Below, one piece after another: positions 1 through 64,000 of a DNA stretch of 64,000 nt. The stretch is taken from contig CAZUVH010000001.1 of the NCBI GenBank assembly GCA_964623775.1, forward strand, positions 40,790 to 104,789, given 5' to 3'. How positions within the stretch are numbered: position 1 is the stretch's first letter; the number at the start of each line of letters is the position of its first letter. The position numbers and the translations under genes were made by a program. This DNA comes from an uncultured Candidatus Saccharibacteria bacterium. GTDB lineage: Bacteria; Patescibacteriota; Minisyncoccia; Phycocordibacterales; UBA2100. The notes beneath the pieces are model-generated. The model made no database searches. It saw nothing but the letters and a program-made list of their open reading frames with translations, and was not told the origin of the DNA.

Positions 1-673
1 GATTTGGATTTGTGCCGGTCACAGGATATGTCTGCGCAGTTGAGTATCCGCTCTTCGAGACGGTAATCTGATAATTACTCGCGGCGGGCGCGCCGATAAA
101 CGTGACCTCTCCATTTACATCGGAGTATGTGCGGATATTGATCGTGGGCGATGTGCTCGCGTTTACAATATCGACCTGCGCGTCATAGAGGGGTGCGTCC
201 ATTGCGTTCACGACCTTTATATTGAGTATGCCGCCAGGCACCGCCGTTTCTACGCCCTGCGGAGAGACGCGCCCGACAACAGTGACGCTGCGTGTCCCCT
301 GCTTCGACTGCCAAGATGTTTCTACGCGGATCGTTTTGAAATCGGCGACAATGCCGTTGGTATCGGCCACGCCGAGTCCATCTTCCGGATCGTCAGTGTA
401 TTCGACCGAGGTGCGGCGCGAATACACGATGCCGTCGGTCGTCGTCGCATTATCAAACTGCGGCACGTTGCCTGCCGGGATTCCCCCGATGACGCCGATT
501 TGCGAATACGTGAGTGATTTCAAATATTCCATGCGGTCGTTGCACAATGCAATCGCGCCAGCGCGCGCTTTGTTATTGCCGACGACGGTAAGTGACACTT
601 GAAATGCCGCGATAATGCCGACGAAAACAATCCCCATGAGAGCCGCCCCGACTAGAGTATCGATGAGCGTCAT
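1..673 (-). CDS. type IV pilin-like / pseudopilin, partial (reading frame runs off window start)
   Basis: The minus-strand frame from the ATG at 673-671 stays open to position 1. Its N-terminus, ...RDQRG|MTLIDTLVGAALMGIVFVGIIAAF, resembles a class III (prepilin) signal: Gly, then a hydrophobic helix with an acidic residue at +5. An in-frame upstream ATG would give a 24-aa leader. It lies just downstream of pilC in the same orientation. It is missing from the ORF track because there is no stop inside the window. Confidence 0.55.
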   Translation of the reverse strand, partial: MTLIDTLVGAALMGIVFVGIIAAFQVSLTVVGNNKARAGAIALCNDRMEYLKSLTYSQIGVIGGIPAGNVPQFDNATTTDGIVYSRRTSVEYTDDPEDGLGVADTNGIVADFKTIRVETSWQSKQGTRSVTVVGRVSPQGVETAVPGGILNIKVVNAMDAPLYDAQVDIVNASTSPTINIRTYSDVNGEVTFIGAPAASNYQITVSKSGYSTAQTYPVTGTNPN

Positions 674-770
674 GCCCCGCTGATCTCGCGTATGGCGTAT
701 GGCGTATGGCGTATGGCAGGTGTACGCAGTTGGATTTTCCTCCATACTCCATACTCCATACTCCATACGT

Positions 771-1985
771 TTAAATGTTGTTGCCCATCGAGTAGATCGG
801 CGCGATCATCGAGACCGCAAAAAATCCGACGGCGCCGCCGATAAAGAGCATGAGAATCGGCTCGATGACGGTGGAGAGATCTTTTGTCTTGCGGTCGACT
901 TCCTCTTCATAAAAGATGGCGAGACGCTTCATCATCTCATTGGTCTGTCCGGTCTCCTCGCCGACCGCCATCATTTCAGAGACGAATGGCGGATAAAGGT
1001 ACTCGTTGCGGCCAAATGTCTGCGAGAGCGGTTCGCCGCGGCGCACTGATTCCGACGCGCCGACTATCACCTCTTTGAAGTACGAATTTTGCACGACCTG
1101 TCCGACGATTTCGAGCGCCGTGAGGACATCCACGCCGGAAGAAAGGAGTGAGGCGAGTGTGCGTGACGTGCGCGCCGCATTTACCTCTCGGACAATTTGG
1201 CCAATCACCGGAATGCGCAAAAATGTCCAGTCCATCCCCCGATGGCCTATTTTTGTCCGCAGTGCGGCGACGATCATGCCTACGGCCACCATCACAATCA
1301 CGAGACTGAGGATGGTGTTTTGTGCCAAAAAGTCGCTGATTGCGATCACGACCTGAGTCGAGACCGGCAAATCAGCCCCGAGCTCCTTGAACGTCGCCGA
1401 CAAAGTCGGCACCACGGAAACCATCATGACGGCACCGATGCCGATGATCGCGACCACAATAATAGAAGGATAGATCAGGGCCCCGCGTATTTTTTTCTTG
1501 AGCGAATACATGCGATCCATCTGGTCGGCCACGACAGCGAGCGATCCCGGCAAGTCACCTCCCTCTTCTCCGGCACGCATCATCGCGATAAAGAGACGCG
1601 AAAAGACTTTGGGGAATTTCTCGAGCGCACCGTTCAAGGTCTCCCCGCGACGTACGTCGCCGGCAATCGAACTGATTACGCCAGCGAGCCTCGCGTTTTT
1701 CGTCTGGCGCTCCAAGACGGTGAGCGCGCGGGCAAGCGGCAAGCCGGCAGAGAGCATGGCGCCGAGATTGCGTGCAAAAAGGATTTTCTCGTACTCGCTC
1801 ACTCGAGAGAAAAGCGAGCTCCACCACTGCATGTTGAGGTACTTATTGCCCTGTTCTTCGGTGACGGAGATAATGCGACCACCCTCGCGTCGCACCATTG
1901 TGTAGAGTTCAAACCGATCGGCGGCTTCGGCAGATCCTTTGTACTGCTCGTCGTTTTTCTCCGCCGTGTACGTGAAATGAACCAT
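771..1985 (-). CDS. pilC: type IV pilus assembly protein PilC / T2SS protein F family (polytopic inner membrane platform)
   Basis: The 404-aa track ORF shows GspF/PilC-type conserved blocks and three TM regions. It sits in an operon with pilB. Confidence 0.9.
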   Translation of the reverse strand: MVHFTYTAEKNDEQYKGSAEAADRFELYTMVRREGGRIISVTEEQGNKYLNMQWWSSLFSRVSEYEKILFARNLGAMLSAGLPLARALTVLERQTKNARLAGVISSIAGDVRRGETLNGALEKFPKVFSRLFIAMMRAGEEGGDLPGSLAVVADQMDRMYSLKKKIRGALIYPSIIVVAIIGIGAVMMVSVVPTLSATFKELGADLPVSTQVVIAISDFLAQNTILSLVIVMVAVGMIVAALRTKIGHRGMDWTFLRIPVIGQIVREVNAARTSRTLASLLSSGVDVLTALEIVGQVVQNSYFKEVIVGASESVRRGEPLSQTFGRNEYLYPPFVSEMMAVGEETGQTNEMMKRLAIFYEEEVDRKTKDLSTVIEPILMLFIGGAVGFFAVSMIAPIYSMGNNI

Positions 1986-2040
1986 TACTCATAAGTATAG
2001 CGTATGGAGTATGGCGTATACCGGGAAAAAGCGGTACGTG

Positions 2041-2346
2041 TTAACGATCACTGGAACGCATGAGGCCCTTTATGAGAGCACCGACTGTATCGCTCCGGAT
2101 GTACAATTCAGAAAATTGTTCCTGCGAAATATAGTCGAGATCGCGCGAAATCATCAGTTGATTTTGCAATTCAGCGAGAGAGGTCTTCGCCATTGTGTAA
2201 AAGTGAAACTTATCTTTTGAAGAAAAACGGCCAAATCCTTCTGCGATGTTTGATGAAATTGAAACAGCCGCCCGCCTGCTCTGGTTCGCGAGTCCGAACT
2301 TTTCTTCGTTCGGATACTTCTTTGTGATTTTGTAGACAGCAAGCAC
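2041..2346 (-). CDS. four-helix-bundle protein (23S rRNA intervening-sequence protein family)
   Basis: VYKITKKYPNEEKFGLANQSRRAAVSISSNIAEGFGR matches the conserved core of this family. The frame stays open upstream to about 2388 (..FSDLKAWQKSHTF..) with no in-frame ATG. The track start is GTG, so the true N-terminus is uncertain. Confidence 0.65.
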   Translation of the reverse strand: MLAVYKITKKYPNEEKFGLANQSRRAAVSISSNIAEGFGRFSSKDKFHFYTMAKTSLAELQNQLMISRDLDYISQEQFSELYIRSDTVGALIKGLMRSSDR

Positions 2347-2427
2347 GAATGTGTGGGACTTTTGCCACGCTTTTAAATCTGAAAATCTCTAGATTTTGCC
2401 CTCCATACACAATACGCCATACTCTAT

Positions 2428-2455
2428 ACCTGATTTCTCCTACGGAGAAATCAGG
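2428..2455 (-). terminator. hairpin cctgatttctc-ctacg-gagaaatcagg straddling the DKNYY gene stop
   Basis: 11-bp perfect stem seen in the sequence. It may act as a terminator or attenuator inside the pilus operon. Confidence 0.4.
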
Positions 2456-3252
2456 ATTGGCGTCATGTCTGTCTCATCGCTTCCCGGTGTCACCACTGTG
2501 TCCACGATCACGCCGTCATTGAAAAGGTGTGAGCCGTCGACCGCATCCGCTGTCACGGTGCCTGAACCGTCGGATTTCTGAATGACTGTATCTTGAATTA
2601 CATGAAACGTATCGGGGTCGGCACCCACTACGATCACGAGCTCGAGCGTGCACGTCTCTCCCTGGCAGACCCAGCTGACTATATATACGTTGTTCGCGTC
2701 TTTCGCATACGTATCATTGAGAATTTGAAACGTCGCCGGATCGGCTGTGACTACGGTGGAGACCGAGGATTGCGTTGCTCCCGATTCTTGCGTGGTCGAC
2801 TGCGCGACAAAAACCTGGTCATTGTCGCGGTAGTACGTCACTGCAGTTTGCGAACCCGCCCCCGCATTACCAGGACTCTGCACCGACATCTTCTGTATCT
2901 CTGAGAACGTTGCGGGATCAGCCTCAGGTATCAGCGTGTAGGTGCCAGGCGGGGCGAGTTTATTTTTTTGAGTGCCACCGGTGCCCGCCGAAGCGACTGC
3001 GCTCGCGTTGTAGTACATACCTACAGGCGAGGAATAGACGAAGGAATCATACGAGATGAGCGACTGCGTGCCCGAACCATCAATCTCGACTTCCTCAGGC
3101 GCACCAGTCTGTGCAGCGATAGCAGCATTCCTCGCAGTCTCAAGTGATTCTTTGCTCCCGAAAATGTAATAGCTGAAAATACCTATCAGCACACTTGCGA
3201 GTCCGACAATCGCGACGGCGATGAGAGGCGACACTCCTCTTTCATTCGACAT
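2440..3252 (-). CDS. membrane-anchored DKNYY-repeat protein
   Basis: N-terminal TM anchor. Three repeats of the DPATF..I.....AKDANNVYI type (ADPATFSEI, ADPATFQILNDTYAKDANNVYI, ADPDTFHVI), typical of the DKNYY repeat family. Lies between pilB and pilC. Confidence 0.5.
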   Translation of the reverse strand: MSNERGVSPLIAVAIVGLASVLIGIFSYYIFGSKESLETARNAAIAAQTGAPEEVEIDGSGTQSLISYDSFVYSSPVGMYYNASAVASAGTGGTQKNKLAPPGTYTLIPEADPATFSEIQKMSVQSPGNAGAGSQTAVTYYRDNDQVFVAQSTTQESGATQSSVSTVVTADPATFQILNDTYAKDANNVYIVSWVCQGETCTLELVIVVGADPDTFHVIQDTVIQKSDGSGTVTADAVDGSHLFNDGVIVDTVVTPGSDETDMTPILISP

Positions 3253-3275
3253 ACCATTACTATCGCATGGATTCG

Positions 3276-5009
3276 CTACTCTGTAATGACTCTCAAGACC
3301 TCTTCAATGGTGGTGATGCCTTGAGCGGCTTTGAAGATGCCGTCTTCGCTCATGGTGAGCATACCTTCACTGTGCGCCTGCTTCGCGATCTCGTCACCTG
3401 TCGCATTTTTCATAATGAGTTCTTTGATGGTCGACGTGACGTTCATGACTTCGTAGATGCCGATACGTCCTGCATATCCCGTCGCGCACGCGGCGCTCGA
3501 TTTGGGCCGCGCGAACGAAATATTTTTCCACGTCGCGTCTTTTGCGATCACTTTTTCGTCTTTGAGCGCCTTGAGTACGATACCGGGATCGACGATATGC
3601 TCGAGCTGCGCCTGCTCATCGCGCGAAAGTTCGTACATGTCTTTCTCGGCACACAATCTTCGCACGAGGCGCTGTCCGATGACGGTACGCAATGTTGAGA
3701 CGAGGAGGAACGGCTCGATACCCATGTCGAGGAGGCGCGCGACGGCACCCGCAGCAGAGTTCGTGTGGAGCGTCGCGAGTACGAGGTGCCCGGTCAGAGA
3801 TGCATTGATCGCAAGCGACGCGGTCTCCTTGTCGCGGATTTCGCCGACCATGATGATGTCCGGATCCTGGCGCACGAGCGTGCGAAGACCGTTGGCAAAG
3901 GTGAAACCAATATCCGGACGCACCTGCGTCTGATTCACGCGCGCCATCTGGTATTCAATCGGATCTTCAATCGTTGAGATGTTTACGTTGGGCGTATTGA
4001 GGATATCGAGGAGCGTGTAGAGCGTCGTCGATTTACCGCTACCCGTCGGGCCTGTCGTGAGGATCATGCCTGTCGTCTTGCGCATCGCATCGTGCATGTG
4101 CTCAAGACCCGCACCGTGGAAGCCAATGCCCTCGAGTGTGAAGCCGGCGATGTTGTCGCGCAGCAAGCGCATGACGATCTTTTCACCAAAGTATGTGGGC
4201 AATATAGAGACGCGGAATGAAACTTTCTCGCCGCCACCTTCGGCACTGAAGCGACCGTCTTGCGGCAATCTCTTCTCGTCGAGTCGCATATTGGAGAGCA
4301 CCTTGAGGCGCGCAGTGATCGCAGCGGCCGCATGCTTGGGTAGCTCCATCGCATCGTGCAAGATACCGTCGATGCGATAGCGGATGAGGAGCGAGTCTTC
4401 GAGCGGCTCGATATGGATGTCGGACGCACCCTGCGCGCTCGCATGGCGCAAAAGTGTATCGACGATGCGTACCGCCGAGACGCCTTCTGCCATTTCCTTG
4501 AGATCTTGCTCTTTGTCGGAAGTCTTCGAGAGCGCTTCGGTCTCGTGTTTAATCACGTCGCCGAGATTGTCTTTGAGGGATTGTTGGTACTGCTTGAGCG
4601 CAGCCTTGACCGATGCAACATCCGTGAGGCGCGGCAGCACTTTCAGGTGCGTCTTCTTTTTAATGAAGTCGATCGCTGCGAGATCATCGGTGTCGAGCAT
4701 CGCGACTTCAAGCTCATTTGCATGATTACTGTACGCGATGATGTTGTTGCGTCTCGCGACAGGCTCGGGAATGAGTGAGAGTGTTTCGTACTTGATATTG
4801 GTCCCGACGAGCGAGACGAACGGGATACCGAGGATGTATGCATAGGTGCGGCGCAGCTCATCTTCGCCGATCGTATTGTGCGCAGTCAGGATCTCCGAGA
4901 CTGGCTTGCCGCTTTCTTTCGCCTCCTTCTCCGCCGCGTCAAAATCTTTTGCCGACACGAGTCCTGCATCGGCAAGAAACGTCTTCAGGTGCGAATCCGA
5001 AATGTACAT
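3276..5009 (-). CDS. pilB: type IV pilus assembly ATPase PilB (GspE family secretion ATPase)
   Basis: 577 aa with N-terminal GspII-like domain, Walker A GPTGSGKST, Asp box, His box and tetracysteine-like region. Canonical PilB/GspE architecture. Confidence 0.9.
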   Translation of the reverse strand: MYISDSHLKTFLADAGLVSAKDFDAAEKEAKESGKPVSEILTAHNTIGEDELRRTYAYILGIPFVSLVGTNIKYETLSLIPEPVARRNNIIAYSNHANELEVAMLDTDDLAAIDFIKKKTHLKVLPRLTDVASVKAALKQYQQSLKDNLGDVIKHETEALSKTSDKEQDLKEMAEGVSAVRIVDTLLRHASAQGASDIHIEPLEDSLLIRYRIDGILHDAMELPKHAAAAITARLKVLSNMRLDEKRLPQDGRFSAEGGGEKVSFRVSILPTYFGEKIVMRLLRDNIAGFTLEGIGFHGAGLEHMHDAMRKTTGMILTTGPTGSGKSTTLYTLLDILNTPNVNISTIEDPIEYQMARVNQTQVRPDIGFTFANGLRTLVRQDPDIIMVGEIRDKETASLAINASLTGHLVLATLHTNSAAGAVARLLDMGIEPFLLVSTLRTVIGQRLVRRLCAEKDMYELSRDEQAQLEHIVDPGIVLKALKDEKVIAKDATWKNISFARPKSSAACATGYAGRIGIYEVMNVTSTIKELIMKNATGDEIAKQAHSEGMLTMSEDGIFKAAQGITTIEEVLRVITE

Positions 5010-5065
5010 ATTTACTCAATTATATCGCACTGTTGATGCGTCTCGACATTTTTGTGGTGATACAC

Positions 5066-6177
5066 TTATCCGCATGACTGAGTCTCCCGTTCCACCTCCT
5101 ACTCCGGCACCGGACCCAATCACTCCGGAAAAAATGCCGGATCACCATCTCCCCGGCATCTACCTCATTGTTGGGGCCTTGGTCGTTGTGGGTGCCTGCG
5201 TGTACGCGTATTCATCGGGATCATTCGGACGGCCCGCACTCGCCGAGTGCAACATACCGAAGTCCGAAGAAGATCTCGCTGACGAAAAACAAATTGAGGA
5301 GCTCGTACAAAAAGCAGAATCGCTGAATAATCCGCTCATGAGCAGTGATTCCGCGTCGGATTTCGATATAGAAACGTATTTCTTAGAAAAAATGAAATTG
5401 GAGGACGAATACGCCGCAATTTACGAACAGATAGCAATGAAACAGATGTCCAGGGTAGCCCCCGCAGATCTCATATCTATATATGAACGCTACTGTACAC
5501 AGGAGCGACCGTTTGCGGCGGATTTGTCGCCGGAGCGATATGCAGCCTTGCGCGAAGAACTTGCGTCCTTAAATCTGCAAGAACTGACATGTAAGCTCAA
5601 GAGCGACGTCTATTGGCCCGGCGAAATTCCGTCCGTACTTTCGTCTGTCGGGCAGCGTCTCGCGGATGGCGGGGAATTCGACGCTGCCGTTCGGCTTTAT
5701 CAATGTGCTGCAAATCAATTCAACACGCTCGCTATGTATCGGATTGCTCAGGTCTTTGCCTACGGTAGTGACGGGATCATATCATCCGCTCCCGATACAA
5801 TTGCGTATACACCGATCGCTCGTGATCTAAAGAGTGCCTATTTCTGGATCGCTGCACTCGTCCACACGGAAAGACAGCAAAATTACGGGGTTCTCGACAC
5901 TGCGACTCAATTTGGATGGAATGCCATCGGCCTTCTTGATGCCCTCCAGCAAAGCAAGGAGCTCTCCGACAAAGACCTGCTCGACACGGAAGTCGAGGTG
6001 GTCGAGTTCGTACGAATCAGATATCCGTTTGCGCAGATCGACAAAACCAGCGTATACAACCATTCGATGCGTGCGATGTTGCCGGCGCTCGAAGCCGCCG
6101 CGGAAGGGAGAACCGAGATTCGACAGTCGCCAGACGATCCCAACACATATATTGTCGAACCTGTCACCCCTCGCTGA
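5066..6177 (+). CDS. hypothetical membrane-anchored protein with Sel1-like repeats
   Basis: The track ORF 4846..6177 overlaps pilB on the opposite strand. The internal Met at 5066 (MTESPVPPPTPAP...) precedes a Pro-rich stretch, one TM (IYLIVGALVVVGACVYAY) and Sel1/TPR-like repeats (AAVRLYQCAANQFNTLAMYRIAQVFAYGSDGI). Confidence 0.5.
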
Positions 6178-6258
6178 AGACACGAAATACATGCGCGTTG
6201 GATTTTTTTGGTGAATTGATGTAGAAATCGCATAGTTCCACAAGGATAGGAGTGACGT

Positions 6259-6477
6259 ATGTCGTATAAGAAGCAGGTGGACGTGGCTCTCTTTGTCTTC
6301 GCGCTGACCACCACAGCTCTCTTGTTCTTAAATATCGACACAGTGATGGCGGCGATCGCATCGGTAATCGAGAACGCCAAATTCTCGATCAATTTCGCGC
6401 TCATGACGATCGCCGCTTTCGCGATTGCTTTTGCGGGGGCGACGTACATGACCTTCCCAGAGGCATGGCGAGAATGA
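6259..6477 (+). CDS. small membrane protein (72 aa), hypothetical
   Basis: AGGAG ribosome-binding site 7 nt upstream. Two hydrophobic helices. Followed by an intrinsic terminator. Confidence 0.45.
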   Translation: MSYKKQVDVALFVFALTTTALLFLNIDTVMAAIASVIENAKFSINFALMTIAAFAIAFAGATYMTFPEAWRE

Positions 6478-6492
6478 TCTTTTCGCATTTTT

Positions 6493-6522
6493 AGGAGCCA
6501 CCCCGCGTGGCTCCTTTTGTTT
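6493..6522 (+). terminator. intrinsic terminator (ggagccacCCCGCgtggctcc + T-run)
   Basis: GC-rich hairpin with a TTTT tract directly after the small ORF. Confidence 0.6.
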
Positions 6523-6572
6523 GAGAGTCTCGACCGATACAATCACACGCAGAAGCGCCAAAGGAGTAGACG

Positions 6573-6830
6573 ATGCGGAATTGTACGAATCCAGAATGTC
6601 GACGTCCGATTGATGCATGCAACGGCTTCGTAAAAGCCGGCGACATCAACGAAGCGATTGCCGGCACGCGCCCCTGGAGAGAGGTGCGTGAATTATGCGG
6701 GAAGTGTGGCTTTTATATCGCTTGTCTGGGGATGATGGGACGAGATCAGGAGCTAAGCGAATTCTTCGTCAAGATCGGCTATGCCGACGCCCCTACTGTA
6801 CATAGTGAAGCAACAAACGGCCCGTCTTGA
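6573..6830 (+). CDS. small Cys-rich (CxxC...CxxC) zinc-ribbon-like protein, hypothetical
   Basis: aaaGGAGtagacgATG ribosome-binding site. CTNPEC and CGKC pairs. Confidence 0.4.
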   Translation: MRNCTNPECRRPIDACNGFVKAGDINEAIAGTRPWREVRELCGKCGFYIACLGMMGRDQELSEFFVKIGYADAPTVHSEATNGPS

Positions 6831-6851
6831 CGGGCCGTTGACTTTTTTATA
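6818..6851 (+). terminator. intrinsic terminator (acggcccgtcttgacgggccgt + TTTTTT)
   Basis: Perfect 9-bp stem with a T-run, seen directly in the sequence. Confidence 0.6.
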
Positions 6852-6943
6852 GTCGAAGCGTATAGTGCCCGCATTAGTTCCGCCGCTGGCGGGCGCTTTT
6901 TTTAAAGGGCGCCTTCGCGGCGAACAATAACAACATAATCCAT

Positions 6944-8269
6944 ATGGCACTGTTTGACCTTAAGACCCTGAATTCGGCTCTCGAGGAGCTCCAGCAGGAG
7001 CGCGGTATTACGCGTGACTCCGTTATTGATGCGCTCGCTACGGCGCTCGCCGCTGCGTATCGCCGTGAATACGGCAAGCGCGGGCAGATCATTCGCGCAA
7101 CCATGGATCCCCAGACGGGCGACGTGGAATTCCGCCAGGCCAAGATCGTCGTCGACTCATCTCTCGTCCGCAAGGAGGAAGAGGAGGCGAAGGATGAAAA
7201 TGACCACCGCTCACGATTCAATCCCGAACAGCACATCATGATCGAAGATGCGCGCCGTATCAAAAAGGATGCGCAGCTCGACGAAGAGATCTCCTTCCCT
7301 CTCGAGACGCAGGAAGATTTCGGCCGCATTGCAGCGCAGGCCGCAAAGCAAGTGATCATGCAGAAAGTCCGCGAGGCAGAGCGCGCTTCGATCATCGCCG
7401 AGTACGGCGAGCGCGAAGGTGAGATCGTCACTGGCCACGTGCAGCGCTTTGAGCGCGGCAATCTTTTCATCGACCTCGGTCGTGCGACCGCCATCTTGCC
7501 TTACGACGAACAAATCCCAGGCGAGCGTTATCGCCAGGGCGAGCGCGTCCGCGCACTCCTCCTTCGCGTAGACGAGGGCGTGCGTGGCACGTTCATCCGC
7601 CTCTCCCGTTCGCATCCGCGTTTCCTCACCAAGCTTTTCGAAGCAGAAGTGCCTGAAATGGCATCCGGTGTCGTGGAGGTAAAAGGAATCGTGCGCGAAC
7701 CAGGCAGCCGTGCCAAGATCGCTGTGTTCTCCAATGATGATCACGTCGACCCGGTCGGCGCACTCGTCGGTCAGCGCGGCGTACGCGTCGCGGTCGTCAC
7801 CTCCGAACTCGGCGGTGAAAAGATCGACGTCGTTGAATGGTCTGAGAAAGCAGAGGACTTCGTCAAAGAAGCGCTCAAGCCAGCACAGGTACTCGGTATC
7901 GAACTTGTGGAAGACGACAACCGCGCCACAGTGCAGGTCGCCGAAGACCAGCAGTCGCTCGCGATCGGCCGTGGCGGTCAAAATGTCCGCCTCGCAGCAC
8001 GCTTGACCGGCTGGAAGATCGATATCCGCTCCACAGGCGGCCAAGTCGTCAGCGAAGATGGCTCGCAGCAGAAACCCGTCCAGCCGACCGATGTCGAAGA
8101 TATTTCTGAGACAGAAAGCGGATTCGAGGAAACGAAAAAGGAAATGGGCGAAGATGAATCGAGCGAAGACACTATCGATCCCGTAGCTCAGGACCGCGAC
8201 ATCGCCGATGAAAAAGTAGAAGAGCAACAGGAAGAAACGGACGAGAGTAAAGAAAAGGACGCGGAGTAA
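6944..8269 (+). CDS. nusA: transcription termination/antitermination factor NusA
   Basis: N-terminal domain, S1 domain, two KH domains and an acidic C-terminal tail. Length 441 aa. Confidence 0.9.
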   Translation: MALFDLKTLNSALEELQQERGITRDSVIDALATALAAAYRREYGKRGQIIRATMDPQTGDVEFRQAKIVVDSSLVRKEEEEAKDENDHRSRFNPEQHIMIEDARRIKKDAQLDEEISFPLETQEDFGRIAAQAAKQVIMQKVREAERASIIAEYGEREGEIVTGHVQRFERGNLFIDLGRATAILPYDEQIPGERYRQGERVRALLLRVDEGVRGTFIRLSRSHPRFLTKLFEAEVPEMASGVVEVKGIVREPGSRAKIAVFSNDDHVDPVGALVGQRGVRVAVVTSELGGEKIDVVEWSEKAEDFVKEALKPAQVLGIELVEDDNRATVQVAEDQQSLAIGRGGQNVRLAARLTGWKIDIRSTGGQVVSEDGSQQKPVQPTDVEDISETESGFEETKKEMGEDESSEDTIDPVAQDRDIADEKVEEQQEETDESKEKDAE

Positions 8270-8289
8270 AAATCCCACGCATAAAAAAT

Positions 8290-8322
8290 TTAGAGGCGCG
8301 CCACCGTGGCGCGCCTCTGCAT
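8290..8322. terminator. bidirectional intrinsic terminator (agaggcgcgccaCCGtggcgcgcctct)
   Basis: 12-bp perfect stem between convergent nusA and the 8334..8768 gene. Confidence 0.6.
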
Positions 8323-8333
8323 TGAAGGAACAT

Positions 8334-8768
8334 TCACGCGCTGACGGAAATTTTCATGTCTTGGAGAAAAAATTCATCATAGCCGTCGTACTGAATGTGA
8401 ATCATACGGGGATACGGTTGTTTCTCGTTACCGATATCGGCCGGCAATCGTTGCGCAATGTACTGCGCAAGGTCTTTTAGAACCGTACACGCAATATTTC
8501 CGTGAAGAAAAAGGTCGGGAGTCTGCGGATTAATCGCGCCAAACAAATAAACGAACGGTTCTCCTGCCGCCTCCGACAACCCGAAACTCACATTGCACTC
8601 AAAACATCTCATCATGATGCGATGTGCTGGAATACACATCTTCCAGTTGTCACGATGTCGCATCGCTGAACCAACGAGGACGTGGGGTTCCTGTTCGATC
8701 TCGACAGGAATGCGGATCACGTACAACTTCGAACGCCCCCTGGTTTCACTAACCTTCTTCAACTCCAT
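8334..8768 (-). CDS. hypothetical protein (144 aa)
   Basis: AGGAGA ribosome-binding site 7 nt upstream of the ATG. No family recognised. Confidence 0.45.
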   Translation of the reverse strand: MELKKVSETRGRSKLYVIRIPVEIEQEPHVLVGSAMRHRDNWKMCIPAHRIMMRCFECNVSFGLSEAAGEPFVYLFGAINPQTPDLFLHGNIACTVLKDLAQYIAQRLPADIGNEKQPYPRMIHIQYDGYDEFFLQDMKISVSA

Positions 8769-8879
8769 GGCATATCTCCTGCGTCAAATGTACTGCGCGC
8801 CATTCAATATGATTACCGCCTTTCTGTCAAAAGATTCAGCGGCGGCGCCTATGGGCGCCGCCGCTGTTTTTGAAAAAGA

Positions 8880-9053
8880 TCATTGGGTCTTCTCTGGCCT
8901 TGCTGCCCACCACAGCGTAAGACCGAGCGCGATCATGCCTAACACAAGCATTAGAAGGTATTCTCGACCCGGATGCTCTGACATCTTGGCTGCCGACCAG
9001 CCTACGACACCCATCGCTATCACTAGTGGGAAAATCCTGAGCACAATTTTCAT
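8880..9053 (-). CDS. small two-TM membrane protein (57 aa)
   Basis: Internal Met MKIVLRIFPLVIAMGVV is preceded by GGGAGG at 6 nt. The longer track ORF 8880..9119 has a non-hydrophobic N-extension. Confidence 0.4.
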   Translation of the reverse strand: MKIVLRIFPLVIAMGVVGWSAAKMSEHPGREYLLMLVLGMIALGLTLWWAARPEKTQ

Positions 9054-9157
9054 AGCACCTCCCATGCTTCGCTCTGTGCCAACCTCGGGCACTCTAGACC
9101 TTTGTCCATTTTTTCGCAATAATGCGCGTACTTACCACGTAATCATCACTATCATCT

Positions 9158-9694
9158 ATGAATCTCTGGCACGGTGTACCACTCGGCGAAAAAGCCCCCG
9201 AAGAATTCCATGTAATTATCGAGATCCCGAAAGGCTCACACAATAAATACGAAATCGACAAAGACACGGGTCTTATCAAGCTCGACCGTGCAAATTTCAA
9301 CGCCGCAGCGTACCCATTTGATTACGGATTCGCACCACAAACACTCTGGGAAGACGGCGACGCACTCGATGTCATCGTCCTGACGACCTACCCCCTCAGT
9401 GTGGGTGTCCTCGTATCAGTCCGCCCGGTCGCTATCATGGAGATGACGGATTCCGGCGAGTCGGATCACAAAATCATCGCAGTTCCGACCGAAGACTATC
9501 GCTGGGACGATGTGCAGGATCTCAAAGATCTCAACAAGCACAATCTTAAGGAGTATCAGCACTTCTTTGAAACGATCAAGCAGCTGAAGAAAAAGCCTGC
9601 CGTTGTTACGATCCATGGCTACAAAGGCAAGAAGGAGGCTCTTGCCGCCGTCGAGAAATCGATCGAGCTCTATAAAAAGAAGTTCAAGGCGTAG
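9158..9694 (+). CDS. ppa: inorganic pyrophosphatase (family I)
   Basis: 178 aa. Conserved DALDVIVL and DHKIIAVP blocks of family I PPase. Confidence 0.9.
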   Translation: MNLWHGVPLGEKAPEEFHVIIEIPKGSHNKYEIDKDTGLIKLDRANFNAAAYPFDYGFAPQTLWEDGDALDVIVLTTYPLSVGVLVSVRPVAIMEMTDSGESDHKIIAVPTEDYRWDDVQDLKDLNKHNLKEYQHFFETIKQLKKKPAVVTIHGYKGKKEALAAVEKSIELYKKKFKA

Positions 9695-9760
9695 CTCTCG
9701 TCTGGTTGTCCACTCCTCTCTTTGCGACACACCTCCTATGGGGTGTTCTATACTACGCAT

Positions 9761-9949
9761 ATGCCACCTCAGACTCCCCCACCGCATAATCCTCAAAAAG
9801 AATCCGCTGGCCCGATCATCGGCGCGCTCATTATCGTGGTTCTCCTCATCGTCGGAGGATTGTATTTCTGGAGCGCACGATTGAGTCAGCAGAATATGCA
9901 GCAAGAAAATCTCCCCCTTATCGTCGGCGACGTGTCGGTCAATCCGTAA
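9761..9949 (+). CDS. small membrane protein, hypothetical
   Basis: Internal ATG giving MPPQTPPPHNPQ... plus a TM helix. The track ORF starts at a TTG. Confidence 0.3.
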   Translation: MPPQTPPPHNPQKESAGPIIGALIIVVLLIVGGLYFWSARLSQQNMQQENLPLIVGDVSVNP

Positions 9950-10073
9950 TACGTGCTTTTGGGCTCAAAGTGTGGTAAAAGTTATCGATAAATCGATAAC
10001 TTTGCTTGGCTTGTGTCGCTCGGAAGCGAAAGTAAACTTTCTCTTCCCTCGCTATCCTCGCAAGATAAAAAAC

Positions 10074-11165
10074 ATGATGACCGAACACCACAATCACGTG
10101 CATGGCGCACAAAACGTCAAAGTGACGCGCAATACCGATACCTGGGAAGTTGAGCTCAAGGCGGAGATCTCCGCTGAAGCACTCGCAGGATATCGCACCG
10201 AGGCGCTCAAGGAGATTCAGAGCACCGCCAAACTCGACGGCTTCCGCCCCGGCAAGGCCCCGGCCGATCGCATCATTGCCGTCTACGGCGAAGCGGCGAT
10301 CATGCGCGAAGCTGCTGAGCACGCTGTGCAGCACGAATTGCCCGAACTCCTCGCCAAGGAGAAGCTCATGATTATCGAATCCCCCCGCGTGGAGATCGCA
10401 TCTCCAGAGGCAGGCAAGCCGCTCGCCTTTACCGCTCGCGCACCGCTCGCGCCCGAAGTCACGCTCCCCGATTACAAAAAAATCGCCTCCAAGCACAACG
10501 CCAAAAAAGAGGAAATCACTATTTCAGACAAGGAGCACCAGGATGCCCTCATCCACTTGCGACGCGAGCGCGCCCGTATCGACAAAGTAGAATCCGGTAC
10601 AGATGCGCAGAAGGCATCCGAAGAGTCTCGCGCGATGAAAGAGGATGAACTGCCGGCACTCGACGATGAATTTTCAAAATCAATCGGCTACGAGAGCGCT
10701 GCTCATTTTACCGACACCATCCGCGTGAACATGCGAGAGGAAAAGGCGCGGCAGGCGATCGAGAAGCGTCGCACCATGATCCTCGACGATCTCATCAAGG
10801 AATCCCGCATTTCGTATCCGGCGATCCTTCGCGAATACGAGCTCAACGAGATGGAGGGCCGCATGAAGGATGACCTCGAGCGCATGGGCACCACCTTTGA
10901 AGCATATTTGAATCAGACAAAGAAGACGCACGAGCAAATCCGCGCAGATTGGAAAGACGCTGCAGACAAGCGCGCCCGCATGCGCCTCATCCTCGCGGAA
11001 ATTTCCCGCGCCGAAAAGATCGAGCCGAGCCGCGAAATGATTGATCAAGAAGTCGCTCATGCCAAAGAGCACTACAAAAATGCTGACGAAGGCGTCTTGC
11101 GCACCCACATCCAGCACGCGATGAAAAACGAAGCCGTGCTCAAATTCCTCGAGGCGCAAGAATAA
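10074..11165 (+). CDS. tig: trigger factor (short form, apparently lacking the PPIase domain)
   Basis: The conserved ribosome-binding signature GFRPGKAP sits in the N-domain, and the C-terminal arm domain is present. About 360 aa from the MMTEHH start. The track ORF begins earlier, at 9972. Confidence 0.8.
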   Translation: MMTEHHNHVHGAQNVKVTRNTDTWEVELKAEISAEALAGYRTEALKEIQSTAKLDGFRPGKAPADRIIAVYGEAAIMREAAEHAVQHELPELLAKEKLMIIESPRVEIASPEAGKPLAFTARAPLAPEVTLPDYKKIASKHNAKKEEITISDKEHQDALIHLRRERARIDKVESGTDAQKASEESRAMKEDELPALDDEFSKSIGYESAAHFTDTIRVNMREEKARQAIEKRRTMILDDLIKESRISYPAILREYELNEMEGRMKDDLERMGTTFEAYLNQTKKTHEQIRADWKDAADKRARMRLILAEISRAEKIEPSREMIDQEVAHAKEHYKNADEGVLRTHIQHAMKNEAVLKFLEAQE

Positions 11166-11196
11166 ATTCAACGCCGCACGTCTCCCGTACCTATCT

Positions 11197-11240
11197 TAAC
11201 CGGTCGGTTAAGATAGGTACCGATTCCAAGTTTGCTATTT
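11197..11240 (+). terminator. long perfect inverted repeat gtacctatcttaacc-GGTC-ggttaagataggtac followed by a T-rich tract
   Basis: 15-bp perfect stem just after the tig stop. Likely the tig terminator, though it could also serve as a protein-binding palindrome. Confidence 0.55.
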
Positions 11241-11284
11241 ATTTAATATCGTTGTAGAGTATTGACCGGAAAGGATTCGGTCAC

Positions 11285-11455
11285 ATGAGTGAATCGCGTC
11301 GCACTGAGGTCATCGCACGTACGGAGACTATGAAACGAGCGCTCAAGCTCGATCAAAAGACGCTCGCGGAGCTGGGTAAATTGTCTCTCCTGGGGCAAAT
11401 GTGCTTTCTCGCACTCATGCACGAAATGCGAAACGATTCAGACACAATCCACTGA
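11285..11455 (+). CDS. small protein (56 aa) MSESRRTEVIARTETMKRALKLDQKTLAELGKL..., hypothetical
   Basis: Below the ORF-track size cutoff. AAAGGA lies 10 nt upstream. Immediately followed by a perfect terminator, gggctcccgatcgggagccc + TTTT, at 11463-11488. Confidence 0.3.
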   Translation: MSESRRTEVIARTETMKRALKLDQKTLAELGKLSLLGQMCFLALMHEMRNDSDTIH

Positions 11456-11462
11456 TGTTTAA

Positions 11463-11488
11463 GGGCTCCCGATCGGGAGCCCTTTTGA
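11463..11488 (+). terminator. intrinsic terminator gggctccc-GATC-gggagccc + TTTT
   Basis: Perfect 8-bp stem with a T-run. Confidence 0.55.
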
Positions 11489-11497
11489 TTTTGAAAA

Positions 11498-11818
11498 TCA
11501 AAGCTCTGGGGCGCGCAACCCCTTCTCTTTCATATCAAGGCGCTCGGCCATTCCAGTCAAAACCGCTTCTTCAATTGTTTTATTCATATCTTCAGGCGAA
11601 ATATCCTCCGATTGCTTGAGTTTGCGATGCAGCCGATTCGCAACCAGATTGGATATGAGCCCAATCTCTTTATCATTCAAAGACTCGCCCTCTAAGAGAA
11701 GTCCCGAGGTATCAATAAATTGCTTTACCTGGCCCTCCATAGCTTGCATCTTTGCGGGATTCGTCGCGCGTAACTCCATCGCGTAATTTGCATGCTCTCC
11801 CTCCAAATGTTCGTTCAT
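11498..11818 (-). CDS. hypothetical protein (~106 aa, MNEHLEGEHANYAMELRATNPAK...)
   Basis: C-terminal two-fifths of track ORF 11498..12199. The Arg-rich N-terminal part of that ORF overlaps the better-supported small gene 11875..12081 and is probably not coding. Confidence 0.35.
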   Translation of the reverse strand: MNEHLEGEHANYAMELRATNPAKMQAMEGQVKQFIDTSGLLLEGESLNDKEIGLISNLVANRLHRKLKQSEDISPEDMNKTIEEAVLTGMAERLDMKEKGLRAPEL

Positions 11819-11874
11819 ATATTCGAGATTTGCTTGTATTGGGATAATAGTACTCCAATCAATCCAAAAGAAAA

Positions 11875-12081
11875 CTACCCCTTGGATTGCTCCTCGGAGT
11901 AGTGGGTGGGACCCATGTCGTCGACATAGTCGCCCGACATGGAATCGCCGTAGTAGGCGGTGTCGTCGAGCCCGCGCATCTCGTCGGCGCATCCGAGATA
12001 GTAGAGCACCGAAGCGAGTAGCGCCGCCGAAGTGACGACGCCGAAGACGAAACCGCCCGAAAAGATCAGAAACTTTTTCAT
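11875..12081 (-). CDS. small secreted/lipoprotein-like protein (68 aa), cassette A of a four-gene array
   Basis: GGAGG ribosome-binding site 5 nt upstream. N-terminal signal-like MKKFLIFSGGFVFGVVTSAALLASVLYYLGC. Preceded by conserved leader element A. Confidence 0.5.
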   Translation of the reverse strand: MKKFLIFSGGFVFGVVTSAALLASVLYYLGCADEMRGLDDTAYYGDSMSGDYVDDMGPTHYSEEQSKG

Positions 12082-12094
12082 GCGCCCCTCCAGG

Positions 12095-12133
12095 CTCTAT
12101 CAACCCACGAACCATTTCATGAGCTGAATAAAG
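12095..12133 (-). promoter_or_regulatory. conserved ~38-bp upstream element, copy A (minus-strand sense CTTTATTCAGCTCATGAAATGGTTCGTGGGTTGATAGAG)
   Basis: One of four near-identical copies (A 12095-12133, B ~12999-13035, C 13481-13519, D 13743-13779). Each ends 10-22 nt upstream of a minus-strand start codon. Each is preceded (on the RNA) by a hairpin that overlaps the stop of the previous gene. Confidence 0.6.
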
Positions 12134-12153
12134 GGGCGGATAGATATCCGCCC
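12133..12153 (-). terminator. hairpin ggggcggata-ga-tatccgcccc adjoining leader copy A
   Basis: Perfect stem seen in the sequence, at the end of the upstream minus-strand unit. Confidence 0.45.
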
Positions 12154-12422
12154 TAGTAGTCGTAGCAGGAGCGGCAATGTTGTCGCTCGGCCCGCGCAAT
12201 TATCTTGCGGTTATCGCGCGGAATGCGCCGTAAAGGTTTCCCTTTGACCTGCTTAATTCGTCCGCCACCGCCATACAGGCCATAGCGCAACGGCACGTCA
12301 TACAGACCGCCGCGGTGGCGGACTTGGTGAGAGCAATAATGCGCCATAGTTCCCCCTGTGTTGGCGATTACGTAAAACGAAGTTGCGGCTGCGTGATCCT
12401 GTTTTGTAGCGGCTATCAACAC
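12153..12422 (-). CDS. questionable small basic ORF (..RYGLYGGGGRIKQVKGKPLRRIPRDNRKIIARAERQHCRSCYDY)
   Basis: Track ORF only. Low-complexity and basic. Included because it occupies the gap between cassettes A and B. It may instead be non-coding. Confidence 0.15.
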   Translation of the reverse strand: MLIAATKQDHAAATSFYVIANTGGTMAHYCSHQVRHRGGLYDVPLRYGLYGGGGRIKQVKGKPLRRIPRDNRKIIARAERQHCRSCYDY

Positions 12423-12715
12423 CGCACATGCGCGATTCCTCGCGCATTTTCCTGGGACGAACCCCGGAAGTAGACAGGATCACGCAGTTTGTCCGCTTAC
12501 ATTGCTCGTCGACTTTGAGCAACGCTGTAACCCTCGGCAAAGGTCACAGTAGTTTTGGAAGAGTGCACGGTGATTTTTTCAGCACATGTGTTGATGCGCC
12601 GCAGTGTCCTTTGATTGCACATCCTGTAAGTACAGGGCACAAAGTCTTTGCCTGCCTTAGCAAAGCTGGACACGGGGAGGAGAAGCACCCCAAACACTCC
12701 ATCACCATTCTCTGC

Positions 12716-12976
12716 CTACGAGGAACTATCGGTCCCCGGAACTGGTTGCGCATTGCCGTGCGCTATCTGTAAAAGAACGATCTCTGTTAGCTCACGAAAG
12801 ATTCCCGAGCTAAATAGAGTCCTCGAAGATTCGTCGCCGAGTTTCTTCGAAGAGTTTTTCCCTTTGCGGGAATAGCGCTTTTTGTTGAGCACCACGCGGT
12901 GGTGGTAGCGGTTGTCAGCGAGCATACGCGCCGCCTCACTGCGGGGTTTCGGAAGCTGGATGACAATCTGCTTCAT
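12716..12976 (-). CDS. small basic protein (MKQIVIQLPKPRSEAARMLADNRYHHRVVLNKKRYSRKGK...), cassette B
   Basis: ATG at 12976 sits 22 nt after leader copy B, with an AGGAAA ribosome-binding site. The track ORF 12716..13003 starts slightly upstream. The C-terminal half is of doubtful coding quality. Confidence 0.35.
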   Translation of the reverse strand: MKQIVIQLPKPRSEAARMLADNRYHHRVVLNKKRYSRKGKNSSKKLGDESSRTLFSSGIFRELTEIVLLQIAHGNAQPVPGTDSSS

Positions 12977-12998
12977 GTGTTTTCCTTTCAAACAAAAT

Positions 12999-13035
12999 CT
13001 CAATCAGCCAACGACCATTCGCGGACTGAATAAAG
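12999..13035 (-). promoter_or_regulatory. conserved upstream element copy B (CTTTATTCAGTCCGCGAATGGTCGTTGGCTGATTGAG)
   Basis: See copy A. Copies B and D share the variant ..GCGAATGGTCGT.. Confidence 0.55.
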
Positions 13036-13468
13036 CGGGCGACGATGTGTCACCCATAGGAACTTCAACGAAGCCGGCGTGCCGGAACACCTGGACCTTT
13101 TTCACGGACCCGTCTTTCTGCATTTCATCCACGCTTTCGCGCTTCGAGAATGCATACAGAATTTTGATGTTGCGCGCACGGAGTGCGGCTTCGAGCGGCG
13201 CCATGAAGAAGGGCGCGCCGCCGATCATCACGGTGTCGTACTTGTCATACGCTACCATCTGCGCCAGCGCTTCTGCCTTTGCACGCAGCTCTTTTGCGAT
13301 GGGCAATTGCTCGAATGTGATGAGCGCTTGCACCAGCTCTTTGTCGGCCGGCTCCACTACACCAGCTGCAATTTGGTCCGCGGTCGCCACGTGCTGCGTG
13401 AGGTTGAGGATTTTCATCCGCTTGCCCTTTCTTTCGATTACTGATTCGATTGCGCCTTCAGATTTCAT
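13004..13468 (-). CDS. hypothetical protein (154 aa), cassette C
   Basis: ATG at 13468 sits 12 nt after leader copy C (GGGGCGGG ribosome-binding site). Motif MKILNLTQHVATADQIAAGVVEP. Probably a soluble alpha/beta protein. No confident family. Confidence 0.5.
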   Translation of the reverse strand: MKSEGAIESVIERKGKRMKILNLTQHVATADQIAAGVVEPADKELVQALITFEQLPIAKELRAKAEALAQMVAYDKYDTVMIGGAPFFMAPLEAALRARNIKILYAFSKRESVDEMQKDGSVKKVQVFRHAGFVEVPMGDTSSPALFSPRMVVG

Positions 13469-13480
13469 TTCCCGCCCCTA

Positions 13481-13519
13481 CTCTATCAACTCACGAGCCA
13501 TTTCATGAGCTGAATAAAG
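13481..13519 (-). promoter_or_regulatory. conserved upstream element copy C (CTTTATTCAGCTCATGAAATGGCTCGTGAGTTGATAGAG)
   Basis: Differs from copy A at 2 of 39 positions. Followed on the plus strand by the hairpin agatcgag-N15-ctcgatct at 13519-13549, which overlaps the stop of cassette D. Confidence 0.6.
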
Positions 13520-13548
13520 AGATCGAGAAACGCATGCGCCCCTCGATC

Positions 13549-13731
13549 TTAATGATTGGCCGGATGTTCGACGATGTAATCGATGATCGCCCACTGATCG
13601 ACCCGGCCCCAGTCCTTGCGGTCTTCGACCGCCTTCGCGTATCCCGCATATGCACGCGGATTCCGCTTGCGGAGATCCTTGACGAACGCGAGCTCGTCCT
13701 TGGTCTCCCAATAAACCTTCTGCTCGACCAT
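13549..13731 (-). CDS. small protein (60 aa, MVEQKVYWETKDELAFVKDLRKRNPRAYAGYAKAVEDRKDWGRVDQWAIIDYIVEHPANH), cassette D
   Basis: ATG sits 10 nt after leader copy D, with a GAGG ribosome-binding site. Stop overlaps the downstream hairpin. Confidence 0.45.
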   Translation of the reverse strand: MVEQKVYWETKDELAFVKDLRKRNPRAYAGYAKAVEDRKDWGRVDQWAIIDYIVEHPANH

Positions 13732-13742
13732 GACGGACCTCC

Positions 13743-13779
13743 TCTATCAACTCACGACCATTCGCAAGCTGAATAAAGT
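13743..13779 (-). promoter_or_regulatory. conserved upstream element copy D (CTTTATTCAGCTTGCGAATGGTCGTGAGTTGATAGAG)
   Basis: Preceded at 13779-13806 by the hairpin gtgcggag-N12-ctccgcac. Confidence 0.55.
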
Positions 13780-14790
13780 GCGGAGTATTTTTTGAGCCTC
13801 CGCACACTCAAGTTTTTTTCGAGAACCACTCGGCCATGCTTTTACACCGGAGCTTTTCATGTCTACTCTTTCGGCTCATCGCCGCTGTAGATCATTCAAA
13901 CCGGCAACCTCGGTCGAGGTGATTTCCCTGAAGTTGCGCTACCGACGCAGAGCTTCTCGAGCGTCTTTTAGAGTACGGTAGACGACACCGTTAATTACGT
14001 AATAGGTCATGAAGACACCCACCACGTCGCCGACATTCACGTCGACTTCCTCGCTCCCCCAGCCGCGAGGCCTGACTGTGCCACCAAAGCAGCAAAAAAT
14101 TGCAGGAGTTGTGCGTGGTTAGTGCACTTTTATTTAGTGGGACCAACCTCCCACTGAACCGGCTACTCCAAGCCGCACCTCTCCACGACCGGTCGCGAAG
14201 AGGATTACGATGAGGCCATCGTTTTACCGTGACCCCTCCTCCCTCACCTTACGGCGAAGGCCCTCTCAGCAGTCGTTCGCTGCTGCCTGAGCACCCTCAT
14301 CTTGGGGTGGCCAGGTACATTCTTGGAATCCTTTCAGATCCCTTCGCCCGACACCAGGTGCGATTGATCACCAAATAGTTATGATTGCGCTATAAAGCGC
14401 GTAAATTATTAATTGGTGATGTCAGCTGTTGATGTCGGGGCAAGGAATTACGAGTTTGCCCTGCGCCCGCCACCCCACCATGCTTTAAATGGGGTGGGAG
14501 GCGCAGGGCACCTCGCCGTGCCCGTCATCGCTTTCGCGATGGAGGGCTTTTTTGGACCATACAGCCTATTCCGAGGCCGTATGGGTTGAATACCTTTGAT
14601 TGGCTATGGGGTGTGTCAAAGATCAGAAGTCAGCTCGTACTGACAGCGGGAGTATACACATTTGAATCGATTTGTCAAGTATTTGTGACACTTTACATTC
14701 TATACCCAAAAAAGCTCTATAAATGAGCGGTTTGTAAGGCTTTGATTAGTCAGTCCTGTATGTCATTTTTGCCTTGTAAAATAACCACAT

Positions 14791-14819
14791 TTGACAACCT
14801 TCAGTGACCGGTATATAAT
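14791..14819 (+). promoter_or_regulatory. perfect consensus sigma70-type promoter TTGACA-N17-TATAAT
   Basis: ttgaca at 14791-14796 and tataat at 14814-14819 with a 17-nt spacer, read directly from the sequence. No ORF of 60 aa or more lies downstream. The transcript would start near 14826. Confidence 0.6.
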
Positions 14820-14825
14820 GTCCAT

Positions 14826-15075
14826 AGTGCTGAAGGAGGCACTCGGGTACTTCCCGGGCCCGCAACTTCGGGTTTCATGTGCAAAAGGGAGAATCTCGTG
14901 ATTCTCACACGTGGTGACGGCGGCGGCGCATAACCGACTGTCGTGAAAAGAGATGGAAAGTGATGTGTGAAGTTTGAGTCCGGCATCATTTCGGGTTCGG
15001 GATTGTCACATGTCCTTTCCCCAACAGGGCGGCTCTGCGAGAAGCAGAGCCGCCCACAACTTTATCTTTTTTGCT
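14826..15075 (+). ncRNA. candidate small RNA (or tiny-peptide transcript), unassigned
   Basis: ~240-nt unit bounded by the consensus promoter and the intrinsic terminator gggcggctctgc-gaga-gcagagccgccc + T-run at 15028-15075. Contains AAGGAGG with no usable start after it. Only 11-18-codon ORFs (MILTRGDGGGA, MCKRENLVILTRGDGGGA) are present. Several internal GC hairpins. Does not match RNase P, tmRNA, SRP or 5S rRNA signatures by eye. Confidence 0.3.
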
Positions 15076-15856
15076 CGAACTGACCCATTTCCCACAGTAA
15101 AGAGAACAACGTGCTAACACTTTGCGTTATTTCCTTACTTTCTATAGCAACGCCGAACACTTTCCCCTGTAATGCCATAATGGCGACTGTGTTGTTGTAA
15201 ATATAAATATCCGAATGTATCGGCATTCGATCATAGGGGATGAAACGACGCTCTGTAAATTCCACAATGTCGTCGCCGGAAAACGGACCATCCTTGCGCG
15301 TGTAAATAGCTTTGAGGTAAATCCCTTTCGCAGAACGTTTTTGAGCGTGGTCATATCGCTCCTTCTCGGAGTACACATTTGCGAGTGCGTCATGACAATA
15401 AATAAATTTTAATTCAGTGCCACTCGGCAGTGCGAGCAAGCTGTCTCGCATTCGTGCGACACCTTCTTTCCCATCAAAGAATCGTACGATAGGACGCTCG
15501 CCAGCTCCCTCAAACTTTTTTGTGAGTTCGGGAAGGATGGTGGCGAGGTCATTTTCCCTCGATTCAAATTCTCTTTTTTTCGCGTCGAAAATTTTCTTAA
15601 GCAATTCTGGTGATTCGGGGGCAAACATCGTCTTCTTCCCTTCTTCGTAGGTGCTCATGAGGCCCATTTTCATGAGCGACTCGAGCTGCACATAGGTAGT
15701 AGGGCGTTTGATCTTTGCATGCTTCGCGAGCTGATCAGCAGTAGCTTGGCCGATCTCGAGAGCTGCGAGATACACACGCGCTTCTTTTTCCGAGAGACCA
15801 AGATCTTGGAGTTCTTTTAACATCTTCGTATTGTATTGCACAAATGCCTGTATCAA
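15062..15856 (-). CDS. TrmB-family transcriptional regulator (paralog 1)
   Basis: N-terminal wHTH LGLSEKEARVYLAALEIGQATADQLAKHAKIKRPTTYVQLESLMKMGL plus a TrmB-type C-domain. The true start may be the internal Met near 15823. Confidence 0.75.
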   Translation of the reverse strand: MIQAFVQYNTKMLKELQDLGLSEKEARVYLAALEIGQATADQLAKHAKIKRPTTYVQLESLMKMGLMSTYEEGKKTMFAPESPELLKKIFDAKKREFESRENDLATILPELTKKFEGAGERPIVRFFDGKEGVARMRDSLLALPSGTELKFIYCHDALANVYSEKERYDHAQKRSAKGIYLKAIYTRKDGPFSGDDIVEFTERRFIPYDRMPIHSDIYIYNNTVAIMALQGKVFGVAIESKEITQSVSTLFSLLWEMGQFEQKR

Positions 15857-15934
15857 AAATGAATGCTGTTAAAAATTAATTTTAAAAGATTCGGAGGCAC
15901 CACTTTCGTGATACCTCCGTTTGTTGCAACGCGC

Positions 15935-16120
15935 CTACGCGCCGCCACCGTTCTTCTTGCGCGACCTGGCGGCCTTGCTGCCGACGCCGGCGACCGGCGC
16001 GCCGCGCTGGGGCAGGGTCGACTCCTTCTTTCCCTTGCGCCGCTGACGGATAAACCGCTTCGCGGCATTGTTGGAGCACTTGCGCGCGTCCGCCACGAGG
16101 GCGATCGTCTTCGAGTCCAT
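15935..16120 (-). CDS. small basic protein (61 aa, MDSKTIALVADARKCSNNAAKRFIRQRRKGKK...)
   Basis: GGGAGA ribosome-binding site 6 nt upstream of the ATG at 16120. Followed by the hairpin GGAGGUAUCAC-GAAA-GUGGUGCCUCC with a U-tract on the minus strand. Function unknown. Confidence 0.45.
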   Translation of the reverse strand: MDSKTIALVADARKCSNNAAKRFIRQRRKGKKESTLPQRGAPVAGVGSKAARSRKKNGGGA

Positions 16121-16227
16121 GTCAAATCTCCCATTGATGCACCGATCTTGATGCTGGCGAGAGTTTAGCACACTTAAATGCTTTTGTCAAGATCTATTTC
16201 TTGGCTCTATCGCTCGCTTTTTTTGGC

Positions 16228-16614
16228 TTAGTGGAGCGTCTCGTCCTGGTCACGATACGCATCGATTTCAAACCGCTTCACGATATCCTGCGCCAGCATT
16301 TTTAATGTTGCCTCATCATTGAGCGAGATTTTTTCCGGATCGAGGTCTTTCTCTCTCAAAATTTCATGAAAGTAGTGCGCCGGGACATGCTTATCGTCGT
16401 CGCCGGCACCCCATTCCATCATCGCATCTGAATGCTTATAACCTTCTTTTGTCCCGCCCTGACGTTGGATATTGAAAACGATCTCTGCGATCCTGCCTTG
16501 CAACAACATCTCGCGTTTGTATTTTTGCTTATCGAATCCTCCTTCAAATCCCATAGATAACAGTGTATCAGATGTGAAGAAAAATTTGGCCCTCATTGTC
16601 GATCTCTGATACAC
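16228..16614 (-). CDS. hypothetical protein (128 aa)
   Basis: Track ORF with plausible codon usage. No family recognised. Confidence 0.45.
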
Positions 16615-16623
16615 TCTTTTTAT

Positions 16624-17214
16624 ATGCAGAACATCAAATCCCAGCTCGTACCAATGGTCGTAGAGAAAACTTCCTTCGGCGAACGCGCATACGATATCTA
16701 TTCGCGACTTCTCAAAGAGCGCATCGTCTTTTTGGGCGGCCCGATCGACAATGAGGTGGCCAATCTCGTCGTCGCACAGCTCCTCTTCCTCGCATCAGAG
16801 GACCCAAAGAAAGACATCTCTTTCTATATCAACTCCCCCGGAGGCATGGTCACGGCCGGCCTTGCGATCCTCGACACCATGAATCATATCCAGCCCAATG
16901 TATCGACCGTCTGTGTGGGCATGGCCGCCTCGATGGGCGCCGTCCTCCTTTCGGCTGGTCAAAAGGGTAAGCGTTTTGCGCTCCCCAATGCCGAGGTGAT
17001 GATCCACCAGCCCTCAGGAGGTGCCGAGGGTATGGCTGCGGATATCGAGATCACAGCCAAGCAAATCCTCAAACTGCGCCAGCGTCTCAATATGATTTTG
17101 GCCAAAAATACCGGCCAAAAGCTCGAAAAAATCGAAAAAGACGTCGATCGCGACTTCTTTATGGATGCCCCGGAGGCCCTCAAGTACGGCATCATCGACA
17201 AGGTTCTCGGGTAG
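16624..17214 (+). CDS. clpP: ATP-dependent Clp protease proteolytic subunit ClpP
   Basis: Conserved catalytic-Ser (SMGA), His and Asp blocks of ClpP. 196 aa. Confidence 0.9.
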
Positions 17215-17424
17215 AAAACCTCTCACGTACCATCGAAAAGCGCGACACTAGCCACATTGTAAAATTGTGGTACACTCGCCGTGTACACTCTATTAGCTAT
17301 GAATTTCAAATTTTCCAAAACCGCTGGGGGCACCGACATGCAAAAGAAACCCATTCTTAATTTTCCGAATCTGGGGAGTTTTTCGCATTCGTAATCACTC
17401 ACGCGGTGGGAATAACCCACGCGT

Positions 17425-18957
17425 ATGTTATCAACAAAAATAATCCTTCTACTTCTCGCGGCAGCGGGAGTCACTGGTATTGCGGTCGGCTATTTCGCTC
17501 GACTGATCATTTCACTCGGTAAGCGAGGCTCTATGGAGCTCGAGATTCGCAAAATGCGACTCGACGCCGAGGAAAAAGCAAAACGCATCACCGAAGAAGC
17601 AGAGGTGAAGGCAAAGGAGAAGCACGACCAGCTTACTGCTGAATTCAAGGAGCGCGAGCGCGATCACAAAGCGACAGAAGAGCGCCTCATCCGCAAGGAA
17701 GAGCTTCTCGACAAGCGCCAGACGAATCAAGATACGGAACAGGAGACCCTGACCCGCAAGAATCAGGAGGTCGCTGAAGCGAAGGAGAAGGCAGAGGCTC
17801 TCCTTCGTGCCCAGCAAGAAAAACTCGAGAAGATCGCATCGCTCTCCGTCGAGGAGGCGAAGAACGAGCTCCTCAAATCAGTCGAGCAGCAATACGAGAA
17901 AGATATCGAGAGTCGCATGCGCAAGCTTGAGATCGCGGCCGACAACAAGATCGAACAGAAGGCCAATGAGATCCTCACGACTGCCGTACATCGCCTCGGC
18001 AATTCCGTCGTCTCTGATGTCCTCGCGACGACCGTGACGATCCCCAACGACGAGATCAAGGGCAAGATCATCGGCAAGGAGGGTCGCAATATTCGGCAAT
18101 TCGAACGCTCAACCGGTGTCGACGTGATCATCGACGACACGCCGGGCACGATTACCCTCTCTTCGTACGACCCGATTCGCCGCCAGATCGCCCGTATCGC
18201 GCTCGAGAATTTGATTCTCGACGGTCGCATCCAGCCGGCAAAGATCGAAGAGTCTGTGCAAAAGGCTGAGCAGGAGATCAACAACATCATCAAGAAAAAG
18301 GGTGCTGAGGCTGCGTACAACGCCAAGGTCCCGAATCTCGATCCGAAGCTCCTCATGATCCTCGGCCGCTTGTACTTCCGCACAAGCTACGGCCAGAATG
18401 TGCTCGACCATTCCGTAGAGGTCGCCCATCTCGCCGCCATGCTCGCAGCAGAGCTCGGTGCAGATGAAGCTGTCGCCCGCGCTGGCGCGCTCTTCCACGA
18501 CATCGGCAAGGCCGTCGACCATGAGGTCCCAGGTACGCACGTAGAGATCGGCCGCCGCATCCTTCAGAAATTCGGTATTTCAGAAGCAGTGGTCAAGGCG
18601 ATGCAGGCGCACCACGAGGAATATCCGTACGAGACTCCGGAATCCATGATCGTGCAGGTAGCCGATGCGATCTCTGGCGGACGCCCAGGCGCTCGCCGCG
18701 ATAGCGTTGAGAACTACATTAAGCGCCTCGAAGAGCTCGAAGCGATCGCCAACAACCAGCCAGGCGTCGAGAAAAGCTATGCAATCGCCGCAGGCCGCGA
18801 AATCCGCGTCATTGTGAAGCCGGAAGCCCTCTCCGACCTCGAGTCCCGCAAGCTTGCGCGCGATATCGCCGACAAGATCGAGAAAGAACTCCAGTATCCG
18901 GGCGAGATTAAAGTGAGTGTAATTAGAGAGATGAGGGTCATAGAATACGCGCGATAA
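17425..18957 (+). CDS. rny: ribonuclease Y
   Basis: N-terminal TM anchor, coiled coil, KH domain (GKIIGKEGRNIRQFE) and HD domain (HSVEVAHLAAML...FHDIGK). 510 aa. Confidence 0.9.
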   Translation: MLSTKIILLLLAAAGVTGIAVGYFARLIISLGKRGSMELEIRKMRLDAEEKAKRITEEAEVKAKEKHDQLTAEFKERERDHKATEERLIRKEELLDKRQTNQDTEQETLTRKNQEVAEAKEKAEALLRAQQEKLEKIASLSVEEAKNELLKSVEQQYEKDIESRMRKLEIAADNKIEQKANEILTTAVHRLGNSVVSDVLATTVTIPNDEIKGKIIGKEGRNIRQFERSTGVDVIIDDTPGTITLSSYDPIRRQIARIALENLILDGRIQPAKIEESVQKAEQEINNIIKKKGAEAAYNAKVPNLDPKLLMILGRLYFRTSYGQNVLDHSVEVAHLAAMLAAELGADEAVARAGALFHDIGKAVDHEVPGTHVEIGRRILQKFGISEAVVKAMQAHHEEYPYETPESMIVQVADAISGGRPGARRDSVENYIKRLEELEAIANNQPGVEKSYAIAAGREIRVIVKPEALSDLESRKLARDIADKIEKELQYPGEIKVSVIREMRVIEYAR

Positions 18958-19068
18958 AAAGTCTCCGCCTGCCCCGTAGTCAGCTTTGCTGTACTAATGG
19001 GGTCATTCGCGAGATGCGCGTGATCGAATACGCTCGATAAAAACGACACGTGTCATAAGTGTAACCAA

Positions 19069-19096
19069 AAAATGGCTCTGTGGAGCCATTTTTTGC
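19069..19096 (+). terminator. intrinsic terminator aaaaaATGGCTC-tgtg-GAGCCATttttt
   Basis: Perfect stem flanked by A- and T-runs, downstream of rny. Confidence 0.6.
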
Positions 19097-19225
19097 GTTC
19101 ATGGATTTTATGCCTTAAAGCCTGTGTATATATGCACTTACTTGATTGACAGGCTGAAAATACGGCTCAAAATGGTAAAAGAGTGGTCGAGAGGAGACTT
19201 TTTAACCATTTAATCAATACACACT

Positions 19226-19501
19226 ATGGCAAATAAAATGGATTTAGTAGATCGCGTACACTCGACAATCGGCTGCACCAAGGCCGATGCTGAGCGCGCC
19301 GTGGAATCGATGATCACCATGATCACTGAGACCCTCAAGAAGGGCGAGGAGGTATCTGTCGCCGGCTTGGGCATCTTCGAGGCAAAGACGCGTGCCGGCC
19401 GCATGGGACGCAATCCCCGCACCGGTGCGACGATTCAGATTCAGTCGATGCGCGTGCCAAAATTCCGCGCTTCAAAGACCTTGAAAGACGCGATCAAATA
19501 A
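19226..19501 (+). CDS. hup: DNA-binding protein HU
   Basis: 91 aa. Conserved HU arm RNPRTGATIQIQSMRVPKFRASK. Confidence 0.9.
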   Translation: MANKMDLVDRVHSTIGCTKADAERAVESMITMITETLKKGEEVSVAGLGIFEAKTRAGRMGRNPRTGATIQIQSMRVPKFRASKTLKDAIK

Positions 19502-19522
19502 TTTCTCCCTCTGAGAAATACA

Positions 19523-19551
19523 AAAACCGCTCAGCTGAGCGGTTTTTGCTC
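19523..19551. terminator. bidirectional terminator aaaaaccgctcagctgagcggttttt
   Basis: Perfect palindrome with flanking A/T runs, between convergent hup and the TrmB paralog. Confidence 0.6.
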
Positions 19552-19552
19552 T

Positions 19553-20332
19553 TTACTCGATCGACATGCGCCAGAGAGCTTCATAGATCTTCCGGAAGGA
19601 ATCTGCGGTGGACACACTTTCCATCACGACAGCAAAGTAGTCCTGCTTGATAGAGGTGATGATGACGCGGTTTCCATAAATGCCTATATCTGTTTCAAAT
19701 GGCGAGAATTCTGGGGGTAAAAACCTGACTTTTCGGTACTGTCCGCGGACTTTTTCGCCGTACTCTCTGCCTTCCGGAGTATCAAGTATCAGTTCCCTGA
19801 AATAAAATTCGTCCGACAGTGTTTTAAAGTCAACTCGACGGTACGTTTTCTCAAATACCTCTTGTGCAAGCTCCGCACTACTCAAAAAAAGGGCCTCGCC
19901 CTTGGTGATAAACCAATCGTCATAGGCTTTGTCTGCCCCTTCCTTTCCTTCAAAAATGAGGACCCGCGGCTTATTCTTTCCCTTCACAAAGAGTGTCTCC
20001 AACTGTGGAATAGCTTCTCGGATTTCCTTCAAGCGCATTTCTGCTTCAGAAACCAAGTATTTCGGATTTTGTGCAATATAGTATGTATGTTTCCCACGCT
20101 TGAATTGAGAAACGAAACCTTTTTCGGAAAGTTGATCCAATATCAGATATGCCGTCGGCCGCTTCAGAAGCGACTTTTGTGCAACCGCCGCGACTGTCCC
20201 TTCCCCGATTTCCAGGAGAGCCAAGTAAGCACTCTGCTCTTTCGGAGTAAGGCCTAAGTGCTGCAGGGGTTCGAAAGCTACCATTCTAACAAGAATGGCC
20301 CGAGAAACAATAAATGTCAATAAAACTGACAT
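19553..20332 (-). CDS. TrmB-family transcriptional regulator (paralog 2)
   Basis: wHTH LGLTPKEQSAYLALLEIGEGTVAAVAQKSLLKRPTAYLILDQLSEKGFV plus a TrmB C-domain. The likely true start is the internal Met near 20284 (MVAFEPLQHLGL). Confidence 0.75.
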   Translation of the reverse strand: MSVLLTFIVSRAILVRMVAFEPLQHLGLTPKEQSAYLALLEIGEGTVAAVAQKSLLKRPTAYLILDQLSEKGFVSQFKRGKHTYYIAQNPKYLVSEAEMRLKEIREAIPQLETLFVKGKNKPRVLIFEGKEGADKAYDDWFITKGEALFLSSAELAQEVFEKTYRRVDFKTLSDEFYFRELILDTPEGREYGEKVRGQYRKVRFLPPEFSPFETDIGIYGNRVIITSIKQDYFAVVMESVSTADSFRKIYEALWRMSIE

Positions 20333-20333
20333 T
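20313..20333. promoter_or_regulatory. palindrome AATGTCA-ATAAAAC-TGACATT (candidate TrmB operator)
   Basis: Perfect 7-bp arms. Same ATGTnn-AT-rich-nnACAT architecture as the 20-mer at 43119/43745. An extra half-site, ttattgacat, lies near 20388. Confidence 0.4.
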
Positions 20334-20428
20334 ATATGTCCAGGTATTGGCTAAAGTTCATTGAAATTTGCTCCAAAATTACCTAAATTTATTGACATAT
20401 ATGCACTTCAGGGGTAAAATATTCACGG

Positions 20429-20866
20429 TTGAACAACGGAGCACCGCACATGTCAGCATCATTAAGGGTCCTTACCGTCGGCATGACTATCTTTTCGATT
20501 ATCATTGCCCTACTTCTCTTGGACGTCATCTTCGGCCAGGCGAACAGGGAGGACGTTGGGCGCTGTCGGGCGGAAAGTCTTGTACTCACTGAAACTGCCA
20601 CTCGAGCTGGAATCTCGCGAATCGTTGATCGCGCAAAGGTCTCCTGTCCGCAACTCGCCCTCCGGATGGAAGACAGCATCATCTGGATCGAGGACAAAAA
20701 ATTTTGTTCTGATCCCAACAGCAAATTTTGTCGCGATCGGATTCTTGCAGATCTCAGCAATACGCGCATCGGAGACGTTTTCAAGTGCACTCAGGTGATC
20801 TACACAGACTACTCTCGATACCTAAAAGTGTTCTGGATTGAGAACTGTGCCCGAAAAACCGACTAA
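20429..20866 (+). CDS. hypothetical membrane-anchored Cys-rich protein
   Basis: TTGACA-N17-TAAAAT promoter upstream. TM anchor MTIFSIIIALLLLDVIF. Six Cys in the C-domain. Terminator ccggcg-N12-cgccgg + T-run at ~20872-20910. Confidence 0.4.
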   Translation: MNNGAPHMSASLRVLTVGMTIFSIIIALLLLDVIFGQANREDVGRCRAESLVLTETATRAGISRIVDRAKVSCPQLALRMEDSIIWIEDKKFCSDPNSKFCRDRILADLSNTRIGDVFKCTQVIYTDYSRYLKVFWIENCARKTD

Positions 20867-20941
20867 TCACTGCACCGGCGCCTCAATTGAGACGCCGGAC
20901 TTTTTTGTATTACGGCAACCATCGTGTAAAGTGACACTAAA

Positions 20942-21012
20942 GCGGGATTAGTTTAATGGCAAAATAGCGGTTTTCCAAACCGCGGTCGGGGGTCCGATTC
21001 CCCCATCCCGCA
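20942..21012 (+). tRNA. tRNA-Gly (anticodon UCC), T-loop atypical (TCCGATT)
   Basis: Hand-folded cloverleaf: acceptor GCGGGAT/ATCCCGC, D-stem GTTT/AAAT, anticodon stem GCGGT/ACCGC with loop TTTCCAA, T-stem GGGGG/CCCCC. Position 55 reads C instead of the usual U. Confidence 0.55.
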
Positions 21013-21041
21013 CAAATTCCAAAAATGTATAATGACCGCAC

Positions 21042-22220
21042 ATGAGGTTCCTTGGCGTGTATTTTTTTACTTTTTTGACGCTGCTTGTGGCGGGAGGAAT
21101 TTTGTACCTCAGTGCGGGCGCGCGCACAGATTTTCGAAGAGAGATTGAACGCCCCTCGGGGCAGATCTCTACGAGCTCCGTGCCGGGCATTGCATCATCG
21201 ACACCTCTGCGGGCCGCATCGACTACCGCGACTTCCACGATAAAAAAGGTAGCGACTGCACCCAAAAAACCAAGCGTTGAGGCCCCGGAAACGGCGGAAG
21301 AAGCTTCCCTTCCCCCTGCCGATCCCAACATGGCGACCCGCATAAATGATCCCTATCCATTTCCACCCCTCCCCGCCGAAACAATCAACGAAAAGGCCCG
21401 CGAGGCGCTTGTAAATATCTTTTGTGTGCCAAGTGGCGGTAGTATGAGGCCCACCTCCGGGAGCGGAATAATCATCGACCCTCGCGGCGTGATCCTGACC
21501 AACGCCCACGTGGCCCAGTACGTCCTCCTCTCTCAGAGCCAAAATATCGATCTCTCCTGCACCATTCGTTCAGGCTCGCCCGCTGCTCCAAAGTGGCGTG
21601 CTGAAGTGATGTATCTTCCACCAGTCTGGGTACAAGAGCACGTACAAGAGATAAAGTCGCAGCGAGCGTATGGGACGGGCGAGCACGATTACGCTCTCCT
21701 CCTTATCACTCAACCACTAGAAGGTCTGCCGCCTGCAGCCTATCCGTACCTCCCTATCGATACGAGACATGCGATCGGCTTCGAGGGTGATCCTGTCCTC
21801 GTCGCAAGCTATCCTGCCGAGCTTATTGGCGGATTTGCAGCCCAAAATAGCCTCTATGCGATCTCCTCTCATACAACAATCCAGAAACTCCTCACATTTG
21901 TCGCTCAGACGATTGACCTGATCTCCCTCGGTGGCGTCATTGGGGCCCAAAGCGGGTCTTCCGGCGGGGCCGCCGTCAATGCATGGGGGCGCCTCGTTGG
22001 GCTCGTGGTCACGACCAGCGCCGGCGACACCACTGGCGAACGCGACCTCCGTGCCCTTACCTTGAGCTATATAGACCGTGATTTGGCGGTACAGACGGGT
22101 CACAATCTGACGGAGATACTCAGCGCCGATGTAAACATCCTGACATCTGATTTCAGGCAAAAAACCGTCCCTACCCTCATAAAAAAATATATCGATACCC
22201 TCACTGGCTCGAGTCAGTAA
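21042..22220 (+). CDS. membrane-anchored trypsin-like (S1 family) serine peptidase
   Basis: N-terminal TM. His motif ILTNAHV and Ser motif GSSGGA (GDSGG-like) at the expected spacing. No PDZ domain recognised. Confidence 0.6.
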   Translation: MRFLGVYFFTFLTLLVAGGILYLSAGARTDFRREIERPSGQISTSSVPGIASSTPLRAASTTATSTIKKVATAPKKPSVEAPETAEEASLPPADPNMATRINDPYPFPPLPAETINEKAREALVNIFCVPSGGSMRPTSGSGIIIDPRGVILTNAHVAQYVLLSQSQNIDLSCTIRSGSPAAPKWRAEVMYLPPVWVQEHVQEIKSQRAYGTGEHDYALLLITQPLEGLPPAAYPYLPIDTRHAIGFEGDPVLVASYPAELIGGFAAQNSLYAISSHTTIQKLLTFVAQTIDLISLGGVIGAQSGSSGGAAVNAWGRLVGLVVTTSAGDTTGERDLRALTLSYIDRDLAVQTGHNLTEILSADVNILTSDFRQKTVPTLIKKYIDTLTGSSQ

Positions 22221-22270
22221 TCCCTGCGAGTGTGAAATGTGTGATAATATGCCCAAGTTCACATAACTTT

Positions 22271-22344
22271 TCGGGGCGTAGTATACCGGTAGTACGCTTG
22301 CTTTGGGAGCAAGTAGACCGAGTTCGATTCTCGGCGCCCCGACC
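22271..22344 (+). tRNA. tRNA-Pro (anticodon UGG), CCA encoded
   Basis: Cloverleaf with C1-G72 acceptor pair CGGGGCG/CGCCCCG, anticodon stem CTTGC/GCAAG with loop TTTGGGA, T-arm CCGAG-TTCGATT-CTCGG, and 3' ACCA. Confidence 0.85.
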
Positions 22345-22404
22345 AAAAGGTAGTATCTATAAAGGACATGCTGTAGGACACCGTGTCCTATAATGGCTCT
22401 GGGC

Positions 22405-22791
22405 CTACATTACCTGCTCATATAGCCTGCAGGACGCCCGCCGCGTCGAGGTGTTTAAGTATACCGTCACGACATCGATCTGAAAGTCCCTATCGTCCCG
22501 CTTGGTTTCCATATAGAGCTGGGCAGTCCTGGCGACTTTGCCAAGCTTAGACTCGTTGGCGAGCTCCTCGGCTGAGTTATACATTCTTTCACGTGTAACG
22601 TCTGGCGACGTGTCACGTGAAACTGTCTTGACCTCTACAAAGCGGACTTCCCCGCCCTTTTCCGCAATTATATCGATCTCTCCCCAGGGTTTCCTGAAGT
22701 TGCGCTCGATAATCTTGAACCCCTTGCGCTCGAGAAATTGGGCGGCAATTCCCTCTCCAATGTCCCCTGTTTTTCTCTTTTCGGTAACCAC
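22405..22791 (-). CDS. YraN-family (UPF0102) endonuclease-like protein
   Basis: 128 aa. Conserved GE.IA..FL...G..I...N.....GEIDIIA and E.K block layout of UPF0102. Confidence 0.75.
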   Translation of the reverse strand: MVTEKRKTGDIGEGIAAQFLERKGFKIIERNFRKPWGEIDIIAEKGGEVRFVEVKTVSRDTSPDVTRERMYNSAEELANESKLGKVARTAQLYMETKRDDRDFQIDVVTVYLNTSTRRASCRLYEQVM

Positions 22792-23268
22792 AGTCGGGAT
22801 TATATGCCAGATGCGCCATTAGCTATAATTTGGATGCTTTCACGTGAAAACATGCCTAAAACGTTACGTAGTAACATATTTCGTCCTTTATTTGGTCTGG
22901 AATTGGTATTAAATGGCTTAAAATAAGACTATTACAGACAAAAGGACGTTTTGGTAAGAAACATGTATCGAACGTCCTTTATCCCCATATCCCCAGAGTT
23001 TTCCCCAGTTATGCACATCCTGTACTTTTGCGTGCTTCTGGAAGTCCGATCAGGGGAGTCGGTGCATGTCTGCGTCTTTTACGTGTAACAGACAATTTCA
23101 CGCGCTCTTCATCCGGCTTGAGTTTAATACTGCCTGGCTTACTGCTGTGCGCTCTTTTCTTGTGATGCATGTGCTCCTTTTGATCTTTCGAATTCACACA
23201 AGCCCTGTCGGTCGATCTGGGTGAAAATTTTCACGACTGCGATCATGAAAAATTTATGAAATATCTTT

Positions 23269-24363
23269 TTGCTTGACGCAAGTCGTGGCCGTGTAATACG
23301 TTTTCCAGCATCTATGAATACCTCAAAAATCGGGTTGCAAAAACTCCTCATAACAACTGGAGTTGTTTTTGTCGTTCTTTTTTCGTGGATAATGCCGGTC
23401 GTCGCGAGCGCTGCAGAAATGTCAGCAAATGCATCCGCTCAAACGGTCCAGCTGCTTCCTCCGAATGTCGGCAATACGTGTCCACAGCTTCAGACGCCGA
23501 TTTTCAAGGCGTACGTATATGACAACGCGGTCAATTCATTCGATGTAACGATTGCAGATCCATCGTACGTCGCGATCGCAGGCACGATAGGGGAGACACA
23601 GATCCCATTCAACCTCATGACGAGATTCGTCGATGCGTCCGGCATACTCCACATGCATGTGGATACCGAGGCCGTATCAGTGCGTGGCACACTGCCAGTT
23701 ACGCTCACACTCCTTTCCGTTCGTCCCGACAAAACTGTCTGCGCCGCCACTATCTCGGCGACGCTCGTCGGTAGTTCCTCTGGATCGAGCGTTTCTTCTC
23801 CTACAGGGAGCGGCTCTGGTCAGAGCACCTACACGCCGCCGGCGAAAGGTCAGAAGCCTGTCATGGGCAAGCCTGACGTCGTGGGTGGCATCATTGATAC
23901 CAAGTCTCCAGACGGGGAAGTTGTAAAAAGCGTCGGCATACAAAATGCACTTGCTATGGTGTGCGCGACCGCAAGCGGTGCCACGCGCCTCTGGACCGTC
24001 CTTTTGGCCGTGTACCTGCTCATTGTCGCAGCGACAATCCTTGCACAGCCGAGCAACAAGCCTTCGGATCAATCATCTGTGCTCCTTGGCGCAGCGATTG
24101 TGATCCCGCTCATCGTTCTTTTAGGAGTATGGGGATCTGCTGCTTCGTGCAGGGTAGGGATGTGGGCACCAATCGCCGCCCTCGCAATAGCGGCCGTCGG
24201 GTTCGCACTCGGATTCCGCAACCACAATCAATTTTCAAAGACATTCACACCTGTGCAGGCTCCCAAATCTCCACCAATGCCGTCGACAAAGCCACTGATC
24301 ACTCCTCCACCCAAGTCTCCACCTCCTCCGCCTCCCACACCAAAGAGCGACAAAGACAAGTAA
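23269..24363 (+). CDS. hypothetical surface/membrane protein with Pro-rich C-terminus
   Basis: Probable start at the internal Met (MNTSKIGLQKLLITTGVVFVVLFSWIMPVVASAAE) acting as signal peptide. Two C-terminal TM helices. Tail PPPKSPPPPPPTPK. Terminator agactcccc-TA-ggggagtct at 24371-24390. Confidence 0.45.
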   Translation: MLDASRGRVIRFPASMNTSKIGLQKLLITTGVVFVVLFSWIMPVVASAAEMSANASAQTVQLLPPNVGNTCPQLQTPIFKAYVYDNAVNSFDVTIADPSYVAIAGTIGETQIPFNLMTRFVDASGILHMHVDTEAVSVRGTLPVTLTLLSVRPDKTVCAATISATLVGSSSGSSVSSPTGSGSGQSTYTPPAKGQKPVMGKPDVVGGIIDTKSPDGEVVKSVGIQNALAMVCATASGATRLWTVLLAVYLLIVAATILAQPSNKPSDQSSVLLGAAIVIPLIVLLGVWGSAASCRVGMWAPIAALAIAAVGFALGFRNHNQFSKTFTPVQAPKSPPMPSTKPLITPPPKSPPPPPPTPKSDKDK

Positions 24364-24397
24364 TCGATAAAGACTCCCCTAGGGGAGTCTTTATCTT

Positions 24398-24471
24398 TGG
24401 TGCGGATACGGGGAATCGAACCCCGATCTCCACCTTGGCAAGGTGGCGTTCTACCACTAAACCATATCCGC
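24398..24471 (-). tRNA. tRNA-Gly (anticodon GCC), CCA encoded
   Basis: Reverse complement GCGGATATGGTTTAGTGGTAGAACGCCACCTTGCCAAGGTGGAGATCGGGGTTCGATTCCCCGTATCCGCACCA folds into a canonical cloverleaf. Confidence 0.85.
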
Positions 24472-24639
24472 TAATTTCGAACGCTTAGTAAACCACTAAA
24501 ACTAACTACTATCGGGTACGCTTGGCGACAGTATCATCCACCGAAGCCATATCCGCGATTGCGCTTGATTATACAGAAGAAGTGACGGTCGGCAATTTTT
24601 TGTTGTATCTGAGCGGCCTCAGGGTATGATAGGAGCCAC

Positions 24640-24711
24640 GCTCCGATGGTGAAACGGATATCACGGCAGTCTTCGGAACTGCTATTCCAGGTTCGAATCC
24701 TGGTCGGAGCA
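24640..24711 (+). tRNA. tRNA-Arg (anticodon UCG), no encoded CCA
   Basis: GCTCCGA acceptor, D-arm GTGA-AACGGATA-TCAC, anticodon stem GCAGT/ACTGC with loop CTTCGGA, T-arm CCAGG-TTCGAATC-CTGG, then TCGGAGC-A. Ends 8 nt before the cca start codon. Confidence 0.8.
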
Positions 24712-24718
24712 CAACGCA

Positions 24719-26209
24719 ATGAGCTACAATACGTCGATGCAGACACACGATCTACGAGTCCCCGATACGGTCAAGAAGCTCGCTGAGACTCTAAAAACGG
24801 CCGGGTATGAGGCATATCTGGTAGGAGGGTGTGTGAGAGACCTCGTGCTCGAACGTACGCCAAAAGATTGGGATATCACGACCAACGCCACACCCGAAGA
24901 CATCCAGAAACTCTTCGCGGAGACGTTCTATGAGAACGATTACGGCACAGTCGGCGTGGTGACAGATTCGGAAGATCCACGGCTCAAGGTGGTGGAAATC
25001 ACTCCCTATCGTATCGAAGGGAAGTACTCCAACGCGAGACATCCCGACGAGGTGAAATTCAGCGACACGCTTTCCGACGATCTCAAACGACGCGATTTCA
25101 CGATCAATGCGATCGCATACGACCCGCTTTCGCACGGATTGATTGATGAGCACGGAGGCCAAGAAGATCTCAAACGTCGCGTCATCAAGACAGTGGGGAA
25201 TCCAGAGGAGCGTTTCGCCGAAGACGCGCTCCGCATGCTTCGAGCGGTGCGCATTTCTGCCGAACTCGACTTCGTGATTGAGGCGCAGACGGCTACCGGC
25301 ATCCTTGCATCAGCGGCACAATTGCAAAAAATTTCACGCGAGCGCGTGCGCGACGAACTCATCAGAATCCTCATGAGTCCGCGCCCCATGCAAGCGCTCT
25401 ATGTAGCCCAAAAGCTTGGCATATTAGGTGCCATTATCCCTGAGCTCGAGCAGTCGATCGGTGTCGACCAGAATCAGGCACACTCGTACGACGTATTCGA
25501 GCACTTGCTTCGATCGATGCAGCACGCAGCTGACAAAGAGTGGCCACTTGAAGTACGCCTCGCTGCGCTTTTGCATGACATCGGCAAACCAGCATCAAGG
25601 CGATGGTCTGACGAGAAAAAAGATTGGACCTTCCACGGGCACGAAGTGATCGGTGCAAAAATGGCGAAAAAAATCATGAGCGATTTGCGCCTCCCGAATG
25701 AAACGGTGGAAATGGTGACGAGACTTATTCGCTGGCATATGTTTTTCTCCGATCCCGAAAAAGTCACGCTCTCGGCCGTGCGTCGCATCATTGCAAATGT
25801 CGGTCAAGAACACATTAAAGACCTCCTCAATCTACGTATTTGTGACCGTATTGGTACAGGACGTCCTAAGGAACAGCCGTTTCGCCTGCGTAAATACATG
25901 TCGATGGTGGATGAGGCTCTCCGTGACCCGATTTCCGTAGCAATGCTCGCGATAGACGGGACAAAGATCATTGATATGGGTATTGCAAAGCCGGGACCGC
26001 GCATCGGATGGATCTTGCACGCACTTCTCGAAGAAGTACTTGACGATCCGAAGAAAAATACGCCCGACTATCTTTCAGAACAAGCGACAAATCTCGCAAA
26101 ATTACCCGACGAAGAGTTGAAAAAAATAGGGGAGAAGGGCAAGAGCCGGCGCGAGGAAGAGGATGAGGCGGTAATACGCGGCCTCCGGGAAAAGCATCAC
26201 GTGGATTAA
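24719..26209 (+). CDS. cca: CCA-adding tRNA nucleotidyltransferase with HD domain
   Basis: Pol-beta-type head with GGCVRD, PolyA-pol body, and a C-terminal HD phosphohydrolase domain (HD.GK). 496 aa. Confidence 0.9.
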   Translation: MSYNTSMQTHDLRVPDTVKKLAETLKTAGYEAYLVGGCVRDLVLERTPKDWDITTNATPEDIQKLFAETFYENDYGTVGVVTDSEDPRLKVVEITPYRIEGKYSNARHPDEVKFSDTLSDDLKRRDFTINAIAYDPLSHGLIDEHGGQEDLKRRVIKTVGNPEERFAEDALRMLRAVRISAELDFVIEAQTATGILASAAQLQKISRERVRDELIRILMSPRPMQALYVAQKLGILGAIIPELEQSIGVDQNQAHSYDVFEHLLRSMQHAADKEWPLEVRLAALLHDIGKPASRRWSDEKKDWTFHGHEVIGAKMAKKIMSDLRLPNETVEMVTRLIRWHMFFSDPEKVTLSAVRRIIANVGQEHIKDLLNLRICDRIGTGRPKEQPFRLRKYMSMVDEALRDPISVAMLAIDGTKIIDMGIAKPGPRIGWILHALLEEVLDDPKKNTPDYLSEQATNLAKLPDEELKKIGEKGKSRREEEDEAVIRGLREKHHVD

Positions 26210-26526
26210 GGCCGCACATAAGAAAAACCGCCTCGCGGGATAATTCGTTCGTTTTTTCTTTTTTGAACAAATCATCGCCGCGAGGCGGCTTTGTGTGGTT
26301 TGTCTTTTCCTTTAAAGATCTCGGTTAATGATGTACCTTAGCATCCAATACGGAACAGAGGTTCCGTTATAATTTTTTTTGCTGTGGTACTTATATACCG
26401 TTTAATTCCTTGATGGAATTAAGGACGACAAAACCTGAAAGAGCGACTGAGATTGATTCTAATATGTCCGATACAAGTGTAAAGGACATGCGTGTGGATA
26501 ACTTGTCCTTTATAAAGGACGCGGCT

Positions 26527-27324
26527 TCATAGGCTGATCTCGAGCAGAATGGGGCAGTGGTCTGACCCACAGAGATCGGCGTGGATCTCAGATTTTTTGA
26601 CCTTCTTCTTCAATGACTCGCTCACAAACCAGTAGTCTATTCTCCAGCCAATATTACGAGCCCTCGCATTACCAAAGTTGCTCCACCAACTATAGTGACC
26701 GTTTCCTTTGTGGAACATGCGGAAGGTGTCTATAAAACCAGCATCTATGACTTTCTGGAGACCCTCCCGCTCTTCCTTCGTGAAACCATGCTCTCCCTCG
26801 TTGGCCTCTGGCCTCGCGAGGTCTTCGGCGGTATGGGCGACATTGAGATCTCCGCAAAAAATGACCGGCTTCTTCTTTTCGAGCTGTTTCACGAATACCA
26901 AAAAGGCAGGGTCCCAATGCTTGTGCCGCAGGGGAAGGCGGCTCAGGTCGGGCTTTGAGTTCGGTGTGTACACGTTTACCACATAAAAGTCCTCGTATTC
27001 GGCGGCAATGACACGCCCCTCCTTGTTGGGATCGCCATATCCATCTACGAGGTGGAATTTTTTGATGATCTCCTCAGGGAAGCCGAGAATAACGCTTAAA
27101 GGCTTCGTTTTCGTAAAAATTGCCGTCCCTGCATAGCCCTTTTTACCTGCGGATGAGTGCCAATACTCTTCATATTGAGGGAGGTCTACTTCAGACTGGT
27201 GCTGCTCTGCCTTGGTCTCCTGGAGGCACAAAATATCGGGTTTCAGGGTTTCGATGACCGGCAGAAGCAAATTCTTCTTGTGTACTGCCCGTATGCCATT
27301 TACGTTCCATGAAACGAGTTTCAT
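26527..27324 (-). CDS. xth: exodeoxyribonuclease III (Xth/APE family)
   Basis: MKLVSWNVNGIRA start and conserved ETK..., ..GD.N and D...SDH blocks. The track ORF carries an implausible 47-aa N-extension back to 27465. Confidence 0.85.
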   Translation of the reverse strand: MKLVSWNVNGIRAVHKKNLLLPVIETLKPDILCLQETKAEQHQSEVDLPQYEEYWHSSAGKKGYAGTAIFTKTKPLSVILGFPEEIIKKFHLVDGYGDPNKEGRVIAAEYEDFYVVNVYTPNSKPDLSRLPLRHKHWDPAFLVFVKQLEKKKPVIFCGDLNVAHTAEDLARPEANEGEHGFTKEEREGLQKVIDAGFIDTFRMFHKGNGHYSWWSNFGNARARNIGWRIDYWFVSESLKKKVKKSEIHADLCGSDHCPILLEISL

Positions 27325-27661
27325 GTGACAAACCATACCATATTTGATCGGTTCATCCCGCCCTTTCCAGAGAGGGGGCGGATTCACCTGAAAGTCATCG
27401 CGGATAGGGTACAAGTGAAAGCCCGACCCGATAGCAACTAGCAACCATCGCCATGAAAAATTCAAATAATAGCCGCAAAATAAGCATTTTTGAGCCGGTT
27501 CATGAGAAAGGTAGCCGCGAATGGCGGACCTTTGAGGCTATTCGAGACGAACTCGCTAAAAAACCGCAGGAAGCCCCTCGAAGGAGGCCGCAGCCCGGGT
27601 ACATTGAGCCGCTCCCCCAAGCTCCACGACCCGTGCGACCATCGCCCGAATTTGGTCGGGG

Positions 27662-28573
27662 TTAACTCTTGCGTCTTTTGCCGTGAAAGGCTCTGTGGAC
27701 CTCTCTGAGATGTTTGTCGGTGACATGTGTATAGACTTGGGTCGTCGCGATATTGGCATGACCAAGGAGCGCTTGCACTGAGCGGAGGTCTGCACCATTT
27801 TCGAGAAGGTCGGTCGCAAATGAGTGCCGAATCACGTGCGGCGTCACTTTGCGCGTGATACCTGCCTTGATGGCGTATTGTTTCACGAGGCGCTCGACGG
27901 AGCGCGGTGTGATCGCCGCAAGATCTTTACCCTTTTTTGCCTTGCCGTATCCCACGAAAAGCGCGTCACTCATGTCGCCGCGTTTTTTGAGATATGCAGC
28001 GACGGCCTCCTTTGCCGAAGGGGAGAGGAACACGACCCGCACTTTGTCGCCCTTACCGCGCACTGAAAATTCATCACGGGTGAGATCAATATCGCTCTTG
28101 AGGGAGCAGAGTTCGGATACGCGAAGTCCTGTCGAAAAGAGGAGCTCAAGTATGGCTCGATCCCTGAGGGAGGCGAGATCATCGCCCGAGGGCGCTTTCA
28201 TGATGCGGTTGAGTTCATCGGCGGTAATGAGGTCGAGATCTCTGCCACCCGTCTTTGCGAGCTCGATGCGTTCGGGGTTGAGCGATTCCACATCGCGTTT
28301 ACGGAGAAATTTGAGGAACGCGCGCAGCGCTATCAGGTGATAATTCTGCGTATTTTTCTTCATGGTCCCCGATGTGCCGCTCGAGCGATTGAGATTGATG
28401 CGAAACTCACGCACCATTTGCTCGGTGACCTGCGAAGGGGATTTTACTTTTGCGAATTCGAGGAAGCGATTGAGGTAGCGATCGTAATTTTCGACTGTCT
28501 TTACACCACGCCCCTTCTCGATCTCAAGGTACTCAAGAAATTGTATTTTCAGGGTCTTAAGATCAACTGCCAT
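27662..28573 (-). CDS. tyrosine site-specific recombinase XerC/XerD family
   Basis: N-terminal SAM-like domain. Catalytic R...H..R.....Y signature (ARDRAILELL, HVIRHSFAT, LGHANIATTQVYTHV). Start taken at the internal Met MAVDLKTL. Confidence 0.85.
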   Translation of the reverse strand: MAVDLKTLKIQFLEYLEIEKGRGVKTVENYDRYLNRFLEFAKVKSPSQVTEQMVREFRINLNRSSGTSGTMKKNTQNYHLIALRAFLKFLRKRDVESLNPERIELAKTGGRDLDLITADELNRIMKAPSGDDLASLRDRAILELLFSTGLRVSELCSLKSDIDLTRDEFSVRGKGDKVRVVFLSPSAKEAVAAYLKKRGDMSDALFVGYGKAKKGKDLAAITPRSVERLVKQYAIKAGITRKVTPHVIRHSFATDLLENGADLRSVQALLGHANIATTQVYTHVTDKHLREVHRAFHGKRRKS

Positions 28574-28718
28574 ATCTTCATAATAGCAGTAAATATTGTG
28601 CGACCTATTTTTCTTGCCCGTACTTGGGTCTGGAAACAACGGAAGTGCCCTTGTGGCGCGACATTGAATTCATACACATGTCGCGCGTGCTAGATTTGAA
28701 ACGGGAAGGAGACTGGCT

Positions 28719-29009
28719 ATGGCGCTCTGGCACGACGTCTATATAGATAGAATGTTTCGTGCTGCGGCACGATACCGCCTCGCAATGGGAGGGGAGATCA
28801 AGGTACACGATGGGATACGTGCTCATGCATGGGAGATTGCACGAGACGCAATTCGCCTTGAGGAGATCAACTGCCTCAACATGGACGGGCTTACCCATGC
28901 GGTCATGAAGCTCGGCGAATACCGGCACCGCTACGATAGGCAGGGGGAGCAGCTTAAAATCATCGCGAATTTTTACGATCTCGTGTGGTTTTCGCGGATT
29001 CTCGTATAA
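28719..29009 (+). CDS. hypothetical protein (96 aa)
   Basis: GGAAGGAG ribosome-binding site. Followed by the terminator ggcgcgcgac-acac-tgtcgcgcgcc + TTTT at ~29012-29045. Confidence 0.45.
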   Translation: MALWHDVYIDRMFRAAARYRLAMGGEIKVHDGIRAHAWEIARDAIRLEEINCLNMDGLTHAVMKLGEYRHRYDRQGEQLKIIANFYDLVWFSRILV

Positions 29010-29141
29010 CGGCGCGCGACACACTGTCGCGCGCCTTTTCAATTTTCGAAATTTTTATATCTATTTGGAGTGCCGGAGCGGAAGTGCTAAAGTGCCGGCA
29101 GTGTTCATTGACAGAACACGTCAACTCCAGAGGAAGCCGCA

Positions 29142-30605
29142 GTGGCCAACGGAATTAAAACCGCAGTGAAACCAGTCGTGAAGCTCCAAAAGCAGGGAGT
29201 TTCGAGCAAAAAGCTCATCATCCTCGATACGAGCGTTCTCCTGCACGATCCCGAATCGCTTTTTCGTTTCCAAGAGCATGACATCTTTATGCCCCGAGAA
29301 GTGCTCGCACAGATCGACCACCATAAAAAGGGGCAGACCGACGTCGCTCGTAACGCTCGCCAGGTCACGCGAACCATGGATCATCTCTTTAGGGGTGACA
29401 GAAATCTGATGAGCAAAGGTGCCTCTCTTGCAGAGGCTTCCAATGGCTCGGCAACAGGAAAATTCTTTTTCCAAACCGACGAGCTCACGGCGAAGTTGCC
29501 ACAAGACCTCCTTCGCGATGAGGGGGACCGTCGGATTATTGCCGCCGCCGTCGCTCTTCGAGATAAAAAAAGTCGATCTGAGTACAGTGAAGTCGTTCTC
29601 GTGACGAAGGATGCGAACATGCGATATGCCGCCCTCTGTTTCGAAAACGGCGACATCGAGGCTCAGGATTACCTCAGTGATCGCGTCCTCCTCAAGGATT
29701 CAGATGTCTTACCGACCGGCTATGTAGAACTCCCGGCAAACTTCTGGGAGACACATGACGTCGTTTGGGTAAAGAAAGATGGTCCACATAATTTTTGGCA
29801 CGCTCAGGGTCCGATTTGCACCCAACTTGCGTTCAATGATTGTGTCTACGGCAAATCAAAAGACGGCAGTGATTTTTTCGCCAAGGTTTCTCAAATGAAT
29901 GATGGCGGCGTGACCTTAAAAAGTCTCACTCGCTATGATCATAACAAGAATGCCGTGTCCGGTATTGTGGCAAGAAATCGAGAGCAGATCATCGCGCTCG
30001 ACCATCTTATGGATCCAGAGATAGATCTCGTCTGTCTGCTCGGCGAAGCAGGTACTGGCAAATCACTGTGTGCAATCGCGGCTGGCTACGAACACATTAA
30101 ACAGGGGAAAATTACCAGCATCCTCGCGACCCGTGCAATGGTAAAGGTCGAGGGCGAAGATGCGGGGTTTCTCCCGGGCGACATGAATGATAAGTTCGGG
30201 CCCTGGATGGAAGCACTCGAAGATAGTAAGGCGGTACTGCTCAGGAATGCGGGTAAGACAAAAGACAATAAGATTGAACAAAATGTTCAGGATAAGGACT
30301 TGTTCGAGATTAAGCCTATCGGCTTTCTACGAGGTCGCACCTTTGAAGACCGTTTCGTCATCATTGATGAGGCACAGAATCTGACATTGCGCCAAGTGAA
30401 ATTGCTCGCCACGCGACCAGGCAATGGTGCAAAGCTCGTCTTTTGCGGTAATCTGGGCCAGATTGATACGCCGTTCCTCGACGAAATGAGCTCCGGCCTG
30501 ACCAATCTCATCATGAAAATGCGAGGTAGCCGACATGTGGCCCACGTGATCCTTCAAGAATGCGTGCGGTCGCGACTTGCAGAACTCGCAGTCGAGCGAC
30601 TCTGA
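29142..30605 (+). CDS. PhoH2: N-terminal PIN-domain nuclease fused to PhoH-like ATPase
   Basis: GTG start with GAGGAAG ribosome-binding site. PIN acidic residues at the N-terminus (ILDTSVLL). Walker A GEAGTGKS and PhoH signature blocks (IIDEAQNLT, GQIDTPFL). Confidence 0.85.
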   Translation: MANGIKTAVKPVVKLQKQGVSSKKLIILDTSVLLHDPESLFRFQEHDIFMPREVLAQIDHHKKGQTDVARNARQVTRTMDHLFRGDRNLMSKGASLAEASNGSATGKFFFQTDELTAKLPQDLLRDEGDRRIIAAAVALRDKKSRSEYSEVVLVTKDANMRYAALCFENGDIEAQDYLSDRVLLKDSDVLPTGYVELPANFWETHDVVWVKKDGPHNFWHAQGPICTQLAFNDCVYGKSKDGSDFFAKVSQMNDGGVTLKSLTRYDHNKNAVSGIVARNREQIIALDHLMDPEIDLVCLLGEAGTGKSLCAIAAGYEHIKQGKITSILATRAMVKVEGEDAGFLPGDMNDKFGPWMEALEDSKAVLLRNAGKTKDNKIEQNVQDKDLFEIKPIGFLRGRTFEDRFVIIDEAQNLTLRQVKLLATRPGNGAKLVFCGNLGQIDTPFLDEMSSGLTNLIMKMRGSRHVAHVILQECVRSRLAELAVERL

Positions 30606-30647
30606 CAGCCAGCAACGTGGGGAGAGGCATGCGCCTCTCCCCATTTT

Positions 30648-31835
30648 TTATTCATCTCTCAGATACTTTTTCTTGTTGATTTTCTCAGGTAGATACGACT
30701 CCTTGTCGTACATTTCATACCCTTTTCCGTACTTCAAATTTTTCATGAGCTTGGTCGGCGCGTTGCGCACCTTGAGTGGAATGGGGAGATTGCCGAATTT
30801 TTTCACATCGTCGAGCGCCTCGAAGACCGCGTCATAGGCGCGGCGATCTTTCTTACATTGTGCGAGGTAGGCGACACCGTGAGCCAGGTTGATCGTGGCC
30901 TCCGGATAGCCGATCTTGTTGACCGCCTCGAATACCGCGTTGGCGACGACGAGTGCTGTCGGCTGTGCGAGTCCGATGTCTTCGCTCGCAAAGATCACCA
31001 TGCGCCGCGCGATGAATTTCGGATCTTCTCCCGCATCTACCATACGCGCCAGATAGTAGAGCGCCGCGTCCGGCTGAGACGCACGCATGGATTTTATAAA
31101 CGCGGAGATAGTGTTGTAGTGCTCTTCGCCCTTCTTGTCATAGCGCAGATGTTTGGACTGTACAGCCTCTTTCAGTGTATCGAGCGTGATTTTTCCGTAC
31201 AATTTTTGCGCAGTTTCCAAGACCGTTATGACTTGTCGCGCATCACCCTGCACCATTTGTATGAGCCAATCACGTGCAGCTTTCGGCACTTTTCCGCCCG
31301 AGGCGGATCCGCCTTGGGCGGATATTTTCTTTACAGCATTCGAGATTATTATCTCCATATCATCATTAGAGTGTTCGTTGAGTACAAAAACGCGGCAACG
31401 CGAAAGGAGTGGGGAGATCACCTCAAAGCTCGGATTTTCCGTCGTCGCACCGACGAGTGTGATGTCGCCACGCTCCACGAAGGGGAGGAGAAAGTCCTGC
31501 TGCGCCTTATTGAAGCGGTGGATTTCGTCGACAAACAATACTTTCGGTTTTTGGGTGAGGAGTGATCTGCCGCCACCAATGACTTTCCGTATATCTTCCT
31601 TGCCCGCGTCGACTGCGGAGAGTTCAAAAAAGTCTGCGCCGAGTGCGTTGGCGTAGATGCGCGCGAGTGTCGTCTTGCCGCACCCAGGCGGGCCCCACAA
31701 AATGAACGAGAAGAGCTCTTTCTTCTCGATAGCGACGCGCAGCGGCTTACCTGGACCGGTCAGATGCTTTTGTCCCACGAATTCACTCAAATTTTTTGGC
31801 CGAATTTTCGATGCGAGCGGTTCCATACAGGTCAC
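30648..31835 (-). CDS. rarA: replication-associated recombination protein A (AAA+ ATPase, MgsA/WRNIP1 family)
   Basis: Walker A GPPGCGKTT, Walker B VLFVDEIHR, sensor motifs and the MgsA C-terminal domain. 395 aa. Confidence 0.9.
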   Translation of the reverse strand: MTCMEPLASKIRPKNLSEFVGQKHLTGPGKPLRVAIEKKELFSFILWGPPGCGKTTLARIYANALGADFFELSAVDAGKEDIRKVIGGGRSLLTQKPKVLFVDEIHRFNKAQQDFLLPFVERGDITLVGATTENPSFEVISPLLSRCRVFVLNEHSNDDMEIIISNAVKKISAQGGSASGGKVPKAARDWLIQMVQGDARQVITVLETAQKLYGKITLDTLKEAVQSKHLRYDKKGEEHYNTISAFIKSMRASQPDAALYYLARMVDAGEDPKFIARRMVIFASEDIGLAQPTALVVANAVFEAVNKIGYPEATINLAHGVAYLAQCKKDRRAYDAVFEALDDVKKFGNLPIPLKVRNAPTKLMKNLKYGKGYEMYDKESYLPEKINKKKYLRDE

Positions 31836-31891
31836 TCTACTCCTCGAAATACGTAAACGAAAGCGGAGTCGTGAGTGCTATTATTGCGACC

Positions 31892-32824
31892 ATGGAGTCG
31901 ATCGATAAAAAGCGGCGCCCGACGATAGAGGGGACCCTTATCGCAAGGAAGGTTGAACGAGGTATCGAGCAAACAAGGTGGCGACTCGATGCGGGTGACT
32001 ATGTTGCTGATATAGGATTTCGCCAGTTCGGCAAATTCGAATCAGACTGGTTTTCCGGCGCGAACAACAGTGAAGAAATGCGGCAGCGTCCACTGGTCTT
32101 GGACCATCAAAACCAGGATGTGCAGCGTTTTGCAGAAAAACTACTCAGTGGAGATGTATATCCTGATTCACACGATTTTATTCACCATATCGACGAGCGT
32201 CTCTCGCGCCTCCTGCCTTCCGCGGATCTTTCTGAATACGAACACTACGAGAGACTGAGTGACATTGTGAACGCCGGGCGAGCAATGTGTGACGCAAAAT
32301 GCACGGTGCTCGGTACCCTGCTCGTGCACGAAATTCCTTCGCTTAAGGCGCAAATGATCTACGGACAGATCGCACCAATCCGCGAGCGTGCTTCGTATCC
32401 ATTTGGTCATGCGTGGCTCCGAGTCGAATCGAATTCCTACGTGTCTCTGTACGATGCAATGTATTCGAGGACGACTGTGTTTGAAAAAAGTGGACGAGAT
32501 TTTACGTCTTTAGACGACGGATACATGACGTTTCAGAAATACGGTGCTCAATTCGGCCAATTCGGTAAACTCATGAGCGAACTGGGCATTTCCGCTTGGA
32601 CGGGAAACATAACTTTTGTCGAAGACTACGAAAACGATCGGAGCGTGACTCCATACGTTGCCCAGGAAGAATCGCTCGATGCACAGGTCGCAGGATCAGT
32701 TAGTTTCGGCTTTAGAATCGACGAGCCGGCTGAACTTGAGCTTTTCAACGATCACCTTCGGGCTACGAAGAGAGCAGGTGCAGCACTGTACTACCCAGTA
32801 CAAAGAATCAAAAGGAATTTTTAG
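31892..32824 (+). CDS. transglutaminase-like superfamily protein (putative Cys protease fold)
   Basis: Cys-His-Asp core in transglutaminase-like spacing: GRAMCDAKCTVLGTLL ... GHAWLRVESNSYVSLYD. The track ORF start at 31796 overlaps rarA; an internal Met is used instead. Confidence 0.5.
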   Translation: MESIDKKRRPTIEGTLIARKVERGIEQTRWRLDAGDYVADIGFRQFGKFESDWFSGANNSEEMRQRPLVLDHQNQDVQRFAEKLLSGDVYPDSHDFIHHIDERLSRLLPSADLSEYEHYERLSDIVNAGRAMCDAKCTVLGTLLVHEIPSLKAQMIYGQIAPIRERASYPFGHAWLRVESNSYVSLYDAMYSRTTVFEKSGRDFTSLDDGYMTFQKYGAQFGQFGKLMSELGISAWTGNITFVEDYENDRSVTPYVAQEESLDAQVAGSVSFGFRIDEPAELELFNDHLRATKRAGAALYYPVQRIKRNF

Positions 32825-32899
32825 ATATTTCATACGCTCCACAATTTTTTCCCCACGTATGCAAGTTGCACATTATTTCTCGCGCGCTATTCTGCTCTG

Positions 32900-33412
32900 A
32901 TGAGTTCAAAATCTATAATTATTTGGGTTGTCGTTATTATTATCGTAGCAGCAGGTGCATATTTTATTGTTAAACGCTCATCAACAGCTCCTGCAACTAC
33001 AGATACCCCCGCTGCGGCTAACACCAACGCAACCACGACCGATCAGGTCCAGGGTCAGGATGTCACTGTCGGCACCGGAGCCGAGGCGCAGCCGGGTACT
33101 GTCGTCTCTGTCTTGTACGTCGGCAAGTTGCAAGACGGAACCGTCTTCGACAGTTCGGCCGCACATGACAATCAGCCGCTTATGTTTACGCTTGGTCAGC
33201 AAGGCCTCATCGCAGGATTCCAGATCGGCATCAACGGCATGAAAGAGGGGGGTGAACGCCTCCTCGCGATCCCGCCGTCACTCGGTTATGGAGACCAGGA
33301 TGTCAAAGATGCCAATGGCAAGGTCATAATCCCGGCCAATTCCACCCTCCTTTTTGACGTCAAACTCGTCAAAGTAGCCCCCGCGACCACCGAAACCCCC
33401 GCCAAGAAATAG
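32900..33412 (+). CDS. FKBP-type peptidyl-prolyl cis-trans isomerase, membrane-anchored
   Basis: N-terminal TM, then an FKBP domain (VSVLYVGKLQDGTVFDSS...GLIAGFQIGINGMKEGGERLLAIPPSLGYG...LLFDVKLVKV). Confidence 0.85.
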   Translation: MSSKSIIIWVVVIIIVAAGAYFIVKRSSTAPATTDTPAAANTNATTTDQVQGQDVTVGTGAEAQPGTVVSVLYVGKLQDGTVFDSSAAHDNQPLMFTLGQQGLIAGFQIGINGMKEGGERLLAIPPSLGYGDQDVKDANGKVIIPANSTLLFDVKLVKVAPATTETPAKK

Positions 33413-33446
33413 GCTTACCGAGGGCTTTGCCGAGACTTGCAACCAT

Positions 33447-33472
33447 GGTCGGAATGTGATATCATTCCGACC
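33447..33472 (+). promoter_or_regulatory. hairpin GGTCGGAATG-tgatatc-CATTCCGACC abutting the rpsO start codon
   Basis: 10-bp perfect stem ending at the ATG. Candidate S15 autoregulatory leader structure. Confidence 0.35.
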
Positions 33473-33739
33473 ATGCTCACGAAGCGCAAGAAACAGAACG
33501 AGATCGCGAAAACGCGACGCCATGACACCGACACCGGTTCTCCGGAGGTGCAGGTCGCCGTTTTGACCCGCCGAATCGCAGAACTTTCGGCCCACCTTGA
33601 TAAAAATCGCAAAGATAAGCACTCGCGCCGCGGCCTCCTCGGCCTCGTAGCGGACCGCCGCAAGCACTTGAAGTATCTCGAAGAGACCAACAAGCGCGCA
33701 TACGGCGTTTTGGTGAAGAAGCTCGGTTTGAAGAAGTAA
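33473..33739 (+). CDS. rpsO: 30S ribosomal protein S15
   Basis: 88 aa. Conserved S15 blocks TGSPEVQVAVLTRRI..L..HL..N.KD.HSRRGLL..V..RRK.L.YL. Confidence 0.9.
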   Translation: MLTKRKKQNEIAKTRRHDTDTGSPEVQVAVLTRRIAELSAHLDKNRKDKHSRRGLLGLVADRRKHLKYLEETNKRAYGVLVKKLGLKK

Positions 33740-33849
33740 TCTCTCCTTCGTTTCGTACGCTATACTCTATCTAGAGGGTATTTTTAATAAATGTATGCAC
33801 TAGTGACTAGATCCTGGTGCACAAAAACAGTTAATTTTAATTATTTTAT

Positions 33850-34497
33850 ATGGCAATCATTAAACATCCAGAGCAGCGCGTCGGTGTATTCATCGATACG
33901 CAAAATCTCTATCACAGCGCCAAGAACATCTATCACGCGCGTGTCAATTTCGGCAACGTCCTCAAAGATGCTGTCGCGGGTCGTCGCCTCATCCGCGCAC
34001 GTGCCTACTCGGTCACGACGGAAAGCGGCGAAGAAAAGGGCTTCTTTGAAGCACTTGCAAAAGTCGGCATCGAGATGCGCACAAAAGACCTTCAGGTCTT
34101 CTTCGGTGGCGCCAAGAAGGCCGACTGGGACGTCGGACTGGCAGTCGACGCGATCACCGCAGCGCCCAAGCTCGACACGGTGGTCTTGGTGACCGGCGAT
34201 GGCGACTTCATCCCGCTCGTCGAATACCTTCGCACCCATTCAGGCTGCCAGGTAGAAGTCGTCTCATTCGGCCGCTCCACGTCAGGCAAGCTCAAAGAAG
34301 CGACCGACCACTTCCTCGATCTCGATGAAGATCCCCGCCGCTATCTCATTAATTATCGTGGAGGGAGCGCGGGCGGTGCGCGTCGCTCGACAAGCTCACG
34401 TGCCGGAAGGGATATTTCGGTCTCTGCTCCTGACGATTCAATCGCGGAAAACGAGGAAATACCTGCCGAAGAGAGCGGCGAAAATAGTAATCAGTAG
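33850..34497 (+). CDS. NYN-domain (LabA-like) protein
   Basis: GVFIDTQNL, ...DVGLAVDA... and LVTGDGDF blocks of the NYN/LabA nuclease fold. Acidic C-tail. Confidence 0.7.
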   Translation: MAIIKHPEQRVGVFIDTQNLYHSAKNIYHARVNFGNVLKDAVAGRRLIRARAYSVTTESGEEKGFFEALAKVGIEMRTKDLQVFFGGAKKADWDVGLAVDAITAAPKLDTVVLVTGDGDFIPLVEYLRTHSGCQVEVVSFGRSTSGKLKEATDHFLDLDEDPRRYLINYRGGSAGGARRSTSSRAGRDISVSAPDDSIAENEEIPAEESGENSNQ

Positions 34498-34498
34498 A

Positions 34499-34531
34499 AA
34501 AACGCCCCGACGAGTCGGGGCGTTTTTTTGA
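34499..34531 (+). terminator. intrinsic terminator aaaaacgccccgac-gagt-cggggcgttttttt
   Basis: Perfect stem with a T-run. Confidence 0.6.
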
Positions 34532-34535
34532 TAAT

Positions 34536-34760
34536 TTAACGTGAGCGGACGGCGTACAGGAGCCCGAGAAGCAGGGTAGTACCACTCACGGTGAGCGCCG
34601 CCAATTCGCCGCCGCCAAGGAACGTGAAGTCTTTGTTGATCGTCCAGCGCACATATATTTCAAATCCACTGACGACGAGCGCGAGCGCGAGCATGACGAT
34701 CGCCGATACAAGAGAGATCAAAAAAACAGTGCTCTGATATTTTTCCATTTGGGTGTTCAT
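34536..34760 (-). CDS. small two-TM membrane protein
   Basis: Start placed downstream of the upstream gene's terminator hairpin (ccgtcgc-aaa-gcgacgg, 34781-34797). Hydrophobic helices. Confidence 0.35.
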   Translation of the reverse strand: MNTQMEKYQSTVFLISLVSAIVMLALALVVSGFEIYVRWTINKDFTFLGGGELAALTVSGTTLLLGLLYAVRSR

Positions 34761-34816
34761 GCGGCCATCGTAGCACGCCATATGAAAAGACCGTCGCAAA
34801 GCGACGGCCTTTAAGT

Positions 34817-35131
34817 TTAGAGCTCGAAGTTACATTCGATCGCCAAACGACCTTCCTCAAGATGAGGCCGGACCGGTATACCATCGGCCCGTAGCAGTGA
34901 AAGGATCATGTTGTCTAGATAGAGCTCCGGCCAACGACCGAGATGCGGTTTTAACGCCGCCTGTCCTTCTAGAATCTTTTTCTCCGCCCCGGTAAAAACG
35001 AGATGGAGTTTCCGTTTTTCATTCTCCATATACTGCCGAAGAAATGTATGGAGACCATCCTCGGTGGTGTATACGTGCGGCTCCTGGAGAGCGACCAAGA
35101 TCTCTGCACCGTCCCGATACCATATCTGCAT
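34817..35131 (-). CDS. hypothetical protein (104 aa)
   Basis: Track ORF. No family recognised. Confidence 0.4.
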   Translation of the reverse strand: MQIWYRDGAEILVALQEPHVYTTEDGLHTFLRQYMENEKRKLHLVFTGAEKKILEGQAALKPHLGRWPELYLDNMILSLLRADGIPVRPHLEEGRLAIECNFEL

Positions 35132-35296
35132 GACGCAATTCCTTTCTTTTTTCCGCGCAAACTATAGTTGCGATGCGATTCATTGTCAAAACAGATCTCG
35201 CGAGTATACTGGCTCTATTAGTCACTAGTTGTGGCGTACGGATAGGCAGGACTGGCTTCTAGCCAGCGCTGAAATCCGGACGTCACCAAAAAGAAA

Positions 35297-37510
35297 ATGC
35301 AGAAAAAAGAATATTCCCTCGAAATCGGGGGGAAAACGATGATCGCCGAGTTCAATGACTGGGCTGATCAGGCAAATGGAAGTGTGCTCTTGCGCTACGG
35401 CAACAGCGCCGTACTCGCAACGGTTGTTATGGGCAGTAAAGAGTCGAATCTCGATTATTTTCCACTCTCAGTCGAATACGAGGAGAAGTTTTATGCTGTC
35501 GGCGCAATCCTCGGATCGCGCTTTATGCGACGCGAGGGCAGGCCGTCGGATGAGGCCGTGCTCTCGGGCCGCATTGTGGATCGCACGATCCGTCCACTCT
35601 TTCCGAAAGGTCTGAAACGCGATGTGCAGGTCATCATCTCGGTCATATCGATCGAGGACTACGATACCGATATCCTTGCAGTAAATGCAGCGTCACTTGC
35701 GATCGCCACATCAAACATCCCGTGGAATGGTCCCGTCTCCGCTGTACGCATCGGTATAGAGGATCAGAGCGACGAACTTCTCATTAATCCGACGTACGGT
35801 CAACGCAGCGAAGAGTTGCCGCCTCGCGCACGCATGGATCTCACGGTATCCGGCAAGGACGGTCTTGTGAATATGATCGAGGTCAATGCCCGAGAGGTCT
35901 CCGAAGAGGTGCTCGCAAAATCACTCGCGCGCGCGAGCGAAGAAATCGAAAAGATCCAGACATGGCAGAAAAAGATCATTTCCGAGATCGGTAAAGAGAA
36001 GAAATCGTTTCCTGCTCCAGATCATCCCGAGACACTCGGGGCCATGTGGAGCGAGATCATGATCTCAAAGATCGCGACCTACAAAGGAATCCTCGGAAAA
36101 GAGGAGCTCGGTACGCTCAAAAGTGAGTGGATGAAAGCAGTCACCGAGAAAAATCCGGACATCAAACCCGGCACGATCGACAGCTTCTACGAACACAAAA
36201 TGGATGAATACGTCCACGACCTTGCCATCAAAGAAGGGAAGCGAGTCGACGGCCGCGCATTCGACCAGATACGACCGCTCTATGCACAGGCTGGCGGTAT
36301 TTCCCCAGTCATTCACGGCACCGGCCTCTTCTACCGTGGCCAGACGCACGTATTGGCAGCGCTTACGCTTGGCGGCCCCGGTGACGCACAGCTTCTCGAC
36401 ACGATCGAGTTCCAAGACAAAAAGAAAACATTCATGCTCCACTACAACTTCCCGCCGTTTTCCGTGGGCGAAACGGGGCGCGTCGGTGGTATGAATCGAC
36501 GCATGATCGGACACGGCGCGCTTGCGGAAAAATCGATCCGCGCCGTCCTTCCCGAGAAAGAAGTCTTCCCGTACACGATCCGTATCGTCGCCGATTGTCT
36601 CGCATCCAACGGCTCCACATCGATGGCGACCGTCTGCGCGAGCACTCTCGCACTCATGGACGCAGGTGTGCCGATTTCAAAGCCGGTCGCCGGCATCGCA
36701 ATGGGTATGATGTCCGCCCCAGGCGGATCCGCCTTGGGCGGAAACGAGGGCGTATACAAGGTCCTGACTGACATCCAAGGTCCGGAAGATCACCACGGTG
36801 ATATGGACTTCAAGGTCGCGGGTACTCGCGACGGTGTCACGGGCGTGCAGATGGACGTGAAGGTCAACGGTGTTCCTGTCGACGTGCTCGTCCAGGCTTT
36901 CACTCAGGCGAAGAAAGCTCGCCTTCAAATTCTTGACGTTATCACGAAAGAGATCGCCTCACCGCGACCGGACATTTCTCCTCGTGCACCGAAGATACTT
37001 ACAACACATGTCATGGTTGACCAGATCGGCCTCGTCATTGGTCCCGGCGGTAAGACGATCAACGGCATCCGCGAGCGCACCAAGTGCGATGACATCACGA
37101 TCGAAGAGGATGGCACGATCTTCATCACGGGAAGCAACGGTACTGCAGAAGCTGCACTCAAGGAGGTGGAAGATCTCACGCGCATCCTCCAGGTAGGGGA
37201 TCGCTTCGAGGGCCCGGTCGTACGAATGATGGATTTCGGCGCGTTCGTGAAGATCACGCCAAATCAGGACGGCCTCGTGCATGTATCCGAAGTCGCGCCG
37301 TTCAGGATCGGAAAAATTTCCGATGCGGTGCAGCTCGGCGATGTTGTGCCAGTCGTTATTAAGGAAATCGACGACAAAGGACGTTATAATCTTTCTATCA
37401 AAGCAGCTGATCCAGAGTGGGCCAAACGAAAGGGTCTCACTCCGAGTGAAGGCGGCTCAGATAATTATGGCGGACGAAACAGGGAAGACAGGCCAAGGAG
37501 ACGCATCTAA
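35297..37510 (+). CDS. pnp: polynucleotide phosphorylase
   Basis: Two RNase PH domains, a KH domain (VDQIGLVIGPGGKTIN) and an S1 domain. 737 aa. Confidence 0.95.
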   Translation: MQKKEYSLEIGGKTMIAEFNDWADQANGSVLLRYGNSAVLATVVMGSKESNLDYFPLSVEYEEKFYAVGAILGSRFMRREGRPSDEAVLSGRIVDRTIRPLFPKGLKRDVQVIISVISIEDYDTDILAVNAASLAIATSNIPWNGPVSAVRIGIEDQSDELLINPTYGQRSEELPPRARMDLTVSGKDGLVNMIEVNAREVSEEVLAKSLARASEEIEKIQTWQKKIISEIGKEKKSFPAPDHPETLGAMWSEIMISKIATYKGILGKEELGTLKSEWMKAVTEKNPDIKPGTIDSFYEHKMDEYVHDLAIKEGKRVDGRAFDQIRPLYAQAGGISPVIHGTGLFYRGQTHVLAALTLGGPGDAQLLDTIEFQDKKKTFMLHYNFPPFSVGETGRVGGMNRRMIGHGALAEKSIRAVLPEKEVFPYTIRIVADCLASNGSTSMATVCASTLALMDAGVPISKPVAGIAMGMMSAPGGSALGGNEGVYKVLTDIQGPEDHHGDMDFKVAGTRDGVTGVQMDVKVNGVPVDVLVQAFTQAKKARLQILDVITKEIASPRPDISPRAPKILTTHVMVDQIGLVIGPGGKTINGIRERTKCDDITIEEDGTIFITGSNGTAEAALKEVEDLTRILQVGDRFEGPVVRMMDFGAFVKITPNQDGLVHVSEVAPFRIGKISDAVQLGDVVPVVIKEIDDKGRYNLSIKAADPEWAKRKGLTPSEGGSDNYGGRNREDRPRRRI

Positions 37511-39362
37511 ACAGCAGGACCCTCTGCAGGGCAATGTTCCATTGCCAAAACCAGAGGATATAAAAATAATTCCTCCGGCAATGCCGGTATCGCAAAGGGC
37601 GATACCGGCATTGCCACTTGATGACCTGCTTGCACCCGACACGAGCGAGCTTCCTCCATCAAAAATCATTCCTCCGATTTCGGTGATGCCGTCGGTCTCT
37701 GTAACGCCCACACCCACGCCTCCTCCACCCGCACACGTGCCGCCGAACACTCCTCCGGTACCACCCGCACCAGCGACGCGGCCGGTCCCCCCGGAAGTTG
37801 AACCATTTATCCGCAAGACGACACAGCCGACACCCCCTGTCAGTGTGCCGGTTTCTGACCGTATCACTCCTGTGCCTCTCACCCCTTTGAAGCCTCTCGC
37901 ACCTCTTCCACCCAAACCGGCCCCGATTACACCACCCACTTCTGAGCAAGAAATCCCAGAGCCGGTGATTCTTTCTGAGACTGTGAGGCCAAAAGAAAGT
38001 CCGGTGCCCCCTGGAGCGAGTCCGAATATCGCAGGGGAGAGTGCGTCAGCACCCAACAAATCATGGGGGCCGTTTAGCGACAATATTTCCAACATCCTGA
38101 ACGCCATCAAACTACCCGAGCGATTTGATGCAAAGGCATCGGGCGACATCAAAACCCGACCGCCACAAAAAAATCCAGAACCGATTGTGGTTTCCGAAAA
38201 AGTTGTCCCGACGACGAAACAGCCTGCAGCGCCGATAGGTCATAGTGCACCCGTCCCCACACAATCTGCCGCCCAAGAGACTCCTATTCCGGACGTCGGT
38301 CTCCCAAGTCGCGCCGCTGTATCTACGCATGCGCCTGCAGCTTCCACCCCAAGAATGCCGCTTCCTGATCCGGGGCCGTTTATGCCGCCTCCCCCGGCTC
38401 CACCTCCCGCGCCGCCACAACCAACCCCGGTCGCGAATCCCGCCCCGGCTCCAATGCCCGAGCCTGCTGTAGAGACCGCTCCGGATCACTCGATCACACC
38501 ACTGCGCACGTTTAAAGAAGACCTCATGCATGTGGTCCACGATCGCAAGATCTCACTCGTGAGCGCGGCTGCACTCGAACAAGATAAGAAGCGCGACCTC
38601 CCACAGCCGACTCCGGCGGAAATCGCGATAACACGCCACAAGCGGCGACGCATATTTGCAGTACTGTACACAGTGGTAATCCTCATAGGGCTCAGTGCAG
38701 CGGCGCTCTACGGCGTATACACGGTACAGACCCAGCACGCGACGCCCGCACCAAATCCCAATAACACGTCGATCATTTTTGCGGAGCAGACATTTTCTTT
38801 CCCTCTCCAAGACCTCACTCCCAACGACATCAAGCGCACACTCTCACAATCAAGTGGCTCTTCCAACCCATCTTTAGGCTCGATCACACGCATCGTCCCG
38901 ACCGTGAAAACAGAGGAGGGGGGTGCGCGCCTCGCAACGACGGCGGAATTTTTCAAAGCGATAGACCTTCATGTGTCCGATGATCTCGTCCGTGCACTCA
39001 GCAGCGAATTTTTCCTCGGTATTCATACGATCGACAAAAATTCGGCGATGATCATCATCCCCGTCTACTCATACGAACGTGCGTTCGCGGGTATGCTCGA
39101 CTGGGAAGCGGCAATGAATACTGACCTCGCGCCCGCCTTCACCCCAGTTTCTCAATTCACGACCGATGAAAACGGCCTGCCAAAACGACGCGTGTTTGAA
39201 GATGTCGTCATGCGCAATTACGATACACGTGCGCTCAAAGATGATTCGGGTACGGTCCAGCTGTATTACTCGTTCCCGACACCCAATGTCCTGATTATTT
39301 CCGAGAATCCGTTCAGTTTTACGGAAATACTGAGCCGTCTCCAGGTGCAGCGCAGGCTCTAG
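37474..39362 (+). CDS. proline-rich single-pass membrane protein, hypothetical
   Basis: Track ORF 37281..39362 overlaps the pnp 3' end. The internal Met MADETGKTGQ at ~37474 overlaps the pnp stop by ~37 nt. Long Pro-rich N-region, TM IFAVLYTVVILIGLSAAALYGVYTV, and a C-terminal extracytoplasmic domain. Confidence 0.45.
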
Positions 39363-39391
39363 TACGAAAATTTGATGAAGTTGAAAGAATG

Positions 39392-39435
39392 GTATACCCC
39401 GCACCACTTTTCAAAAAAAGTGGTGCGGGGTATAC
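39392..39435. promoter_or_regulatory. 20-bp inverted repeat GTATACCCCGCACCACTTTT-caaa-AAAAGTGGTGCGGGGTATAC, with TATACT -10 inside the right arm
   Basis: Perfect palindrome. The right arm ends 8 nt before the ATG of the DksA/TraR-like gene. The same arms recur at 56923-56942 and 57015-57033. Confidence 0.55.
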
Positions 39436-39443
39436 TGCACGTC

Positions 39444-39818
39444 ATGAAAAAACTCAGCCAAGTAGAAATCGACGAGCTGCGCGAAGCGCTCGAAATTGAA
39501 GAATCGAATCTTGTAGAAGAATTGGCATCGCATGGTCGCGTACAAAATGAGACCGGCGACTGGCAGGGGAATTCAAGCGGTCTCGAGGGCGAAGAAGCGG
39601 ACCCAAATGACGCTGCTGATCAGATCGAGGAACTCGTCACCAATATTCCACTCGTCGAAGAGCTTGAAGCCCGCCACAACGACGTGGAGGAAGCGCTCGA
39701 GAGAATGGATCAGGGAATCTACGGCATCTGCGAAGAATGTGGCGAACAGATCAAGCTCGATCGCCTCAAGGCCAATCCCGCCGCACGCACCTGCGTCGAA
39801 CACGCGGAGGAAGAGTAA
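39444..39818 (+). CDS. DksA/TraR-family C4 zinc-finger protein
   Basis: C-terminal CEECGEQI...C...C zinc finger and the acidic coiled-coil region typical of the DksA/TraR family. ~124 aa from the MKKLSQ start. Confidence 0.7.
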   Translation: MKKLSQVEIDELREALEIEESNLVEELASHGRVQNETGDWQGNSSGLEGEEADPNDAADQIEELVTNIPLVEELEARHNDVEEALERMDQGIYGICEECGEQIKLDRLKANPAARTCVEHAEEE

Positions 39819-39861
39819 ATTCTATTTGCTCAAGCGGAAAGAGGGAACGGCCTGATTTTTA

Positions 39862-40401
39862 TCAGGCCGTTTTAAAAAGTACTCGCTTCGTTTCTTTTGC
39901 AATCGTTTCGCTCACCTGTTTGTTGTGCACAATGTCGGTTAGGTGATTTGAGTGCAGTTTGATGTGCTCCAGAGCCTGCGGATGCTCTGCCCCCCACCAC
40001 ACGAGTTCATCATACTTGGCAGCAAACGATACGATCGGCACATCGGCACTGAGGGCTCGTGAGTTCAAACTTTGCGTAAAAACTCCACCCCAAGATCGGT
40101 GCGGCGAAAAGATCGTAGCTATTCCACATACCGGTGACCTCTTGAACGAAGGCGAACTCGCACAAGCGATGACGCCGCCCATACTATGTCCGACGAGAAG
40201 CAGTCTCTCTCCATCGTCATGTTTTGCGACCACTTCAGCTGTAAATGAACGCAGTCGTTCAATTTCCCACGGGTGACAAAAATATTCTTCCTCGACCGAA
40301 AATTGGGCCGACGGAAAGACGTCCAGAAACGCCGCCCCCAGATTTTTCCATGGATTTTTGTTTTCGTTTGACCACACGCCACTTATGCCGACGATGCGCA
40401 T
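39862..40401 (-). CDS. alpha/beta-hydrolase fold esterase/lipase-like protein
   Basis: Nucleophile elbow GHSMGG. Length 179 aa. Confidence 0.65.
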   Translation of the reverse strand: MRIVGISGVWSNENKNPWKNLGAAFLDVFPSAQFSVEEEYFCHPWEIERLRSFTAEVVAKHDDGERLLLVGHSMGGVIACASSPSFKRSPVCGIATIFSPHRSWGGVFTQSLNSRALSADVPIVSFAAKYDELVWWGAEHPQALEHIKLHSNHLTDIVHNKQVSETIAKETKRVLFKTA

Positions 40402-40488
40402 TCGCGCCTCCCGGTTTGAGTTCCTAATCTGGTATTACCGCCAATCAGTGAGCGGGTCAAGGCGAATCAGTTCGTCAATATTGCGCAC

Positions 40489-42096
40489 GTGTACATACCC
40501 GCCTACAATGTCCCCACTATGGGGTCAAAGCAGGCGATCGCTTCCGGTTTTGCTCGTGTCTTTGGCGCACAACCGATGCTGCCGAAAGCCACAATCGTCT
40601 CGATCGAGTGCGACATTGTAAAAGGACTGCACGCATTCACGATCGTGGGACTACCTGACAAATCGGTGGAAGAAGCAAAAGATCGCATCGCTGCTGCGAT
40701 CAAAAACACCGAGCCACCAGTCCCGACAGGACGCGAAGAGAACGGCTATGAATCTCCAAAGCGCAGTAATAAAAAGATCGTGCTCTCACTCGCGCCCGCC
40801 GAGCTCAAGAAAGAGGGTGCGGCTTTTGATATTCCACTCGCACTTGCGTTTTTACTTGCATCCAAGCAAGTCAAATTCGATCCCAAGGGAAAAATATTTG
40901 CCGGGGAGCTCGCGCTCGATGGCAGCGTACGAAAAATCCTCGGCACGCTTTCCATTACAGCTGCAGCACGTGACGCAGGTTACACAGACGTCTACATACC
41001 GGCAGAAAATGCCGAGGAGGCGTCGCTCATTACGGGATTGCGAATACATCCGGTCGTTTCACTTCAGGGGCTTGTCGAAGAACTCTCCGGTGACACACTC
41101 ACTGAATACGTACCGAGAATGAAGGATGTTTCATACGAGAGTGCCGACGCCGCACTCGATGAGATCCGCGGGCAAGAGAGCGCGAAGCGCGGTCTCATCA
41201 TCGCCGCAGCGGGCGGTCACAATATCGCGCTTTATGGACCGCCAGGCACTGGCAAGACGCTGCTCGCACGCGCAGCCACCTCCATTCTTCCAGATCTTTC
41301 AGAGGATGAGATAGTCGAAGTAACGACCATTCATTCGCTTGCAGGTGTGTTACACGGCGGCCCGATGTTTCGTCCACCGTTTCGCTCGCCACATCACACA
41401 TCATCATACGCGTCGCTTATAGGTGGCGGTTCATCGACAATCCGTCCTGGCGAGGCAACACTCGCCCACAGGGGAGTGCTCTTCGCCGATGAATTTCCTG
41501 AGTTTCACCGTGATGTGATCAACGCACTGCGCGAACCGCTCGAAGATCGCGTTGTCTCGATTTCACGCGCGAAAGGTTCTGCAATATTTCCCGCGAATTT
41601 TATGCTCATCGCCGCACTCAATCCGTGTCCGTGCGGATTTGCCGGCACCTCGCAATGCCAGTGCATGCCGCACTCTATAGAAAAATATCGCCGCAAAATT
41701 TCCGGACCAATCGCGGATCGCATCGATATGTGGGTGTCGGTCGGACATTTGCCGATCGAGACGCTCTCGACACAACAAAAAGCGGTGAGTGGAGAAACGG
41801 CGCGCGCACGAAGGTCAGTCGCTGATGCGCGCAAACGACAAAGGGAGCGATTCAAGGGTGCACGCGGCATGTCGACCAACGCCGACATGGGACCCAAAGA
41901 AATCGAGTCGCACGCAAACCTCTCTCCGAAAGCTGAGGAGACGCTTGTGGGCGCAGCAAAATCCCTGAAGCTCTCCCCGCGTGGCTACCACCGCACCATC
42001 AAGCTCGCACGCACCATTGCCGATCTCGCCAGTAGCGACACGATCGAGCCTTCACACATGCTCGAAGCTCTACAATATCGCGCACGTGAAATATAA
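40489..42096 (+). CDS. comM: Mg-chelatase-like AAA+ protein ComM/YifB family
   Basis: Lon-like N-domain, Walker A GPPGTGKT and the ChlI-type C-domain. The start could be an internal Met at 40519 or 40576. Confidence 0.85.
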   Translation: MYIPAYNVPTMGSKQAIASGFARVFGAQPMLPKATIVSIECDIVKGLHAFTIVGLPDKSVEEAKDRIAAAIKNTEPPVPTGREENGYESPKRSNKKIVLSLAPAELKKEGAAFDIPLALAFLLASKQVKFDPKGKIFAGELALDGSVRKILGTLSITAAARDAGYTDVYIPAENAEEASLITGLRIHPVVSLQGLVEELSGDTLTEYVPRMKDVSYESADAALDEIRGQESAKRGLIIAAAGGHNIALYGPPGTGKTLLARAATSILPDLSEDEIVEVTTIHSLAGVLHGGPMFRPPFRSPHHTSSYASLIGGGSSTIRPGEATLAHRGVLFADEFPEFHRDVINALREPLEDRVVSISRAKGSAIFPANFMLIAALNPCPCGFAGTSQCQCMPHSIEKYRRKISGPIADRIDMWVSVGHLPIETLSTQQKAVSGETARARRSVADARKRQRERFKGARGMSTNADMGPKEIESHANLSPKAEETLVGAAKSLKLSPRGYHRTIKLARTIADLASSDTIEPSHMLEALQYRAREI

Positions 42097-42108
42097 AGAA
42101 AACCCCGG

Positions 42109-42522
42109 TCATTGACCGGGGTTTTGATTTATGTAGTCAGAGAACATCTGAAAGTGATCGGCGATGAACTCTCCGCTTCGCGATTCGATTTCGGCTCGCG
42201 AGAGGAGAAGTACGCGCGTCTTGCCGGCTTCAGATTTCGGCTTGCCGGTCGCGATACCGCGAAACGCGACGGAGATATACGGGCCGCGAGGATCACGCCC
42301 CGCCGCGTCATACAGCCCGACACTACCTTCGATGAAAAATGAAAGGCCAGTTTCTTCGGCGACCTCTCTCATCACGGCTGCCTCGGAACTCTCTCCCGGC
42401 TCGATCTTGCCGCCGGGGAAGGCGAGACCATACGGCTCCGTCAGGCGCTCAGTGACGACAAACTTGTCGTCAAGCCTCGCCAGGGCGTCCACACAGCGGA
42501 TCGGAATGACACTGTGGCTCAT
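42109..42522 (-). CDS. Nudix hydrolase
   Basis: Nudix box GGKIEPGESSEAAVMREVAEETGL. Confidence 0.75.
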   Translation of the reverse strand: MSHSVIPIRCVDALARLDDKFVVTERLTEPYGLAFPGGKIEPGESSEAAVMREVAEETGLSFFIEGSVGLYDAAGRDPRGPYISVAFRGIATGKPKSEAGKTRVLLLSRAEIESRSGEFIADHFQMFSDYINQNPGQ

Positions 42523-42526
42523 GGGA

Positions 42527-43051
42527 TTACTCCTTTTCCCCGTAGGTCACGAGCGACTGGATCGCCCGCGCACCGAGCTTACCCTTCCCGCCGAGGCCGT
42601 CAAGCTCGATGACGAATGCACATCCCGCGACCGTGGCACCCACCGATTCAATGAGAGCACACGCCGCAGCGGCAGTACCGCCAGTGGCCAAGAGGTCGTC
42701 AACCAAGAGCACCTTCATACCGGCATTCACCGCATCTTTCTTGATCTCGATGGTGTCCTCTCCGTACTCCAGCGAGTAGGTCATCTTGACTGTTTCACCG
42801 GGCAACTTGCCCTTCTTACGCACCATCACGAATGGCACACCGAGTGCGAGAGCGATGGGAGCGCCGAAGACAAAGCCACGGGCGTCGAGCGCCGCGACCA
42901 TATCAACTTTTCCCTTCCACTCATCAGTGACCTTCTTCACGACCCATACAAACACCTCAGGGTTCGCAAGAAGCGGCGTGATATCACGGAACATGATCCC
43001 TTTCTTCGGGAAGTCCGGCACATTTCCGATGACTGATTTGAGATTCATCAT
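42527..43051 (-). CDS. apt: adenine phosphoribosyltransferase
   Basis: PRPP-binding motif VLLVDDLLATGGTA. 174 aa. Confidence 0.9.
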   Translation of the reverse strand: MMNLKSVIGNVPDFPKKGIMFRDITPLLANPEVFVWVVKKVTDEWKGKVDMVAALDARGFVFGAPIALALGVPFVMVRKKGKLPGETVKMTYSLEYGEDTIEIKKDAVNAGMKVLLVDDLLATGGTAAAACALIESVGATVAGCAFVIELDGLGGKGKLGARAIQSLVTYGEKE

Positions 43052-43118
43052 ATCCTCCTGTCAAAGAACTTTTGTATTGTGGAGTACATGTATGAAAAAT
43101 GTTGTCGTGACAGATAGT

Positions 43119-43138
43119 ATGTACTAAATAAAGTACAT
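43119..43138. promoter_or_regulatory. palindromic 20-mer ATGTACTAAATAAAGTACAT (copy 1)
   Basis: Identical to the copy at 43745-43764. Sits ~68 nt upstream of the apt start. Confidence 0.5.
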
Positions 43139-43181
43139 ATGTGTATAAAAAAACCGCGGCCAGATGGCCGCGGCGAAGACG

Positions 43182-43469
43182 CTAGATACTGTGATCGGTC
43201 CCATCGAATACTGCCTGCTTCTTACTCACCTTGCCCCAGACGGAATCGGGCACGTTTTTGACCGCAGAATACGCCCCGCACTGCGGACACAAGATACCTG
43301 GATACTTATGGGCGAAATGCGTTCCGTACCACAGCATCGGCACAAGATCATCGGTTTCGACTTCCAGTTCGGCACCACAGCCCTTACTCTTCATTGATTT
43401 GATGCCCTTGCACTCCACCTTGGTCTTCCAATTCTTGCCGACGTTGCCGTCCTTTAACACCTTAACCAT
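43182..43469 (-). CDS. small zinc-ribbon protein (CxxxxxxxxxC ... CPQC)
   Basis: AGGAGG ribosome-binding site before MVKVLKDG. Four Cys in two pairs. The track ORF starts slightly upstream. Confidence 0.45.
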   Translation of the reverse strand: MVKVLKDGNVGKNWKTKVECKGIKSMKSKGCGAELEVETDDLVPMLWYGTHFAHKYPGILCPQCGAYSAVKNVPDSVWGKVSKKQAVFDGTDHSI

Positions 43470-43477
43470 GCTTCCTC

Positions 43478-43669
43478 CTACCAACTACTGATCGTGATGT
43501 CCTTCTTGCAAGTCGGGCACACCACATATTCACCGCCACACGAACCGCCCATGTCCCGTCCAGACCAACTCTTGAGGTCGTTGGGCACATAGGCGATCGT
43601 GGTGCCACAACCCTTGCAGGTTACCTTCTTCTCGACTTCCTTCGAGGGCTTCGTGCTGATGATCCGCAT
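43478..43669 (-). CDS. small zinc-ribbon protein (CKGC ... CPTC), paralog of the downstream gene
   Basis: GGAGAA ribosome-binding site. 63 aa. VTCKGCGTT... resembles VECKG..GCGAE of its neighbour. Confidence 0.45.
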   Translation of the reverse strand: MRIISTKPSKEVEKKVTCKGCGTTIAYVPNDLKSWSGRDMGGSCGGEYVVCPTCKKDITISSW

Positions 43670-43744
43670 GATGGTTCTCCTTTTTTCAAAGAACTACTTG
43701 TAGGATACCGGGAGGGGGCGAGAAAGTCGTCGATGGTTGTAAAA

Positions 43745-43764
43745 ATGTACTAAATAAAGTACAT
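43745..43764. promoter_or_regulatory. palindromic 20-mer ATGTACTAAATAAAGTACAT (copy 2)
   Basis: 8 nt upstream of the TrmB paralog 3 start, in the divergent promoter region shared with the zinc-ribbon gene pair. Confidence 0.5.
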
Positions 43765-43771
43765 TCAGGAC

Positions 43772-44482
43772 ATGAATCTCCGTGAGACTTTCACACGACT
43801 TGGGCTGCCAAAACACAGCGACGAGATTTTTTCGACTCTGGAGAAAAGCGGACCGTCATCGGTGAGTGCACTCAAAAACGCGACCGGCGTGCATCGCCCC
43901 GCCATCTACCGTTCACTCAAGGCGCTTTTAAAGAGAAGGCTTGTTTCCGAAAAAACGTTTGGCAAGCGAATCTACTACGTGGCTGAATCCCGTGCGCATA
44001 TAACAAAAATCTTTGTGCACACAGCCGAAGAGGTGACACGTCTTGAAAGTGGTGCACCAAAAAATAGTGCGGGGGCAGTCAGATACTTCGAAGGGGAGAG
44101 TGCCGTCACCGCGCTTTTCAATGACCTCGTTGAGCACAGCAGGCGCGGCGACACCTTTTACCGATATACGTCGGAAAAAAACCTCGATCAGGTGAATCGG
44201 CTTTTGCCTTCCGATTACCGCAAGCGTCGAGACGCAAAGAGGCTCGAGCGCCTTGTGATCAGTAATCCCGAGTCGGGCAAGCGCAAACAAAACAGGCTCG
44301 AGCGTTTTATAAAATTCCTCGGCTCAGAAAAAGAATCGTTCCATCAAAACGCAATCCAGCTCATCTACGGAGATCGCCTCGCGTTTATTGATCTCAATAC
44401 ATTCAAAGGCTTCATTATAGAAAACAAAACCCTCGCCGAATTCCAAAAAACGATCTTCCGAGCGCTCTACAAGCGTCTTTAG
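43772..44482 (+). CDS. TrmB-like HTH transcriptional regulator (paralog 3)
   Basis: N-terminal wHTH LGLPKHSDEIFSTLEKSGPSSVSALKNATGVHRPAIYRSLKALLKRRLV, with a C-domain collinear with the other two paralogs. Confidence 0.65.
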   Translation: MNLRETFTRLGLPKHSDEIFSTLEKSGPSSVSALKNATGVHRPAIYRSLKALLKRRLVSEKTFGKRIYYVAESRAHITKIFVHTAEEVTRLESGAPKNSAGAVRYFEGESAVTALFNDLVEHSRRGDTFYRYTSEKNLDQVNRLLPSDYRKRRDAKRLERLVISNPESGKRKQNRLERFIKFLGSEKESFHQNAIQLIYGDRLAFIDLNTFKGFIIENKTLAEFQKTIFRALYKRL

Positions 44483-44483
44483 A

Positions 44484-44783
44484 CTACACCTCGGTCTTTG
44501 CGAGCTGCCTAACGACTTCCGAGGGAGAGGCCCCGATGATCTTCGCCTTCATAATGCGATGATTGTGGAGTCCCCAGAAGAAGATAAAGACGGCCGTCGC
44601 GAGTGAAAGGGGCCCGAAGATCATTGCTTCAAATGGCGTGGCGAATTTGAATATAACGATTGCGGCACCGATGAGACCCAGTGACGTGCGCACATAGGAG
44701 AGGAGAGTGCTTTCATTGGCGAGAAGTGTACGATCACGTGCCATCTCTAATTGATCGTATGTTTCACTGTGATACTCGAACAT
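44484..44783 (-). CDS. DUF202 (YidH-like) small membrane protein
   Basis: RDRTLLANESTLLSYVRTSLGL signature followed by two TM helices. Confidence 0.55.
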   Translation of the reverse strand: MFEYHSETYDQLEMARDRTLLANESTLLSYVRTSLGLIGAAIVIFKFATPFEAMIFGPLSLATAVFIFFWGLHNHRIMKAKIIGASPSEVVRQLAKTEV

Positions 44784-44885
44784 ACTAAAAGTATACGCCT
44801 ATTGCTACTATACTTTTTACTATGCTCCCGGAAAGGGGATAACGCAAGAGAAAAGGCCAGTCCGTCGCCGGATTGGCCTTTAAAA

Positions 44886-45875
44886 TCATTCCTTCGGAGA
44901 AACACAATCTTCGGGGCGCTTATCTCCCCGGTCGCGTACGCGCAGGATGTGCGCGCCGATTAGACGCTTGTTCGGCGTCCGTCGCTCAAACTCGACCTCG
45001 ACGACGTAATGGTACGTTCTACTCATGAGATCCCGCCTCTCATCTGTACTGAGACCAGTACCAACCTTGCCCCAAGAGACGAGTTCCCCCGTCGCGGGAT
45101 CATACTGTGCGATATTCAGATCTTCGATGAGACCGTAATGTGTCGGTGCCGTCGATGGGTTCCAACCCGTAACCACGAAGTCATCTTCATCGTAGTCCTT
45201 CCACTTCCATGACCCCTTGTCGCGGGGAATGTTCCCACCGTCGGTTCGGTAGGAAGAGCCCGTATGCTTGTCGTAGAGAACGAGGCCTTCCCATTTACTG
45301 GAGATGCTCAGGGCTTTTGCTTCTTCGAACGTCATGTTAAGCGGTTTGACGACGCTCACATTCGGTCGATCGCACTTCACCAGCATTTCTTGGAGAATCT
45401 CGAGTCGGTCGATATACGGCAGCCCGATAACCGACTTCCCCTTATATACGGCGATATTGAAGAACGAAAGATGTACCGGGGCATACTCTTTCTGTAGCGC
45501 AATCGCCCTTTCCGGATTCGACAGAGAAAGTCGGCCAAACGTGGTCGGGTTTTGAACACCATCCACGAGTAGGGTCATTTCTCCCAAAGGCATCGTGTCA
45601 TGAGGGATATTCATCGACAGTAACGTGTCGGTGATGCTCGGAAACTTTTCAGTCCACTCCTGAATACCGCGTGAATAAATACCCACATGCCGCTTGCGCA
45701 GACCAGTCACAGGCGTGAAGACGCCGTGACCGTTCTCTTTGCGCTCGATCAAAATATTACCGCCAGCCTCGAGCTCATGAATCTTCTTGAGACTTGGAGT
45801 TTTCTTGATGGGCTTCGCAGCAACGAAATTCGGCTCGAGCGGACGAAGAGAGAATAAGGATGTGCTCCCGTGCAC
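44886..45875 (-). CDS. ATP-dependent polynucleotide ligase-like nucleotidyltransferase (DNA/RNA ligase superfamily)
   Basis: Motif III LLVDGV, motif IV EGLVLY and motif V KGSWKWK are at ligase-like spacing. Motif I reads ERKENGHG (KxNG rather than KxDGxR), so DNA versus RNA ligase is unresolved. Confidence 0.6.
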   Translation of the reverse strand: MHGSTSLFSLRPLEPNFVAAKPIKKTPSLKKIHELEAGGNILIERKENGHGVFTPVTGLRKRHVGIYSRGIQEWTEKFPSITDTLLSMNIPHDTMPLGEMTLLVDGVQNPTTFGRLSLSNPERAIALQKEYAPVHLSFFNIAVYKGKSVIGLPYIDRLEILQEMLVKCDRPNVSVVKPLNMTFEEAKALSISSKWEGLVLYDKHTGSSYRTDGGNIPRDKGSWKWKDYDEDDFVVTGWNPSTAPTHYGLIEDLNIAQYDPATGELVSWGKVGTGLSTDERRDLMSRTYHYVVEVEFERRTPNKRLIGAHILRVRDRGDKRPEDCVSPKE

Positions 45876-46019
45876 GTATGTCTCCTATTTGATGACGAAA
45901 AGAACTACGTGGCGGAATAATGCCACAAAAAAGTTACCGGGTCAATTTAGAAGGGGAGAAACCCGCGGAGAGTGCGTATGAGTAATACAAAAGTATCAAA
46001 GTATCGTAAGTCCCACATT

Positions 46020-47048
46020 TTAGAATGGATTGCGGATGCCGTTGCGGATCTCGAAGTGGAGGTGCGGGCCGGTGGCTTTACCTGTCGCGCCCACGTAGCC
46101 GATCACTTGCCCCTTCATCACATGCTGTGCACCGTATGCCGTAACTCTCGACATGTGGCTGTAGAGCGTCTGGCTGCCGTTGCCATGCTGGATCACGACA
46201 TAGCTGCCGTAGCCGCCGTTGTATCCGCCCTGCTTCGCGATAATCACATCGCCTTCAGCAGACGCGAGGACCGGCGTCCCGACTGGAGCTGCGAGGTCAA
46301 CGCCGTTATACCCGTGCACACCCTGGGTGCGCGTACCGCCGATGAGCGGTCGCAGGTAGTAGCCGATCTCCATAGGATTACCCGCTGGTCCGACGTTGCG
46401 GGCTGGTGCAGTAGAAATCCTGGTCGGGGCAGGGGCGGCAGCGATTTCGCCATCAGGGATGATGATTTCAGCGCCTACGGCGAGCTCGTCGATGCCGTTG
46501 TAACTCGCGATTTCGTCGGCATTTCCGCCGTATTTCTTGGCAATTGATGAAAGCGTGTCACCCTTCTTGACCGTGTATTTGATACCGGTGACAGGGAGGA
46601 TGGTAAGCATTTGCCCGATTTGGAGACTAGAGCCACGGGGGATGTCATTGGCCCAGAGAATGGTGTTGGGGGAGACGTTGAACATCTTGGCGATGCCCGT
46701 TAGGGTATCGCCCGCATGTACGACATACACACTGATGGTCGCGTCTTTCGGTTTCTCAATATCGGCTATCGTGCCCGATGGACCCTCTTCCGGCATGAGC
46801 GCTGTGTCGTCGACGATCGTGATCTCGCCACCGCCACGAGCGGCAGAGGGGTCGATATTCATGGCGGGTCGGAGAAGTGGCATGGTCTGAAGATTGCTCG
46901 TACTTGAGATCGCCTCGGCATCCACCGGCCGGCCTGCAAACATGTCTATAATGTCAGTGAAGACACCTGCATGTACGCGAAACGGTAAGAGCGCGCCGAT
47001 GAGAAGCGTCAAAGAGATGAGTGGGACCGCTGTGCGAACAGCGCGCAA
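46020..47048 (-). CDS. LysM-domain M23 family metallopeptidase
   Basis: Signal peptide, two LysM repeats (YVVHAGDTLTGIA..., YTVKKGDTLSSIA...) and an M23 catalytic domain with the HLHFE motif. Confidence 0.85.
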   Translation of the reverse strand: MRAVRTAVPLISLTLLIGALLPFRVHAGVFTDIIDMFAGRPVDAEAISSTSNLQTMPLLRPAMNIDPSAARGGGEITIVDDTALMPEEGPSGTIADIEKPKDATISVYVVHAGDTLTGIAKMFNVSPNTILWANDIPRGSSLQIGQMLTILPVTGIKYTVKKGDTLSSIAKKYGGNADEIASYNGIDELAVGAEIIIPDGEIAAAPAPTRISTAPARNVGPAGNPMEIGYYLRPLIGGTRTQGVHGYNGVDLAAPVGTPVLASAEGDVIIAKQGGYNGGYGSYVVIQHGNGSQTLYSHMSRVTAYGAQHVMKGQVIGYVGATGKATGPHLHFEIRNGIRNPF

Positions 47049-47314
47049 ACGCGTATATGTCCTTCTCCGCAGGTTGTTGCGTGCAGAGAGATTCTTTTTT
47101 TTGCCTGTAATAAGCCAATGTAAGGTGATTTTTCTGTGGGGCGGAAAAATATGGCTCTAAATAAGGATTTTTTTCTTATTTAGAAACACGGAAAACTCAG
47201 GTATCACCGTACTTTTCACTGTAGCGTTCAGGGCTTCAGAGTCAATTCATCTAGAAAGATGCAGTGGATATCTCAAAAAGGCACCCCCGTGCTCGTGTGT
47301 GATATCATTCACCG

Positions 47315-49207
47315 GTGAGTTACATAAATGGCTTAAATGAACGACAAAAAGAGGCTGTTCTCTTGACAGAGGGGCCTCTTTTGATCATAGCGGGTGCCGG
47401 GGCGGGAAAAACGAAAACAATAACACACCGTATTGCGCACCTTATGGCAAGGGGTATTCCTGCTCACCGCATTCTGGCCGTGACATTCACCAACAAGGCT
47501 GCGGGGGAGATGCGTGAGCGTGTCCGTGCACTGCTGGGGGGCCAGTCGGGAATGCCTCTCATCACAACATTCCATAGTTTGGGTGTACGAATCCTGCGCG
47601 AATTCCACCACCAGGCAAACCTGCCGCGCAACTTTTCGATCTGGGATCGCGACGACAGCATCAAGGCGATCAAGAGAATCCAGGGTGGGGCGGAGGAACA
47701 GGGTTACAAGGCGAGCGCGCTCATCTCCGCAATCTCAAGAGAGAAGGGAAACGGCACGTCGGCACGGGAATTTGAGGAAAATGCGAAGAATTTCCGCGAG
47801 AAAGAGCTCGCCCGCATCTGGCGTTCGTATGAAACGGCACTGAAAGAAGAGGGCGCCTTGGACTTTGATGACCTTCTTTTGCATACTGTGACGCTTCTCA
47901 AAGCATCTGAGGCGACCCTGGAGAAACTCCGCGAACGGTACGCTTACATTACGATCGATGAATACCAAGACACCAACAAGACTCAGTACGAGATCGCCCG
48001 TCTCCTTGCAGGGGAGCGCAAGAATATCTGCGTAGTCGGTGACATCGATCAAAACATCTACAGCTGGCGTGGTGCCGATATCGAACACCTTATGTCATTT
48101 GAGAAGTCATTCCCTGGAGCCGCGACCGTGCTTTTGGAGCAAAATTACCGCTCCACCCGCACCATTCTCGCGGCGGCAAACGGCGTCATTTCAAAAAATA
48201 TCCGCCGCAAAGAAAAAAATCTTTTTACCGAGAACGAAACGGGGGAGCCGATCGCGATCTATGGCGCACGCAACGAGATCGACGAAGCGTGGTTTGTCGC
48301 GGCAACAGCACAAAAAATGATCTCGAGTGGTATACCTGCGTCTCAAATCGCCGTACTTTACCGCGAAAATTTCCAATCGCGCGCGATTGAAGAAGCGCTT
48401 CTCCATCTGGAGGTGCCGTATCGCGTCCTTGGTACGCGCTTTTTCGAGCGCAAGGAGGTGAAAGACCTACTTTCGTACGTCCGCGCCGCTCTTAATCCGC
48501 TCAGTAAGGTGGATTTCGCACGCGCCGTCGCTACCCCTTCGCGCGGCATCGGGAAGACGACGCTTGAGAAGGTGTTTGCCGGCCAAGAGGCCGCGCTTCC
48601 TGCCGCTGCGCGCGCAAAGGTCGCGACCTTCAAAGATACCCTCACAAAGATCGCGCACGCGGCAAAGACACTGCCACCATCAGAGGCACTCCGATATACG
48701 CTCGAGGCGAGCGGCATCGAAGTGATGCTCAAGAAAGACGCCGAGGAGGGGAGCGAGCGCATGGAAAACTTGAACGAACTCCTCAATCTCGCGGTACGCT
48801 ACGACGAAATGCTCCCCCCGGAGGGTATCGAGAAAATGCTCGAGGAGGCCGCGCTCCAATCCGATCAGGACGAACTCGCCGAAAAAAGCGACGGCGTCGT
48901 GCTTCTGACAGTACACGCATCGAAAGGATTGGAATTCGACGTGGTCTTCGTGACCGGCCTTGAGCAAGGCCTTTTTCCCTCTCTTCGCGAAGGTACGCGC
49001 GACCCAGAGGAGGAACGTCGGCTTTTTTATGTGGCAATCACGCGTGCCCGAAAGCAGGTATATCTTTCATACGCGCACGATCGCATGCGGTGGGGATCAC
49101 GTGAGCTCACGACACCTTCGGAATTTTTCGACGACATCGACCCGCGACTTATCGTTTCCGTAAACCCCGGCGAGCAGAGTGAGGAGAGTACGATCGAATT
49201 TCTATGA
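47315..49207 (+). CDS. uvrD: ATP-dependent DNA helicase UvrD/PcrA family
   Basis: GTG start. Helicase motifs I (AGAGAGKT), II (DEYQDTN) and III-VI. 630 aa. Confidence 0.9.
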   Translation: MSYINGLNERQKEAVLLTEGPLLIIAGAGAGKTKTITHRIAHLMARGIPAHRILAVTFTNKAAGEMRERVRALLGGQSGMPLITTFHSLGVRILREFHHQANLPRNFSIWDRDDSIKAIKRIQGGAEEQGYKASALISAISREKGNGTSAREFEENAKNFREKELARIWRSYETALKEEGALDFDDLLLHTVTLLKASEATLEKLRERYAYITIDEYQDTNKTQYEIARLLAGERKNICVVGDIDQNIYSWRGADIEHLMSFEKSFPGAATVLLEQNYRSTRTILAAANGVISKNIRRKEKNLFTENETGEPIAIYGARNEIDEAWFVAATAQKMISSGIPASQIAVLYRENFQSRAIEEALLHLEVPYRVLGTRFFERKEVKDLLSYVRAALNPLSKVDFARAVATPSRGIGKTTLEKVFAGQEAALPAAARAKVATFKDTLTKIAHAAKTLPPSEALRYTLEASGIEVMLKKDAEEGSERMENLNELLNLAVRYDEMLPPEGIEKMLEEAALQSDQDELAEKSDGVVLLTVHASKGLEFDVVFVTGLEQGLFPSLREGTRDPEEERRLFYVAITRARKQVYLSYAHDRMRWGSRELTTPSEFFDDIDPRLIVSVNPGEQSEESTIEFL

Positions 49208-50004
49208 AGAAGAACCGGGGGGCACGCAAAGGAGCACGATTGGGTCAGCACTTTCTCACAGGCACCTGGGCTGCTGTGTCGCTTGTGAAAGCGACGGCGA
49301 TGAAGGAGGGTGATATCACGCTCGAGATCGGCCCCGGGAAAGGTGCGCTCACAAAGGAAATTCTCAAGACAGGTGCGCATGTCGTTGCGGTAGAGAAAGA
49401 CGAGGCGCTTGCCGATCTTCTTGCTGCGATATTTTCGAAAGAAATTTTTCACAAGCAGCTGGAAATTGTACGGGATGATGTGCGCAACTTTCTGCCGGAA
49501 AAAGCTGGTTTGCGAGCAGGGGAGTACATACTTGCGGCCAACATCCCGTATTACATCACCGGTGAGATCATACGGCAGTTTCTTTCGTGCAATGTGCAGC
49601 CACACACGATGGCAATCCTCATACAAAAAGAGGTCGCGGAGCGCATTCTCGCGCGTGATGGCAAAGAAAGCATCCTCTCGATCGCGGTCAAAGTGTATGG
49701 CACGCCAAAGATCGCAGCAAAAGTGTCGAGAGGAAATTTCAATCCGCCACCGTCTGTTGATTCCGCGATCCTGCTCGTGACGAATATTTCAAAAAAGTCA
49801 TTCGATGATGTGAGTGAAGAGATGTTTTTTAGAGTATTGCGTGCAGGTTTTTCGTCAAAAAGAAAGTTGCTCGCAAGTAATCTAGGTAATGTGTTTGGGA
49901 GGGAAAGGGTAGACACCGCACTTGAGAACTGCAAGATTCCGGGGAAGGCGCGGGCGGAGGATTTGAAGGTAGGGGATTGGTTGGGGTTGGCGACGAACCT
50001 TTAA
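49204..50004 (+). CDS. rsmA: 16S rRNA (adenine1518/1519-N6)-dimethyltransferase RsmA/KsgA
   Basis: LGQHFL motif and SAM-binding fold. ATGA start/stop overlap with uvrD. Confidence 0.9.
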   Translation: MKKNRGARKGARLGQHFLTGTWAAVSLVKATAMKEGDITLEIGPGKGALTKEILKTGAHVVAVEKDEALADLLAAIFSKEIFHKQLEIVRDDVRNFLPEKAGLRAGEYILAANIPYYITGEIIRQFLSCNVQPHTMAILIQKEVAERILARDGKESILSIAVKVYGTPKIAAKVSRGNFNPPPSVDSAILLVTNISKKSFDDVSEEMFFRVLRAGFSSKRKLLASNLGNVFGRERVDTALENCKIPGKARAEDLKVGDWLGLATNL

Positions 50005-50039
50005 CACAAGACTGCGGCCGTGCCCTTCGGGCGTCACAA

Positions 50040-50068
50040 ATATTTTGCCCGCCGTCGCGGGCAAAATT
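50040..50068 (+). terminator. intrinsic terminator ttttgcccgc-cgtc-gcgggcaaaa + T-run
   Basis: Perfect stem downstream of rsmA. Confidence 0.55.
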
Positions 50069-50185
50069 TTCTGACCACGGCTCGCCGGCGCAGCCCATGG
50101 ACTGTTTTTATCTCAGGCACGGATCAAATTTTGCCGTCCCCACGCCTCGCGGTCGCGCAAGCTTGCGCGACATCGCTCCGGCCGT

Positions 50186-50240
50186 CCAGTAGGAGAAAAA
50201 AGGGTGCGCAGGCACCCTTTTTCTACCTACTGGACCCCAT
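50186..50240. terminator. long nested hairpin gtccagtaggagaaaaaagggtgc-gcag-gcaccctttttctacctactggac
   Basis: ~24-bp stem between rsmA (+) and the minus-strand gene ending at 50223. Likely a bidirectional terminator. A second 20-bp perfect palindrome, GTCGCGCAAGCTTGCGCGAC, lies at ~50148-50168. Confidence 0.5.
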
Positions 50241-50567
50241 CATCGTAATCAAGATTCCGGGCCAAACGATAACTGGTTCGATAGAGACCACGCAGTAGTA
50301 GGGAGGACCGGCGAGACCAAGGTGCCACTGGCCTGCATGCGACGGCGGACCGAATTGATACGTGCGAGTAGAAGGCGTCCAGATGAAATCGCCTCCGCGT
50401 GGCGGGCCGGTGCGTGCAAAGATCGCACTGTTGTAACAAAAGATGATTTGAGAAATCTGTCCGCCGTACGGAAATGCCGAGGTGAATGTGGGGACGACGA
50501 GCGCAAGTATTATGAGGATCGCGGCAAACATGAGAATGAGTCGTATCACAGACAATTTCATGTGCAT
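50223..50567 (-). CDS. hypothetical membrane/secreted protein (114 aa)
   Basis: N-terminal hydrophobic helix MKLSVIRLILMFAAILIILALVVP. Divergent from the T4SS-like cluster. Confidence 0.4.
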   Translation of the reverse strand: MHMKLSVIRLILMFAAILIILALVVPTFTSAFPYGGQISQIIFCYNSAIFARTGPPRGGDFIWTPSTRTYQFGPPSHAGQWHLGLAGPPYYCVVSIEPVIVWPGILITMMGSSR

Positions 50568-50606
50568 AGCAAAATTCTACCATGTATTCAGTGGTACAAT
50601 TTTTGA

Positions 50607-51575
50607 ATGGGGAAATTACCGCCAATGCACATAATCGAGATCGAAAATCAAAGTACTCCAGAAGTCGTCGCCCCGCATTCGCAGCACTGGGTCTCTGCGC
50701 ATCCCATCACCGCATCTTTGATAGCATCGACGGCGTTACTCTTGATTGGCAGCGCGATCGTGTTTCGTCACTCTGCAGCAAACCCGCCAGCACCCGTCAT
50801 CACCGCCTGGGGCGGGGGCGGTATTGATCCATACAACACGGTCACCGGCTCGGTGACCGCAGATCAGGAAGAGATCGTACAACAGGTACAAAACAACCCG
50901 CCCTACACATACGTCATACCTGATCTAAAAGGCAACACGACCCCCTCGTCTCCGCAGCCCACCGAAAATTCCAACGATCTGCTGGATTTTGAGCAGTTTA
51001 TGGCGGGATTGGGGCAAAGCACCGCACCGGGAAATACCGCACCAAAAGAGGTCGCCGATATTACCAACGCGTTTCCTCCCACTTCACTCTTTATCGCGCC
51101 CACACCGAAAACGGATCGGACACCTCTCCAACAGGCGCTTTACAACTACGGGAACGAGATCGGGTCGTACATCCAGTCATACGAGCAGCAGCATCCAGAT
51201 CAGACACAAGTCCTGAAAAATCACATCGAGGACCAGAATAATCCGATCAAAATAAATGCGGTCGTCCAGATGGGACGCGACCTTCAGGGTATTGGCACAA
51301 GCCTTCTCGGTATGGAAGATGTGCCAGCGCAGGTAAGCGCGGCGCACAAGAAGCTCGCCGAAAGCTACCAGACCATCGGTAAAAACCTCACACTTGTACC
51401 GCAAGCCAAGGGAAATGATGCGCTCTTAAGCGCGATTGGCACGTACAACGCCTCTGCGGATGTGTTTGCAAAAGATCTCGTTGCGCTCGTAGGATTTTTC
51501 TCAATGTACGGTGTCACCTTTAGCGCCGAAGATGCGGGAAACATCTTCACGTTTACCTATTCGGGCGGAATGTAG
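50607..51575 (+). CDS. hypothetical single-pass membrane protein
   Basis: TGGTACAAT extended -10 just upstream (near-leaderless). TM ITASLIASTALLLIGSAIVF. The C-domain loosely resembles that of the next gene. Confidence 0.4.
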   Translation: MGKLPPMHIIEIENQSTPEVVAPHSQHWVSAHPITASLIASTALLLIGSAIVFRHSAANPPAPVITAWGGGGIDPYNTVTGSVTADQEEIVQQVQNNPPYTYVIPDLKGNTTPSSPQPTENSNDLLDFEQFMAGLGQSTAPGNTAPKEVADITNAFPPTSLFIAPTPKTDRTPLQQALYNYGNEIGSYIQSYEQQHPDQTQVLKNHIEDQNNPIKINAVVQMGRDLQGIGTSLLGMEDVPAQVSAAHKKLAESYQTIGKNLTLVPQAKGNDALLSAIGTYNASADVFAKDLVALVGFFSMYGVTFSAEDAGNIFTFTYSGGM

Positions 51576-51704
51576 CATCACGTATGACGCGCCCTGCCCC
51601 AACGCCAACGCTGGCATTTTCTTGCTGCGCCTTTAAGACTCAAAGTGAAATACACGAGTGACGTTGTGTGACTTTCTATCCCCGAAAACACCAGATATGC
51701 AGCC

Positions 51705-52544
51705 ATGCCAACGTTGGTGAGGGGGTATAATTCTAGTGTGGAAAAAGAACGCTCACACGAAAGCGGTTTTTCGGTTATTGAGGTCACTGCGATCCTTGCC
51801 GTTCTCGTCTTGATCGGATCAGCACTCTGGCAATCGCAGGCAAAAATCGATACGCAGAAAAAAAATCTCACCTACGAACAGCAGTCTGCCCCCGAATCTA
51901 CGGACTCGCTCGAAGACGACCCGCTCGCGCAAGCACTTGCCGATGTCACCGCAGCAGGGAAGCCCGGCACGATCGGCACCGCTGTCATGAATCAGATGTT
52001 GAACTCCTACCTCGTCTCCAAAAACAACGGTACGTATTCGCCCGAATATGCTGCGGCACTCGGGAGCTCACTCGCACCGATGATTCAAAACACGCTCGCG
52101 TACCAGACCTTTTCCGAGAAAAATCTCGTGATCAATCCAGACACATCGGAGAAAGCGTCCGTTGCATACCAGAAGGCGCTGTATGACGCGCTCGCGCCAC
52201 TGCGCACCAACACCGCGCCCGAGTTTGAGTTTTTCGCTCTCTACGTGCAGACGAAAGACCCCGTACATCTCGTGCGCCTACAAAGCGTGGCAACACTCTA
52301 TCGAGACGCGGTCGCCAATGCGGCTGTCCTTTTCGTGCCGTCTGACGTAGCTCAGAGGCATGTGGCGATTCTCAATGCGATGGGGGAATTCGCTGCCGCA
52401 CTCGACGCGCTTGCCCTGCATGCTGATGATCCTATCGAATCCGTCGCGCTCTTGCGCGATTACAACGCGGGCGAACAGCACGTGCTCGCCGCATTCAACG
52501 CACTTCAGTCCTACTACGCCACCAAATATGCAAAACGCTCATAA
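51705..52544 (+). CDS. prepilin-type N-terminal cleavage/methylation-domain protein (pilin/pseudopilin-like)
   Basis: ...ERSHESG|FSVIEVTAILAVLVLIGSAL fits the class III signal (G|F-x-x-I-E-hydrophobic), followed by a 250-aa extracellular domain. Confidence 0.55.
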   Translation: MPTLVRGYNSSVEKERSHESGFSVIEVTAILAVLVLIGSALWQSQAKIDTQKKNLTYEQQSAPESTDSLEDDPLAQALADVTAAGKPGTIGTAVMNQMLNSYLVSKNNGTYSPEYAAALGSSLAPMIQNTLAYQTFSEKNLVINPDTSEKASVAYQKALYDALAPLRTNTAPEFEFFALYVQTKDPVHLVRLQSVATLYRDAVANAAVLFVPSDVAQRHVAILNAMGEFAAALDALALHADDPIESVALLRDYNAGEQHVLAAFNALQSYYATKYAKRS

Positions 52545-53997
52545 CATCACCCTGTATATTGTGGGCGCAGCGCTCGTGCTTTTACTGAGTGCGACGCATA
52601 GTGCATACGCACAGACAGTCCAGTATCCGAGCGGTATCACGACGTGCGAACGCACCGGCGCTGCGGGACTCAGCTCGTCGGTCGGCTCGTTCTCCCCGAT
52701 TGGCGGGCCATATGTGCCGGTCGTCGATTATGCCGTCGAGCTCAATTCAGCAACACTTGTCTACAAAGAATGCGTGCTGCGGCAACTCGTCGATCAGCAA
52801 AGAAAAGCGGCCGTTGCGCTCATCACGAAAGATACGTTGCAAAAATTCATGACACAGCGAAATGGCCGCCCGATGTTCCCGGGGTATCTCCAGGGCGAAG
52901 TCGTCGAGAGAGAGGACGCCGCGATGGCTCGCACACTCAGGAGTCCGTCGCTTGCGACGATCAACCCGGCTTATAAAAACCTGATCCTGGGTGCTATCGC
53001 GCTCGACTACCGCGTCGACACGCGCGCGTACAACAACACAGTTACCTGCCCGTACCAGGGCAACCTCGATACGATACATAAGGCGCGAGATTTTACGTTT
53101 GATGGATTGTGGATAGGGGTGGGCGATCCGCGATGCCGGCCACTCGACGTATACTACCCAGCTTCCGATATCGCACACAACGACGTCGCGCTCGATCAGC
53201 AAGAGATGGGGTATCGCCTTAACACAAGCAATGGCCTCTACGGTCTTGAAGCGATCGATGCAAACGGCAATCGCATCACGCTCACGCCCGGTATATTCAC
53301 GCGCGACGTCGCGAGCCAGGCACTCACATCTGGTTTCCGAATGCTCGAAAGTGCGGATGATGTCGGTGAAGTCGTCGACGCGCTTTTTGCGGCAATGGGC
53401 GATCAAGCTCTCACGAGTGCTCCCGGGGGTGGGACGAGCGGGCTTTCGGGTCTCGGCGGTGGACTCTCGGGCATGATGAATGGTTCCAACAATTACTTCA
53501 ATCAGGTGTTGCAAAGTCAGCTCGGGGGCTTGGGTGGCACGATCACGACCGGTATTCTCGCTACACTGCAAAATCTGCTCGCCAACGAGCAGCTCTACAA
53601 CCAGGTCGTGATCGCGGTAGGACAACTCATTCAAAAAGCGACGGACGATCTCAAAAAATACGAGGCGAAATGCTTCTCCGACACTACGCACTCTGAGCAG
53701 GTTATCAGCACGAATTTTGCTCCAATCGTCGTCGATATCGCCCCAAAAATCGCAAGCTCGACTGCCGCTGTTACTGGCTTGCAGGCACTCATTGCGCAGG
53801 TGAGCGGGCCGAATCCGCCGAGCAATGCGCAGATCACCGCGACGCTCACTTCGCTGGGATTGCACTCACAACAACAAACACAGGCAGAGCAGTCGCGCCT
53901 GCAGACACTCCAGGTCGATATCACACAATTTGTGCAAAATGTCGTTGCCGGCTGGCAAAACAGTGCATCCGTTCCCGTCGGGTGCGGACAACTATGA
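52526..53997 (+). CDS. secreted hypothetical protein with Gly-rich segment
   Basis: Signal peptide MQNAHNITLYIVGAALVLLLSATHSAYA. Internal Met start overlapping the previous gene's end. The track ORF start at 52360 is out of context. Confidence 0.45.
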
Positions 53998-56321
53998 TAT
54001 CCATGACTCACTCATCAAGAATAATTCGCGACGCGATCATCGGAGTCGTTCTTTTCATGAGCATCGCGCTCCCACTCCTCACACCCTCGTACGCTTCGGC
54101 GCAAGCGCCGAGTGGCGGCGCAGCAGCGAGTGTAAACACTCCGAATGCACGGCCGACCGTATGCGACGGCGGATTACTTTCGATGTCGTCTCTTGATCCG
54201 GTGTGCTGGTTCCGCAGAATCACCGCCGCACTCGGCGCATCCATCATACAAATCGCCATATGGGTCCTTACGGTCTCTGGCATGCTCTTCAATCTGCTCG
54301 TGGATCACACGATAATCAACTTTGGACAATTTCTATACGGTAGTGAAATGAAAAGCGCGATCGAGACGGCCTGGACCGCCTTCCGCGACATTTCCAATAT
54401 TGTGATCATCGGCATGTTCGTATTTATGGCGATCATGACAATCCTCGGCAGCATCGACTATGGGTATAAAAAGCTTGTCGCAAAAATCATCATCATCGCC
54501 GTTCTCATCAATTTCAGCCTGCTCTTTACGAAGATTATTATCGATTTCTCGAATTTTGCGGCACTGCAGTTTTACAACGCGGCCAGCCTCCAGGCGAGCC
54601 CCTCTTCTACGGGAGCTGCGACCGACCCAAATACGACACAGCAAAAAGGCATTTCCGGAGCGTTTCTCGACTACATGGGCGTCACCGGCATCGGCGACAG
54701 TTATTCCGCAGTGAGAAAAGTCGCTGAATCGAGCGATAGTGGAGGATTGGCGCTCCTTCATGCGATTATCGCGAGTATTTTTATACTTGCTGCAGCGATC
54801 GTACTCTTCTACGGATCGTTCCTGCTCGCCTCTCGTGCACTGCTTCTGATTTTCCTCCTCCTCACCTCATCCATTGCATTCGCCACATACTTGATACCGA
54901 TTGGGGTTGTGAATTCCACCTGGGGGTGGAAAAAGTGGTGGAGCTCACTTCTTCAAAGCGCCGTCTTCGCCCCGCTTCTCATGATATTTCTGTGGGTAAC
55001 GCTCGCGATTGGGAGGGCACTAAAGGATCAGGCGGGGACGCTCGGCGACCTCCTCACCAACCCAACAAAGGGGGCTAATTATGAGTCGCTCTTTGGCTAC
55101 ATTATAGTGCTCGGGCTTCTCTTCATCTCGTTCAAGATTTCATCAAGTTTTGCGGCCGGCATCGGCGGATTCAATTACGCCGCGATGATACCTGCGGGCC
55201 TCGCCGGGATCGGTGCTCGAGCTGCAGCCATGTCAACAAGATGGACTGTCGGGGCAGGAGGTAGATGGGCTGGTGAAAAACTACAGGCGCAGGCTCGCAA
55301 CACAAATCGTTCTGACTTGAGTAGATCTCTCTTTGATTTCGGCGCAAAACCATTCCAGGCTCTCGCTAAGAAAGACTTCAATCCTTTACGGAACGCGCTG
55401 GGTGGCCAGATGGCAAAGATGGCAGGCCTGAAGAAGGAGACACTCGGTGGTGAAAAGGTTGGCGGATTCGAGGGTACAGTTAAAAATTTCCAGAAGGCGC
55501 TCGGGGAACGAGCAAAGAACATGACTCCGACGAAGGAGGAGTTGGAAAAGCAGCTGGAAGCTCGTAAAGCTGCAACAACCACACTAAAACCTGAGGTTCC
55601 AAAACCATCGACGATGGCTCCGCCCGAGGACAAAAAGAAAGACACTGAGACGGTTCGCGCAGAAGAGCTCAAGGCGTACTTTGACAATAATCCGAAAGAA
55701 AAAGAGGTTCATGAAAAGGCGAAAGAAGAGGTGCACATCAGTAAGGAGGACATGGATGCATCCCGCCGCACAAATGCTGACGTGGTTGCGAAGTTGTCAC
55801 AAAGCATCAAGGGTCTCAAGGAACAGCAGGCTACTTTGCGTAGCAACAAAGCCGACACCGTGGCCATAGCCCGCGCTGATGAAATCCAGAAAAAAGTTTC
55901 GGAATCTAAAGTGGAATTGGGCAGAGCACTGAAAGAGCGGCGCGAACAAATTAGGGAGGCCACAAAAAAATCTCAGGTGGCGGATGAAAAACTAAGAGAG
56001 ATTGAGAAGAAGGCGGTGGACGCGATGCAAGATCGCGTGCGAACACAACAGGAGCAGAACGCGAGCATAAAGGAGAGTGACGTTAAGGAAAAGAATACCA
56101 CAGAGGCCATCGCACAGAGACTTGCCGATAAAAGTCTCACTGGCGTGCTACTGAAGTCGCTTGGGGTGTCGAGTAAATCCCTTTCTAGTGGCGCAGTAAA
56201 ACATCTGAAAGAGCAGGCGAAGAGGGAGCGAGCGAAACTAAATGCTGAGGAGCGTAAGAAACTTGACGACAAAGACAAGCCAAAGAGCGAGCCCCCAGCG
56301 CCTGCTGGCGATAAACACTAA
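53994..56321 (+). CDS. VirB6/TrbL-like polytopic membrane protein with long charged coiled-coil C-terminal tail
   Basis: ATGA overlap with the upstream gene. Signal/TM plus about 6-8 TM helices over ~450 aa, then ~300 aa rich in K/E. This architecture is common in T4SS VirB6/TrbL proteins. Confidence 0.45.
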   Translation: MISMTHSSRIIRDAIIGVVLFMSIALPLLTPSYASAQAPSGGAAASVNTPNARPTVCDGGLLSMSSLDPVCWFRRITAALGASIIQIAIWVLTVSGMLFNLLVDHTIINFGQFLYGSEMKSAIETAWTAFRDISNIVIIGMFVFMAIMTILGSIDYGYKKLVAKIIIIAVLINFSLLFTKIIIDFSNFAALQFYNAASLQASPSSTGAATDPNTTQQKGISGAFLDYMGVTGIGDSYSAVRKVAESSDSGGLALLHAIIASIFILAAAIVLFYGSFLLASRALLLIFLLLTSSIAFATYLIPIGVVNSTWGWKKWWSSLLQSAVFAPLLMIFLWVTLAIGRALKDQAGTLGDLLTNPTKGANYESLFGYIIVLGLLFISFKISSSFAAGIGGFNYAAMIPAGLAGIGARAAAMSTRWTVGAGGRWAGEKLQAQARNTNRSDLSRSLFDFGAKPFQALAKKDFNPLRNALGGQMAKMAGLKKETLGGEKVGGFEGTVKNFQKALGERAKNMTPTKEELEKQLEARKAATTTLKPEVPKPSTMAPPEDKKKDTETVRAEELKAYFDNNPKEKEVHEKAKEEVHISKEDMDASRRTNADVVAKLSQSIKGLKEQQATLRSNKADTVAIARADEIQKKVSESKVELGRALKERREQIREATKKSQVADEKLREIEKKAVDAMQDRVRTQQEQNASIKESDVKEKNTTEAIAQRLADKSLTGVLLKSLGVSSKSLSSGAVKHLKEQAKRERAKLNAEERKKLDDKDKPKSEPPAPAGDKH

Positions 56322-56325
56322 AACC

Positions 56326-56910
56326 ATGAACGATCAGATTGAAGAGAAAAAGTATGACGAGGTAATTCAGGAGAGACTCTCGCAACTGCCGAAAGTTGTC
56401 CAAGACGCTATACGCTCCGGTAATGTAACAGAACACATGCGTAAGCTTGCCGAGGCCCATAAACTACACTTGGATCAGTGGCAAACGCTTGAACAGGAGG
56501 TCCAGTTTACTTTACTCGGTTTTCAACCTGCTGAAGAGCTCGAACAAAATATTAAAAATGAAGTGGGGGTCTTGGACGAGGTTGCTCACGCGCTTACCCT
56601 TGATATCTCTCACACTGTGTTCGAGCCAATTCGCCAAGAGCTTGAGCGCACTCTCGGAAATCCCGAGGCGAAGAAAGTGGAGGTGAGTGACATGGAGGCG
56701 TCGCGAACACAGGCGATAGCGATCGAAAAAAAGTCGGCCACTCCAGAGGCTGCTGCAGCGCCCAAGACTGTCGCACCCGCCACGCCGCCTGCTCCCGCAC
56801 CTCAGGGCACCGCAAAGCGCGCACCGATTGCTGATACCTATCTCTCGAGCAGTCCGAGTCACGAGCGCAAAGTAATCGAGGGTGATCCGTACAGGGAGCA
56901 GACTTCTTGA
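56326..56910 (+). CDS. hypothetical soluble protein (~194 aa)
   Basis: Internal Met MNDQIEEKKYDEV directly after the previous stop. No family recognised. Confidence 0.4.
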   Translation: MNDQIEEKKYDEVIQERLSQLPKVVQDAIRSGNVTEHMRKLAEAHKLHLDQWQTLEQEVQFTLLGFQPAEELEQNIKNEVGVLDEVAHALTLDISHTVFEPIRQELERTLGNPEAKKVEVSDMEASRTQAIAIEKKSATPEAAAAPKTVAPATPPAPAPQGTAKRAPIADTYLSSSPSHERKVIEGDPYREQTS

Positions 56911-56922
56911 CGCCAACAAGGG

Positions 56923-57033
56923 GTATACCCCGCACCACTTTTAACACCCGGGCGATGGGCGACTAACTTCATTAAGTTTTGAGTGGCTAGTTATCAACGA
57001 ATTATAAAAGGTTTAAAAGTGGTGCGGGGTATA
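56923..57033. promoter_or_regulatory. inverted-repeat arms GTATACCCCGCACCACTTTT (56923-56942) and AAAAGTGGTGCGGGGTATA (57015-57033) separated by ~72 bp, with TATAAT inside the right arm
   Basis: Same 20-mer arms as at 39392-39435. The right arm ends 8 nt before the ATG at 57042, so the mRNA is essentially leaderless. Confidence 0.55.
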
Positions 57034-57041
57034 ATTACTGA

Positions 57042-57614
57042 ATGCAGTTTCAGGTTCCTCAATTCATCGAGGTGGAGGACAAGATCTTCGGCCCGCTCAC
57101 GTTTAAGCAGTTCATATATATAGGAGGGGGGATAGGGGCAGCTTACTTACTCTGGCGCGTCCTGCCGATGTACGTCGCGGCCCCCATCATTGCGGTAGTG
57201 GGTGGACTTGCCGCAGCGCTTGCGTTTTTCCAATACAACGGGCGTCCATTCATAATAGCGCTCGAAAACGCCTTCTTTTTCCTTGTTCGCAGCAAGCTCT
57301 ACCTCTGGAACAATGAAAACAAGAAAAAGTCACGAGAGGTGGTCGAGCAAAATTTTGCACAGGCGTCTAATCTATATGTTCCGAAACTCTCGGGCAGCAA
57401 GCTGCACGAACTCGCGTGGAGCCTCGACATCAAGGAGCGTATCGCCGGCGGTGTCGCCACAGAGTCCGAGCGCACAGGAAATCGGCCTCCCGAAGATATA
57501 TTGGCTCCCATAAAGACCGCGAGGGCAGCAGCAGCGACCAGAGAGCAATCACTTGCGCAGCAGATTGAGAGCTTGGCACGCCAGCGCGCCAATACTGCGC
57601 CGTCTACACAATAA
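57042..57614 (+). CDS. PrgI-family (VirB3-like) T4SS membrane protein
   Basis: MQFQVPQFIEVEDKIFGPLTFKQFIYIGGGIGAAYLLW matches the PrgI-family N-terminal signature (..VP..I...E.KIF..LT.RQ...), followed by a TM hairpin. Confidence 0.5.
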   Translation: MQFQVPQFIEVEDKIFGPLTFKQFIYIGGGIGAAYLLWRVLPMYVAAPIIAVVGGLAAALAFFQYNGRPFIIALENAFFFLVRSKLYLWNNENKKKSREVVEQNFAQASNLYVPKLSGSKLHELAWSLDIKERIAGGVATESERTGNRPPEDILAPIKTARAAAATREQSLAQQIESLARQRANTAPSTQ

Positions 57615-57616
57615 AT

Positions 57617-58285
57617 ATGCCTCCACAGACATCTCTTCGCTCCAATACGAAATCGACGCAGGAATTCGTTCCGATCTCTGAAGTACGCGACGGTATCGTG
57701 GTTATGAAAGACGGAAGCCTGCGTGGCATCCTCCTCGCCTCATCGATCAACTTTGCCCTCAAATCGGAAGATGAACAGACGGCGTTTATAGTTCAATTTC
57801 AAAACTTTCTCAACTCACTCGATTTTTCGGTGCAAATTTTCGTACAGTCGCGCATGCTCGATATTCGTCCATACATCACCACGCTCGAAGCGCAGTTCAA
57901 ACAGCAGCTCGACGACCTTATGCGCGTACAGATTCGTGAATACATTCAATTCATCAAGAGCTTTACCGAGGCTGCAAACATCATGACGAAAAATTTCTTC
58001 GTCGTTGTACCGTACTCACCGAGTATCGCCGTGACGGCGGCGAGCGCGAGCTCATTCTTGCCGTTTGGAAAAAAGAGCACAAAGGCGGAGGACAACAAGA
58101 CATTCGAGGAACAAGCCTCTCAGCTCGAGCAACGCATCTCGATCGTACAGCAGGGTCTTGTGCGTACAGGCGTACGCACTGTGCAGCTTGGTACCGAGGA
58201 GACTATCGAGCTTCTCTACAAGATGTTCAATCCGGGCGAAGAGGGAAAGCCGATTCCGGTCTCGGAGCTCGCAAATCAAAGATAG
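57617..58285 (+). CDS. VirB4/TrbE N-terminal domain (separate ORF)
   Basis: FVPISEVRDGIVVMKDGSLRGILLASSINFALKSEDEQ..IQIFVQSRMLDIRPY is collinear with the N-domain of Gram-positive-type VirB4 (PrgJ/TrsE). Ends with TAG 1 nt before the next ATG, in a different frame. Confidence 0.6.
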   Translation: MPPQTSLRSNTKSTQEFVPISEVRDGIVVMKDGSLRGILLASSINFALKSEDEQTAFIVQFQNFLNSLDFSVQIFVQSRMLDIRPYITTLEAQFKQQLDDLMRVQIREYIQFIKSFTEAANIMTKNFFVVVPYSPSIAVTAASASSFLPFGKKSTKAEDNKTFEEQASQLEQRISIVQQGLVRTGVRTVQLGTEETIELLYKMFNPGEEGKPIPVSELANQR

Positions 58286-58286
58286 T

Positions 58287-60206
58287 ATGGCACTCCTCGA
58301 CTTATTCAGAAAAAAACCCGCCGCAGACGACGCCGCACGCGTACTGCCGGTTTTGCCCGAAGAAATCTACAATACCGGCGTTCTCGATCTGCAGGACGTG
58401 ATCGCCCCACACGCGCTCAAGGTCAACTCCCGCGAACTCGATCTCGGCGAAAAGATCGCCCGTACATTCTTCGTCATTTCGTATCCACGCTTTCTGACGA
58501 CGGGCTGGTTTGCGCCGATCATCAACATGGACAAAGTGATCGATATTTCGATTTTTGTACACCCGATGGATACGAATGAGATGCTCCGTAAGTTCCAGAA
58601 AAAAGTCGCCGAAGTACAGAGCCAGATCGCGACCCGCGAAGAAAAGGGGATGGTGCGCGATCCAATGCTGGACACTGCATATACCGACCTCGAGCAACTG
58701 CGTAATTCGCTACAACAGGCGCAGGAGCGCATCTTCGAAGTGGGTCTCTACCTTACGATCTACGGCAATTCGCGTGAAGAGATCGATAAGATCGAGAGCG
58801 AGGTCCGTTCGATCCTTGAATCCCGCCTCGTGTACATCCGCCCGGCACTCTTCCAGCAGGAGCAGGGCTTCAGGAGCGTTTTGCCGCTTTCGACCGACGA
58901 GCTTGCGGTCCACACCAAACTCAATTCCGCGCCGCTTTCTTCAATCTTTCCATTCATCTCTTTCGACCTCACGTCCGACCGCGGCATTCTCTACGGCATC
59001 AACAGACACAACTCATCGCTCATTCTTTTCGATCGATTCTCGCTCGAAAACTACAACTCAGTGACGTTTGCAAAATCGGGTGCCGGCAAGTCGTACACGA
59101 CAAAACTCGAAATTCTACGCTCACTCATGTTCGATACAGAGGTGATCGTGATCGATCCTGAGCGTGAATACGAGTATTTGGCGGAGACCGTGGGCGGCCG
59201 CTACTTCAATATTTCGCTCTCTTCCGAACACCACATCAATCCGTTTGATCTTCCGATTCCGCGTGAGGATGAAAATCCGGGCGACATCTTGCGCAACAAC
59301 ATCATCACGCTCGTCGGGCTCTTCCGCATCATGCTCGGAGGACTTACGCCCGAAGAAGATGCTGTTATCGACAAGGCAATCACCGAGACCTACGCGCTCA
59401 AAGACATCACGGCCGATGCCAATTTTGCCGCTGTCGAGCCGCCGCTGCTCTCAGACTTCGAGCTCGTGCTCTCCGGCATGGAGGGAAGTGACTCACTCGT
59501 CGCGCGCCTTTCGAAATACACGAAGGGCACCTGGTCGGGATTCATGAATCGCCCGACAAACGTGGACATGAATAAAAAGTTGATCGTGTTTTCCGTCCGC
59601 GACATGGAGGACGACTTGAAGCCCGTGGCGATGTATATAATCACGCACCACATCTGGAATGCGGTGCGAAAAGAGCTCCGCAAGCGCCTCCTCGTGATCG
59701 ACGAGGCCTGGTGGATGATGAAATCTCAGGATACGGCGAGCTTCCTCTTCGGTATTGCAAAACGCGGACGCAAATACTATCTTGGCCTCTCTACAATCAC
59801 ACAAGACGTCAACGACTTCCTTACATCACCGTACGGGACAGCGATGATCACAAACTCTTCGATCCAGCTACTCTTGCGTCAATCGCCCACCTCCGTCGAT
59901 CTCGTACAAAGCACCTTTAAACTCTCCGACGAGGAAAAGTACCTGTTGCTCGAATCCGACGTAGGGGAAGGCATCTTCTTCGCAGGCCTCAAGCACGTCG
60001 CGATCAAGGTGATTGCCTCTTACACAGAAGATCAGATTATCACCTCCGATCCTTCACAAATTCTCGCGATCAAGAAGGCGAAGCGAGAGCTTGCCGCATC
60101 AACAGAAATTCCTGAAGAAGCGCTCCCTGGTGCGCAGCATGCTGCTCCGGGTGCTGATACTGCACCTGTCTCCAAGATGACTTCGCAGAGTATTTCGACT
60201 CAATAA
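58287..60206 (+). CDS. VirB4/TrbE-family T4SS ATPase (C-terminal two-thirds)
   Basis: P..I..........F.ISYPRFL.TGWF membrane-proximal region, Walker A KSGAGKSYT, Walker B VIVIDPEREY, and C-terminal motifs DEAWWMM and GLSTITQ. The track ORF 58065..60206 starts inside the previous gene. Confidence 0.85.
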   Translation: MALLDLFRKKPAADDAARVLPVLPEEIYNTGVLDLQDVIAPHALKVNSRELDLGEKIARTFFVISYPRFLTTGWFAPIINMDKVIDISIFVHPMDTNEMLRKFQKKVAEVQSQIATREEKGMVRDPMLDTAYTDLEQLRNSLQQAQERIFEVGLYLTIYGNSREEIDKIESEVRSILESRLVYIRPALFQQEQGFRSVLPLSTDELAVHTKLNSAPLSSIFPFISFDLTSDRGILYGINRHNSSLILFDRFSLENYNSVTFAKSGAGKSYTTKLEILRSLMFDTEVIVIDPEREYEYLAETVGGRYFNISLSSEHHINPFDLPIPREDENPGDILRNNIITLVGLFRIMLGGLTPEEDAVIDKAITETYALKDITADANFAAVEPPLLSDFELVLSGMEGSDSLVARLSKYTKGTWSGFMNRPTNVDMNKKLIVFSVRDMEDDLKPVAMYIITHHIWNAVRKELRKRLLVIDEAWWMMKSQDTASFLFGIAKRGRKYYLGLSTITQDVNDFLTSPYGTAMITNSSIQLLLRQSPTSVDLVQSTFKLSDEEKYLLLESDVGEGIFFAGLKHVAIKVIASYTEDQIITSDPSQILAIKKAKRELAASTEIPEEALPGAQHAAPGADTAPVSKMTSQSISTQ

Positions 60207-60553
60207 TGAACTATTCCCGTATCAGCAAGACGACGGGGATCGCCCTCATCGTGGCCGCCACACTCGTTGACCTCGCGCAATTCTTCGCGACATTTCTCGC
60301 GCTTATCCCTTTTATCGGCTTTGTTATTGTCTTCGCTGCAAACACCCTGATCAGTGTGTGTGCGCTCATTTTTTTCGGAATATGCTTTTCGCACGTGGGC
60401 GTGAGCCTACTTGATTCGAGACGCGCCCTCGGGACCCTTGGCACAATTCTTGGAGAGGCGGTGCCGTTTATAAACAGTATGTTGTGGTGGACATGTCTTG
60501 TTTCGTACATTGTCATCACAGAGTGGAGAAAGCCGGAAGGTGCTGTGGAATGA
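60206..60553 (+). CDS. small three-TM membrane protein (T4SS-associated, hypothetical)
   Basis: Start overlaps the VirB4 stop (ATGA-type coupling). Very hydrophobic. Confidence 0.4.
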   Translation: MNYSRISKTTGIALIVAATLVDLAQFFATFLALIPFIGFVIVFAANTLISVCALIFFGICFSHVGVSLLDSRRALGTLGTILGEAVPFINSMLWWTCLVSYIVITEWRKPEGAVE

Positions 60554-60566
60554 GCGGTATAATTAC

Positions 60567-61637
60567 ATGATGCTCGTGGTGCGAAACATCCTAACCACTT
60601 CGCTTTTATCGATTAGCTTTCTTTTGGTTCTCAATCTCCCTGTATACGCGCAACTTGAATTACCGAACATGGCGAGTTCTATATTCATCACCACCATCCC
60701 CGAACATCCTGGGCCGGGAGAGACCGTGCGTGTCTACGCACAAAGTGTTTTCTACGACCTCCTGAAGGCAAACAATGTGTGGGAGGTCAACGGCAAGGTG
60801 GTCGCTCAGGGGATAGGGGTGACGGAGGGCACGTTTGTAGTGGGAGCGCTCGGATCCCGAAATACCGTCGTGTTTGAGGCACAGTCCGATACGAGCACTG
60901 CCAGTGCCCGCCTGACCATCATCCCGACCGAAGTCGACCTCTTGTATGAGGCAAGTTCCTACGTGCCACCTTTCTATCGCGGACGCGCGCTTCCTTCAGA
61001 GGGGACCCTTGTGCGGCTCACAGCCTTGCCGCGATTTCAGAGTTCAGGCGGAAATTTTATCCCTGCCAGCTCTCTCTTATATACATGGAAGCGAAACGGC
61101 TCGACGGTGGCTGCTGTTTCAGGAAGAGGAAAAAGTTCTGCCGTATTTCCCTCGCCGGTTCTTTTTGGTACCGACGTGATCGCGGTTGATGTCACAACAG
61201 CAGATGGCACCATGACTGGCAGTGCACTTATTAATATCCCCTCGACGAAACCCTTGCTTTTACTCTACGAGGATCATCCGCTTTTCGGTGTGACCTATCA
61301 TAAAGCGCTCGGGCCTGCGACTTTCGTCCCTGAATCAGAGGCGACCTTCGTCGCGGTACCGTTTTATACCAATGCAGTGAGTTCTAATGACAATTCGTTT
61401 GACTACAACTGGACCGTCAACGGTCAGCGCATTCCTGCCGATACTGTTAGGAAAGGTTCGATTACAATCAGTTCTGCTGGGCAAAAGACGGGGGTCGCAC
61501 ACGTGCAACTCGATCTCACGCAGCCGCAAAATCCGTTCTTTAGCGCTCGAGGTGAGTGGAGTATTTCTTTCTCCGAAATACGCGGAAACAGGGCTCCCGA
61601 CGGTACAATCAATAATCCATTCTTACCTCGCCAATAA
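60567..61637 (+). CDS. secreted hypothetical protein (beta-rich)
   Basis: Internal Met MMLVVRNILTTSLLSISFLLVLNLPVYAQ acts as a signal peptide. Confidence 0.4.
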   Translation: MMLVVRNILTTSLLSISFLLVLNLPVYAQLELPNMASSIFITTIPEHPGPGETVRVYAQSVFYDLLKANNVWEVNGKVVAQGIGVTEGTFVVGALGSRNTVVFEAQSDTSTASARLTIIPTEVDLLYEASSYVPPFYRGRALPSEGTLVRLTALPRFQSSGGNFIPASSLLYTWKRNGSTVAAVSGRGKSSAVFPSPVLFGTDVIAVDVTTADGTMTGSALINIPSTKPLLLLYEDHPLFGVTYHKALGPATFVPESEATFVAVPFYTNAVSSNDNSFDYNWTVNGQRIPADTVRKGSITISSAGQKTGVAHVQLDLTQPQNPFFSARGEWSISFSEIRGNRAPDGTINNPFLPRQ

Positions 61638-61638
61638 T

Positions 61639-62934
61639 ATGCAAAAGAGCCTGCTCGTCGTTCGATACCTGATAGTCATAGTTGTCGTATTTGCGCTGGT
61701 GGGGTTATTGGGCTGGTATTTCTTCTTGAAGTCCCGCACAAGCACGACTGTCGCGCTTGATGACGCTCGCGGACTTGATTCAACTGCACCTTCGTTTACC
61801 GGAAGCACCGGCAGTACGTACGAAAACATCGCACAAACCACAGTAGAAGATACCGGGCAAGTGAGTGCGGAGACAGTAAGTGCTCCGCCCCAACTCTGGC
61901 GCGTATCACAAACACCGACCTCCGGTATGGGATTCGTGGAGGATAGTGCATTTCTAAAAGTGTATTTTGTCGAACGCGCAAGCGGCAATGTATTTTCTGC
62001 AGATGTCATAAACGGGAAGGTCGAACGCCTCACAAACACACTCTTACCGAGGACATACTCAGCAGCAATAACTCGTGACGGTGCCGTAGCTCTTCGTGGT
62101 ATCGATGACGGGGGCAAAACAACTCTTTTCGCGGGCACTATCCCTCCGAAGACGGCGCCCGCCACGGCCGAGATATCCTCCTCGTCACCTGTGGCGATGA
62201 AAGGCACGAGCCTTGCAGCAGACGTGAGTGACCTCGCAATAAATCCAAAAACGAACGAGGTCTTTTACGTCCTTCCTGATGCAAAAATCGGCGCAATCGG
62301 CATCCGAAGCTCGTGGGATGGGAAGGTGCAAAAGCGTGTACTTGAATCCGGCATTATCGGCTGGCGACCACTGTGGCTCTCCGATGGCCGCATCGTTCTC
62401 ACACAATACCCGGCGTACGATCTTCCCGGTAACGCATACGTGCTTGAGAGTGGGGGTACTTTGACACCACTTATCCGCAACATCCCGGGTCTTACAATAT
62501 TGCCGCGCGCCTCATCGAAGACGTTTGTGTACGGCACTGCGACGGGCGGGACAATCGCAATGTACGTCCAGAAAGAAAAGAAGGAGCCAGAACTACTCCC
62601 AATCAAAACAATTGCCGATAAATGCGTGTGGGCGCCAAAAAAAGAGTTTATTCTTTACTGCGCAGTGCCCCAGACGCTTGGCTCGGGTAATTTCATTGAT
62701 AATTACCTGCAGGGTAGAATTCACACATCCGATACGTGGTGGGAAGTGAACACTGCGGACGGCACTGCACAGATATTCTTTGTGTCGGATAGTTCTTCCG
62801 GGGCGATTGATGTAATTCAGCCGACAATCGACGAAAACGGCAAATACATTTCATTTATGAACGGGTTTGACCAGTCTTTGTGGGTACTTCGGATGCCGAC
62901 CAATACAGAAAACACCGCAGCATCAGTAATATGA
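61639..62934 (+). CDS. membrane-anchored hypothetical protein, possibly beta-propeller-like
   Basis: ATG 1 nt after the previous stop. N-terminal TM LIVIVVVFALVGLLGWYFF, then a ~400-aa extracytoplasmic domain. Confidence 0.4.
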   Translation: MQKSLLVVRYLIVIVVVFALVGLLGWYFFLKSRTSTTVALDDARGLDSTAPSFTGSTGSTYENIAQTTVEDTGQVSAETVSAPPQLWRVSQTPTSGMGFVEDSAFLKVYFVERASGNVFSADVINGKVERLTNTLLPRTYSAAITRDGAVALRGIDDGGKTTLFAGTIPPKTAPATAEISSSSPVAMKGTSLAADVSDLAINPKTNEVFYVLPDAKIGAIGIRSSWDGKVQKRVLESGIIGWRPLWLSDGRIVLTQYPAYDLPGNAYVLESGGTLTPLIRNIPGLTILPRASSKTFVYGTATGGTIAMYVQKEKKEPELLPIKTIADKCVWAPKKEFILYCAVPQTLGSGNFIDNYLQGRIHTSDTWWEVNTADGTAQIFFVSDSSSGAIDVIQPTIDENGKYISFMNGFDQSLWVLRMPTNTENTAASVI

Positions 62935-63443
62935 AAGACAAAATAAAAAAATGGTTTAGGAACATGAGGACCACAAGTTCTGGTCTTCTCTTCCAGGCGA
63001 CGACGCAATTCGTCCCGCTCGCGCCGATAGACGCGCAGCAGGGGAGCAAACTTTCGGGTATTTATACCGGTGGCGATCTTTCGACCTATATCAGTAAGAT
63101 GTTTGTTTTTGCACTCTCAATCGGCGCCATAATCGCCGTGGTTCGTCTCATGTGGGCTGGGTATCTCTACATGGGGGAGGGCACCATCGGGAGCATTTCA
63201 AAGGCAAAGGAGGTCTTTCGTGAGGTTATTATCGGATTGCTGTTGCTGCTCGCAATCTACCTGATACTTCAAAAGATAAATCCACAGCTCTTAAACATTA
63301 CAATTCTCAACAGTATAAAAAGTACGCCGTCGACAGGGCAGCAAGTACCTGCCGGGACACAGAAACAAGGTACTCAAACATGCGGGGGATCGTGCTCGTG
63401 GTGCGACACCGGGACAGGACAGTGCATTATTCCGGCCAACTAA
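62931..63443 (+). CDS. two-TM small protein, candidate VirB2/TrbC-like pilin with Cys-rich C-terminus
   Basis: ATGA overlap with the previous gene. Hydrophobic helices FVFALSIGAIIAVVRLMWAGYLYM and VIIGLLLLLAIYLIL separated by a short loop. Tail CGGSCSWCDTGTGQC. Confidence 0.3.
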   Translation: MKDKIKKWFRNMRTTSSGLLFQATTQFVPLAPIDAQQGSKLSGIYTGGDLSTYISKMFVFALSIGAIIAVVRLMWAGYLYMGEGTIGSISKAKEVFREVIIGLLLLLAIYLILQKINPQLLNITILNSIKSTPSTGQQVPAGTQKQGTQTCGGSCSWCDTGTGQCIIPAN

Positions 63444-63452
63444 GGCGCAATG

Positions 63453-63932
63453 CTACTCTGCCGAGTATTTAATGACTACACGTCTGTTGCGTCCCTCTCC
63501 CTGGGACTCGGTTTTTACGTTGGGGGCGTTTTGCAGTGCTGTGTGGATTATGAGGCGCTCGTATCCTGACATTGGGGTGAGTTCGACATCATACTGGAAG
63601 GATCGGGCGCGTTCGGCCATCATAAGTGCCTTAGTCTCCAGGTCTTTGATCTGCTTTGTGCGGTAATCATTCACATCCACGAGGAACTTAGGCCCGCCAT
63701 CTGACGCTCCTTCACCGGAGGTTTCGGGAGGGAGGCGTTTTTCTGCAATTTTCTTTACCAGAAAATCGATCGCGTGTACCGTATCGCCGTGAGCGCCTAT
63801 AAGTTGGCGAGAGTTGTCTCCGGCTTCGATTGAAAAAATGACCTGCCCCACCGCTTCTACACGGTTGACCTTCGCCGCGCCGAGGCCAAGCGAAGAGAGA
63901 AGTTCCTTGAGGATGGTTTCGATCGTATCGTG
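63453..63932 (-). CDS. khpB: Jag/KhpB RNA-binding protein (KH + R3H domains)
   Basis: Jag N-domain, KH-like region and C-terminal R3H motif (LTPMSGYERLIIHTAL..RRVVI). Confidence 0.7.
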   Translation of the reverse strand, partial: HDTIETILKELLSSLGLGAAKVNRVEAVGQVIFSIEAGDNSRQLIGAHGDTVHAIDFLVKKIAEKRLPPETSGEGASDGGPKFLVDVNDYRTKQIKDLETKALMMAERARSFQYDVELTPMSGYERLIIHTALQNAPNVKTESQGEGRNRRVVIKYSAE

Positions 63933-64000
63933 CATGCAGGGCACTATACGCCTTTTTTAGCGAATGAGCAAAATTGGCGGCTTGTTTTACAGCGCCGGGC

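Follow-up and report, generated by a model that had tools for sequence, protein, structure and literature searches.

Three open reading frames for TrmB-type regulators, as an earlier note on this DNA had claimed, are encoded in the window, the whole stretch of 64 kb that was analysed, and all of them score above the Pfam cut-off of 25.6 bits for PF01978 (paralogs 1, 2 and 3 with 53.5, 51.4 and 27.9 bits respectively); a tblastn search of the window found no fourth TrmB paralog. Paralog 3 (236 aa, 43772-44482, plus strand) is encoded divergently from an operon on the minus strand with zinc-ribbon gene 1 (63 aa, 43478-43669) as its first gene and zinc-ribbon gene 2, an ortholog of the Cys4 family adjoining paralog 3 orthologs, for which the limits of the pair given before were corrected to 43182-43469 (95 aa). 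The two ORFs have four invariant Cys in common with the wider zinc-ribbon family and are indeed paralogs, although distant ones (30% over 43 aa, E 6e-4). An intrinsic terminator of this operon (43153-43174, minus strand; 9-bp stem with 8 GC pairs and a T-run) abuts the first copy of the operator described below. The genes previously read as apt and Nudix are the adenine phosphoribosyltransferase gene apt (42527-43051, minus strand), an NCBIfam equivalog (NF002636 with 226.8 bits versus 125; TIGR01090 with 208.1 versus 185.85), and the next, co-operonic gene for a Nudix hydrolase with a NUDIX domain (42109-42522, minus strand), which in locus L025 is fused to apt.

Two copies of a palindromic 20-mer and the adjoining predicted promoters

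The palindrome ATGTACTAAATAAAGTACAT, in which a 6-bp spacer separates the 7-bp arms ATGTACT and AGTACAT, occurs exactly twice in the window, at 43119-43138 (copy A) and 43745-43764 (copy B), with 0 copies expected; no further matches with up to 3 mismatches are present in the window, and 100 shuffles yielded 0. A matrix derived from ortholog sites recovers only these two 20-mers in the 64 kb (22.8 bits; 0.015 expected at at least 18 bits), and a search with ATGTMMN{7,8}KKACAT gave 3 matches in 64 kb, with 0.05 expected, which are precisely the three palindromes pointed out earlier.

Copy B overlaps the spacer and the -10 box of a putative paralog 3 promoter read from the sequence (43737-43765, plus strand), which consists of TTGTAA (43737-43742), 17 nt and TACATT (43760-43765) and, with 8/12 consensus matches, was left unlisted by the promoter scan. 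The operator is thus located upstream of paralog 3 as described, at a distance of 7 nt before the ATG instead of 8 nt. As only 6 nt separate TACATT from the ATG, the paralog 3 mRNA is predicted to be leaderless. Copy B occupies at the same time about -69 to -50 of the predicted zinc-ribbon promoter (43686-43707, minus strand; -10 TATCCT at 43702-43707, conserved 5'-UTR motif AGTTCTTTGA at 43686-43695), and copy A the equivalent -69 to -50 of the predicted apt promoter (43061-43104, minus strand), with the -35-like CAACAT (43099-43104), the -10 CACAAT (43076-43081), a predicted start G at 43069 and the 5'-UTR motif at 43061-43070. Half-site-like sequences can also be found within target promoters, such as ATGTACT at 43083-43089 and TACATT as the -10 box in locus L001.

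The two 20-mers match each other at every position (100%), even in the non-conserved spacer, form direct repeats 626 bp apart around the zinc-ribbon genes and are accompanied by a second block, TCAAAGAACT, at equal offset in both regions. These features, and the likeness of the right arm to a -10 hexamer, would also be expected if no regulator were involved and the 20-mers were left over from a recent duplication of a promoter module or marked the borders of a small inserted cassette with the zinc-ribbon genes, with palindromy as a by-product of back-to-back -10 elements. Such an origin is extremely improbable, as the copy A and copy B regions are unlike each other between the two conserved blocks, which indicates element-specific conservation and not a recent segmental copy. 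Moreover, the same two-site layout recurs in more distant genomes and in L001, where the sites differ at 4/20 positions and protein identity is 74%; sigma-70 promoters have no element corresponding to the left arm TGTA with its fixed 10-bp distance to TACA, and this arm also persists at second sites that are not followed by a gene start after 7 nt.

Conservation of the palindrome in Parcubacteria

About 40 Parcubacteria orthologs of paralog 3 (40-74% identity) are preceded by the palindrome rTGTAhyA-N5-rrTACAyt, which in 27/36 orthologs ends at a distance of exactly 7 nt from the start codon, with the arrangement of TTGAnA, operator and ATG 7 nt after the operator likewise retained in 27 of the 36. 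Since the right arm is in itself a -10-like hexamer, constraint on the promoter could account for some of the conservation seen at the gene of the regulator. Throughout loci L001-L050, 42 matches of at least 18 bits were obtained versus 0.15 expected, a count in which the matches at autoregulatory sites are circular, the matrix having been trained on them, and only about 7-8 are independent second sites. These sites outside the training set precede the same gene families, in L001 (prs-apt-Nudix), L007 and L011 (U100), L022 and L034 (prs), L025 (the apt-Nudix fusion) and L038 (apt). At every census locus with a paralog 3 ortholog, the opposite-strand neighbour is prs, apt, Nudix, a member of the zinc-ribbon family or U100, a family of about 100 aa without known function, as identified by Pfam/NCBIfam. 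On the other hand, L002, L003 and L005 harbour no second site despite a window-like zinc-ribbon/apt-Nudix layout, so that separate control of apt is not universal.

In the profile of 41 sites, the distance between the operator edge and TAnnnT (T 80%, A 83%, T 80%) is 37 nt, the -35 position is occupied by CTGCA, and 7 nt past the -10 a G predominates (78%); the predicted apt promoter of the window conforms to this geometry. Paired sites from the same genome are alike at 7.6/11 variable positions versus 5.8/11 between genomes (P = 5e-4, or P = 0.003 when the window is left out), and recognition helix and operator arm covary, (S/A)R..VYR(C/N) being combined with TGTAAC arms in 9/13 cases and with TGTAC/TGTAT arms in 0/24, both relationships being confounded by phylogeny and possible recent duplication. 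The small regulon postulated earlier, with paralog 3 predicted to control its own gene, apt/Nudix and the zinc-ribbon pair, receives strong backing from sequence footprinting and gene context in about 40 genomes, to which the independent second sites, the within-genome similarity and the covariation of helix and arm add support.

Another protein, for example paralog 1 or an unrelated factor, might bind the palindrome, with its adjacency to paralog 3 reflecting shared regulation, and the relatedness of the wHTH domains of all three paralogs as well as the missing recognisable operator at the gene of paralog 1 would be compatible with this. We consider this very unlikely, as in about 40 genomes the site accompanies the paralog 3 ortholog and keeps a constant distance of 7 nt to its start codon, the arm covaries with the helix of paralog 3 itself and paralog 2 possesses a distinct motif of its own.

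Paralog 3 as a predicted regulator of nucleotide salvage

Paralog 3, which by its PF01978 score belongs to the TrmB family, has 382 homologs, many with 47-89% identity and in Parcubacteria, and is composed of a wHTH, a long helix and an alpha/beta C-terminal domain with many invariant Arg/Lys. In the AF2 model (pLDDT 87), a helix of 21 residues (74-94) directly follows the wing; in the TrmB family an amphipathic helix after the wHTH forms the coiled coil of the dimer (PMC4158304). The best PDB matches to the model are TrmBL2 (E 7.7e-11, 269 aligned columns) and TrmB (E 4e-7), while sequence profiles of TrmB/TrmBL2 align to residues 4-103 only, the wHTH and helix, the C-terminal domain is compared with TrmB in a single Foldseek alignment, which is full-length but scores low (TM-score 0.40), and no TrmB-type NCBIfam equivalog is listed for paralog 3. 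We infer that paralog 3 is a dimeric DNA-binding regulator of the TrmB family.

TrmBL2 of Thermococcales (PDB 5bpd/5box), the best structural match, is similar with about 260 aa and no sugar-binding subdomain, but is an abundant chromatin protein that lacks a defined motif and binds to coding as well as intergenic DNA (PDB entry title; PMC4158304), whereas the operator predicted for paralog 3 is sharply defined and conserved. TrmBL1 of Pyrococcus furiosus, Tgr of Thermococcus kodakarensis and VNG1451C of Halobacterium salinarum share the PF01978 wHTH with paralog 3, for which a similar succession of long helix and effector-type domain is predicted, and combine palindromic operators with a spacer (for archaeal proteins TATCAC-N5-GTGATA and TACT-N7-8-GAGTA), position-dependent repression or activation and reported autoregulation (PMC4158304), as predicted for paralog 3. 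These archaeal proteins have about 340 aa and a C-terminal subdomain for sugar binding and act on TBP/TFB promoters in glycolysis/gluconeogenesis, whereas paralog 3 is a bacterial protein of 236 aa with the motif TGTA-N10-TACA, putative sigma-70-type promoters, leaderless mRNAs and PRPP/adenine salvage as its presumed field of action.

It is likely that paralog 3 recognises the 20-bp palindrome and exerts negative autoregulation together with a probable activation of the zinc-ribbon and apt-Nudix operons. At its own gene, where the transcript is predicted to start at the ATG, the bound dimer would exclude RNA polymerase, since the site covers the promoter spacer and -10 hexamer. At the targets, copies B and A are placed with their centre at about -59.5 of the predicted zinc-ribbon and apt-Nudix starts, in front of promoters with a weak -35 (cTGcan), and their position suggests that paralog 3 most likely activates from upstream. 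Such target activation combined with self-repression would fit the rule for archaeal TrmB, TrmBL1/Tgr and VNG1451C that an upstream site activates and a site over the promoter represses (PMC4158304).

With the same regulator and sites, paralog 3 might alternatively repress everywhere, with an effector de-repressing the salvage genes, either by blocking UP-element/alpha-CTD contacts from -60 or by oligomerisation/looping onto weaker half-sites, similar to PurR-type control or to the classical action of TrmB at malE. In other bacteria salvage genes are often controlled by repressors, and the half-site-like sequences in the target promoters could serve such looping; the behaviour of Thermococcales TrmB, a repressor released by inducer sugars (PMC4158304), also speaks for this possibility. 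We hold it to be rather doubtful, as across the 41 sites 14 nt separate the operator from the -35 position downstream of it, with no overlap with the target core promoter in any case, the extra half-sites are unconserved in position and orientation and the target -35 elements are weak, which is typical of activator-dependent promoters.

In the preferred reading, autorepression with activation of the targets, the Arg/Lys-rich C-terminal domain would probably respond to a phosphorylated ribose or purine metabolite as its effector. While TrmB regulators had been introduced as classically sugar-responsive, this is not implied here; with prs, apt and Nudix as regulon members, a ribose-phosphate or purine ligand seems more plausible. 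Across Parcubacteria the regulon would constitute a nucleotide-salvage module of PRPP synthetase, apt and Nudix together with the Cys4 zinc ribbon and U100, and thus be among the first testable regulator-operator-regulon sets for an uncultured ultra-small CPR/Parcubacteria lineage.

LysR-type regulators are encoded divergently from their target, with a single dyad near -60/-65 of the target promoter that overlaps their own promoter, which results in negative autoregulation and effector-dependent activation. Paralog 3 is alike in layout only and not homologous, as HTH_1 and LysR_substrate domains were not found in the Pfam search. PurR of Bacillus subtilis, a PRPP-sensing repressor of the pur operon with a phosphoribosyltransferase-like effector domain, may be a functional analogue in that it links transcription to purine/PRPP metabolism, but the Pfam search gave no Pribosyltran match in paralog 3, for which PRPP sensing is hypothetical. 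With these diagnostic domains missing from the Pfam matches, membership in the LysR type or the Bacillus-type PurR is not supported.

Paralogs 1 and 2

The most likely starts of paralogs 1 and 2 are 15823 and 20284 in place of 15856 and 20332. Paralog 1 (253 aa, 15062-15823, minus strand) thereby agrees with the public gene call and the orthologs and has a -10 TACAAT (15830-15835) 6 nt before its ATG; as stated before, it is devoid of a palindrome, in the window as well as in 7 distinct orthologous loci. Orthology to the characterised TrmB, TrmBL1 or TrmBL2 is not supported by the equivalog scores, paralogs 1 and 2 reaching 16.5-29.4 bits versus 500-650 with NCBIfam equivalogs of archaeal TrmB proteins, aligned over the N-terminus only. 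A family of three had been regarded as unusual, a view that does not hold: each paralog falls into a separate orthologous group, which includes members of at least 50% identity in several Parcubacteria candidate phyla, and the three groups are old and lineage-wide. The family trait of a palindromic operator with autoregulation is reflected in conserved palindromes at the ortholog promoters of paralogs 3 and 2.

Paralog 2 (19553-20284, minus strand) has from the corrected ATG 243 aa, as most orthologs. Its operator AATGTCAATAAAACTGACATT (AATGTCA-N7-TGACATT, 16.8 bits in the window) is located at 20313-20333 as reported and, with the start at 20284, lies 29-49 nt upstream in the promoter and not over the first codon. 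The minus-strand TTGACA (20315-20320) within it is the -35 box, with a -10 CATTCT at 20292-20297 and the ATG 7 nt thereafter. In 27/30 orthologs, TGTCA-N7-TGACA serves as the -35 box and is positioned 28-34 nt ahead of the predicted ATG (proximal-site scores of 25-33 bits), the other 3/30 having a strong site farther upstream instead. The same architecture ascribed to both palindromes is therefore only approximate, paralog 3 using TGTA-N10-TACA over the -10 and paralog 2 TGTCA-N7-TGACA over the -35.

Paralog 2 would thus be a separate local regulator whose operator forms the -35 box of its own, presumably leaderless promoter. What had been noticed as an extra half-site is a weaker, partial second site (20379-20420, plus strand) 66 bp from the first, with only the right arm TTGACAT, which provides the -35 of the divergent promoter TTGACA-17-TAAAAT (11/12 consensus matches). 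The proposed target is a Cys-rich single-pass membrane protein (20450-20866, plus strand; the ORF opens at TTG 20429) with no family match in Pfam or NCBIfam, and the second site is conserved at a spacing of 65-66 bp in 8 orthologous loci.

The proposed paralog 3 operator and its own promoter

The 20-mer ATGTACTAAATAAAGTACAT is present in two exact copies, at 43119-43138 on the side of the adenine phosphoribosyltransferase gene apt and at 43745-43764 upstream of paralog 3, the TrmB-like regulator at 43772-44482(+), with none found in 100 shuffles and no further match in the window even with up to three mismatches allowed. Two 7-bp arms around a 6-bp spacer make it a dyad, and the palindrome pattern described in the earlier note, ATGTMMN{7,8}KKACAT, indeed recovers three sites in the 64 kb against 0.05 expected, namely the two 20-mers and 20314-20332. 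Among 66 loci from species-representative genomes, the dyad rTGTAhyA-N5-rrTACAyt (TGTA-N10-TACA), usually with TTGAnA on its 5' side, lies upstream of nearly all paralog 3 orthologs at 40-74% identity, and, as in the window, the distance from its end to the start codon is exactly 7 nt in 27 of 36 orthologs. From the sequence, the paralog 3 promoter would consist of TTGTAA (43737-43742), 17 nt, TACATT (43760-43765), 6 nt and the ATG on the plus strand, with the right arm of the dyad as the -10 hexamer and the left arm within the spacer. The transcript should thus begin at the ATG and be leaderless, with no space for a Shine-Dalgarno sequence, and occupation of the dyad by a protein would block paralog 3's own promoter.

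A matrix trained on 37 ortholog sites and applied to the source genome across the 64-kb window picks out just the two 20-mers with a score of more than 9 bits, each reaching 22.8 bits, where block-shuffled controls give 0.015 hits at ≥18 bits; in L001-L050, loci fetched from other genomes, it gives 42 sites at ≥18 bits against 0.15 in block-shuffled controls. The near-match TTGTACCACTGAATACAT within 50568-50610(-) was rejected as an operator on account of its wrong spacing (TGTA-N8-TACA) and a score of <9 bits, below the matrix threshold; followed by TAGAAT, 7 nt and the ATG of a 114-aa membrane-like ORF (50223-50567(-)), it forms a leaderless-type promoter. A leftward promoter starting straight from the operator was equally discarded, as its -35 positions are poor and it is absent from the promoter scan.

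Probable target genes and second operators

The gene downstream of the 43119-43138 copy is assigned by an NCBIfam equivalog as adenine phosphoribosyltransferase (226.8 bits against 125) and is followed by a Nudix hydrolase gene, while the two small Cys4 zinc-ribbon genes, distant paralogs at 43478-43669 and 43182-43469, lie between the two 20-mers and end in a strong intrinsic terminator (43153-43174) which abuts this copy. In a tblastn census, every paralog 3 ortholog locus carries just upstream, on the opposite strand, genes from one small set: prs (PRPP synthetase), apt and Nudix, mostly arranged in this sequence (23 loci, the window among them; prs confirmed by Pfam in L007 and L025), the Cys4 zinc-ribbon family (about 12 loci, at times in tandem) and a family of about 100 aa, here called U100, without match in Pfam or NCBIfam (about 17 loci). 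Second sites outside the matrix training set precede prs-apt-Nudix in L001 (5607), prs in L022 (1491) and L034 (487), U100 in L011 (10561), an apt-Nudix fusion in L025 (4723) and, with a weak site, apt-Nudix in L038 (4848); the one in L007 (3906) precedes genes for a 172-aa unknown protein, a histidine phosphatase, a ribulose-phosphate epimerase and a transketolase. L001, the closest relative with 74% identity, shares the layout of the window, with regulator, divergent zinc-ribbon gene, terminator, second operator and prs-apt. L002, L003 and L005, despite a window-like gene order, have no second paralog 3 site, and apt directly follows the zinc-ribbon terminator.

Taken together, the gene-context census, the second sites and the L001 layout lend good support to the proposal in the earlier note that the paralog 3 regulon includes apt and the zinc-ribbon genes, and the regulon predicted from these comparisons is broader than proposed there, a nucleotide-salvage module. 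An origin of the two 20-mers from a mobile cassette or a recent duplication, which their identity might bring to mind, was rejected because the sequences flanking them differ and distant genomes have kept the layout.

The L025 fusion (3665-4654(-), 329 aa, Pribosyltran and NUDIX domains) supports a functional link of apt and Nudix, neighbours in the window. U100 (found in L009-L048, e.g. L019 5566-5877(-)), with the motif ..IAPIKP..IPD.V.E.FN.LI..F...GWLD.ED.YRK.GW.V.YD.P.Y.ES.., is the family most often found divergently next to the regulator; in L011 it is preceded by an operator of its own, and the window lacks it. Between the convergent Mg-chelatase-like and Nudix genes lies an inverted repeat with perfect 13-bp arms, AAAACCCCGGTCA-T-TGACCGGGGTTTT (42099-42125), which resembles a bidirectional terminator. 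Just past the end of paralog 3, and on the other strand from it, 44484-45875(-) encodes a DUF202 membrane protein and an ATP-dependent DNA ligase, neighbours also found on Logan contigs bearing the identical regulator.

Promoter geometry, probable sign of control and a possible ligand

Nine genomes have two sites; the sites of one genome agree at 7.6 of 11 variable positions, those of different genomes at 5.8 (permutation P = 5e-4; 0.003 without the window). The predicted recognition helix covaries with the operator arm, (S/A)R(V/M/Q)xVYR(C/N) occurring with TGTAAC arms in 9 of 13 genomes, while TGTAC/TGTAT arms pair with HRPAxYRA-type helices and have the S/A form in 0 of 24. Both observations, confounded by phylogeny, are only supportive of one and the same protein reading both sites.

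In an operator-anchored alignment of 41 sites, numbered in the direction of the target gene, positions 1-8 correspond to the regulator's own -35 in reverse complement, CTGCA (G 83%) occupies positions 15-19, TAnnnT (T 80%, A 83%, T 80%) positions 38-43, and position 50 is G in 78%. The target promoter would accordingly have the form cTGcan-17-TAnnnT-6-G(+1), with the operator at -69 to -50 and its centre at about -59.5; the putative -10 elements of the window targets, TATCCT (43702-43707) and CACAAT (43076-43081), both fit this profile, and the spacing is the same at second sites without an adjoining regulator gene. The operator always overlaps the regulator's own promoter and never the target core promoter, the same layout as in LysR-type divergent activators. 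It also matches the position rule of the archaeal regulators TrmBL1/Tgr and VNG1451C, which activate from a site upstream of the promoter and repress from one that covers it (PMC4158304). This overlap with its own promoter only, the LysR-like layout and the archaeal rule together favour autorepression combined with target activation by paralog 3, and a function as repressor only is less favoured.

The conserved block at the target -35 position, TTTTCTGCA / CTGCA in L018-L033 (positions 15-19 from the operator edge, G 83%), is a non-canonical -35 which may mark activator-dependent promoters or a sigma-factor preference in Parcubacteria. Between the predicted start site and the Shine-Dalgarno sequence of regulon target genes lies a conserved 5'-UTR motif, GTTC(T/A)TTGA (GUUCUUUGA; window 43061-43070(-) and 43686-43695(-); L001-L041), of which 17 of 38 occurrences in 528 kb fall within 120 nt of an operator and a few others are in UTR-like contexts elsewhere. 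A structured RNA at this motif was rejected: UUCUUU pairs with the Shine-Dalgarno sequence in the minimum-energy folds of several genes, with energies no better than those of shuffles (z -1.4 to +1.8). In Rfam, at gathering score, the window gives four tRNAs only and the regulator regions no match.

The AF2 model of paralog 3 (pLDDT 87) comprises a wHTH, a helix at 74-94 and an alpha/beta C-terminal domain, with TrmBL2 (E 7.7e-11, 269 columns) and TrmB (E 4.3e-7) as best PDB matches, both at low TM-scores, and a sequence-profile alignment to these two proteins over residues 4-103 only. The family is of moderate size (59 matches at E ≤1e-30 and 238 at ≤1e-10 among 1.84 billion cluster representatives). 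In an alignment of 49 homologs, the basic residues R131, R150, R153, K156, R160, K172, R175 and R178 in the C-terminal half are invariant, which together with the make-up of the regulon suggests a phosphorylated ligand. The label 'classically sugar-responsive' attached to TrmB regulators in the earlier note should not be transferred to this protein, as a nucleotide-salvage regulon points elsewhere.

CPR bacteria, a large and mostly uncultured part of bacterial diversity also known as Patescibacteria, rely on salvaged nucleotides; to our knowledge, almost nothing is known about their gene regulation. A joint reading, which we advance tentatively and regard as rather less than probable, is that paralog 3 would be a conserved nucleotide-salvage master regulator of Parcubacteria, a short TrmBL2-like bacterial TrmB sensing a phosphorylated ribose or purine metabolite (PRPP, ribose-5-phosphate, ADP-ribose or AMP) via its Arg/Lys-rich C-terminal domain, acting as repressor on its own leaderless gene and as activator on prs-apt-Nudix from -60, with the Cys4 zinc-ribbon and U100 proteins as undescribed salvage or scavenging components. 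If true, this would be the first regulator-operator-effector circuit defined in CPR and an archaeal-type sugar sensor repurposed to nucleotide economy in bacteria incapable of de novo nucleotide synthesis. The target set of PRPP synthetase, apt and Nudix is coherent, and two small conserved proteins of unknown function are assigned to nucleotide-salvage biology through guilt by association. The circuit is compact, with a protein of 236 aa, an operator of 20 bp that varies from genome to genome and a fixed promoter geometry, and lends itself to in vitro work; the working promoter models for Parcubacteria, leaderless regulator genes included, can improve start-codon calls.

The three paralogs and the predicted promoters of paralogs 1 and 2

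The PF01978 wHTH scores 53.5 bits in paralog 1 (15062-15823(-)), 51.4 in paralog 2 (19553-20284(-)) and 27.9 in paralog 3 (gathering score 25.6), with a full-length identity of 29% between paralogs 1 and 2 and of 21% between paralog 3 and either; a fourth TrmB copy is absent from the window. Homologs of all three occur in Kaiserbacteria, Adlerbacteria, Paceibacterota, Harrisonbacteria, Moranbacteria and similar MAGs, which places the window in a CPR bacterium of Parcubacteria type. Three such paralogs had been considered unusual, a view which does not hold: each falls into a separate orthologous group, represented at ≥50% identity in several Parcubacteria candidate phyla. Two of the three starts first adopted, each the first in-frame start codon, proved too long. 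A full-text literature search returned no paper linking TrmB to CPR, Patescibacteria or Parcubacteria.

The start of paralog 2 is placed at ATG 20284, not 20332, since most orthologs have 243 aa. Across 30 metagenome loci with 44-53% identity, G-TGTCA-N7-TGACA-wa is located 28-34 nt before the ATG in 27, and a strong site farther upstream in the other three. The TTGACA of the site is the -35, with a -10 17-18 nt on and the ATG about 7-9 nt later, a layout which appears leaderless; in the window, the operator is at 20313-20333 (16.8 bits) and the -10, CATTCT, at 20292-20297. Eight loci have a second, weaker site 65-66 bp upstream, which in seven is opposite in orientation and coincides with the -35 of the divergent gene. 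The extra half-site reported here in the earlier note fits this plan as a partial second site, with the right arm TTGACAT (20392-20398) exactly 66 bp off, and supplies the -35 of the promoter TTGACA-17-TAAAAT (11 of 12 consensus matches) of the Cys-rich membrane protein gene. No further paralog 2 site is found in the window and, as the divergent gene varies among orthologs (ABC substrate-binding proteins, a YhhQ-like protein and others), paralog 2 looks like a local regulator.

For paralog 1, the start is most likely ATG 15823 (253 aa), in agreement with the public gene call. The palindrome, which had not been seen upstream of this gene, is likewise missing from all seven distinct orthologous loci, and the only common element of these loci and the window is a -10 element 6-7 nt before the ATG, so the transcript would probably be leaderless.

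Just upstream of this promoter, a small, very GC-rich ORF for a basic protein of about 61 aa (MDSKTIALVADARKCSNNAAKRFIRQRRKGKKE...; 15935-16120(-)), sharply unlike its neighbours in composition, is followed by a hairpin terminator. About 1.25 kb downstream of paralog 1 (13807-15062) lack a convincing ORF, and 7 of 7 orthologous loci have 0.4-1.4 kb without a called gene after the regulator. A gntR-DTE hit at 14992-15068(-) is weak (27.8 bits against a gathering score of 63.6). Four loci (L147, L149, L151 and L155) have in this gap a common conserved block of 100-350 nt without Rfam match, which gives no blastn match to the window. In L155, a Ro60/TROVE protein gene (293-1873) and 600 nt free of genes, perhaps a Y-RNA locus, adjoin the paralog 1 ortholog, and in L156 a permuted tmRNA (1912-2383; RF01849, 89.9 bits) lies beside the ortholog.

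Follow-up and report, generated by a model that had tools for sequence, protein, structure and literature searches.

Correia elements are 100–155 bp long, have 26-bp TIRs and a duplicated TA, and contain promoters of their own and an IHF site within a conserved core; they are restricted to one genus. The ends of piggyBac have the form CCC...GGG, and IS1380 has "CC" ends and a duplication of 4–5 bp. The Correia/NEMIS elements of Neisseria are small non-coding MITEs with TIRs, present in multiple copies mostly just 5' of genes, with −10 boxes in their ends and long hairpins formed upon transcription (PMC2649163, PMC10969869). The Rickettsia palindromic elements (RPE) are tolerated as in-frame insertions inside protein-coding genes (PMC10969869). 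The target of piggyBac is a strict, AT-only palindromic tetranucleotide that shows up as a 4-bp duplication, and its empty sites appear seamless (PMC7351741); piggyBac has been paired with IS1380-like elements (PMC5718144).

The window (the whole stretch of 64,000 nucleotides that was analyzed) contains four arms of 19–20 nt arranged as two inverted pairs. The 20-mer GTATACCCCGCACCACTTTT is found exactly at 39392–39411 (+), 39416–39435 (−) and 56923–56942 (+), and the fourth arm, at 57015–57034 (−), carries one mismatch at its outermost base. The chance expectation was zero matches in 100 dinucleotide-preserving shuffles, and the identical inverted arms described in the initial annotation are real at both sites. 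At site 1, the two 20-nt arms pair perfectly around a 4-nt loop, and the predicted RNA fold is −37.5 kcal/mol (z = −10.5). At site 2, the 20-mers are 72 nt apart (56943–57014), and a long closing stem with internal hairpins is predicted (−48.1 kcal/mol, z = −5.6). Both copies have perfect 15-nt TIRs, CCCCGCACCACTTTT / AAAAGTGGTGCGGGG; the distance between the TATAs is 34 bp in copy 1 and 102 bp in copy 2, and no ORF or Rfam match was found in either. A self-complementary motif had been ascribed to every arm. The full GGGGTATACCCC is present only at 56920–56931; at site 1, the left arm reads TGGTATACCCC instead, and each right arm holds the GGGGTATA half only. The features of the two sites and of the adjoining genes are as follows.

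39393–39396, no strand: left copy of the apparently duplicated target TATA, element copy 1 (a single TATA in the empty orthologous site of L052, two in the window, bracketing the insert)
39397–39411, + strand: left TIR CCCCGCACCACTTTT, copy 1 (the same arm is present in CPR loci)
39412–39415, no strand: interior or loop CAAA, 4 nt, copy 1 (loops elsewhere differ copy by copy)
39416–39430, − strand: right TIR, copy 1 (AAAAGTGGTGCGGGG on the + strand)
39431–39436, + strand: right TATA (39431–39434) plus CT, forming the native −10 TATACT of the DksA-like gene (conserved in the empty L052 and L054)
39444–39818, + strand: DksA/TraR-type zinc-finger gene, 124 aa, with leaderless-type geometry; neighbor, outside the element (PF01258, E = 8.7e-11)
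56924–56927, no strand: left copy of the apparently duplicated target TATA, element copy 2 (one TATAAT only, 6 nt 5' of the ATG, in L056, L057 and L058)
56928–56942, + strand: left TIR CCCCGCACCACTTTT, copy 2
56943–57014, no strand: interior of copy 2, 72 nt (without ORF or Rfam match; unlike the interiors in other lineages)
57015–57029, − strand: right TIR, copy 2 (AAAAGTGGTGCGGGG on the + strand)
57030–57035, + strand: right TATA (57030–57033) plus AT, forming the native −10 TATAAT of the prgI operon (TATAAT, 6 nt and ATG conserved in the element-free L056, L057 and L058)
57042–60206, + strand: T4SS-like operon adjoining copy 2, outside the element (Pfam matches)
57042–57614, + strand: prgI (PrgI PF12666, E = 4.8e-11)
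57617–58285, + strand: traC-like gene
58065–60206, + strand: ORF of a VirB4/TraG-type ATPase (Pfam)

As annotated, the right arm ends at both sites in a −10 hexamer, TATACT (39431–39436) 7 nt 5' of the ATG at 39444, and TATAAT (57030–57035) 6 nt 5' of the ATG at 57042. Orthologues of both genes retain TATAnT 6–7 nt before the same ATG, and the homologous proteins match the window proteins in length. There is too little space for a Shine-Dalgarno sequence at either site. To judge from the sequence, the geometry of both genes fits leaderless transcripts. The downstream genes had also been named correctly, as a DksA/TraR zinc-finger gene and as prgI followed by a VirB4/TraG-type ATPase gene. The DksA-like gene has 478 homologues, mostly of 121–127 aa among the matches listed, and sits in a PNPase-X-DksA-ChlI synteny. 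It is a conserved chromosomal gene and not the TraR of a tra operon. PF26593 and PF19044 are found among the called genes of loci orthologous to the T4SS-like operon.

Orthologous sites were compared in syntenic close relatives. The dksA site in the window reads gaatgG TATA (34-bp element) TATA CtgcacgtcATG. The corresponding sites are empty and read gaatgGTATACtgcacgtcATG in L052 and L053 (86% aa identity) and tttgaTATACTttgcgtcATG in L054 (78%). The prgI site in the window reads aaGGGG TATA (102-bp element) TATA ATtactgaATG; the empty site reads acGGGGTATAATtaagccATG in L056, and the element is also missing in L057 (93% aa identity) and L058. Each empty locus has one TATA, with flanks that match the window on both sides, and the window version of this single TATA is TATA-CCCCGCACCACTTTT...AAAAGTGGTGCGGGG-TATA. 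Altogether, the dksA and prgI sites are element-free in five of five distinct relatives (71–93% aa identity), and about 50 kb of sequence from the closest relatives of the window contains no copy.

A third locus, from another lineage, served as a test of the prediction made from the dksA and prgI empty sites. Divergent genes of leaderless type share AGTATACT there, and both empty and filled versions exist. The site between the divergent genes is filled in L060–L064 and empty in L065 and L066, which read CATatcgcgAGTATACTactcgcATG. In L067 and L068, the same site holds a second subfamily with the TIR CCCCGTGAGATA, in two tandem copies that are each bounded by TATA. Three independent loci have a single TATA when empty and a TATA on both sides when filled. 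Two further empty-site comparisons were attempted. The N-termini of the trigger-factor-like gene of the window and of L038 and L041 were too diverged, and the sites compared for a subfamily-B copy in L060 were not clearly orthologous.

As the empty sites have matching flanks and a second subfamily uses the same TATA, the repeated 20-mer is very probably the terminus of a MITE-like mobile element, small and non-autonomous, that is lodged in promoter TATA sequences. The elements are small and non-coding, have TIRs and a TATA duplication by filled/empty comparison, and form dispersed copies that are present or absent at given sites. Their layout is TATA / CCCCGCACCACTTTT – interior of 4 to ~145 nt – AAAAGTGGTGCGGGG / TATA, with TIRs of 15 nt that start with CCCCG and an apparent 4-bp duplication. 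Outside the TATA, the left and right flanks of a copy do not carry the same bases (L007, for instance, reads C-TATA...TATA-T), and the repeat is therefore 4 bp and not 6. As TATA is palindromic, a true stagger of 4, 2 or 0 bp and a recombinase overlap region cannot be told apart.

The reverse history, in which an ancestral structural or RNA element (terminator, insulator or RNase III site) was lost by precise slipped-strand deletion between the TATAs, is most improbable. In its favor, hairpins between short direct repeats are well known to be prone to deletion, the stability of the stems is very high, and site 1 lies 30 nt beyond the stop codon of a gene read in the same direction. However, loss would have to account for sites that are empty in all five relatives, for the same ends at non-orthologous sites in distant lineages and for a different subfamily at the same TATA in L067; moreover, the sense strand has no U-tract after the stem at either site.

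The exact 18-mer occurs, mostly as inverted pairs and at GC contents of 36–64%, in records named Saccharibacteria, Kaiserbacteria, Wolfebacteria, Lloydbacteria and Falkowbacteria; the named CPR lineages that carry it number five or more. One MAG has nine copies across eight contigs; the 64-kb window has two. The genes behind the 18-mer are unrelated (HolB, SmpB, LigA, PPIase and others). An ATG lies 8–14 nt past a TATA end in 20 of 26 distinct copies, and in these gene-dense genomes with leaderless-type genes the occupied TATA usually makes up the first four positions of a −10 hexamer TATAnT, 6–9 nt before the start codon. Some copies sit away from gene starts, gene-less arms end in TATACC or TATAGC, and in L035, from a metagenome, the element lies inside the codons of prepilin leaders and is read through in frame. 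The flanking TATA is nearly invariant, with TAAA, TGTA and CATA as rare variants. The gap between the arms ranges from 4 to ~145 nt. Interiors are unrelated between lineages, only the ends being common; no similarity was found between the interiors of wide copies from different lineages, and loop sequences vary among copies inside one genome.

The initial annotation had proposed that the arms form a long palindromic operator, by which a dedicated regulator would control both the DksA/TraR-like gene and the T4SS-like operon. The same 19-mer does abut the −10 of both genes, and 18 nt conserved from one lineage to another might be taken for a protein-binding site. It is nevertheless scarcely credible that this is an operator, as neither orthologous conservation nor a fixed half-site spacing was found: the element is missing from both orthologous promoters in all the relatives checked, with precise TATA-bounded edges, and the variable arm gap is unfit for a dimer operator. 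The idea of one DksA/TraR–T4SS circuit with a dedicated cis element is not supported: the element also precedes unrelated housekeeping genes elsewhere, lacks an adjacent gene in some copies and is even found within pilin coding sequence. Where a leaderless promoter overlapping an operator had been described, the leaderless geometry is retained, as a reading of the sequence, and the operator is not. A dispersed repeat with no promoter association had been named as the contrary case. The repeat is indeed dispersed at unrelated sites, yet promoter-associated all the same, as TATA is its constant insertion sequence. That the sequence stands before both the dksA-like gene and the prgI operon is due solely to an independent hit on each promoter.

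The −10 box and the leaderless geometry are properties of the host gene, the TATA of the −10 being host sequence that the insertion duplicated. The gene-side TATA and two native bases restore the −10, so that the distance to the ATG stays the same, and the G-rich end of the element takes the place of the DNA upstream of the −10. A sigma-70 scan pairs TATACT (39431–39436) with TTTTCA (39408–39413), which is supplied by the element. In 45 candidate native promoters, no information was detected at −35, and G is favored at the base 5' of the −10 (23 of 45). It is presumed that insertions persist at promoters for these two reasons, the missing conserved −35 probably making insertion tolerable. The long stem may also terminate or process transcripts that run on from the gene upstream. 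Promoter enrichment could result from selection against coding insertions rather than from targeting.

A transposase provided in trans would recognize the CCCCG termini and the TATA target, and the closest analogy would be cut-and-paste transposition that uses a fixed 4-bp target and excises seamlessly, as for piggyBac (TTAA) and its bacterial IS1380-like relatives. No transposase or autonomous copy was found in the window and ~75 kb of the most copy-rich loci, and we therefore infer the enzyme class by analogy. Pfam analysis of 30 ORFs near copies returned housekeeping genes only and no transposase, a search for an autonomous relative with the same TIRs in plasmid, phage and viral collections gave chance matches only, and Rfam on the window and 16 loci returned only tRNAs. 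Arm gaps of 4–10 nt leave no room for a classical paired-end complex on double-stranded DNA, and the tight copies must be deletion derivatives or have moved by another route. The loop differences within a genome are not predicted by simple copying from one master, and identical ends of 15–19 nt across very divergent lineages are unusual for MITEs.

These tight copies would suit single-stranded substrates, and the entire element forms one hairpin. Mobilization without a DDE enzyme, either as a single-stranded hairpin by an HUH/Y1 enzyme (REP/RAYT, IS200/IS605-like) or by a tyrosine or serine recombinase acting on a GTGGTGCGGGG-TATA-CCCCGCACCAC core with TATA as overlap, is improbable, though less so than the operator. 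The invariant TATA would be expected of a cleavage tetranucleotide or an overlap region, and a copy in L012 (~3010–3050) has matched G>A and C>T changes in its two arms. In contrast to a REP or an IS200/IS605 end, a single arm is not itself an imperfect palindrome, being self-complementary no further than GGGGTATACCCC; the GTAG-type head is missing, and no RAYT, Y1 or dedicated recombinase gene adjoins the copies in the loci examined. For the recombinase route, a double-stranded circle of 38 bp is physically implausible.

Other candidates were considered and rejected. For an intrinsic terminator, there was no sense-strand match at either site, the sole match being on the minus strand of site 1, into which no gene reads. 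By inspection, the GG/GC spacing and the distance to the start are unfit for a sigma-54 promoter. A T7/SP6-like single-subunit RNA polymerase promoter ending in TATA was attractive, and is refuted by the empty sites. The structure that would support an origin from a tRNA 3'-end or att-like site (CCCCGCACCA) was not found. A dif/Xer site has GGTGCG in common with E. coli dif, out of register. In an invertible promoter (inverton), the −10 would not lie outside the repeats, as it does here, and tight copies are unable to invert. Peptide coding through the arm is inconsistent with the frame relative to the ATG, which differs between copies, and no pattern of target-flank copying into the loop was seen.

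The identity before two operons reflects transposon insertion and not co-regulation, and a false regulatory link is removed; this is a warning against motif-based regulon inference in metagenome-assembled genomes. A literature search (sequence, CPR promoter and leaderless motifs, Patescibacteria MITEs) did not find the family described. It appears to be an undescribed family of very small mobile elements, widespread in the ultra-small Patescibacteria (CPR), usually described as a group with streamlined genomes. Its members sit in the −10 boxes of genes that are essential and apparently leaderless, and the −10 is not displaced. The natural pairs of filled and empty promoters could be used to test which upstream DNA a CPR promoter needs, and the elements could serve as markers of strain history. 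More tentatively, it is possible, if doubtful, that these elements and the second subfamily represent an undescribed prokaryotic transposon superfamily with the hallmark TATA / CCCCG...CGGGG / TATA, whose transposase, possibly piggyBac/IS1380-like, homes to the easily unpaired TATA of the −10. In that case, the essential promoters of streamlined CPR genomes would have been colonized at little cost, as the duplication rebuilds the −10, and the elements could be recruited as portable modules that act as upstream promoter, insulator or leader peptide. The 34-bp forms, which consist of the hairpin only, may reflect an unusual mode of mobilization or palindrome formation.

Among the known systems, the present elements resemble Correia/NEMIS in being small, non-coding, TIR-bearing, multi-copy, gene-upstream, −10-linked and hairpin-folding. 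They differ in the flanking repeat, which is TATA, in ends that start with CCCCG, and in an interior that is not conserved and can be as short as 4 nt; moreover, the −10 is the host's own, and the same ends occur in several CPR lineages. Like the RAYT-mobilized REP/REPIN, they are short extragenic palindromes with many copies, spaced inverted pairs and one long hairpin. A REP unit, however, is a species-specific imperfect palindrome with a conserved GTAG head and no flanking duplication, none of which is true here. The in-frame reading within prepilin leader peptides is reminiscent of RPE, although these are ~150 bp long and found only in Rickettsia, whereas most copies here are intergenic, at promoters. 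With piggyBac/IS1380, the elements share an AT-only palindromic 4-nt target, seamless empty sites and ends with a C-run, the target being TATA and not TTAA; with no transposase found, this relation is an analogy from end and target features only. Should the transposase prove specific for TATA, bacteria would have an equivalent of the TTAA-specific piggyBac.

The 20-mer GTATACCCCGCACCACTTTT that the initial annotation had placed in front of both a DksA-like gene (site 1) and the prgI operon (site 2) is indeed present at four arm positions in the window, where no match is expected by chance.

Repeat arms and -10 hexamers at the two sites
39392-39411, plus strand: GTATACCCCGCACCACTTTT, left arm of site 1
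39416-39435, minus strand: GTATACCCCGCACCACTTTT, right arm of site 1
56923-56942, plus strand: GTATACCCCGCACCACTTTT, left arm of site 2
57015-57034, minus strand: GTATACCCCGCACCACTTTT, right arm of site 2, with one mismatch at the outer base
39431-39436, plus strand: TATACT, 7 nt 5' of the ATG at 39444
57030-57035, plus strand: TATAAT, 6 nt 5' of the ATG at 57042

The two arms of site 1 form a perfect palindrome of 44 bp around a 4-nt loop (RNA fold of -37.5 kcal/mol, z = -10.5), and the arms of site 2 are 72 nt apart. The ends follow the general pattern TATACCCCG - interior - CGGGGTATA. The self-complementary motif attributed to each arm exists, but it is complete (GGGGTATACCCC) at 56920-56931 only. 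Site 1 precedes a gene whose 124-aa product contains a DksA/TraR zinc finger; site 2 precedes the gene of a PrgI protein, which is followed by a VirB4/TraG-type ATPase. The genes upstream of both sites are co-directional, and the 20-bp stem may halt or process transcripts that run on from them. At site 1, the T-run and the loop yield TTTTCA as a -35-like hexamer at 17 bp; no -35-like hexamer was found at site 2.

The orthologous promoters of relatives were compared with those of the window, a site being called filled when the element lies between two TATAs and empty when a single TATA is present.

Filled and empty sites upstream of dksA and prgI (amino-acid identity in brackets)
dksA, relatives L052/L053 (86%): cagaatgGTATACtgcacgtcATG, empty
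dksA, window: gaatgG TATA CCCCGCACCACTTTTCAAAAAAAGTGGTGCGGGG TATA CtgcacgtcATG, filled
dksA, relative L054 (78%): tttgaTATACTttgcgtcATG, empty
prgI, relative L056 (80%): acGGGGTATAATtaagccATG, empty
prgI, relative L057 (93%): cgggtTATAATtgggtaATG, empty
prgI, relative L058 (71%): ggctgTATAATtgagcgATG, empty
prgI, window: caaGGGG TATA (102-bp element) TATA ATtactgaATG, filled

At both loci, the filled site equals the empty site plus an insert with CCCC...GGGG ends and a second TATA. The -10 hexamer and the spacing that separates it from the ATG belong to the host and are older than the insert. No copy of the arm was found in about 50 kb of these relatives. Insertion into TATA between divergent genes implies an ancestral shared palindromic -10, and this prediction was tested in another lineage. 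In the species of a copy-rich metagenome-assembled genome (MAG), loci L060-L064 are filled, reading CATacgcggAG TATA (element) TATA CTatccacaatATG. The relatives L065/L066 (76% amino-acid identity) are empty, reading CATatcgcgAGTATACTactcgcATG, with the two start codons just 20 nt apart.

An exact search for AAAGTGGTGCGGGGTATA, with one genome per species, returned 16 loci, 12 of which are in Patescibacteria/CPR records. The CPR loci are on eight contigs of one MAG, on one contig of a second MAG, and in records named Kaiserbacteria, Wolfebacteria, Lloydbacteria and Falkowbacteria; taxon names here follow the records, and the CPR group was confirmed for one of the four. The nearest named homologues of the MAG titled Saccharibacteria are in Parcubacteria/Paceibacterota. 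The exact 18-mer forms an inverted pair in eight of the 12 CPR loci, and in two others the partner arm is degenerate. The four matches outside the CPR are single arms in unrelated contexts, within the roughly 17 expected by chance for an 18-mer in 596 Gb. A metagenome scan added 35 loci with a GC content of 35% to 64%, copy numbers being counted on fragments rather than whole genomes. The motif is not specific to the two genes. Nothing similar was found in plasmid, phage and viral-contig collections. In a Kaiserbacteria locus (L011, 6361-6541), three arms are found upstream of ligA within a single intergenic region: GGGTTTACT is the end of a wide copy, and another perfect arm lies 44 nt further, which suggests nested or tandem insertions.

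The genes downstream of the copies are unrelated (HolB-like, SmpB, LigA, PPIase, an SPFH protein, an ATP-grasp enzyme and others). Together with the empty orthologous promoters, this argues against a shared operator governing a type IV secretion circuit. The DksA-like gene is not the TraR of a tra operon but a conserved chromosomal gene, in PNPase-X-DksA-ChlI synteny.

Across distinct CPR-type copies, every arm is terminated by TATA. Where the next two bases complete TATAnT, an ATG lies 8-11 nt beyond the TATA; arms ending in TATACC or TATAGC have no neighbouring gene. The commonest target context is GTATAC. As the bases outside TATA differ between the two sides in several copies (e.g. C-TATA...TATA-T in locus L007), it is TATA that is repeated, not a hexamer; since this tetramer equals its reverse complement, a duplication of 4 bp is formally inseparable from a shorter stagger or a recombinase overlap region. 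Tight copies have 6-10 nt between their 18-mer arms, and wide copies about 35-145 nt. The interiors of different lineages are unrelated; those within metagenome Ga0163153 are conserved, and a 113-bp form is multi-copy there. The loops of tight copies all differ, even inside one genome. Interiors may have been deleted across the stem, or template switching may have occurred within quasi-palindromes; the latter would in addition preserve the perfect complementarity of the arms and fit a matched G>A / C>T change in one copy of L012.

A second subfamily, with ends CCCCGTGAGATA... / ...TATCTCATGGGG, consists of TATA-bounded copies of 57-95 bp. In L067/L068 (74% amino-acid identity), two tandem copies occupy the same TATA of the holB promoter as the element of L060-L064.

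Copies of the second subfamily
L067, 9863-9989 (also L068): tandem pair at the holB promoter TATA
L060, 16388-16490 (= L005, 825-927): separate copy, 8 nt before an ATG

Both subfamilies therefore have the common hallmark TATA-CCCCG...CGGGG-TATA.

One promoter TATA was thus entered independently by two subfamilies, and a start codon adjoins 20 of 26 distinct copies. The window contains 142 TATA tetramers, of which 57 fall outside the called ORFs and about ten are placed like a -10 in front of real genes; its 15 other GTATAC sites are mostly coding. The positions of the copies fit an element that targets the TATA of promoters, to which counter-selection of insertions in coding sequence may add. 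In the window and L052-L067, most genes look leaderless, with TAnnnT at a distance of 5-9 nt from the ATG; the bases directly 5' of the -10 are rich in G. In a census of 45 TAnnnT-N5-9-ATG promoters from the window and relatives, the -35 region carried no information, the base immediately 5' of the -10 was G in 23 and T in one, and SD-like 4-mers were rare. The leaderless geometry initially noted holds as a reading of the sequence, the -10 hexamer at the two sites lying 6-7 nt before the ATG, but it is genome-wide here and not special to the two genes. The GGGG end of the element matches the native G-rich context and the duplicated TATA rebuilds the -10. We therefore expect an insertion to leave promoter function almost unaffected, which would account for the element before the essential genes ligA, smpB and holB.

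Copies also occur at GG-TATA-C in tandem type IV prepilin genes (L035, 2605-5110, from Ga0163153; also L017, 2441-2928), where these bases are codons G-Y-T at the leader cleavage site. The element is translated in frame, giving MLSSKTIKREYCDGG-(36 aa)-G/YTIIE, and one gene has two nested copies. As the leader is cleaved off, the mature pilin would stay unchanged; alternatively, an internal GTG may start an element-encoded leader, MKRESGAG.

Other repeats were seen in the window. An unrelated 30-bp palindrome, TCCGCCCnAGGCGGATCCGCCTTGGGCGGA, lies in frame in two housekeeping genes (31293-31322 and 36713-36742), adding SAQGGSASGG to an MgsA/RarA-like ATPase and about 7-9 residues (APGGSALGG...) to PNPase. 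Its absence from the orthologues in L052 and L054 suggests the in-frame insertion of an RPE-like palindrome. An inverted repeat at 50184-50235, with 24-bp arms GTCCAGTAGGAGAAAAAAGGGTGC / GCACCCTTTTTCTACCTACTGGAC and a 4-nt loop, lies downstream of ORF 49204-50004 and is possibly a terminator, or else a further palindromic element. Inverted runs of GTATGGC / CCATACT-type heptamers (690-768 and 1994-2429) flank ORF 771-1985. A 37-39-nt direct repeat, CTCTATCAAC.CACGA.CCATT....GCTGAATAAAG, has four copies spaced by 260-900 nt among small ORFs without a Pfam match; this cassette-like array is possibly what was initially termed cassette loci.

Copies of the 37-39-nt direct repeat among small ORFs of the window
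12095-12133
12999-13035
13481-13519
13742-13778

Neither the window nor the neighbourhood of the copies yielded a transposase. In its features, the element comes closest to cut-and-paste elements whose tetranucleotide target is fixed, a likeness that may serve as a lead. IS1380-like elements have CC ends and duplications of 4-5 bp. They are the bacterial counterparts (PMC5718144) of piggyBac, which inserts only at TTAA, recognises it unpaired and excises seamlessly (PMC7351741). Movement by a single-strand (HUH) or other route, a rival reading, would better suit the tight hairpin-only copies.

No description of the element was found in a limited literature set, and a 2024 review of prokaryotic MITEs has neither Patescibacteria nor a TATA target among its entries. 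When features of REP/REPIN sequences were looked for, the element did not display them. Among bacterial elements, the Correia/NEMIS MITE is the closest analogue; its target is TA, its core is conserved, it carries promoters of its own and it is confined to one genus. Correia/NEMIS elements also lie upstream of genes, with ends involved in promoters, and form RNase III-sensitive hairpins (PMC2649163, PMC10969869).

Follow-up and report, generated by a model that had tools for sequence, protein, structure and literature searches.

The analysed window is a stretch of 64,000 nucleotides of chromosomal DNA from a Kaiserbacteria-like genome (Kaiserbacteria/Paceibacteria, Patescibacteria). It contains a cluster of 12 co-directional genes (50607–63443) and a small divergent gene (50223–50567). 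The ORF coordinates agree with gene calls made independently for the source contig; the cluster is real, lying where the original prediction had placed it. That prediction counted eleven co-directional genes, with the one for a 194-aa soluble protein (56326–56910) overlooked. The features of the cluster and a peptidase gene upstream of it are listed below.

46020–47048, − strand: LysM and M23 peptidase (PF01551, 9e-29; PF01476, 9e-25).
50223–50567, − strand: divergent small membrane or secreted protein, 114 aa; ORF with hydrophobic N- and C-terminal segments.
50607–51575, + strand: single-pass membrane protein, 322 aa; TM segment at residues 29–54.
51738–52544, + strand: signal-anchored protein with a conserved C-terminal domain, 268 aa, referred to as g02; GTG start at 51738.
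52528–53997, + strand: secreted protein with 6 Cys and a Gly-rich patch, 489 aa; gene call with a signal-like N-terminus.
53994–56321, + strand: polytopic membrane protein, 775 aa, probable "extended" VirB6 by topology, matches of orthologues and position.
56326–56910, + strand: soluble acidic protein, 194 aa, no TM segment.
56924–57041, unstranded: prgI promoter region with a 21-bp perfect inverted repeat (56924–56944 / 57013–57033).
57042–57614, + strand: PrgI/VirB3-like membrane protein, 190 aa (PF12666, 4.8e-11).
57617–58285, + strand: TrsD-like protein, a separate VirB4 N-terminal domain by NCBIfam profiles, 222 aa.
58287–60206, + strand: VirB4-family ATPase without the N-terminal domain, 639 aa (NF045971, PF19044).
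60206–60553, + strand: multi-pass mini membrane protein, 115 aa; hydrophobic from residue 9 to at least residue 71.
60570–61637, + strand: secreted protein with three tandem Ig/FN3-like beta-sandwich domains, about 355 aa (structure model).
61639–62934, + strand: N-terminally membrane-anchored 7-bladed beta-propeller, 431 aa (structure model).
62964–63443, + strand: VirB2-like T4SS pilin with two TM helices and a Cys-rich C-terminal tail, 159 aa (PF18895).

The 50 kb upstream of the cluster are occupied by housekeeping genes (nusA, tig, rny, pnp, cca, uvrD, ksgA), and jag-yidC-rnpA-dnaA follow directly past the end of the window. The dnaA gene is approximately 2 kb from the cluster, which is located next to the replication origin. 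Relatives of the cluster are encoded at at least 555 genome loci. The best 80 of these were compared by gene position, and all counts out of 80 given below refer to this set. All 80 come from Patescibacteria MAGs, with VirB4 identity of 74–93%. PrgI, TrsD, VirB4, the Ig-domain protein and the propeller are each found in 70–80 of the 80 loci. Comparison across relatives, suggested along with the original prediction, showed that the flanks are shared among these best 80 loci (uvrD-ksgA upstream, jag downstream). The complete layout uvrD-ksgA-[cluster]-jag-yidC-rnpA-dnaA is common to dozens of related species. The GC content is uniform across the window, and a search of the window for flanking repeats found none. 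As predicted, profile searches of sizeable ORFs in the 64-kb window and approximately 1.5 kb past its end yielded no relaxase, coupling protein (VirD4/T4CP) or VirB11 domains. Elsewhere in the window there are a XerC/D-like tyrosine recombinase gene (27662–28639, 22 kb from the cluster), a ComM-like ATPase gene (40489–42096), and pilB and pilC, 45 kb from g02.

The original assignment of the cluster to T4SS-like loci combining Gram-positive-type parts (PrgI, split VirB4, VirB6-like) with a VirB2-like pilin is supported by profiles, with VirB6 being only probable. PrgI, TrsD, VirB4 and the pilin are confirmed by profile matches, three of them above curated cutoffs. The genes of the cytoplasmic-membrane core follow the order VirB6-like, PrgI/VirB3, TrsD and VirB4, and the pilin gene is at the end of the cluster; prgI, the TrsD-like gene and virB4 are contiguous, with gaps of 1–2 nt. 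PrgI, present in 75 of the 80 loci, scores 43.5 bits with PF12666 (gathering cutoff 27), in line with the earlier call. VirB4, also called correctly, scores 359.7 bits with NF045971 (the CD1110 family, cutoff 325) over model positions 185–733, matches PF19044 (2e-24) and the Firmicute VirB4 structure PDB 4AG5 (1e-43), and retains intact Walker A (AKSGAGKS) and Walker B (LLVIDE) motifs. Its match to the CedB NCBIfam model is weak (2.8e-9, far below the cutoff). The 222-aa TrsD-like protein, encoded in 78 of the 80 loci, matches NF045975 (4.1e-12, model positions 99–235), positions 3–178 of TIGR00929, and the TrsD model NF041427 (1.6e-7; 31 bits, far below the cutoff of 200); the precomputed annotation is PF26593, TraC-like. 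Judging from these matches, the split of VirB4 into two genes is real, since the 222-aa protein matches models of the VirB4 N-terminus, whereas the ATPase aligns with PrgJ of pCF10 from residue 228 on (residues 228–772, 25% identity, E 1e-37).

The 775-aa protein was correctly described as polytopic, with approximately seven hydrophobic segments and a K/E-rich tail of about 300 aa (residues 471–775, 40% charged). Its identity as VirB6 is probable. The protein from the window has no Pfam match, the TrbL/VirB6 family PF04610 is matched by 7 of 56 orthologues (best 4.6e-5), and the hhalign comparison with PrgH of pCF10 is weak (probability 24%, E 8.5e-4). The gene is found in 51 of the 80 loci and occupies the place of prgH, upstream of prgI. 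The predicted two-TM VirB2-like candidate was upheld: with the called start, the pilin, which has two TM segments and four Cys, scores 26.9 bits with PF18895 (cutoff 26.6), and this family is matched by 44 of 48 orthologues (best 6e-11), five orthologues also matching PF04956 (TrbC/VirB2).

The remaining genes mostly lack family assignments. No Pfam match was found for the divergent 114-aa protein; its gene keeps the same position in 18 of the 80 loci, with approximately 64% identity, and this synteny suggests that it belongs to the system. The 322-aa, 489-aa and 194-aa proteins matched no Pfam or NCBIfam family. Orthologues of the first are found in 17 of the 80 loci, at the Kaiserbacteria level only, and of the second, in 20; the gene of the third is located between the VirB6-like gene and prgI in 44. 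The 115-aa mini membrane protein was detectable in only four of the 80 loci, with no gene at this position in some close relatives, and is, judging by this distribution, a variable component. The Ig-domain protein and the propeller are the best-conserved genes of the cluster without an earlier family, and neither is VirB8-like as modelled. The guess of a TolB-like fold for 61639–62934 was right in the sense of a beta-propeller, and the VirB8/NTF2 alternative offered for the same gene gives way to this model. Hence the NTF2 fold of VirB8 is absent from the two modelled conserved downstream proteins (Ig stack and beta-propeller), and the cluster was not found to encode any VirB8-like or VirB1-like protein. 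Tentatively, the LysM and M23 peptidase encoded upstream could be a VirB1-type cell-wall hydrolase for the system: its gene precedes uvrD-ksgA-T4SS in five distant loci with long enough flanks, and M23/LysM-containing VirB1 candidates occur near virB4 in Paceibacteria (PMC12102498).

The operons appear leaderless. A TACAAT box is followed by 6 nt and the ATG of the 322-aa protein gene, which thus seems to have its own leaderless-type promoter. Upstream of prgI, the right arm of the inverted repeat overlaps a GGGGTATAAT box located 6 nt before the ATG; most of the related loci have an extended −10 box (TGnTATAAT or TATACT) located 6–8 nt ahead of the prgI ATG. The inverted repeat may be regulatory. 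Transcription of the cluster would proceed in approximately four units from leaderless-type promoters.

T4SSs of Patescibacteria have been reviewed (PMC12857230), and their Patescibacteria clade was described by Quinonero-Coronel et al. (2025, Microb Genom, PMC12102498), with the same component set (TrsD, PrgI, VirB4, VirB6 and a VirB2-like pilin), no relaxase and a position near dnaA, ksgA and rnpA in 2,417 genomes. By its sequence features, the cluster is assigned to this clade, nested in the monoderm MPF_FATA class: VirB4 is of the same lineage (NF045971, 74–93% identity), TrsD and PrgI are adjacent, the pilin is of the PF18895 family, and the chromosomal site near dnaA, rnpA and ksgA has no adjacent relaxase. 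It resembles the Paceibacteria arrangement of that study in the component set (here with VirB6 being probable), a VirB4 74–93% identical to that of many Paceibacteria MAGs, the PF18895 pilin, the lack of a relaxase and T4CP beside virB4, and the location near ksgA, rnpA and dnaA. Nothing essential differs; there is a single pilin gene instead of an array, and two of the neighbour genes, most of which are unannotated in that paper, are modelled here. The relaxase-free chromosomal T4SS of Patescibacteria being known, the cluster is a typical example of it and not a new kind of system; the novelty implied by the original prediction is not upheld, given that thousands of Patescibacteria genomes have already been reported with this architecture (PMC12102498). 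We assign a probability of roughly 0.8 to the reading that it is a chromosomally fixed, vertically inherited T4SS typical of Patescibacteria.

The T4SS of Southlakia epibionticum ML1 (Saccharibacteria; another class, Saccharimonadia) is essential for epibiotic growth (Wang et al. 2023, Cell, PMC10633639). It has a similar Gram-positive-type core with VirB2-like pilins, contains no recognisable relaxase or coupling protein (PMC10633639; PMC12857230), and is also located at the start of the chromosome (SEML1_0006–0019). However, its pilin array comprises six genes instead of one, and peptidase and lysozyme genes are found directly downstream of virB4, in place of the Ig-domain and propeller proteins; the only hydrolase candidate here lies 3 kb upstream. 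Essentiality was shown for the ML1 system. The order VirB6-like, PrgI, VirB4 corresponds to prgH-prgI-prgJ of Enterococcus pCF10 (MPF_FATA), the PrgI family is the same, and the similarity of VirB4 extends over about 550 residues. In addition to a one-piece VirB4, pCF10 encodes the hydrolase PrgK, the VirB8-like PrgL, the T4CP PcfC, LPXTG adhesins and a relaxase, but it lacks a pilin. In the present cluster VirB4 is split and a VirB2-like pilin is encoded, while a T4CP, a relaxase, VirB8 and LPXTG adhesins are missing. MPF_FATA systems of the pGO1 type likewise have a separate TrsD-like protein with similarity to the N-terminal part of VirB4, although the NF041427 score given above is low; pGO1, a conjugative plasmid of staphylococci, carries a relaxase and T4CP.

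The original prediction described g02 as a 279-aa protein with a bona fide prepilin-type signal. Its start is most likely the GTG at 51738 (268 aa) and not the ATG at 51705 (279 aa), since there is a TATAAT box (51726) 6 nt upstream of the former and close homologues begin with MEKER. The motif G|FSVIE is indeed present (at 51765), within a textbook class III signal, ESG|FSVIEV with 20 hydrophobic residues behind it; a six-frame translation of the window contains no other motif of this kind. This would fit a T4SS/type IV pilus hybrid, in which g02 is a prepilin-like substrate of the prepilin peptidase and a part of a pseudopilus working with the T4SS. Along the same lines, the four nearest relatives of g02 keep Glu at +5 (Gln in one further case), Gly-Phe precedes the TM segment in approximately half of the family, and pilB and pilC are in the same window. 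However, by residue counts the motif is not a conserved feature of the family, which has 1880 representatives at E<=1e-3. In 114 representatives, Gly−1 occurs in 60, Phe+1 in 53 and Glu+5 in five (g02 and its four nearest relatives), the commonest residue at +3 is Pro, and 0 of 16 species-level orthologues have Glu+5. Thus the family as a whole keeps neither Gly−1 with a hydrophobic +1 nor Glu+5, and "bona fide prepilin" is too strong; nor do we retain the claim of an atypical type-IV-pilin-class signal processed by a peptidase shared with pilB/pilC. The TM segment of g02 is followed by a low-complexity linker and sequence that appears unlike a pilin head domain, no Peptidase_A24 (prepilin peptidase) was found by profile search of window ORFs, and pilB/pilC are distant. 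We consider such a hybrid doubtful.

VirB4, PrgI and the VirB6-like protein have homologues in the conjugation machinery of Firmicute ICEs and plasmids. Together with the tyrosine recombinase gene, this could indicate an ICE or its decayed remnant, with a relaxase, coupling protein and integrase just outside the region. However, housekeeping genes lie upstream and jag-yidC-rnpA-dnaA downstream, and the recurrence of the same fixed layout in dozens of related species all but rules out an ICE. Of the attributes of a conjugative MPF_FATA system or ICE, no relaxase or T4CP domain was found in the window and approximately 1.5 kb past its end, no mobile-element boundaries around the cluster, and no VirB8-like fold in the two modelled proteins. 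The GC content is uniform, there are no flanking direct repeats, and the recombinase is XerC/D-like and distant. A relaxase is encoded near only 15 of 2,474 Patescibacteria virB4 genes (PMC12102498). The ICE reading is largely refuted and highly improbable, and the original view that the element is not self-transmissible agrees with its fixed position between uvrD-ksgA and jag-yidC-rnpA-dnaA in many Paceibacteria species. VirD4 homologues are far from virB4 in most Patescibacteria (PMC12102498), and the gene for a coupling protein could lie in another part of the genome. DNA uptake or release, similar to Helicobacter ComB, archaeal Ced or the gonococcal GGI, is also consistent with the lack of a relaxase and T4CP and could be a source of nucleotides or genes. 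Nucleotide auxotrophy of the organism counts for this reading, as do the weak match of VirB4 to CedB and the ComM-like ATPase. T4SS loci of the class ABY1 are found together with comF, recG and radA (PMC12102498). On the other hand, there are no competence genes in or beside the cluster, and VirB4 is far more similar to the ATPases of conjugative MPF_FATA systems than to CedB. Competence of S. epibionticum requires comEC and type IV pili, and cells without competence are viable while the T4SS is essential (PMC12857230), so its essential role there is not DNA uptake through ComEC. This makes a DNA-uptake or DNA-release system distinctly unlikely.

For the vertically inherited Patescibacteria T4SS, we suggest the following mechanism. 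The VirB4 ATPase would dock to the membrane via PrgI and the detached N-terminal domain and would provide the energy for building a channel lined by VirB6 and for polymerising the pilin, which would form a short pilus or a conduit across the monoderm envelope. The Ig-domain protein, the propeller, the Cys/Gly-rich secreted protein and the signal-anchored proteins, to which we ascribe roles from location and co-conservation, would form the envelope-spanning and host-contact part, replacing the VirB8, adhesin and hydrolase modules known from conjugative systems of Gram-positive bacteria. The most likely task of the machine is not DNA conjugation but transport of proteins or other molecules between epibiont and host cell; transfer to or from the host is proposed because the orthologous system is essential for growth of S. 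epibionticum on its host. A bolder combination, which we hold to be improbable, adds to a Paceibacteria lineage-specific extracellular module a functional prepilin-type signal, acquired by g02 in the Kaiserbacteria subclade to which this genome belongs. The module (the three-Ig protein, anchored propeller, Cys/Gly-rich protein and single pilin) may take the place of VirB8, VirB1 and the adhesins of Gram-positive systems and may form the physical contact with, or the conduit to, the host cell. If so, the signal of g02 would link the T4SS with the machinery that processes type IV pili.

T4SSs of Patescibacteria are among the few candidate machines for host exploitation by ultra-small epibiotic bacteria, and the system is essential in the one genetically tractable species. 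Cleanly delimited and with a complete gene model, the cluster is a good Paceibacteria example, unsurprising to a specialist. It adds structural models of the two VirB4 partners that are best conserved among those lacking annotation, and evidence for leaderless operons beside the origin, and is useful for annotation and the design of experiments.

The cluster at 50223-63443 consists of a divergent 114-aa gene followed by 12 genes in one direction. The original prediction recognized this co-directional arrangement correctly and counted eleven such genes. The gene models agree with independent calls made on a public contig encoding identical proteins; the NCBI contig with these proteins measures 352,595 bp.

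Independent gene calls in the cluster
51705/51738-52544, +, g02 (proposed prepilin)
52528-53997, +, g03
53994-56321, +, VirB6-like 775-aa gene
56326-56910, +, g05 (194-aa protein)
57042-57614, +, prgI
57617-58285, +, trsD-like (222 aa)
58287-60206, +, virB4 (639 aa)
60206-60553, +, g09 (115-aa mini-protein)
60567/60570-61637, +, g10 (Ig-domain protein)
61639-62934, +, g11 (propeller protein)
62964-63443, +, g12 (pilin)

Spacers of 162, 131 and 16 nt separate the first co-directional gene, g01, from g02-g05, the latter from prgI-trsD-virB4-g09, and these from g10-g12. This spacing suggests about four transcription units. A paralogous relationship between g01 and g02 was considered and rejected, given that their BLASTP similarity was not significant.

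The core components were identified by profile searches. PrgI matched PF12666 with 43.5 bits (Pfam cutoff 27). The 639-aa protein was confirmed as a VirB4-family ATPase: it matched PF19044 at 2e-24 and PDB 4AG5 at 1e-43, retains intact Walker A and Walker B motifs, and scored 359.7 bits against the NCBIfam CD1110 family (cutoff 325), the match covering model positions 185-733 only. The 222-aa protein encoded ahead of it is matched by the TrsD family and by the N-terminal portions of VirB4 models, and the ATPase aligns with PrgJ of the enterococcal conjugative plasmid pCF10 solely from PrgJ residue 228 on. Hence the split VirB4 proposed earlier is real, an ATPase without the N-domain being preceded by a separate N-domain protein. 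The kinship of the TrsD-like protein with PrgJ is detectable by profile models only; a direct BLASTP comparison of the two found nothing. The VirB2/TrbC-like candidate (62964-63443) was likewise upheld, matching PF18895 with 26.9 bits (cutoff 26.6); among its orthologues PF18895 was matched in 44 of 48, and TrbC/VirB2 also in five. The 775-aa protein has the predicted topology, with some seven hydrophobic segments and a tail of 300 residues, 40% of them charged; its identity as VirB6 is no more than probable. No Pfam family matches the window copy, TrbL/VirB6 was matched in 7 of 56 orthologues, and hhalign of the VirB6-like profile with PrgH gave a weak probability of 24%; the gene is placed as prgH is relative to prgI and prgJ in pCF10. 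PDB sequence searches with the TrsD-like protein and with the VirB6-like and pilin profiles returned noise or coiled-coil matches only. The remaining cluster proteins have no Pfam or NCBIfam families.

AlphaFold2 models of g10 and g11, built from alignments of about 60 homologues each, were confident and assigned to them three Ig-like domains and a membrane-anchored seven-bladed beta-propeller, respectively. Neither is VirB8/NTF2-like, a fold raised for g11 in the original prediction. Both proteins are predicted to lie outside the cytoplasmic membrane. Their co-conservation with virB4 suggests that they may form the envelope-spanning or host-contact part; our literature search found no paper naming them as T4SS partners in Patescibacteria.

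The prepilin-type signal ascribed to g02 required a larger comparison. The motif ESG|FSVIEV with its hydrophobic stretch is present, and translating the window in six frames yields no other of its kind. Translation probably starts at GTG 51738 rather than ATG 51705, since a TATAAT box lies 6 nt before the former and close homologues begin with MEKER. The prepilin reading was first rejected, as Glu+5 occurred in none of 16 species-level orthologues, and partly reopened when the G-F pair seemed conserved among 30 database homologues. A profile search over 1.84 billion representatives (1,880 hits at E<=1e-3) then settled against it. In 114 alignable N-termini of the family, Gly-1 was retained in 60 (53%), Phe+1 in 53 and Glu+5 in 5 (4%), all five being the nearest relatives of the window protein; position +3 is most often Pro. 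A family dependent on prepilin peptidase would keep Gly-1, and therefore we read g02 as a signal-anchored protein with a pilin-leader-like N-terminus in one small subclade, where true prepilin processing is unlikely. Looking widely across related loci for signal anchors of the GF type gave results too noisy for use. No prepilin peptidase gene was found anywhere in the window and, apart from the g02 motif, no canonical pilin leader motif either. The type IV pilus genes occupy 771-5009 on the minus strand (pilC 771-1985, pilB 3276-5009), with a DKNYY-family protein (2440-3252) between them.

At four cluster genes a TA(T/C)AAT box stands exactly 6 nt ahead of the start codon.

Boxes with start codons
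50595-50609, ATG 50607
51726-51740, GTG 51738
57030-57044, ATG 57042
60558-60572, ATG 60570

Judged from the sequence, this geometry suggests leaderless mRNAs and again about four units. The prgI ATG is preceded in most related loci, at a distance of 6-8 nt, by a TGnTATAAT or TATACT box. Scanning the cluster for generic sigma-70 promoters and terminators gave no enrichment over shuffles; the promoter signal is the −10 box alone, abutting start codons. A few other window genes have the same geometry, e.g. at 21042, 24737 and 15823(-). The spacer before prgI contains a perfect 21-bp inverted repeat (56924-56944 / 57013-57033, arms 68 nt apart), its right arm overlapping the −10 box and its left arm including the palindrome GGGGTATACCCC. 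The repeat may serve as a pair of operators or form an RNA structure. At this position short hairpins, though not this repeat, occur in related loci. Where ksgA and the 114-aa gene converge, a hairpin (50184-50235, 24-bp arms, 4-nt loop) looks like a bidirectional terminator.

The surroundings are those of an ordinary chromosome: the window encodes pilC, pilB, nusA, trigger factor, ppa, clpP, RNase Y, PNPase and the CCA enzyme, as well as an XerC/D-like recombinase, PhoH, MgsA, a ComM-like ATPase, an M23/LysM peptidase, uvrD and ksgA. The peptidase gene (46020-47048, minus strand) lies three genes upstream of the cluster, a placement shared by five distant Paceibacteria loci, and may encode the VirB1-type hydrolase that the cluster lacks. 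Two large ORFs outside the cluster, 37281-39362 (+, 693 aa) and 4846-6177 (+, 443 aa), match no Pfam family at E<=1e-3. The 64-kb window alone, part of a very small genome, encodes three TrmB-family HTH regulators.

TrmB-family HTH regulators
15062-15856, −
19553-20332, −
43772-44482, +

Downstream of the cluster lie jag and then, on the source contig, yidC, rnpA and dnaA (window-equivalent 63453-66674), dnaA starting about 1.4 kb beyond the window end. About 2 kb thus separate the T4SS from the presumed replication origin, in agreement with the origin-proximal placement in the literature. With one genome scanned per species, at least 555 loci were found to encode relatives of the window VirB4. 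The best 80 of these, all from Patescibacteria MAGs labelled Kaiserbacteria, Paceibacteria or Parcubacteria, have 74-93% identity, and the order uvrD-ksgA-[cluster]-jag recurs among them. PrgI, TrsD, VirB4 and the two downstream genes g10 and g11 are found in 70-80 of the 80 loci, the VirB6-like gene in 51 and g05 in 44; g00-g03 (the divergent gene to g03) are limited to some 18-20, which places them at the Kaiserbacteria level. The 115-aa multi-pass mini-protein (60206-60553) was detectable in only four, and in the closest species the Ig-domain gene follows virB4 almost directly; the operon, elsewhere conserved, thus has a variable insert in the mini-protein gene.

The cluster is a vertically inherited chromosomal feature. 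An integrative conjugative element is highly improbable: no sizeable ORF of the window has a relaxase, VirD4 or VirB11 domain, as originally noted, GC content is uniform, and no direct repeats flanking the cluster were found. A machine for DNA uptake or release is unlikely, being weakened by the S. epibionticum comEC result. A hybrid of type IV pilus and T4SS, compatible with the host-interaction reading, is slightly less so.

T4SSs of this kind are already known. Quinonero-Coronel et al. 2025 (PMC12102498) found VirB4 in 2,417 of 3,035 Patescibacteria genomes surveyed, almost all in a single clade that falls within the monoderm MPF_FATA class, with TrsD, VirB3/PrgI, VirB6 and VirB2-like pilins near virB4 (PF18895 was among the profiles used), relaxases and neighbouring T4CPs nearly absent, and, in Paceibacteria, dnaA, dnaN, rnpA, rpmH and ksgA in the neighbourhood. 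Epibiotic growth of Southlakia epibionticum requires the equivalent locus, which has pilins and no recognizable coupling protein or relaxase (Wang et al. 2023, PMC10633639); a 2025 T4SS nomenclature review sums up both studies. The originally proposed host-interaction or secretion machine, not self-transmissible, is thus the current published view. Overall, the original observation was confirmed and its interpretation supported in part.

The locus has a core of VirB6-like, VirB3 and split-VirB4 proteins, one VirB2-like pilin, several exported proteins, no nearby DNA-processing genes and a fixed origin-proximal location. To what was known, the analysis makes small additions: folds for g10 and g11, a corrected start for g02, a gene count revised to 12, and the promoter architecture of leaderless type. 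VirB4 would power assembly of the channel and pilus, the exported Ig, propeller and Cys-rich proteins would form the extracellular part, and the system would pass proteins or other molecules between epibiont and host.
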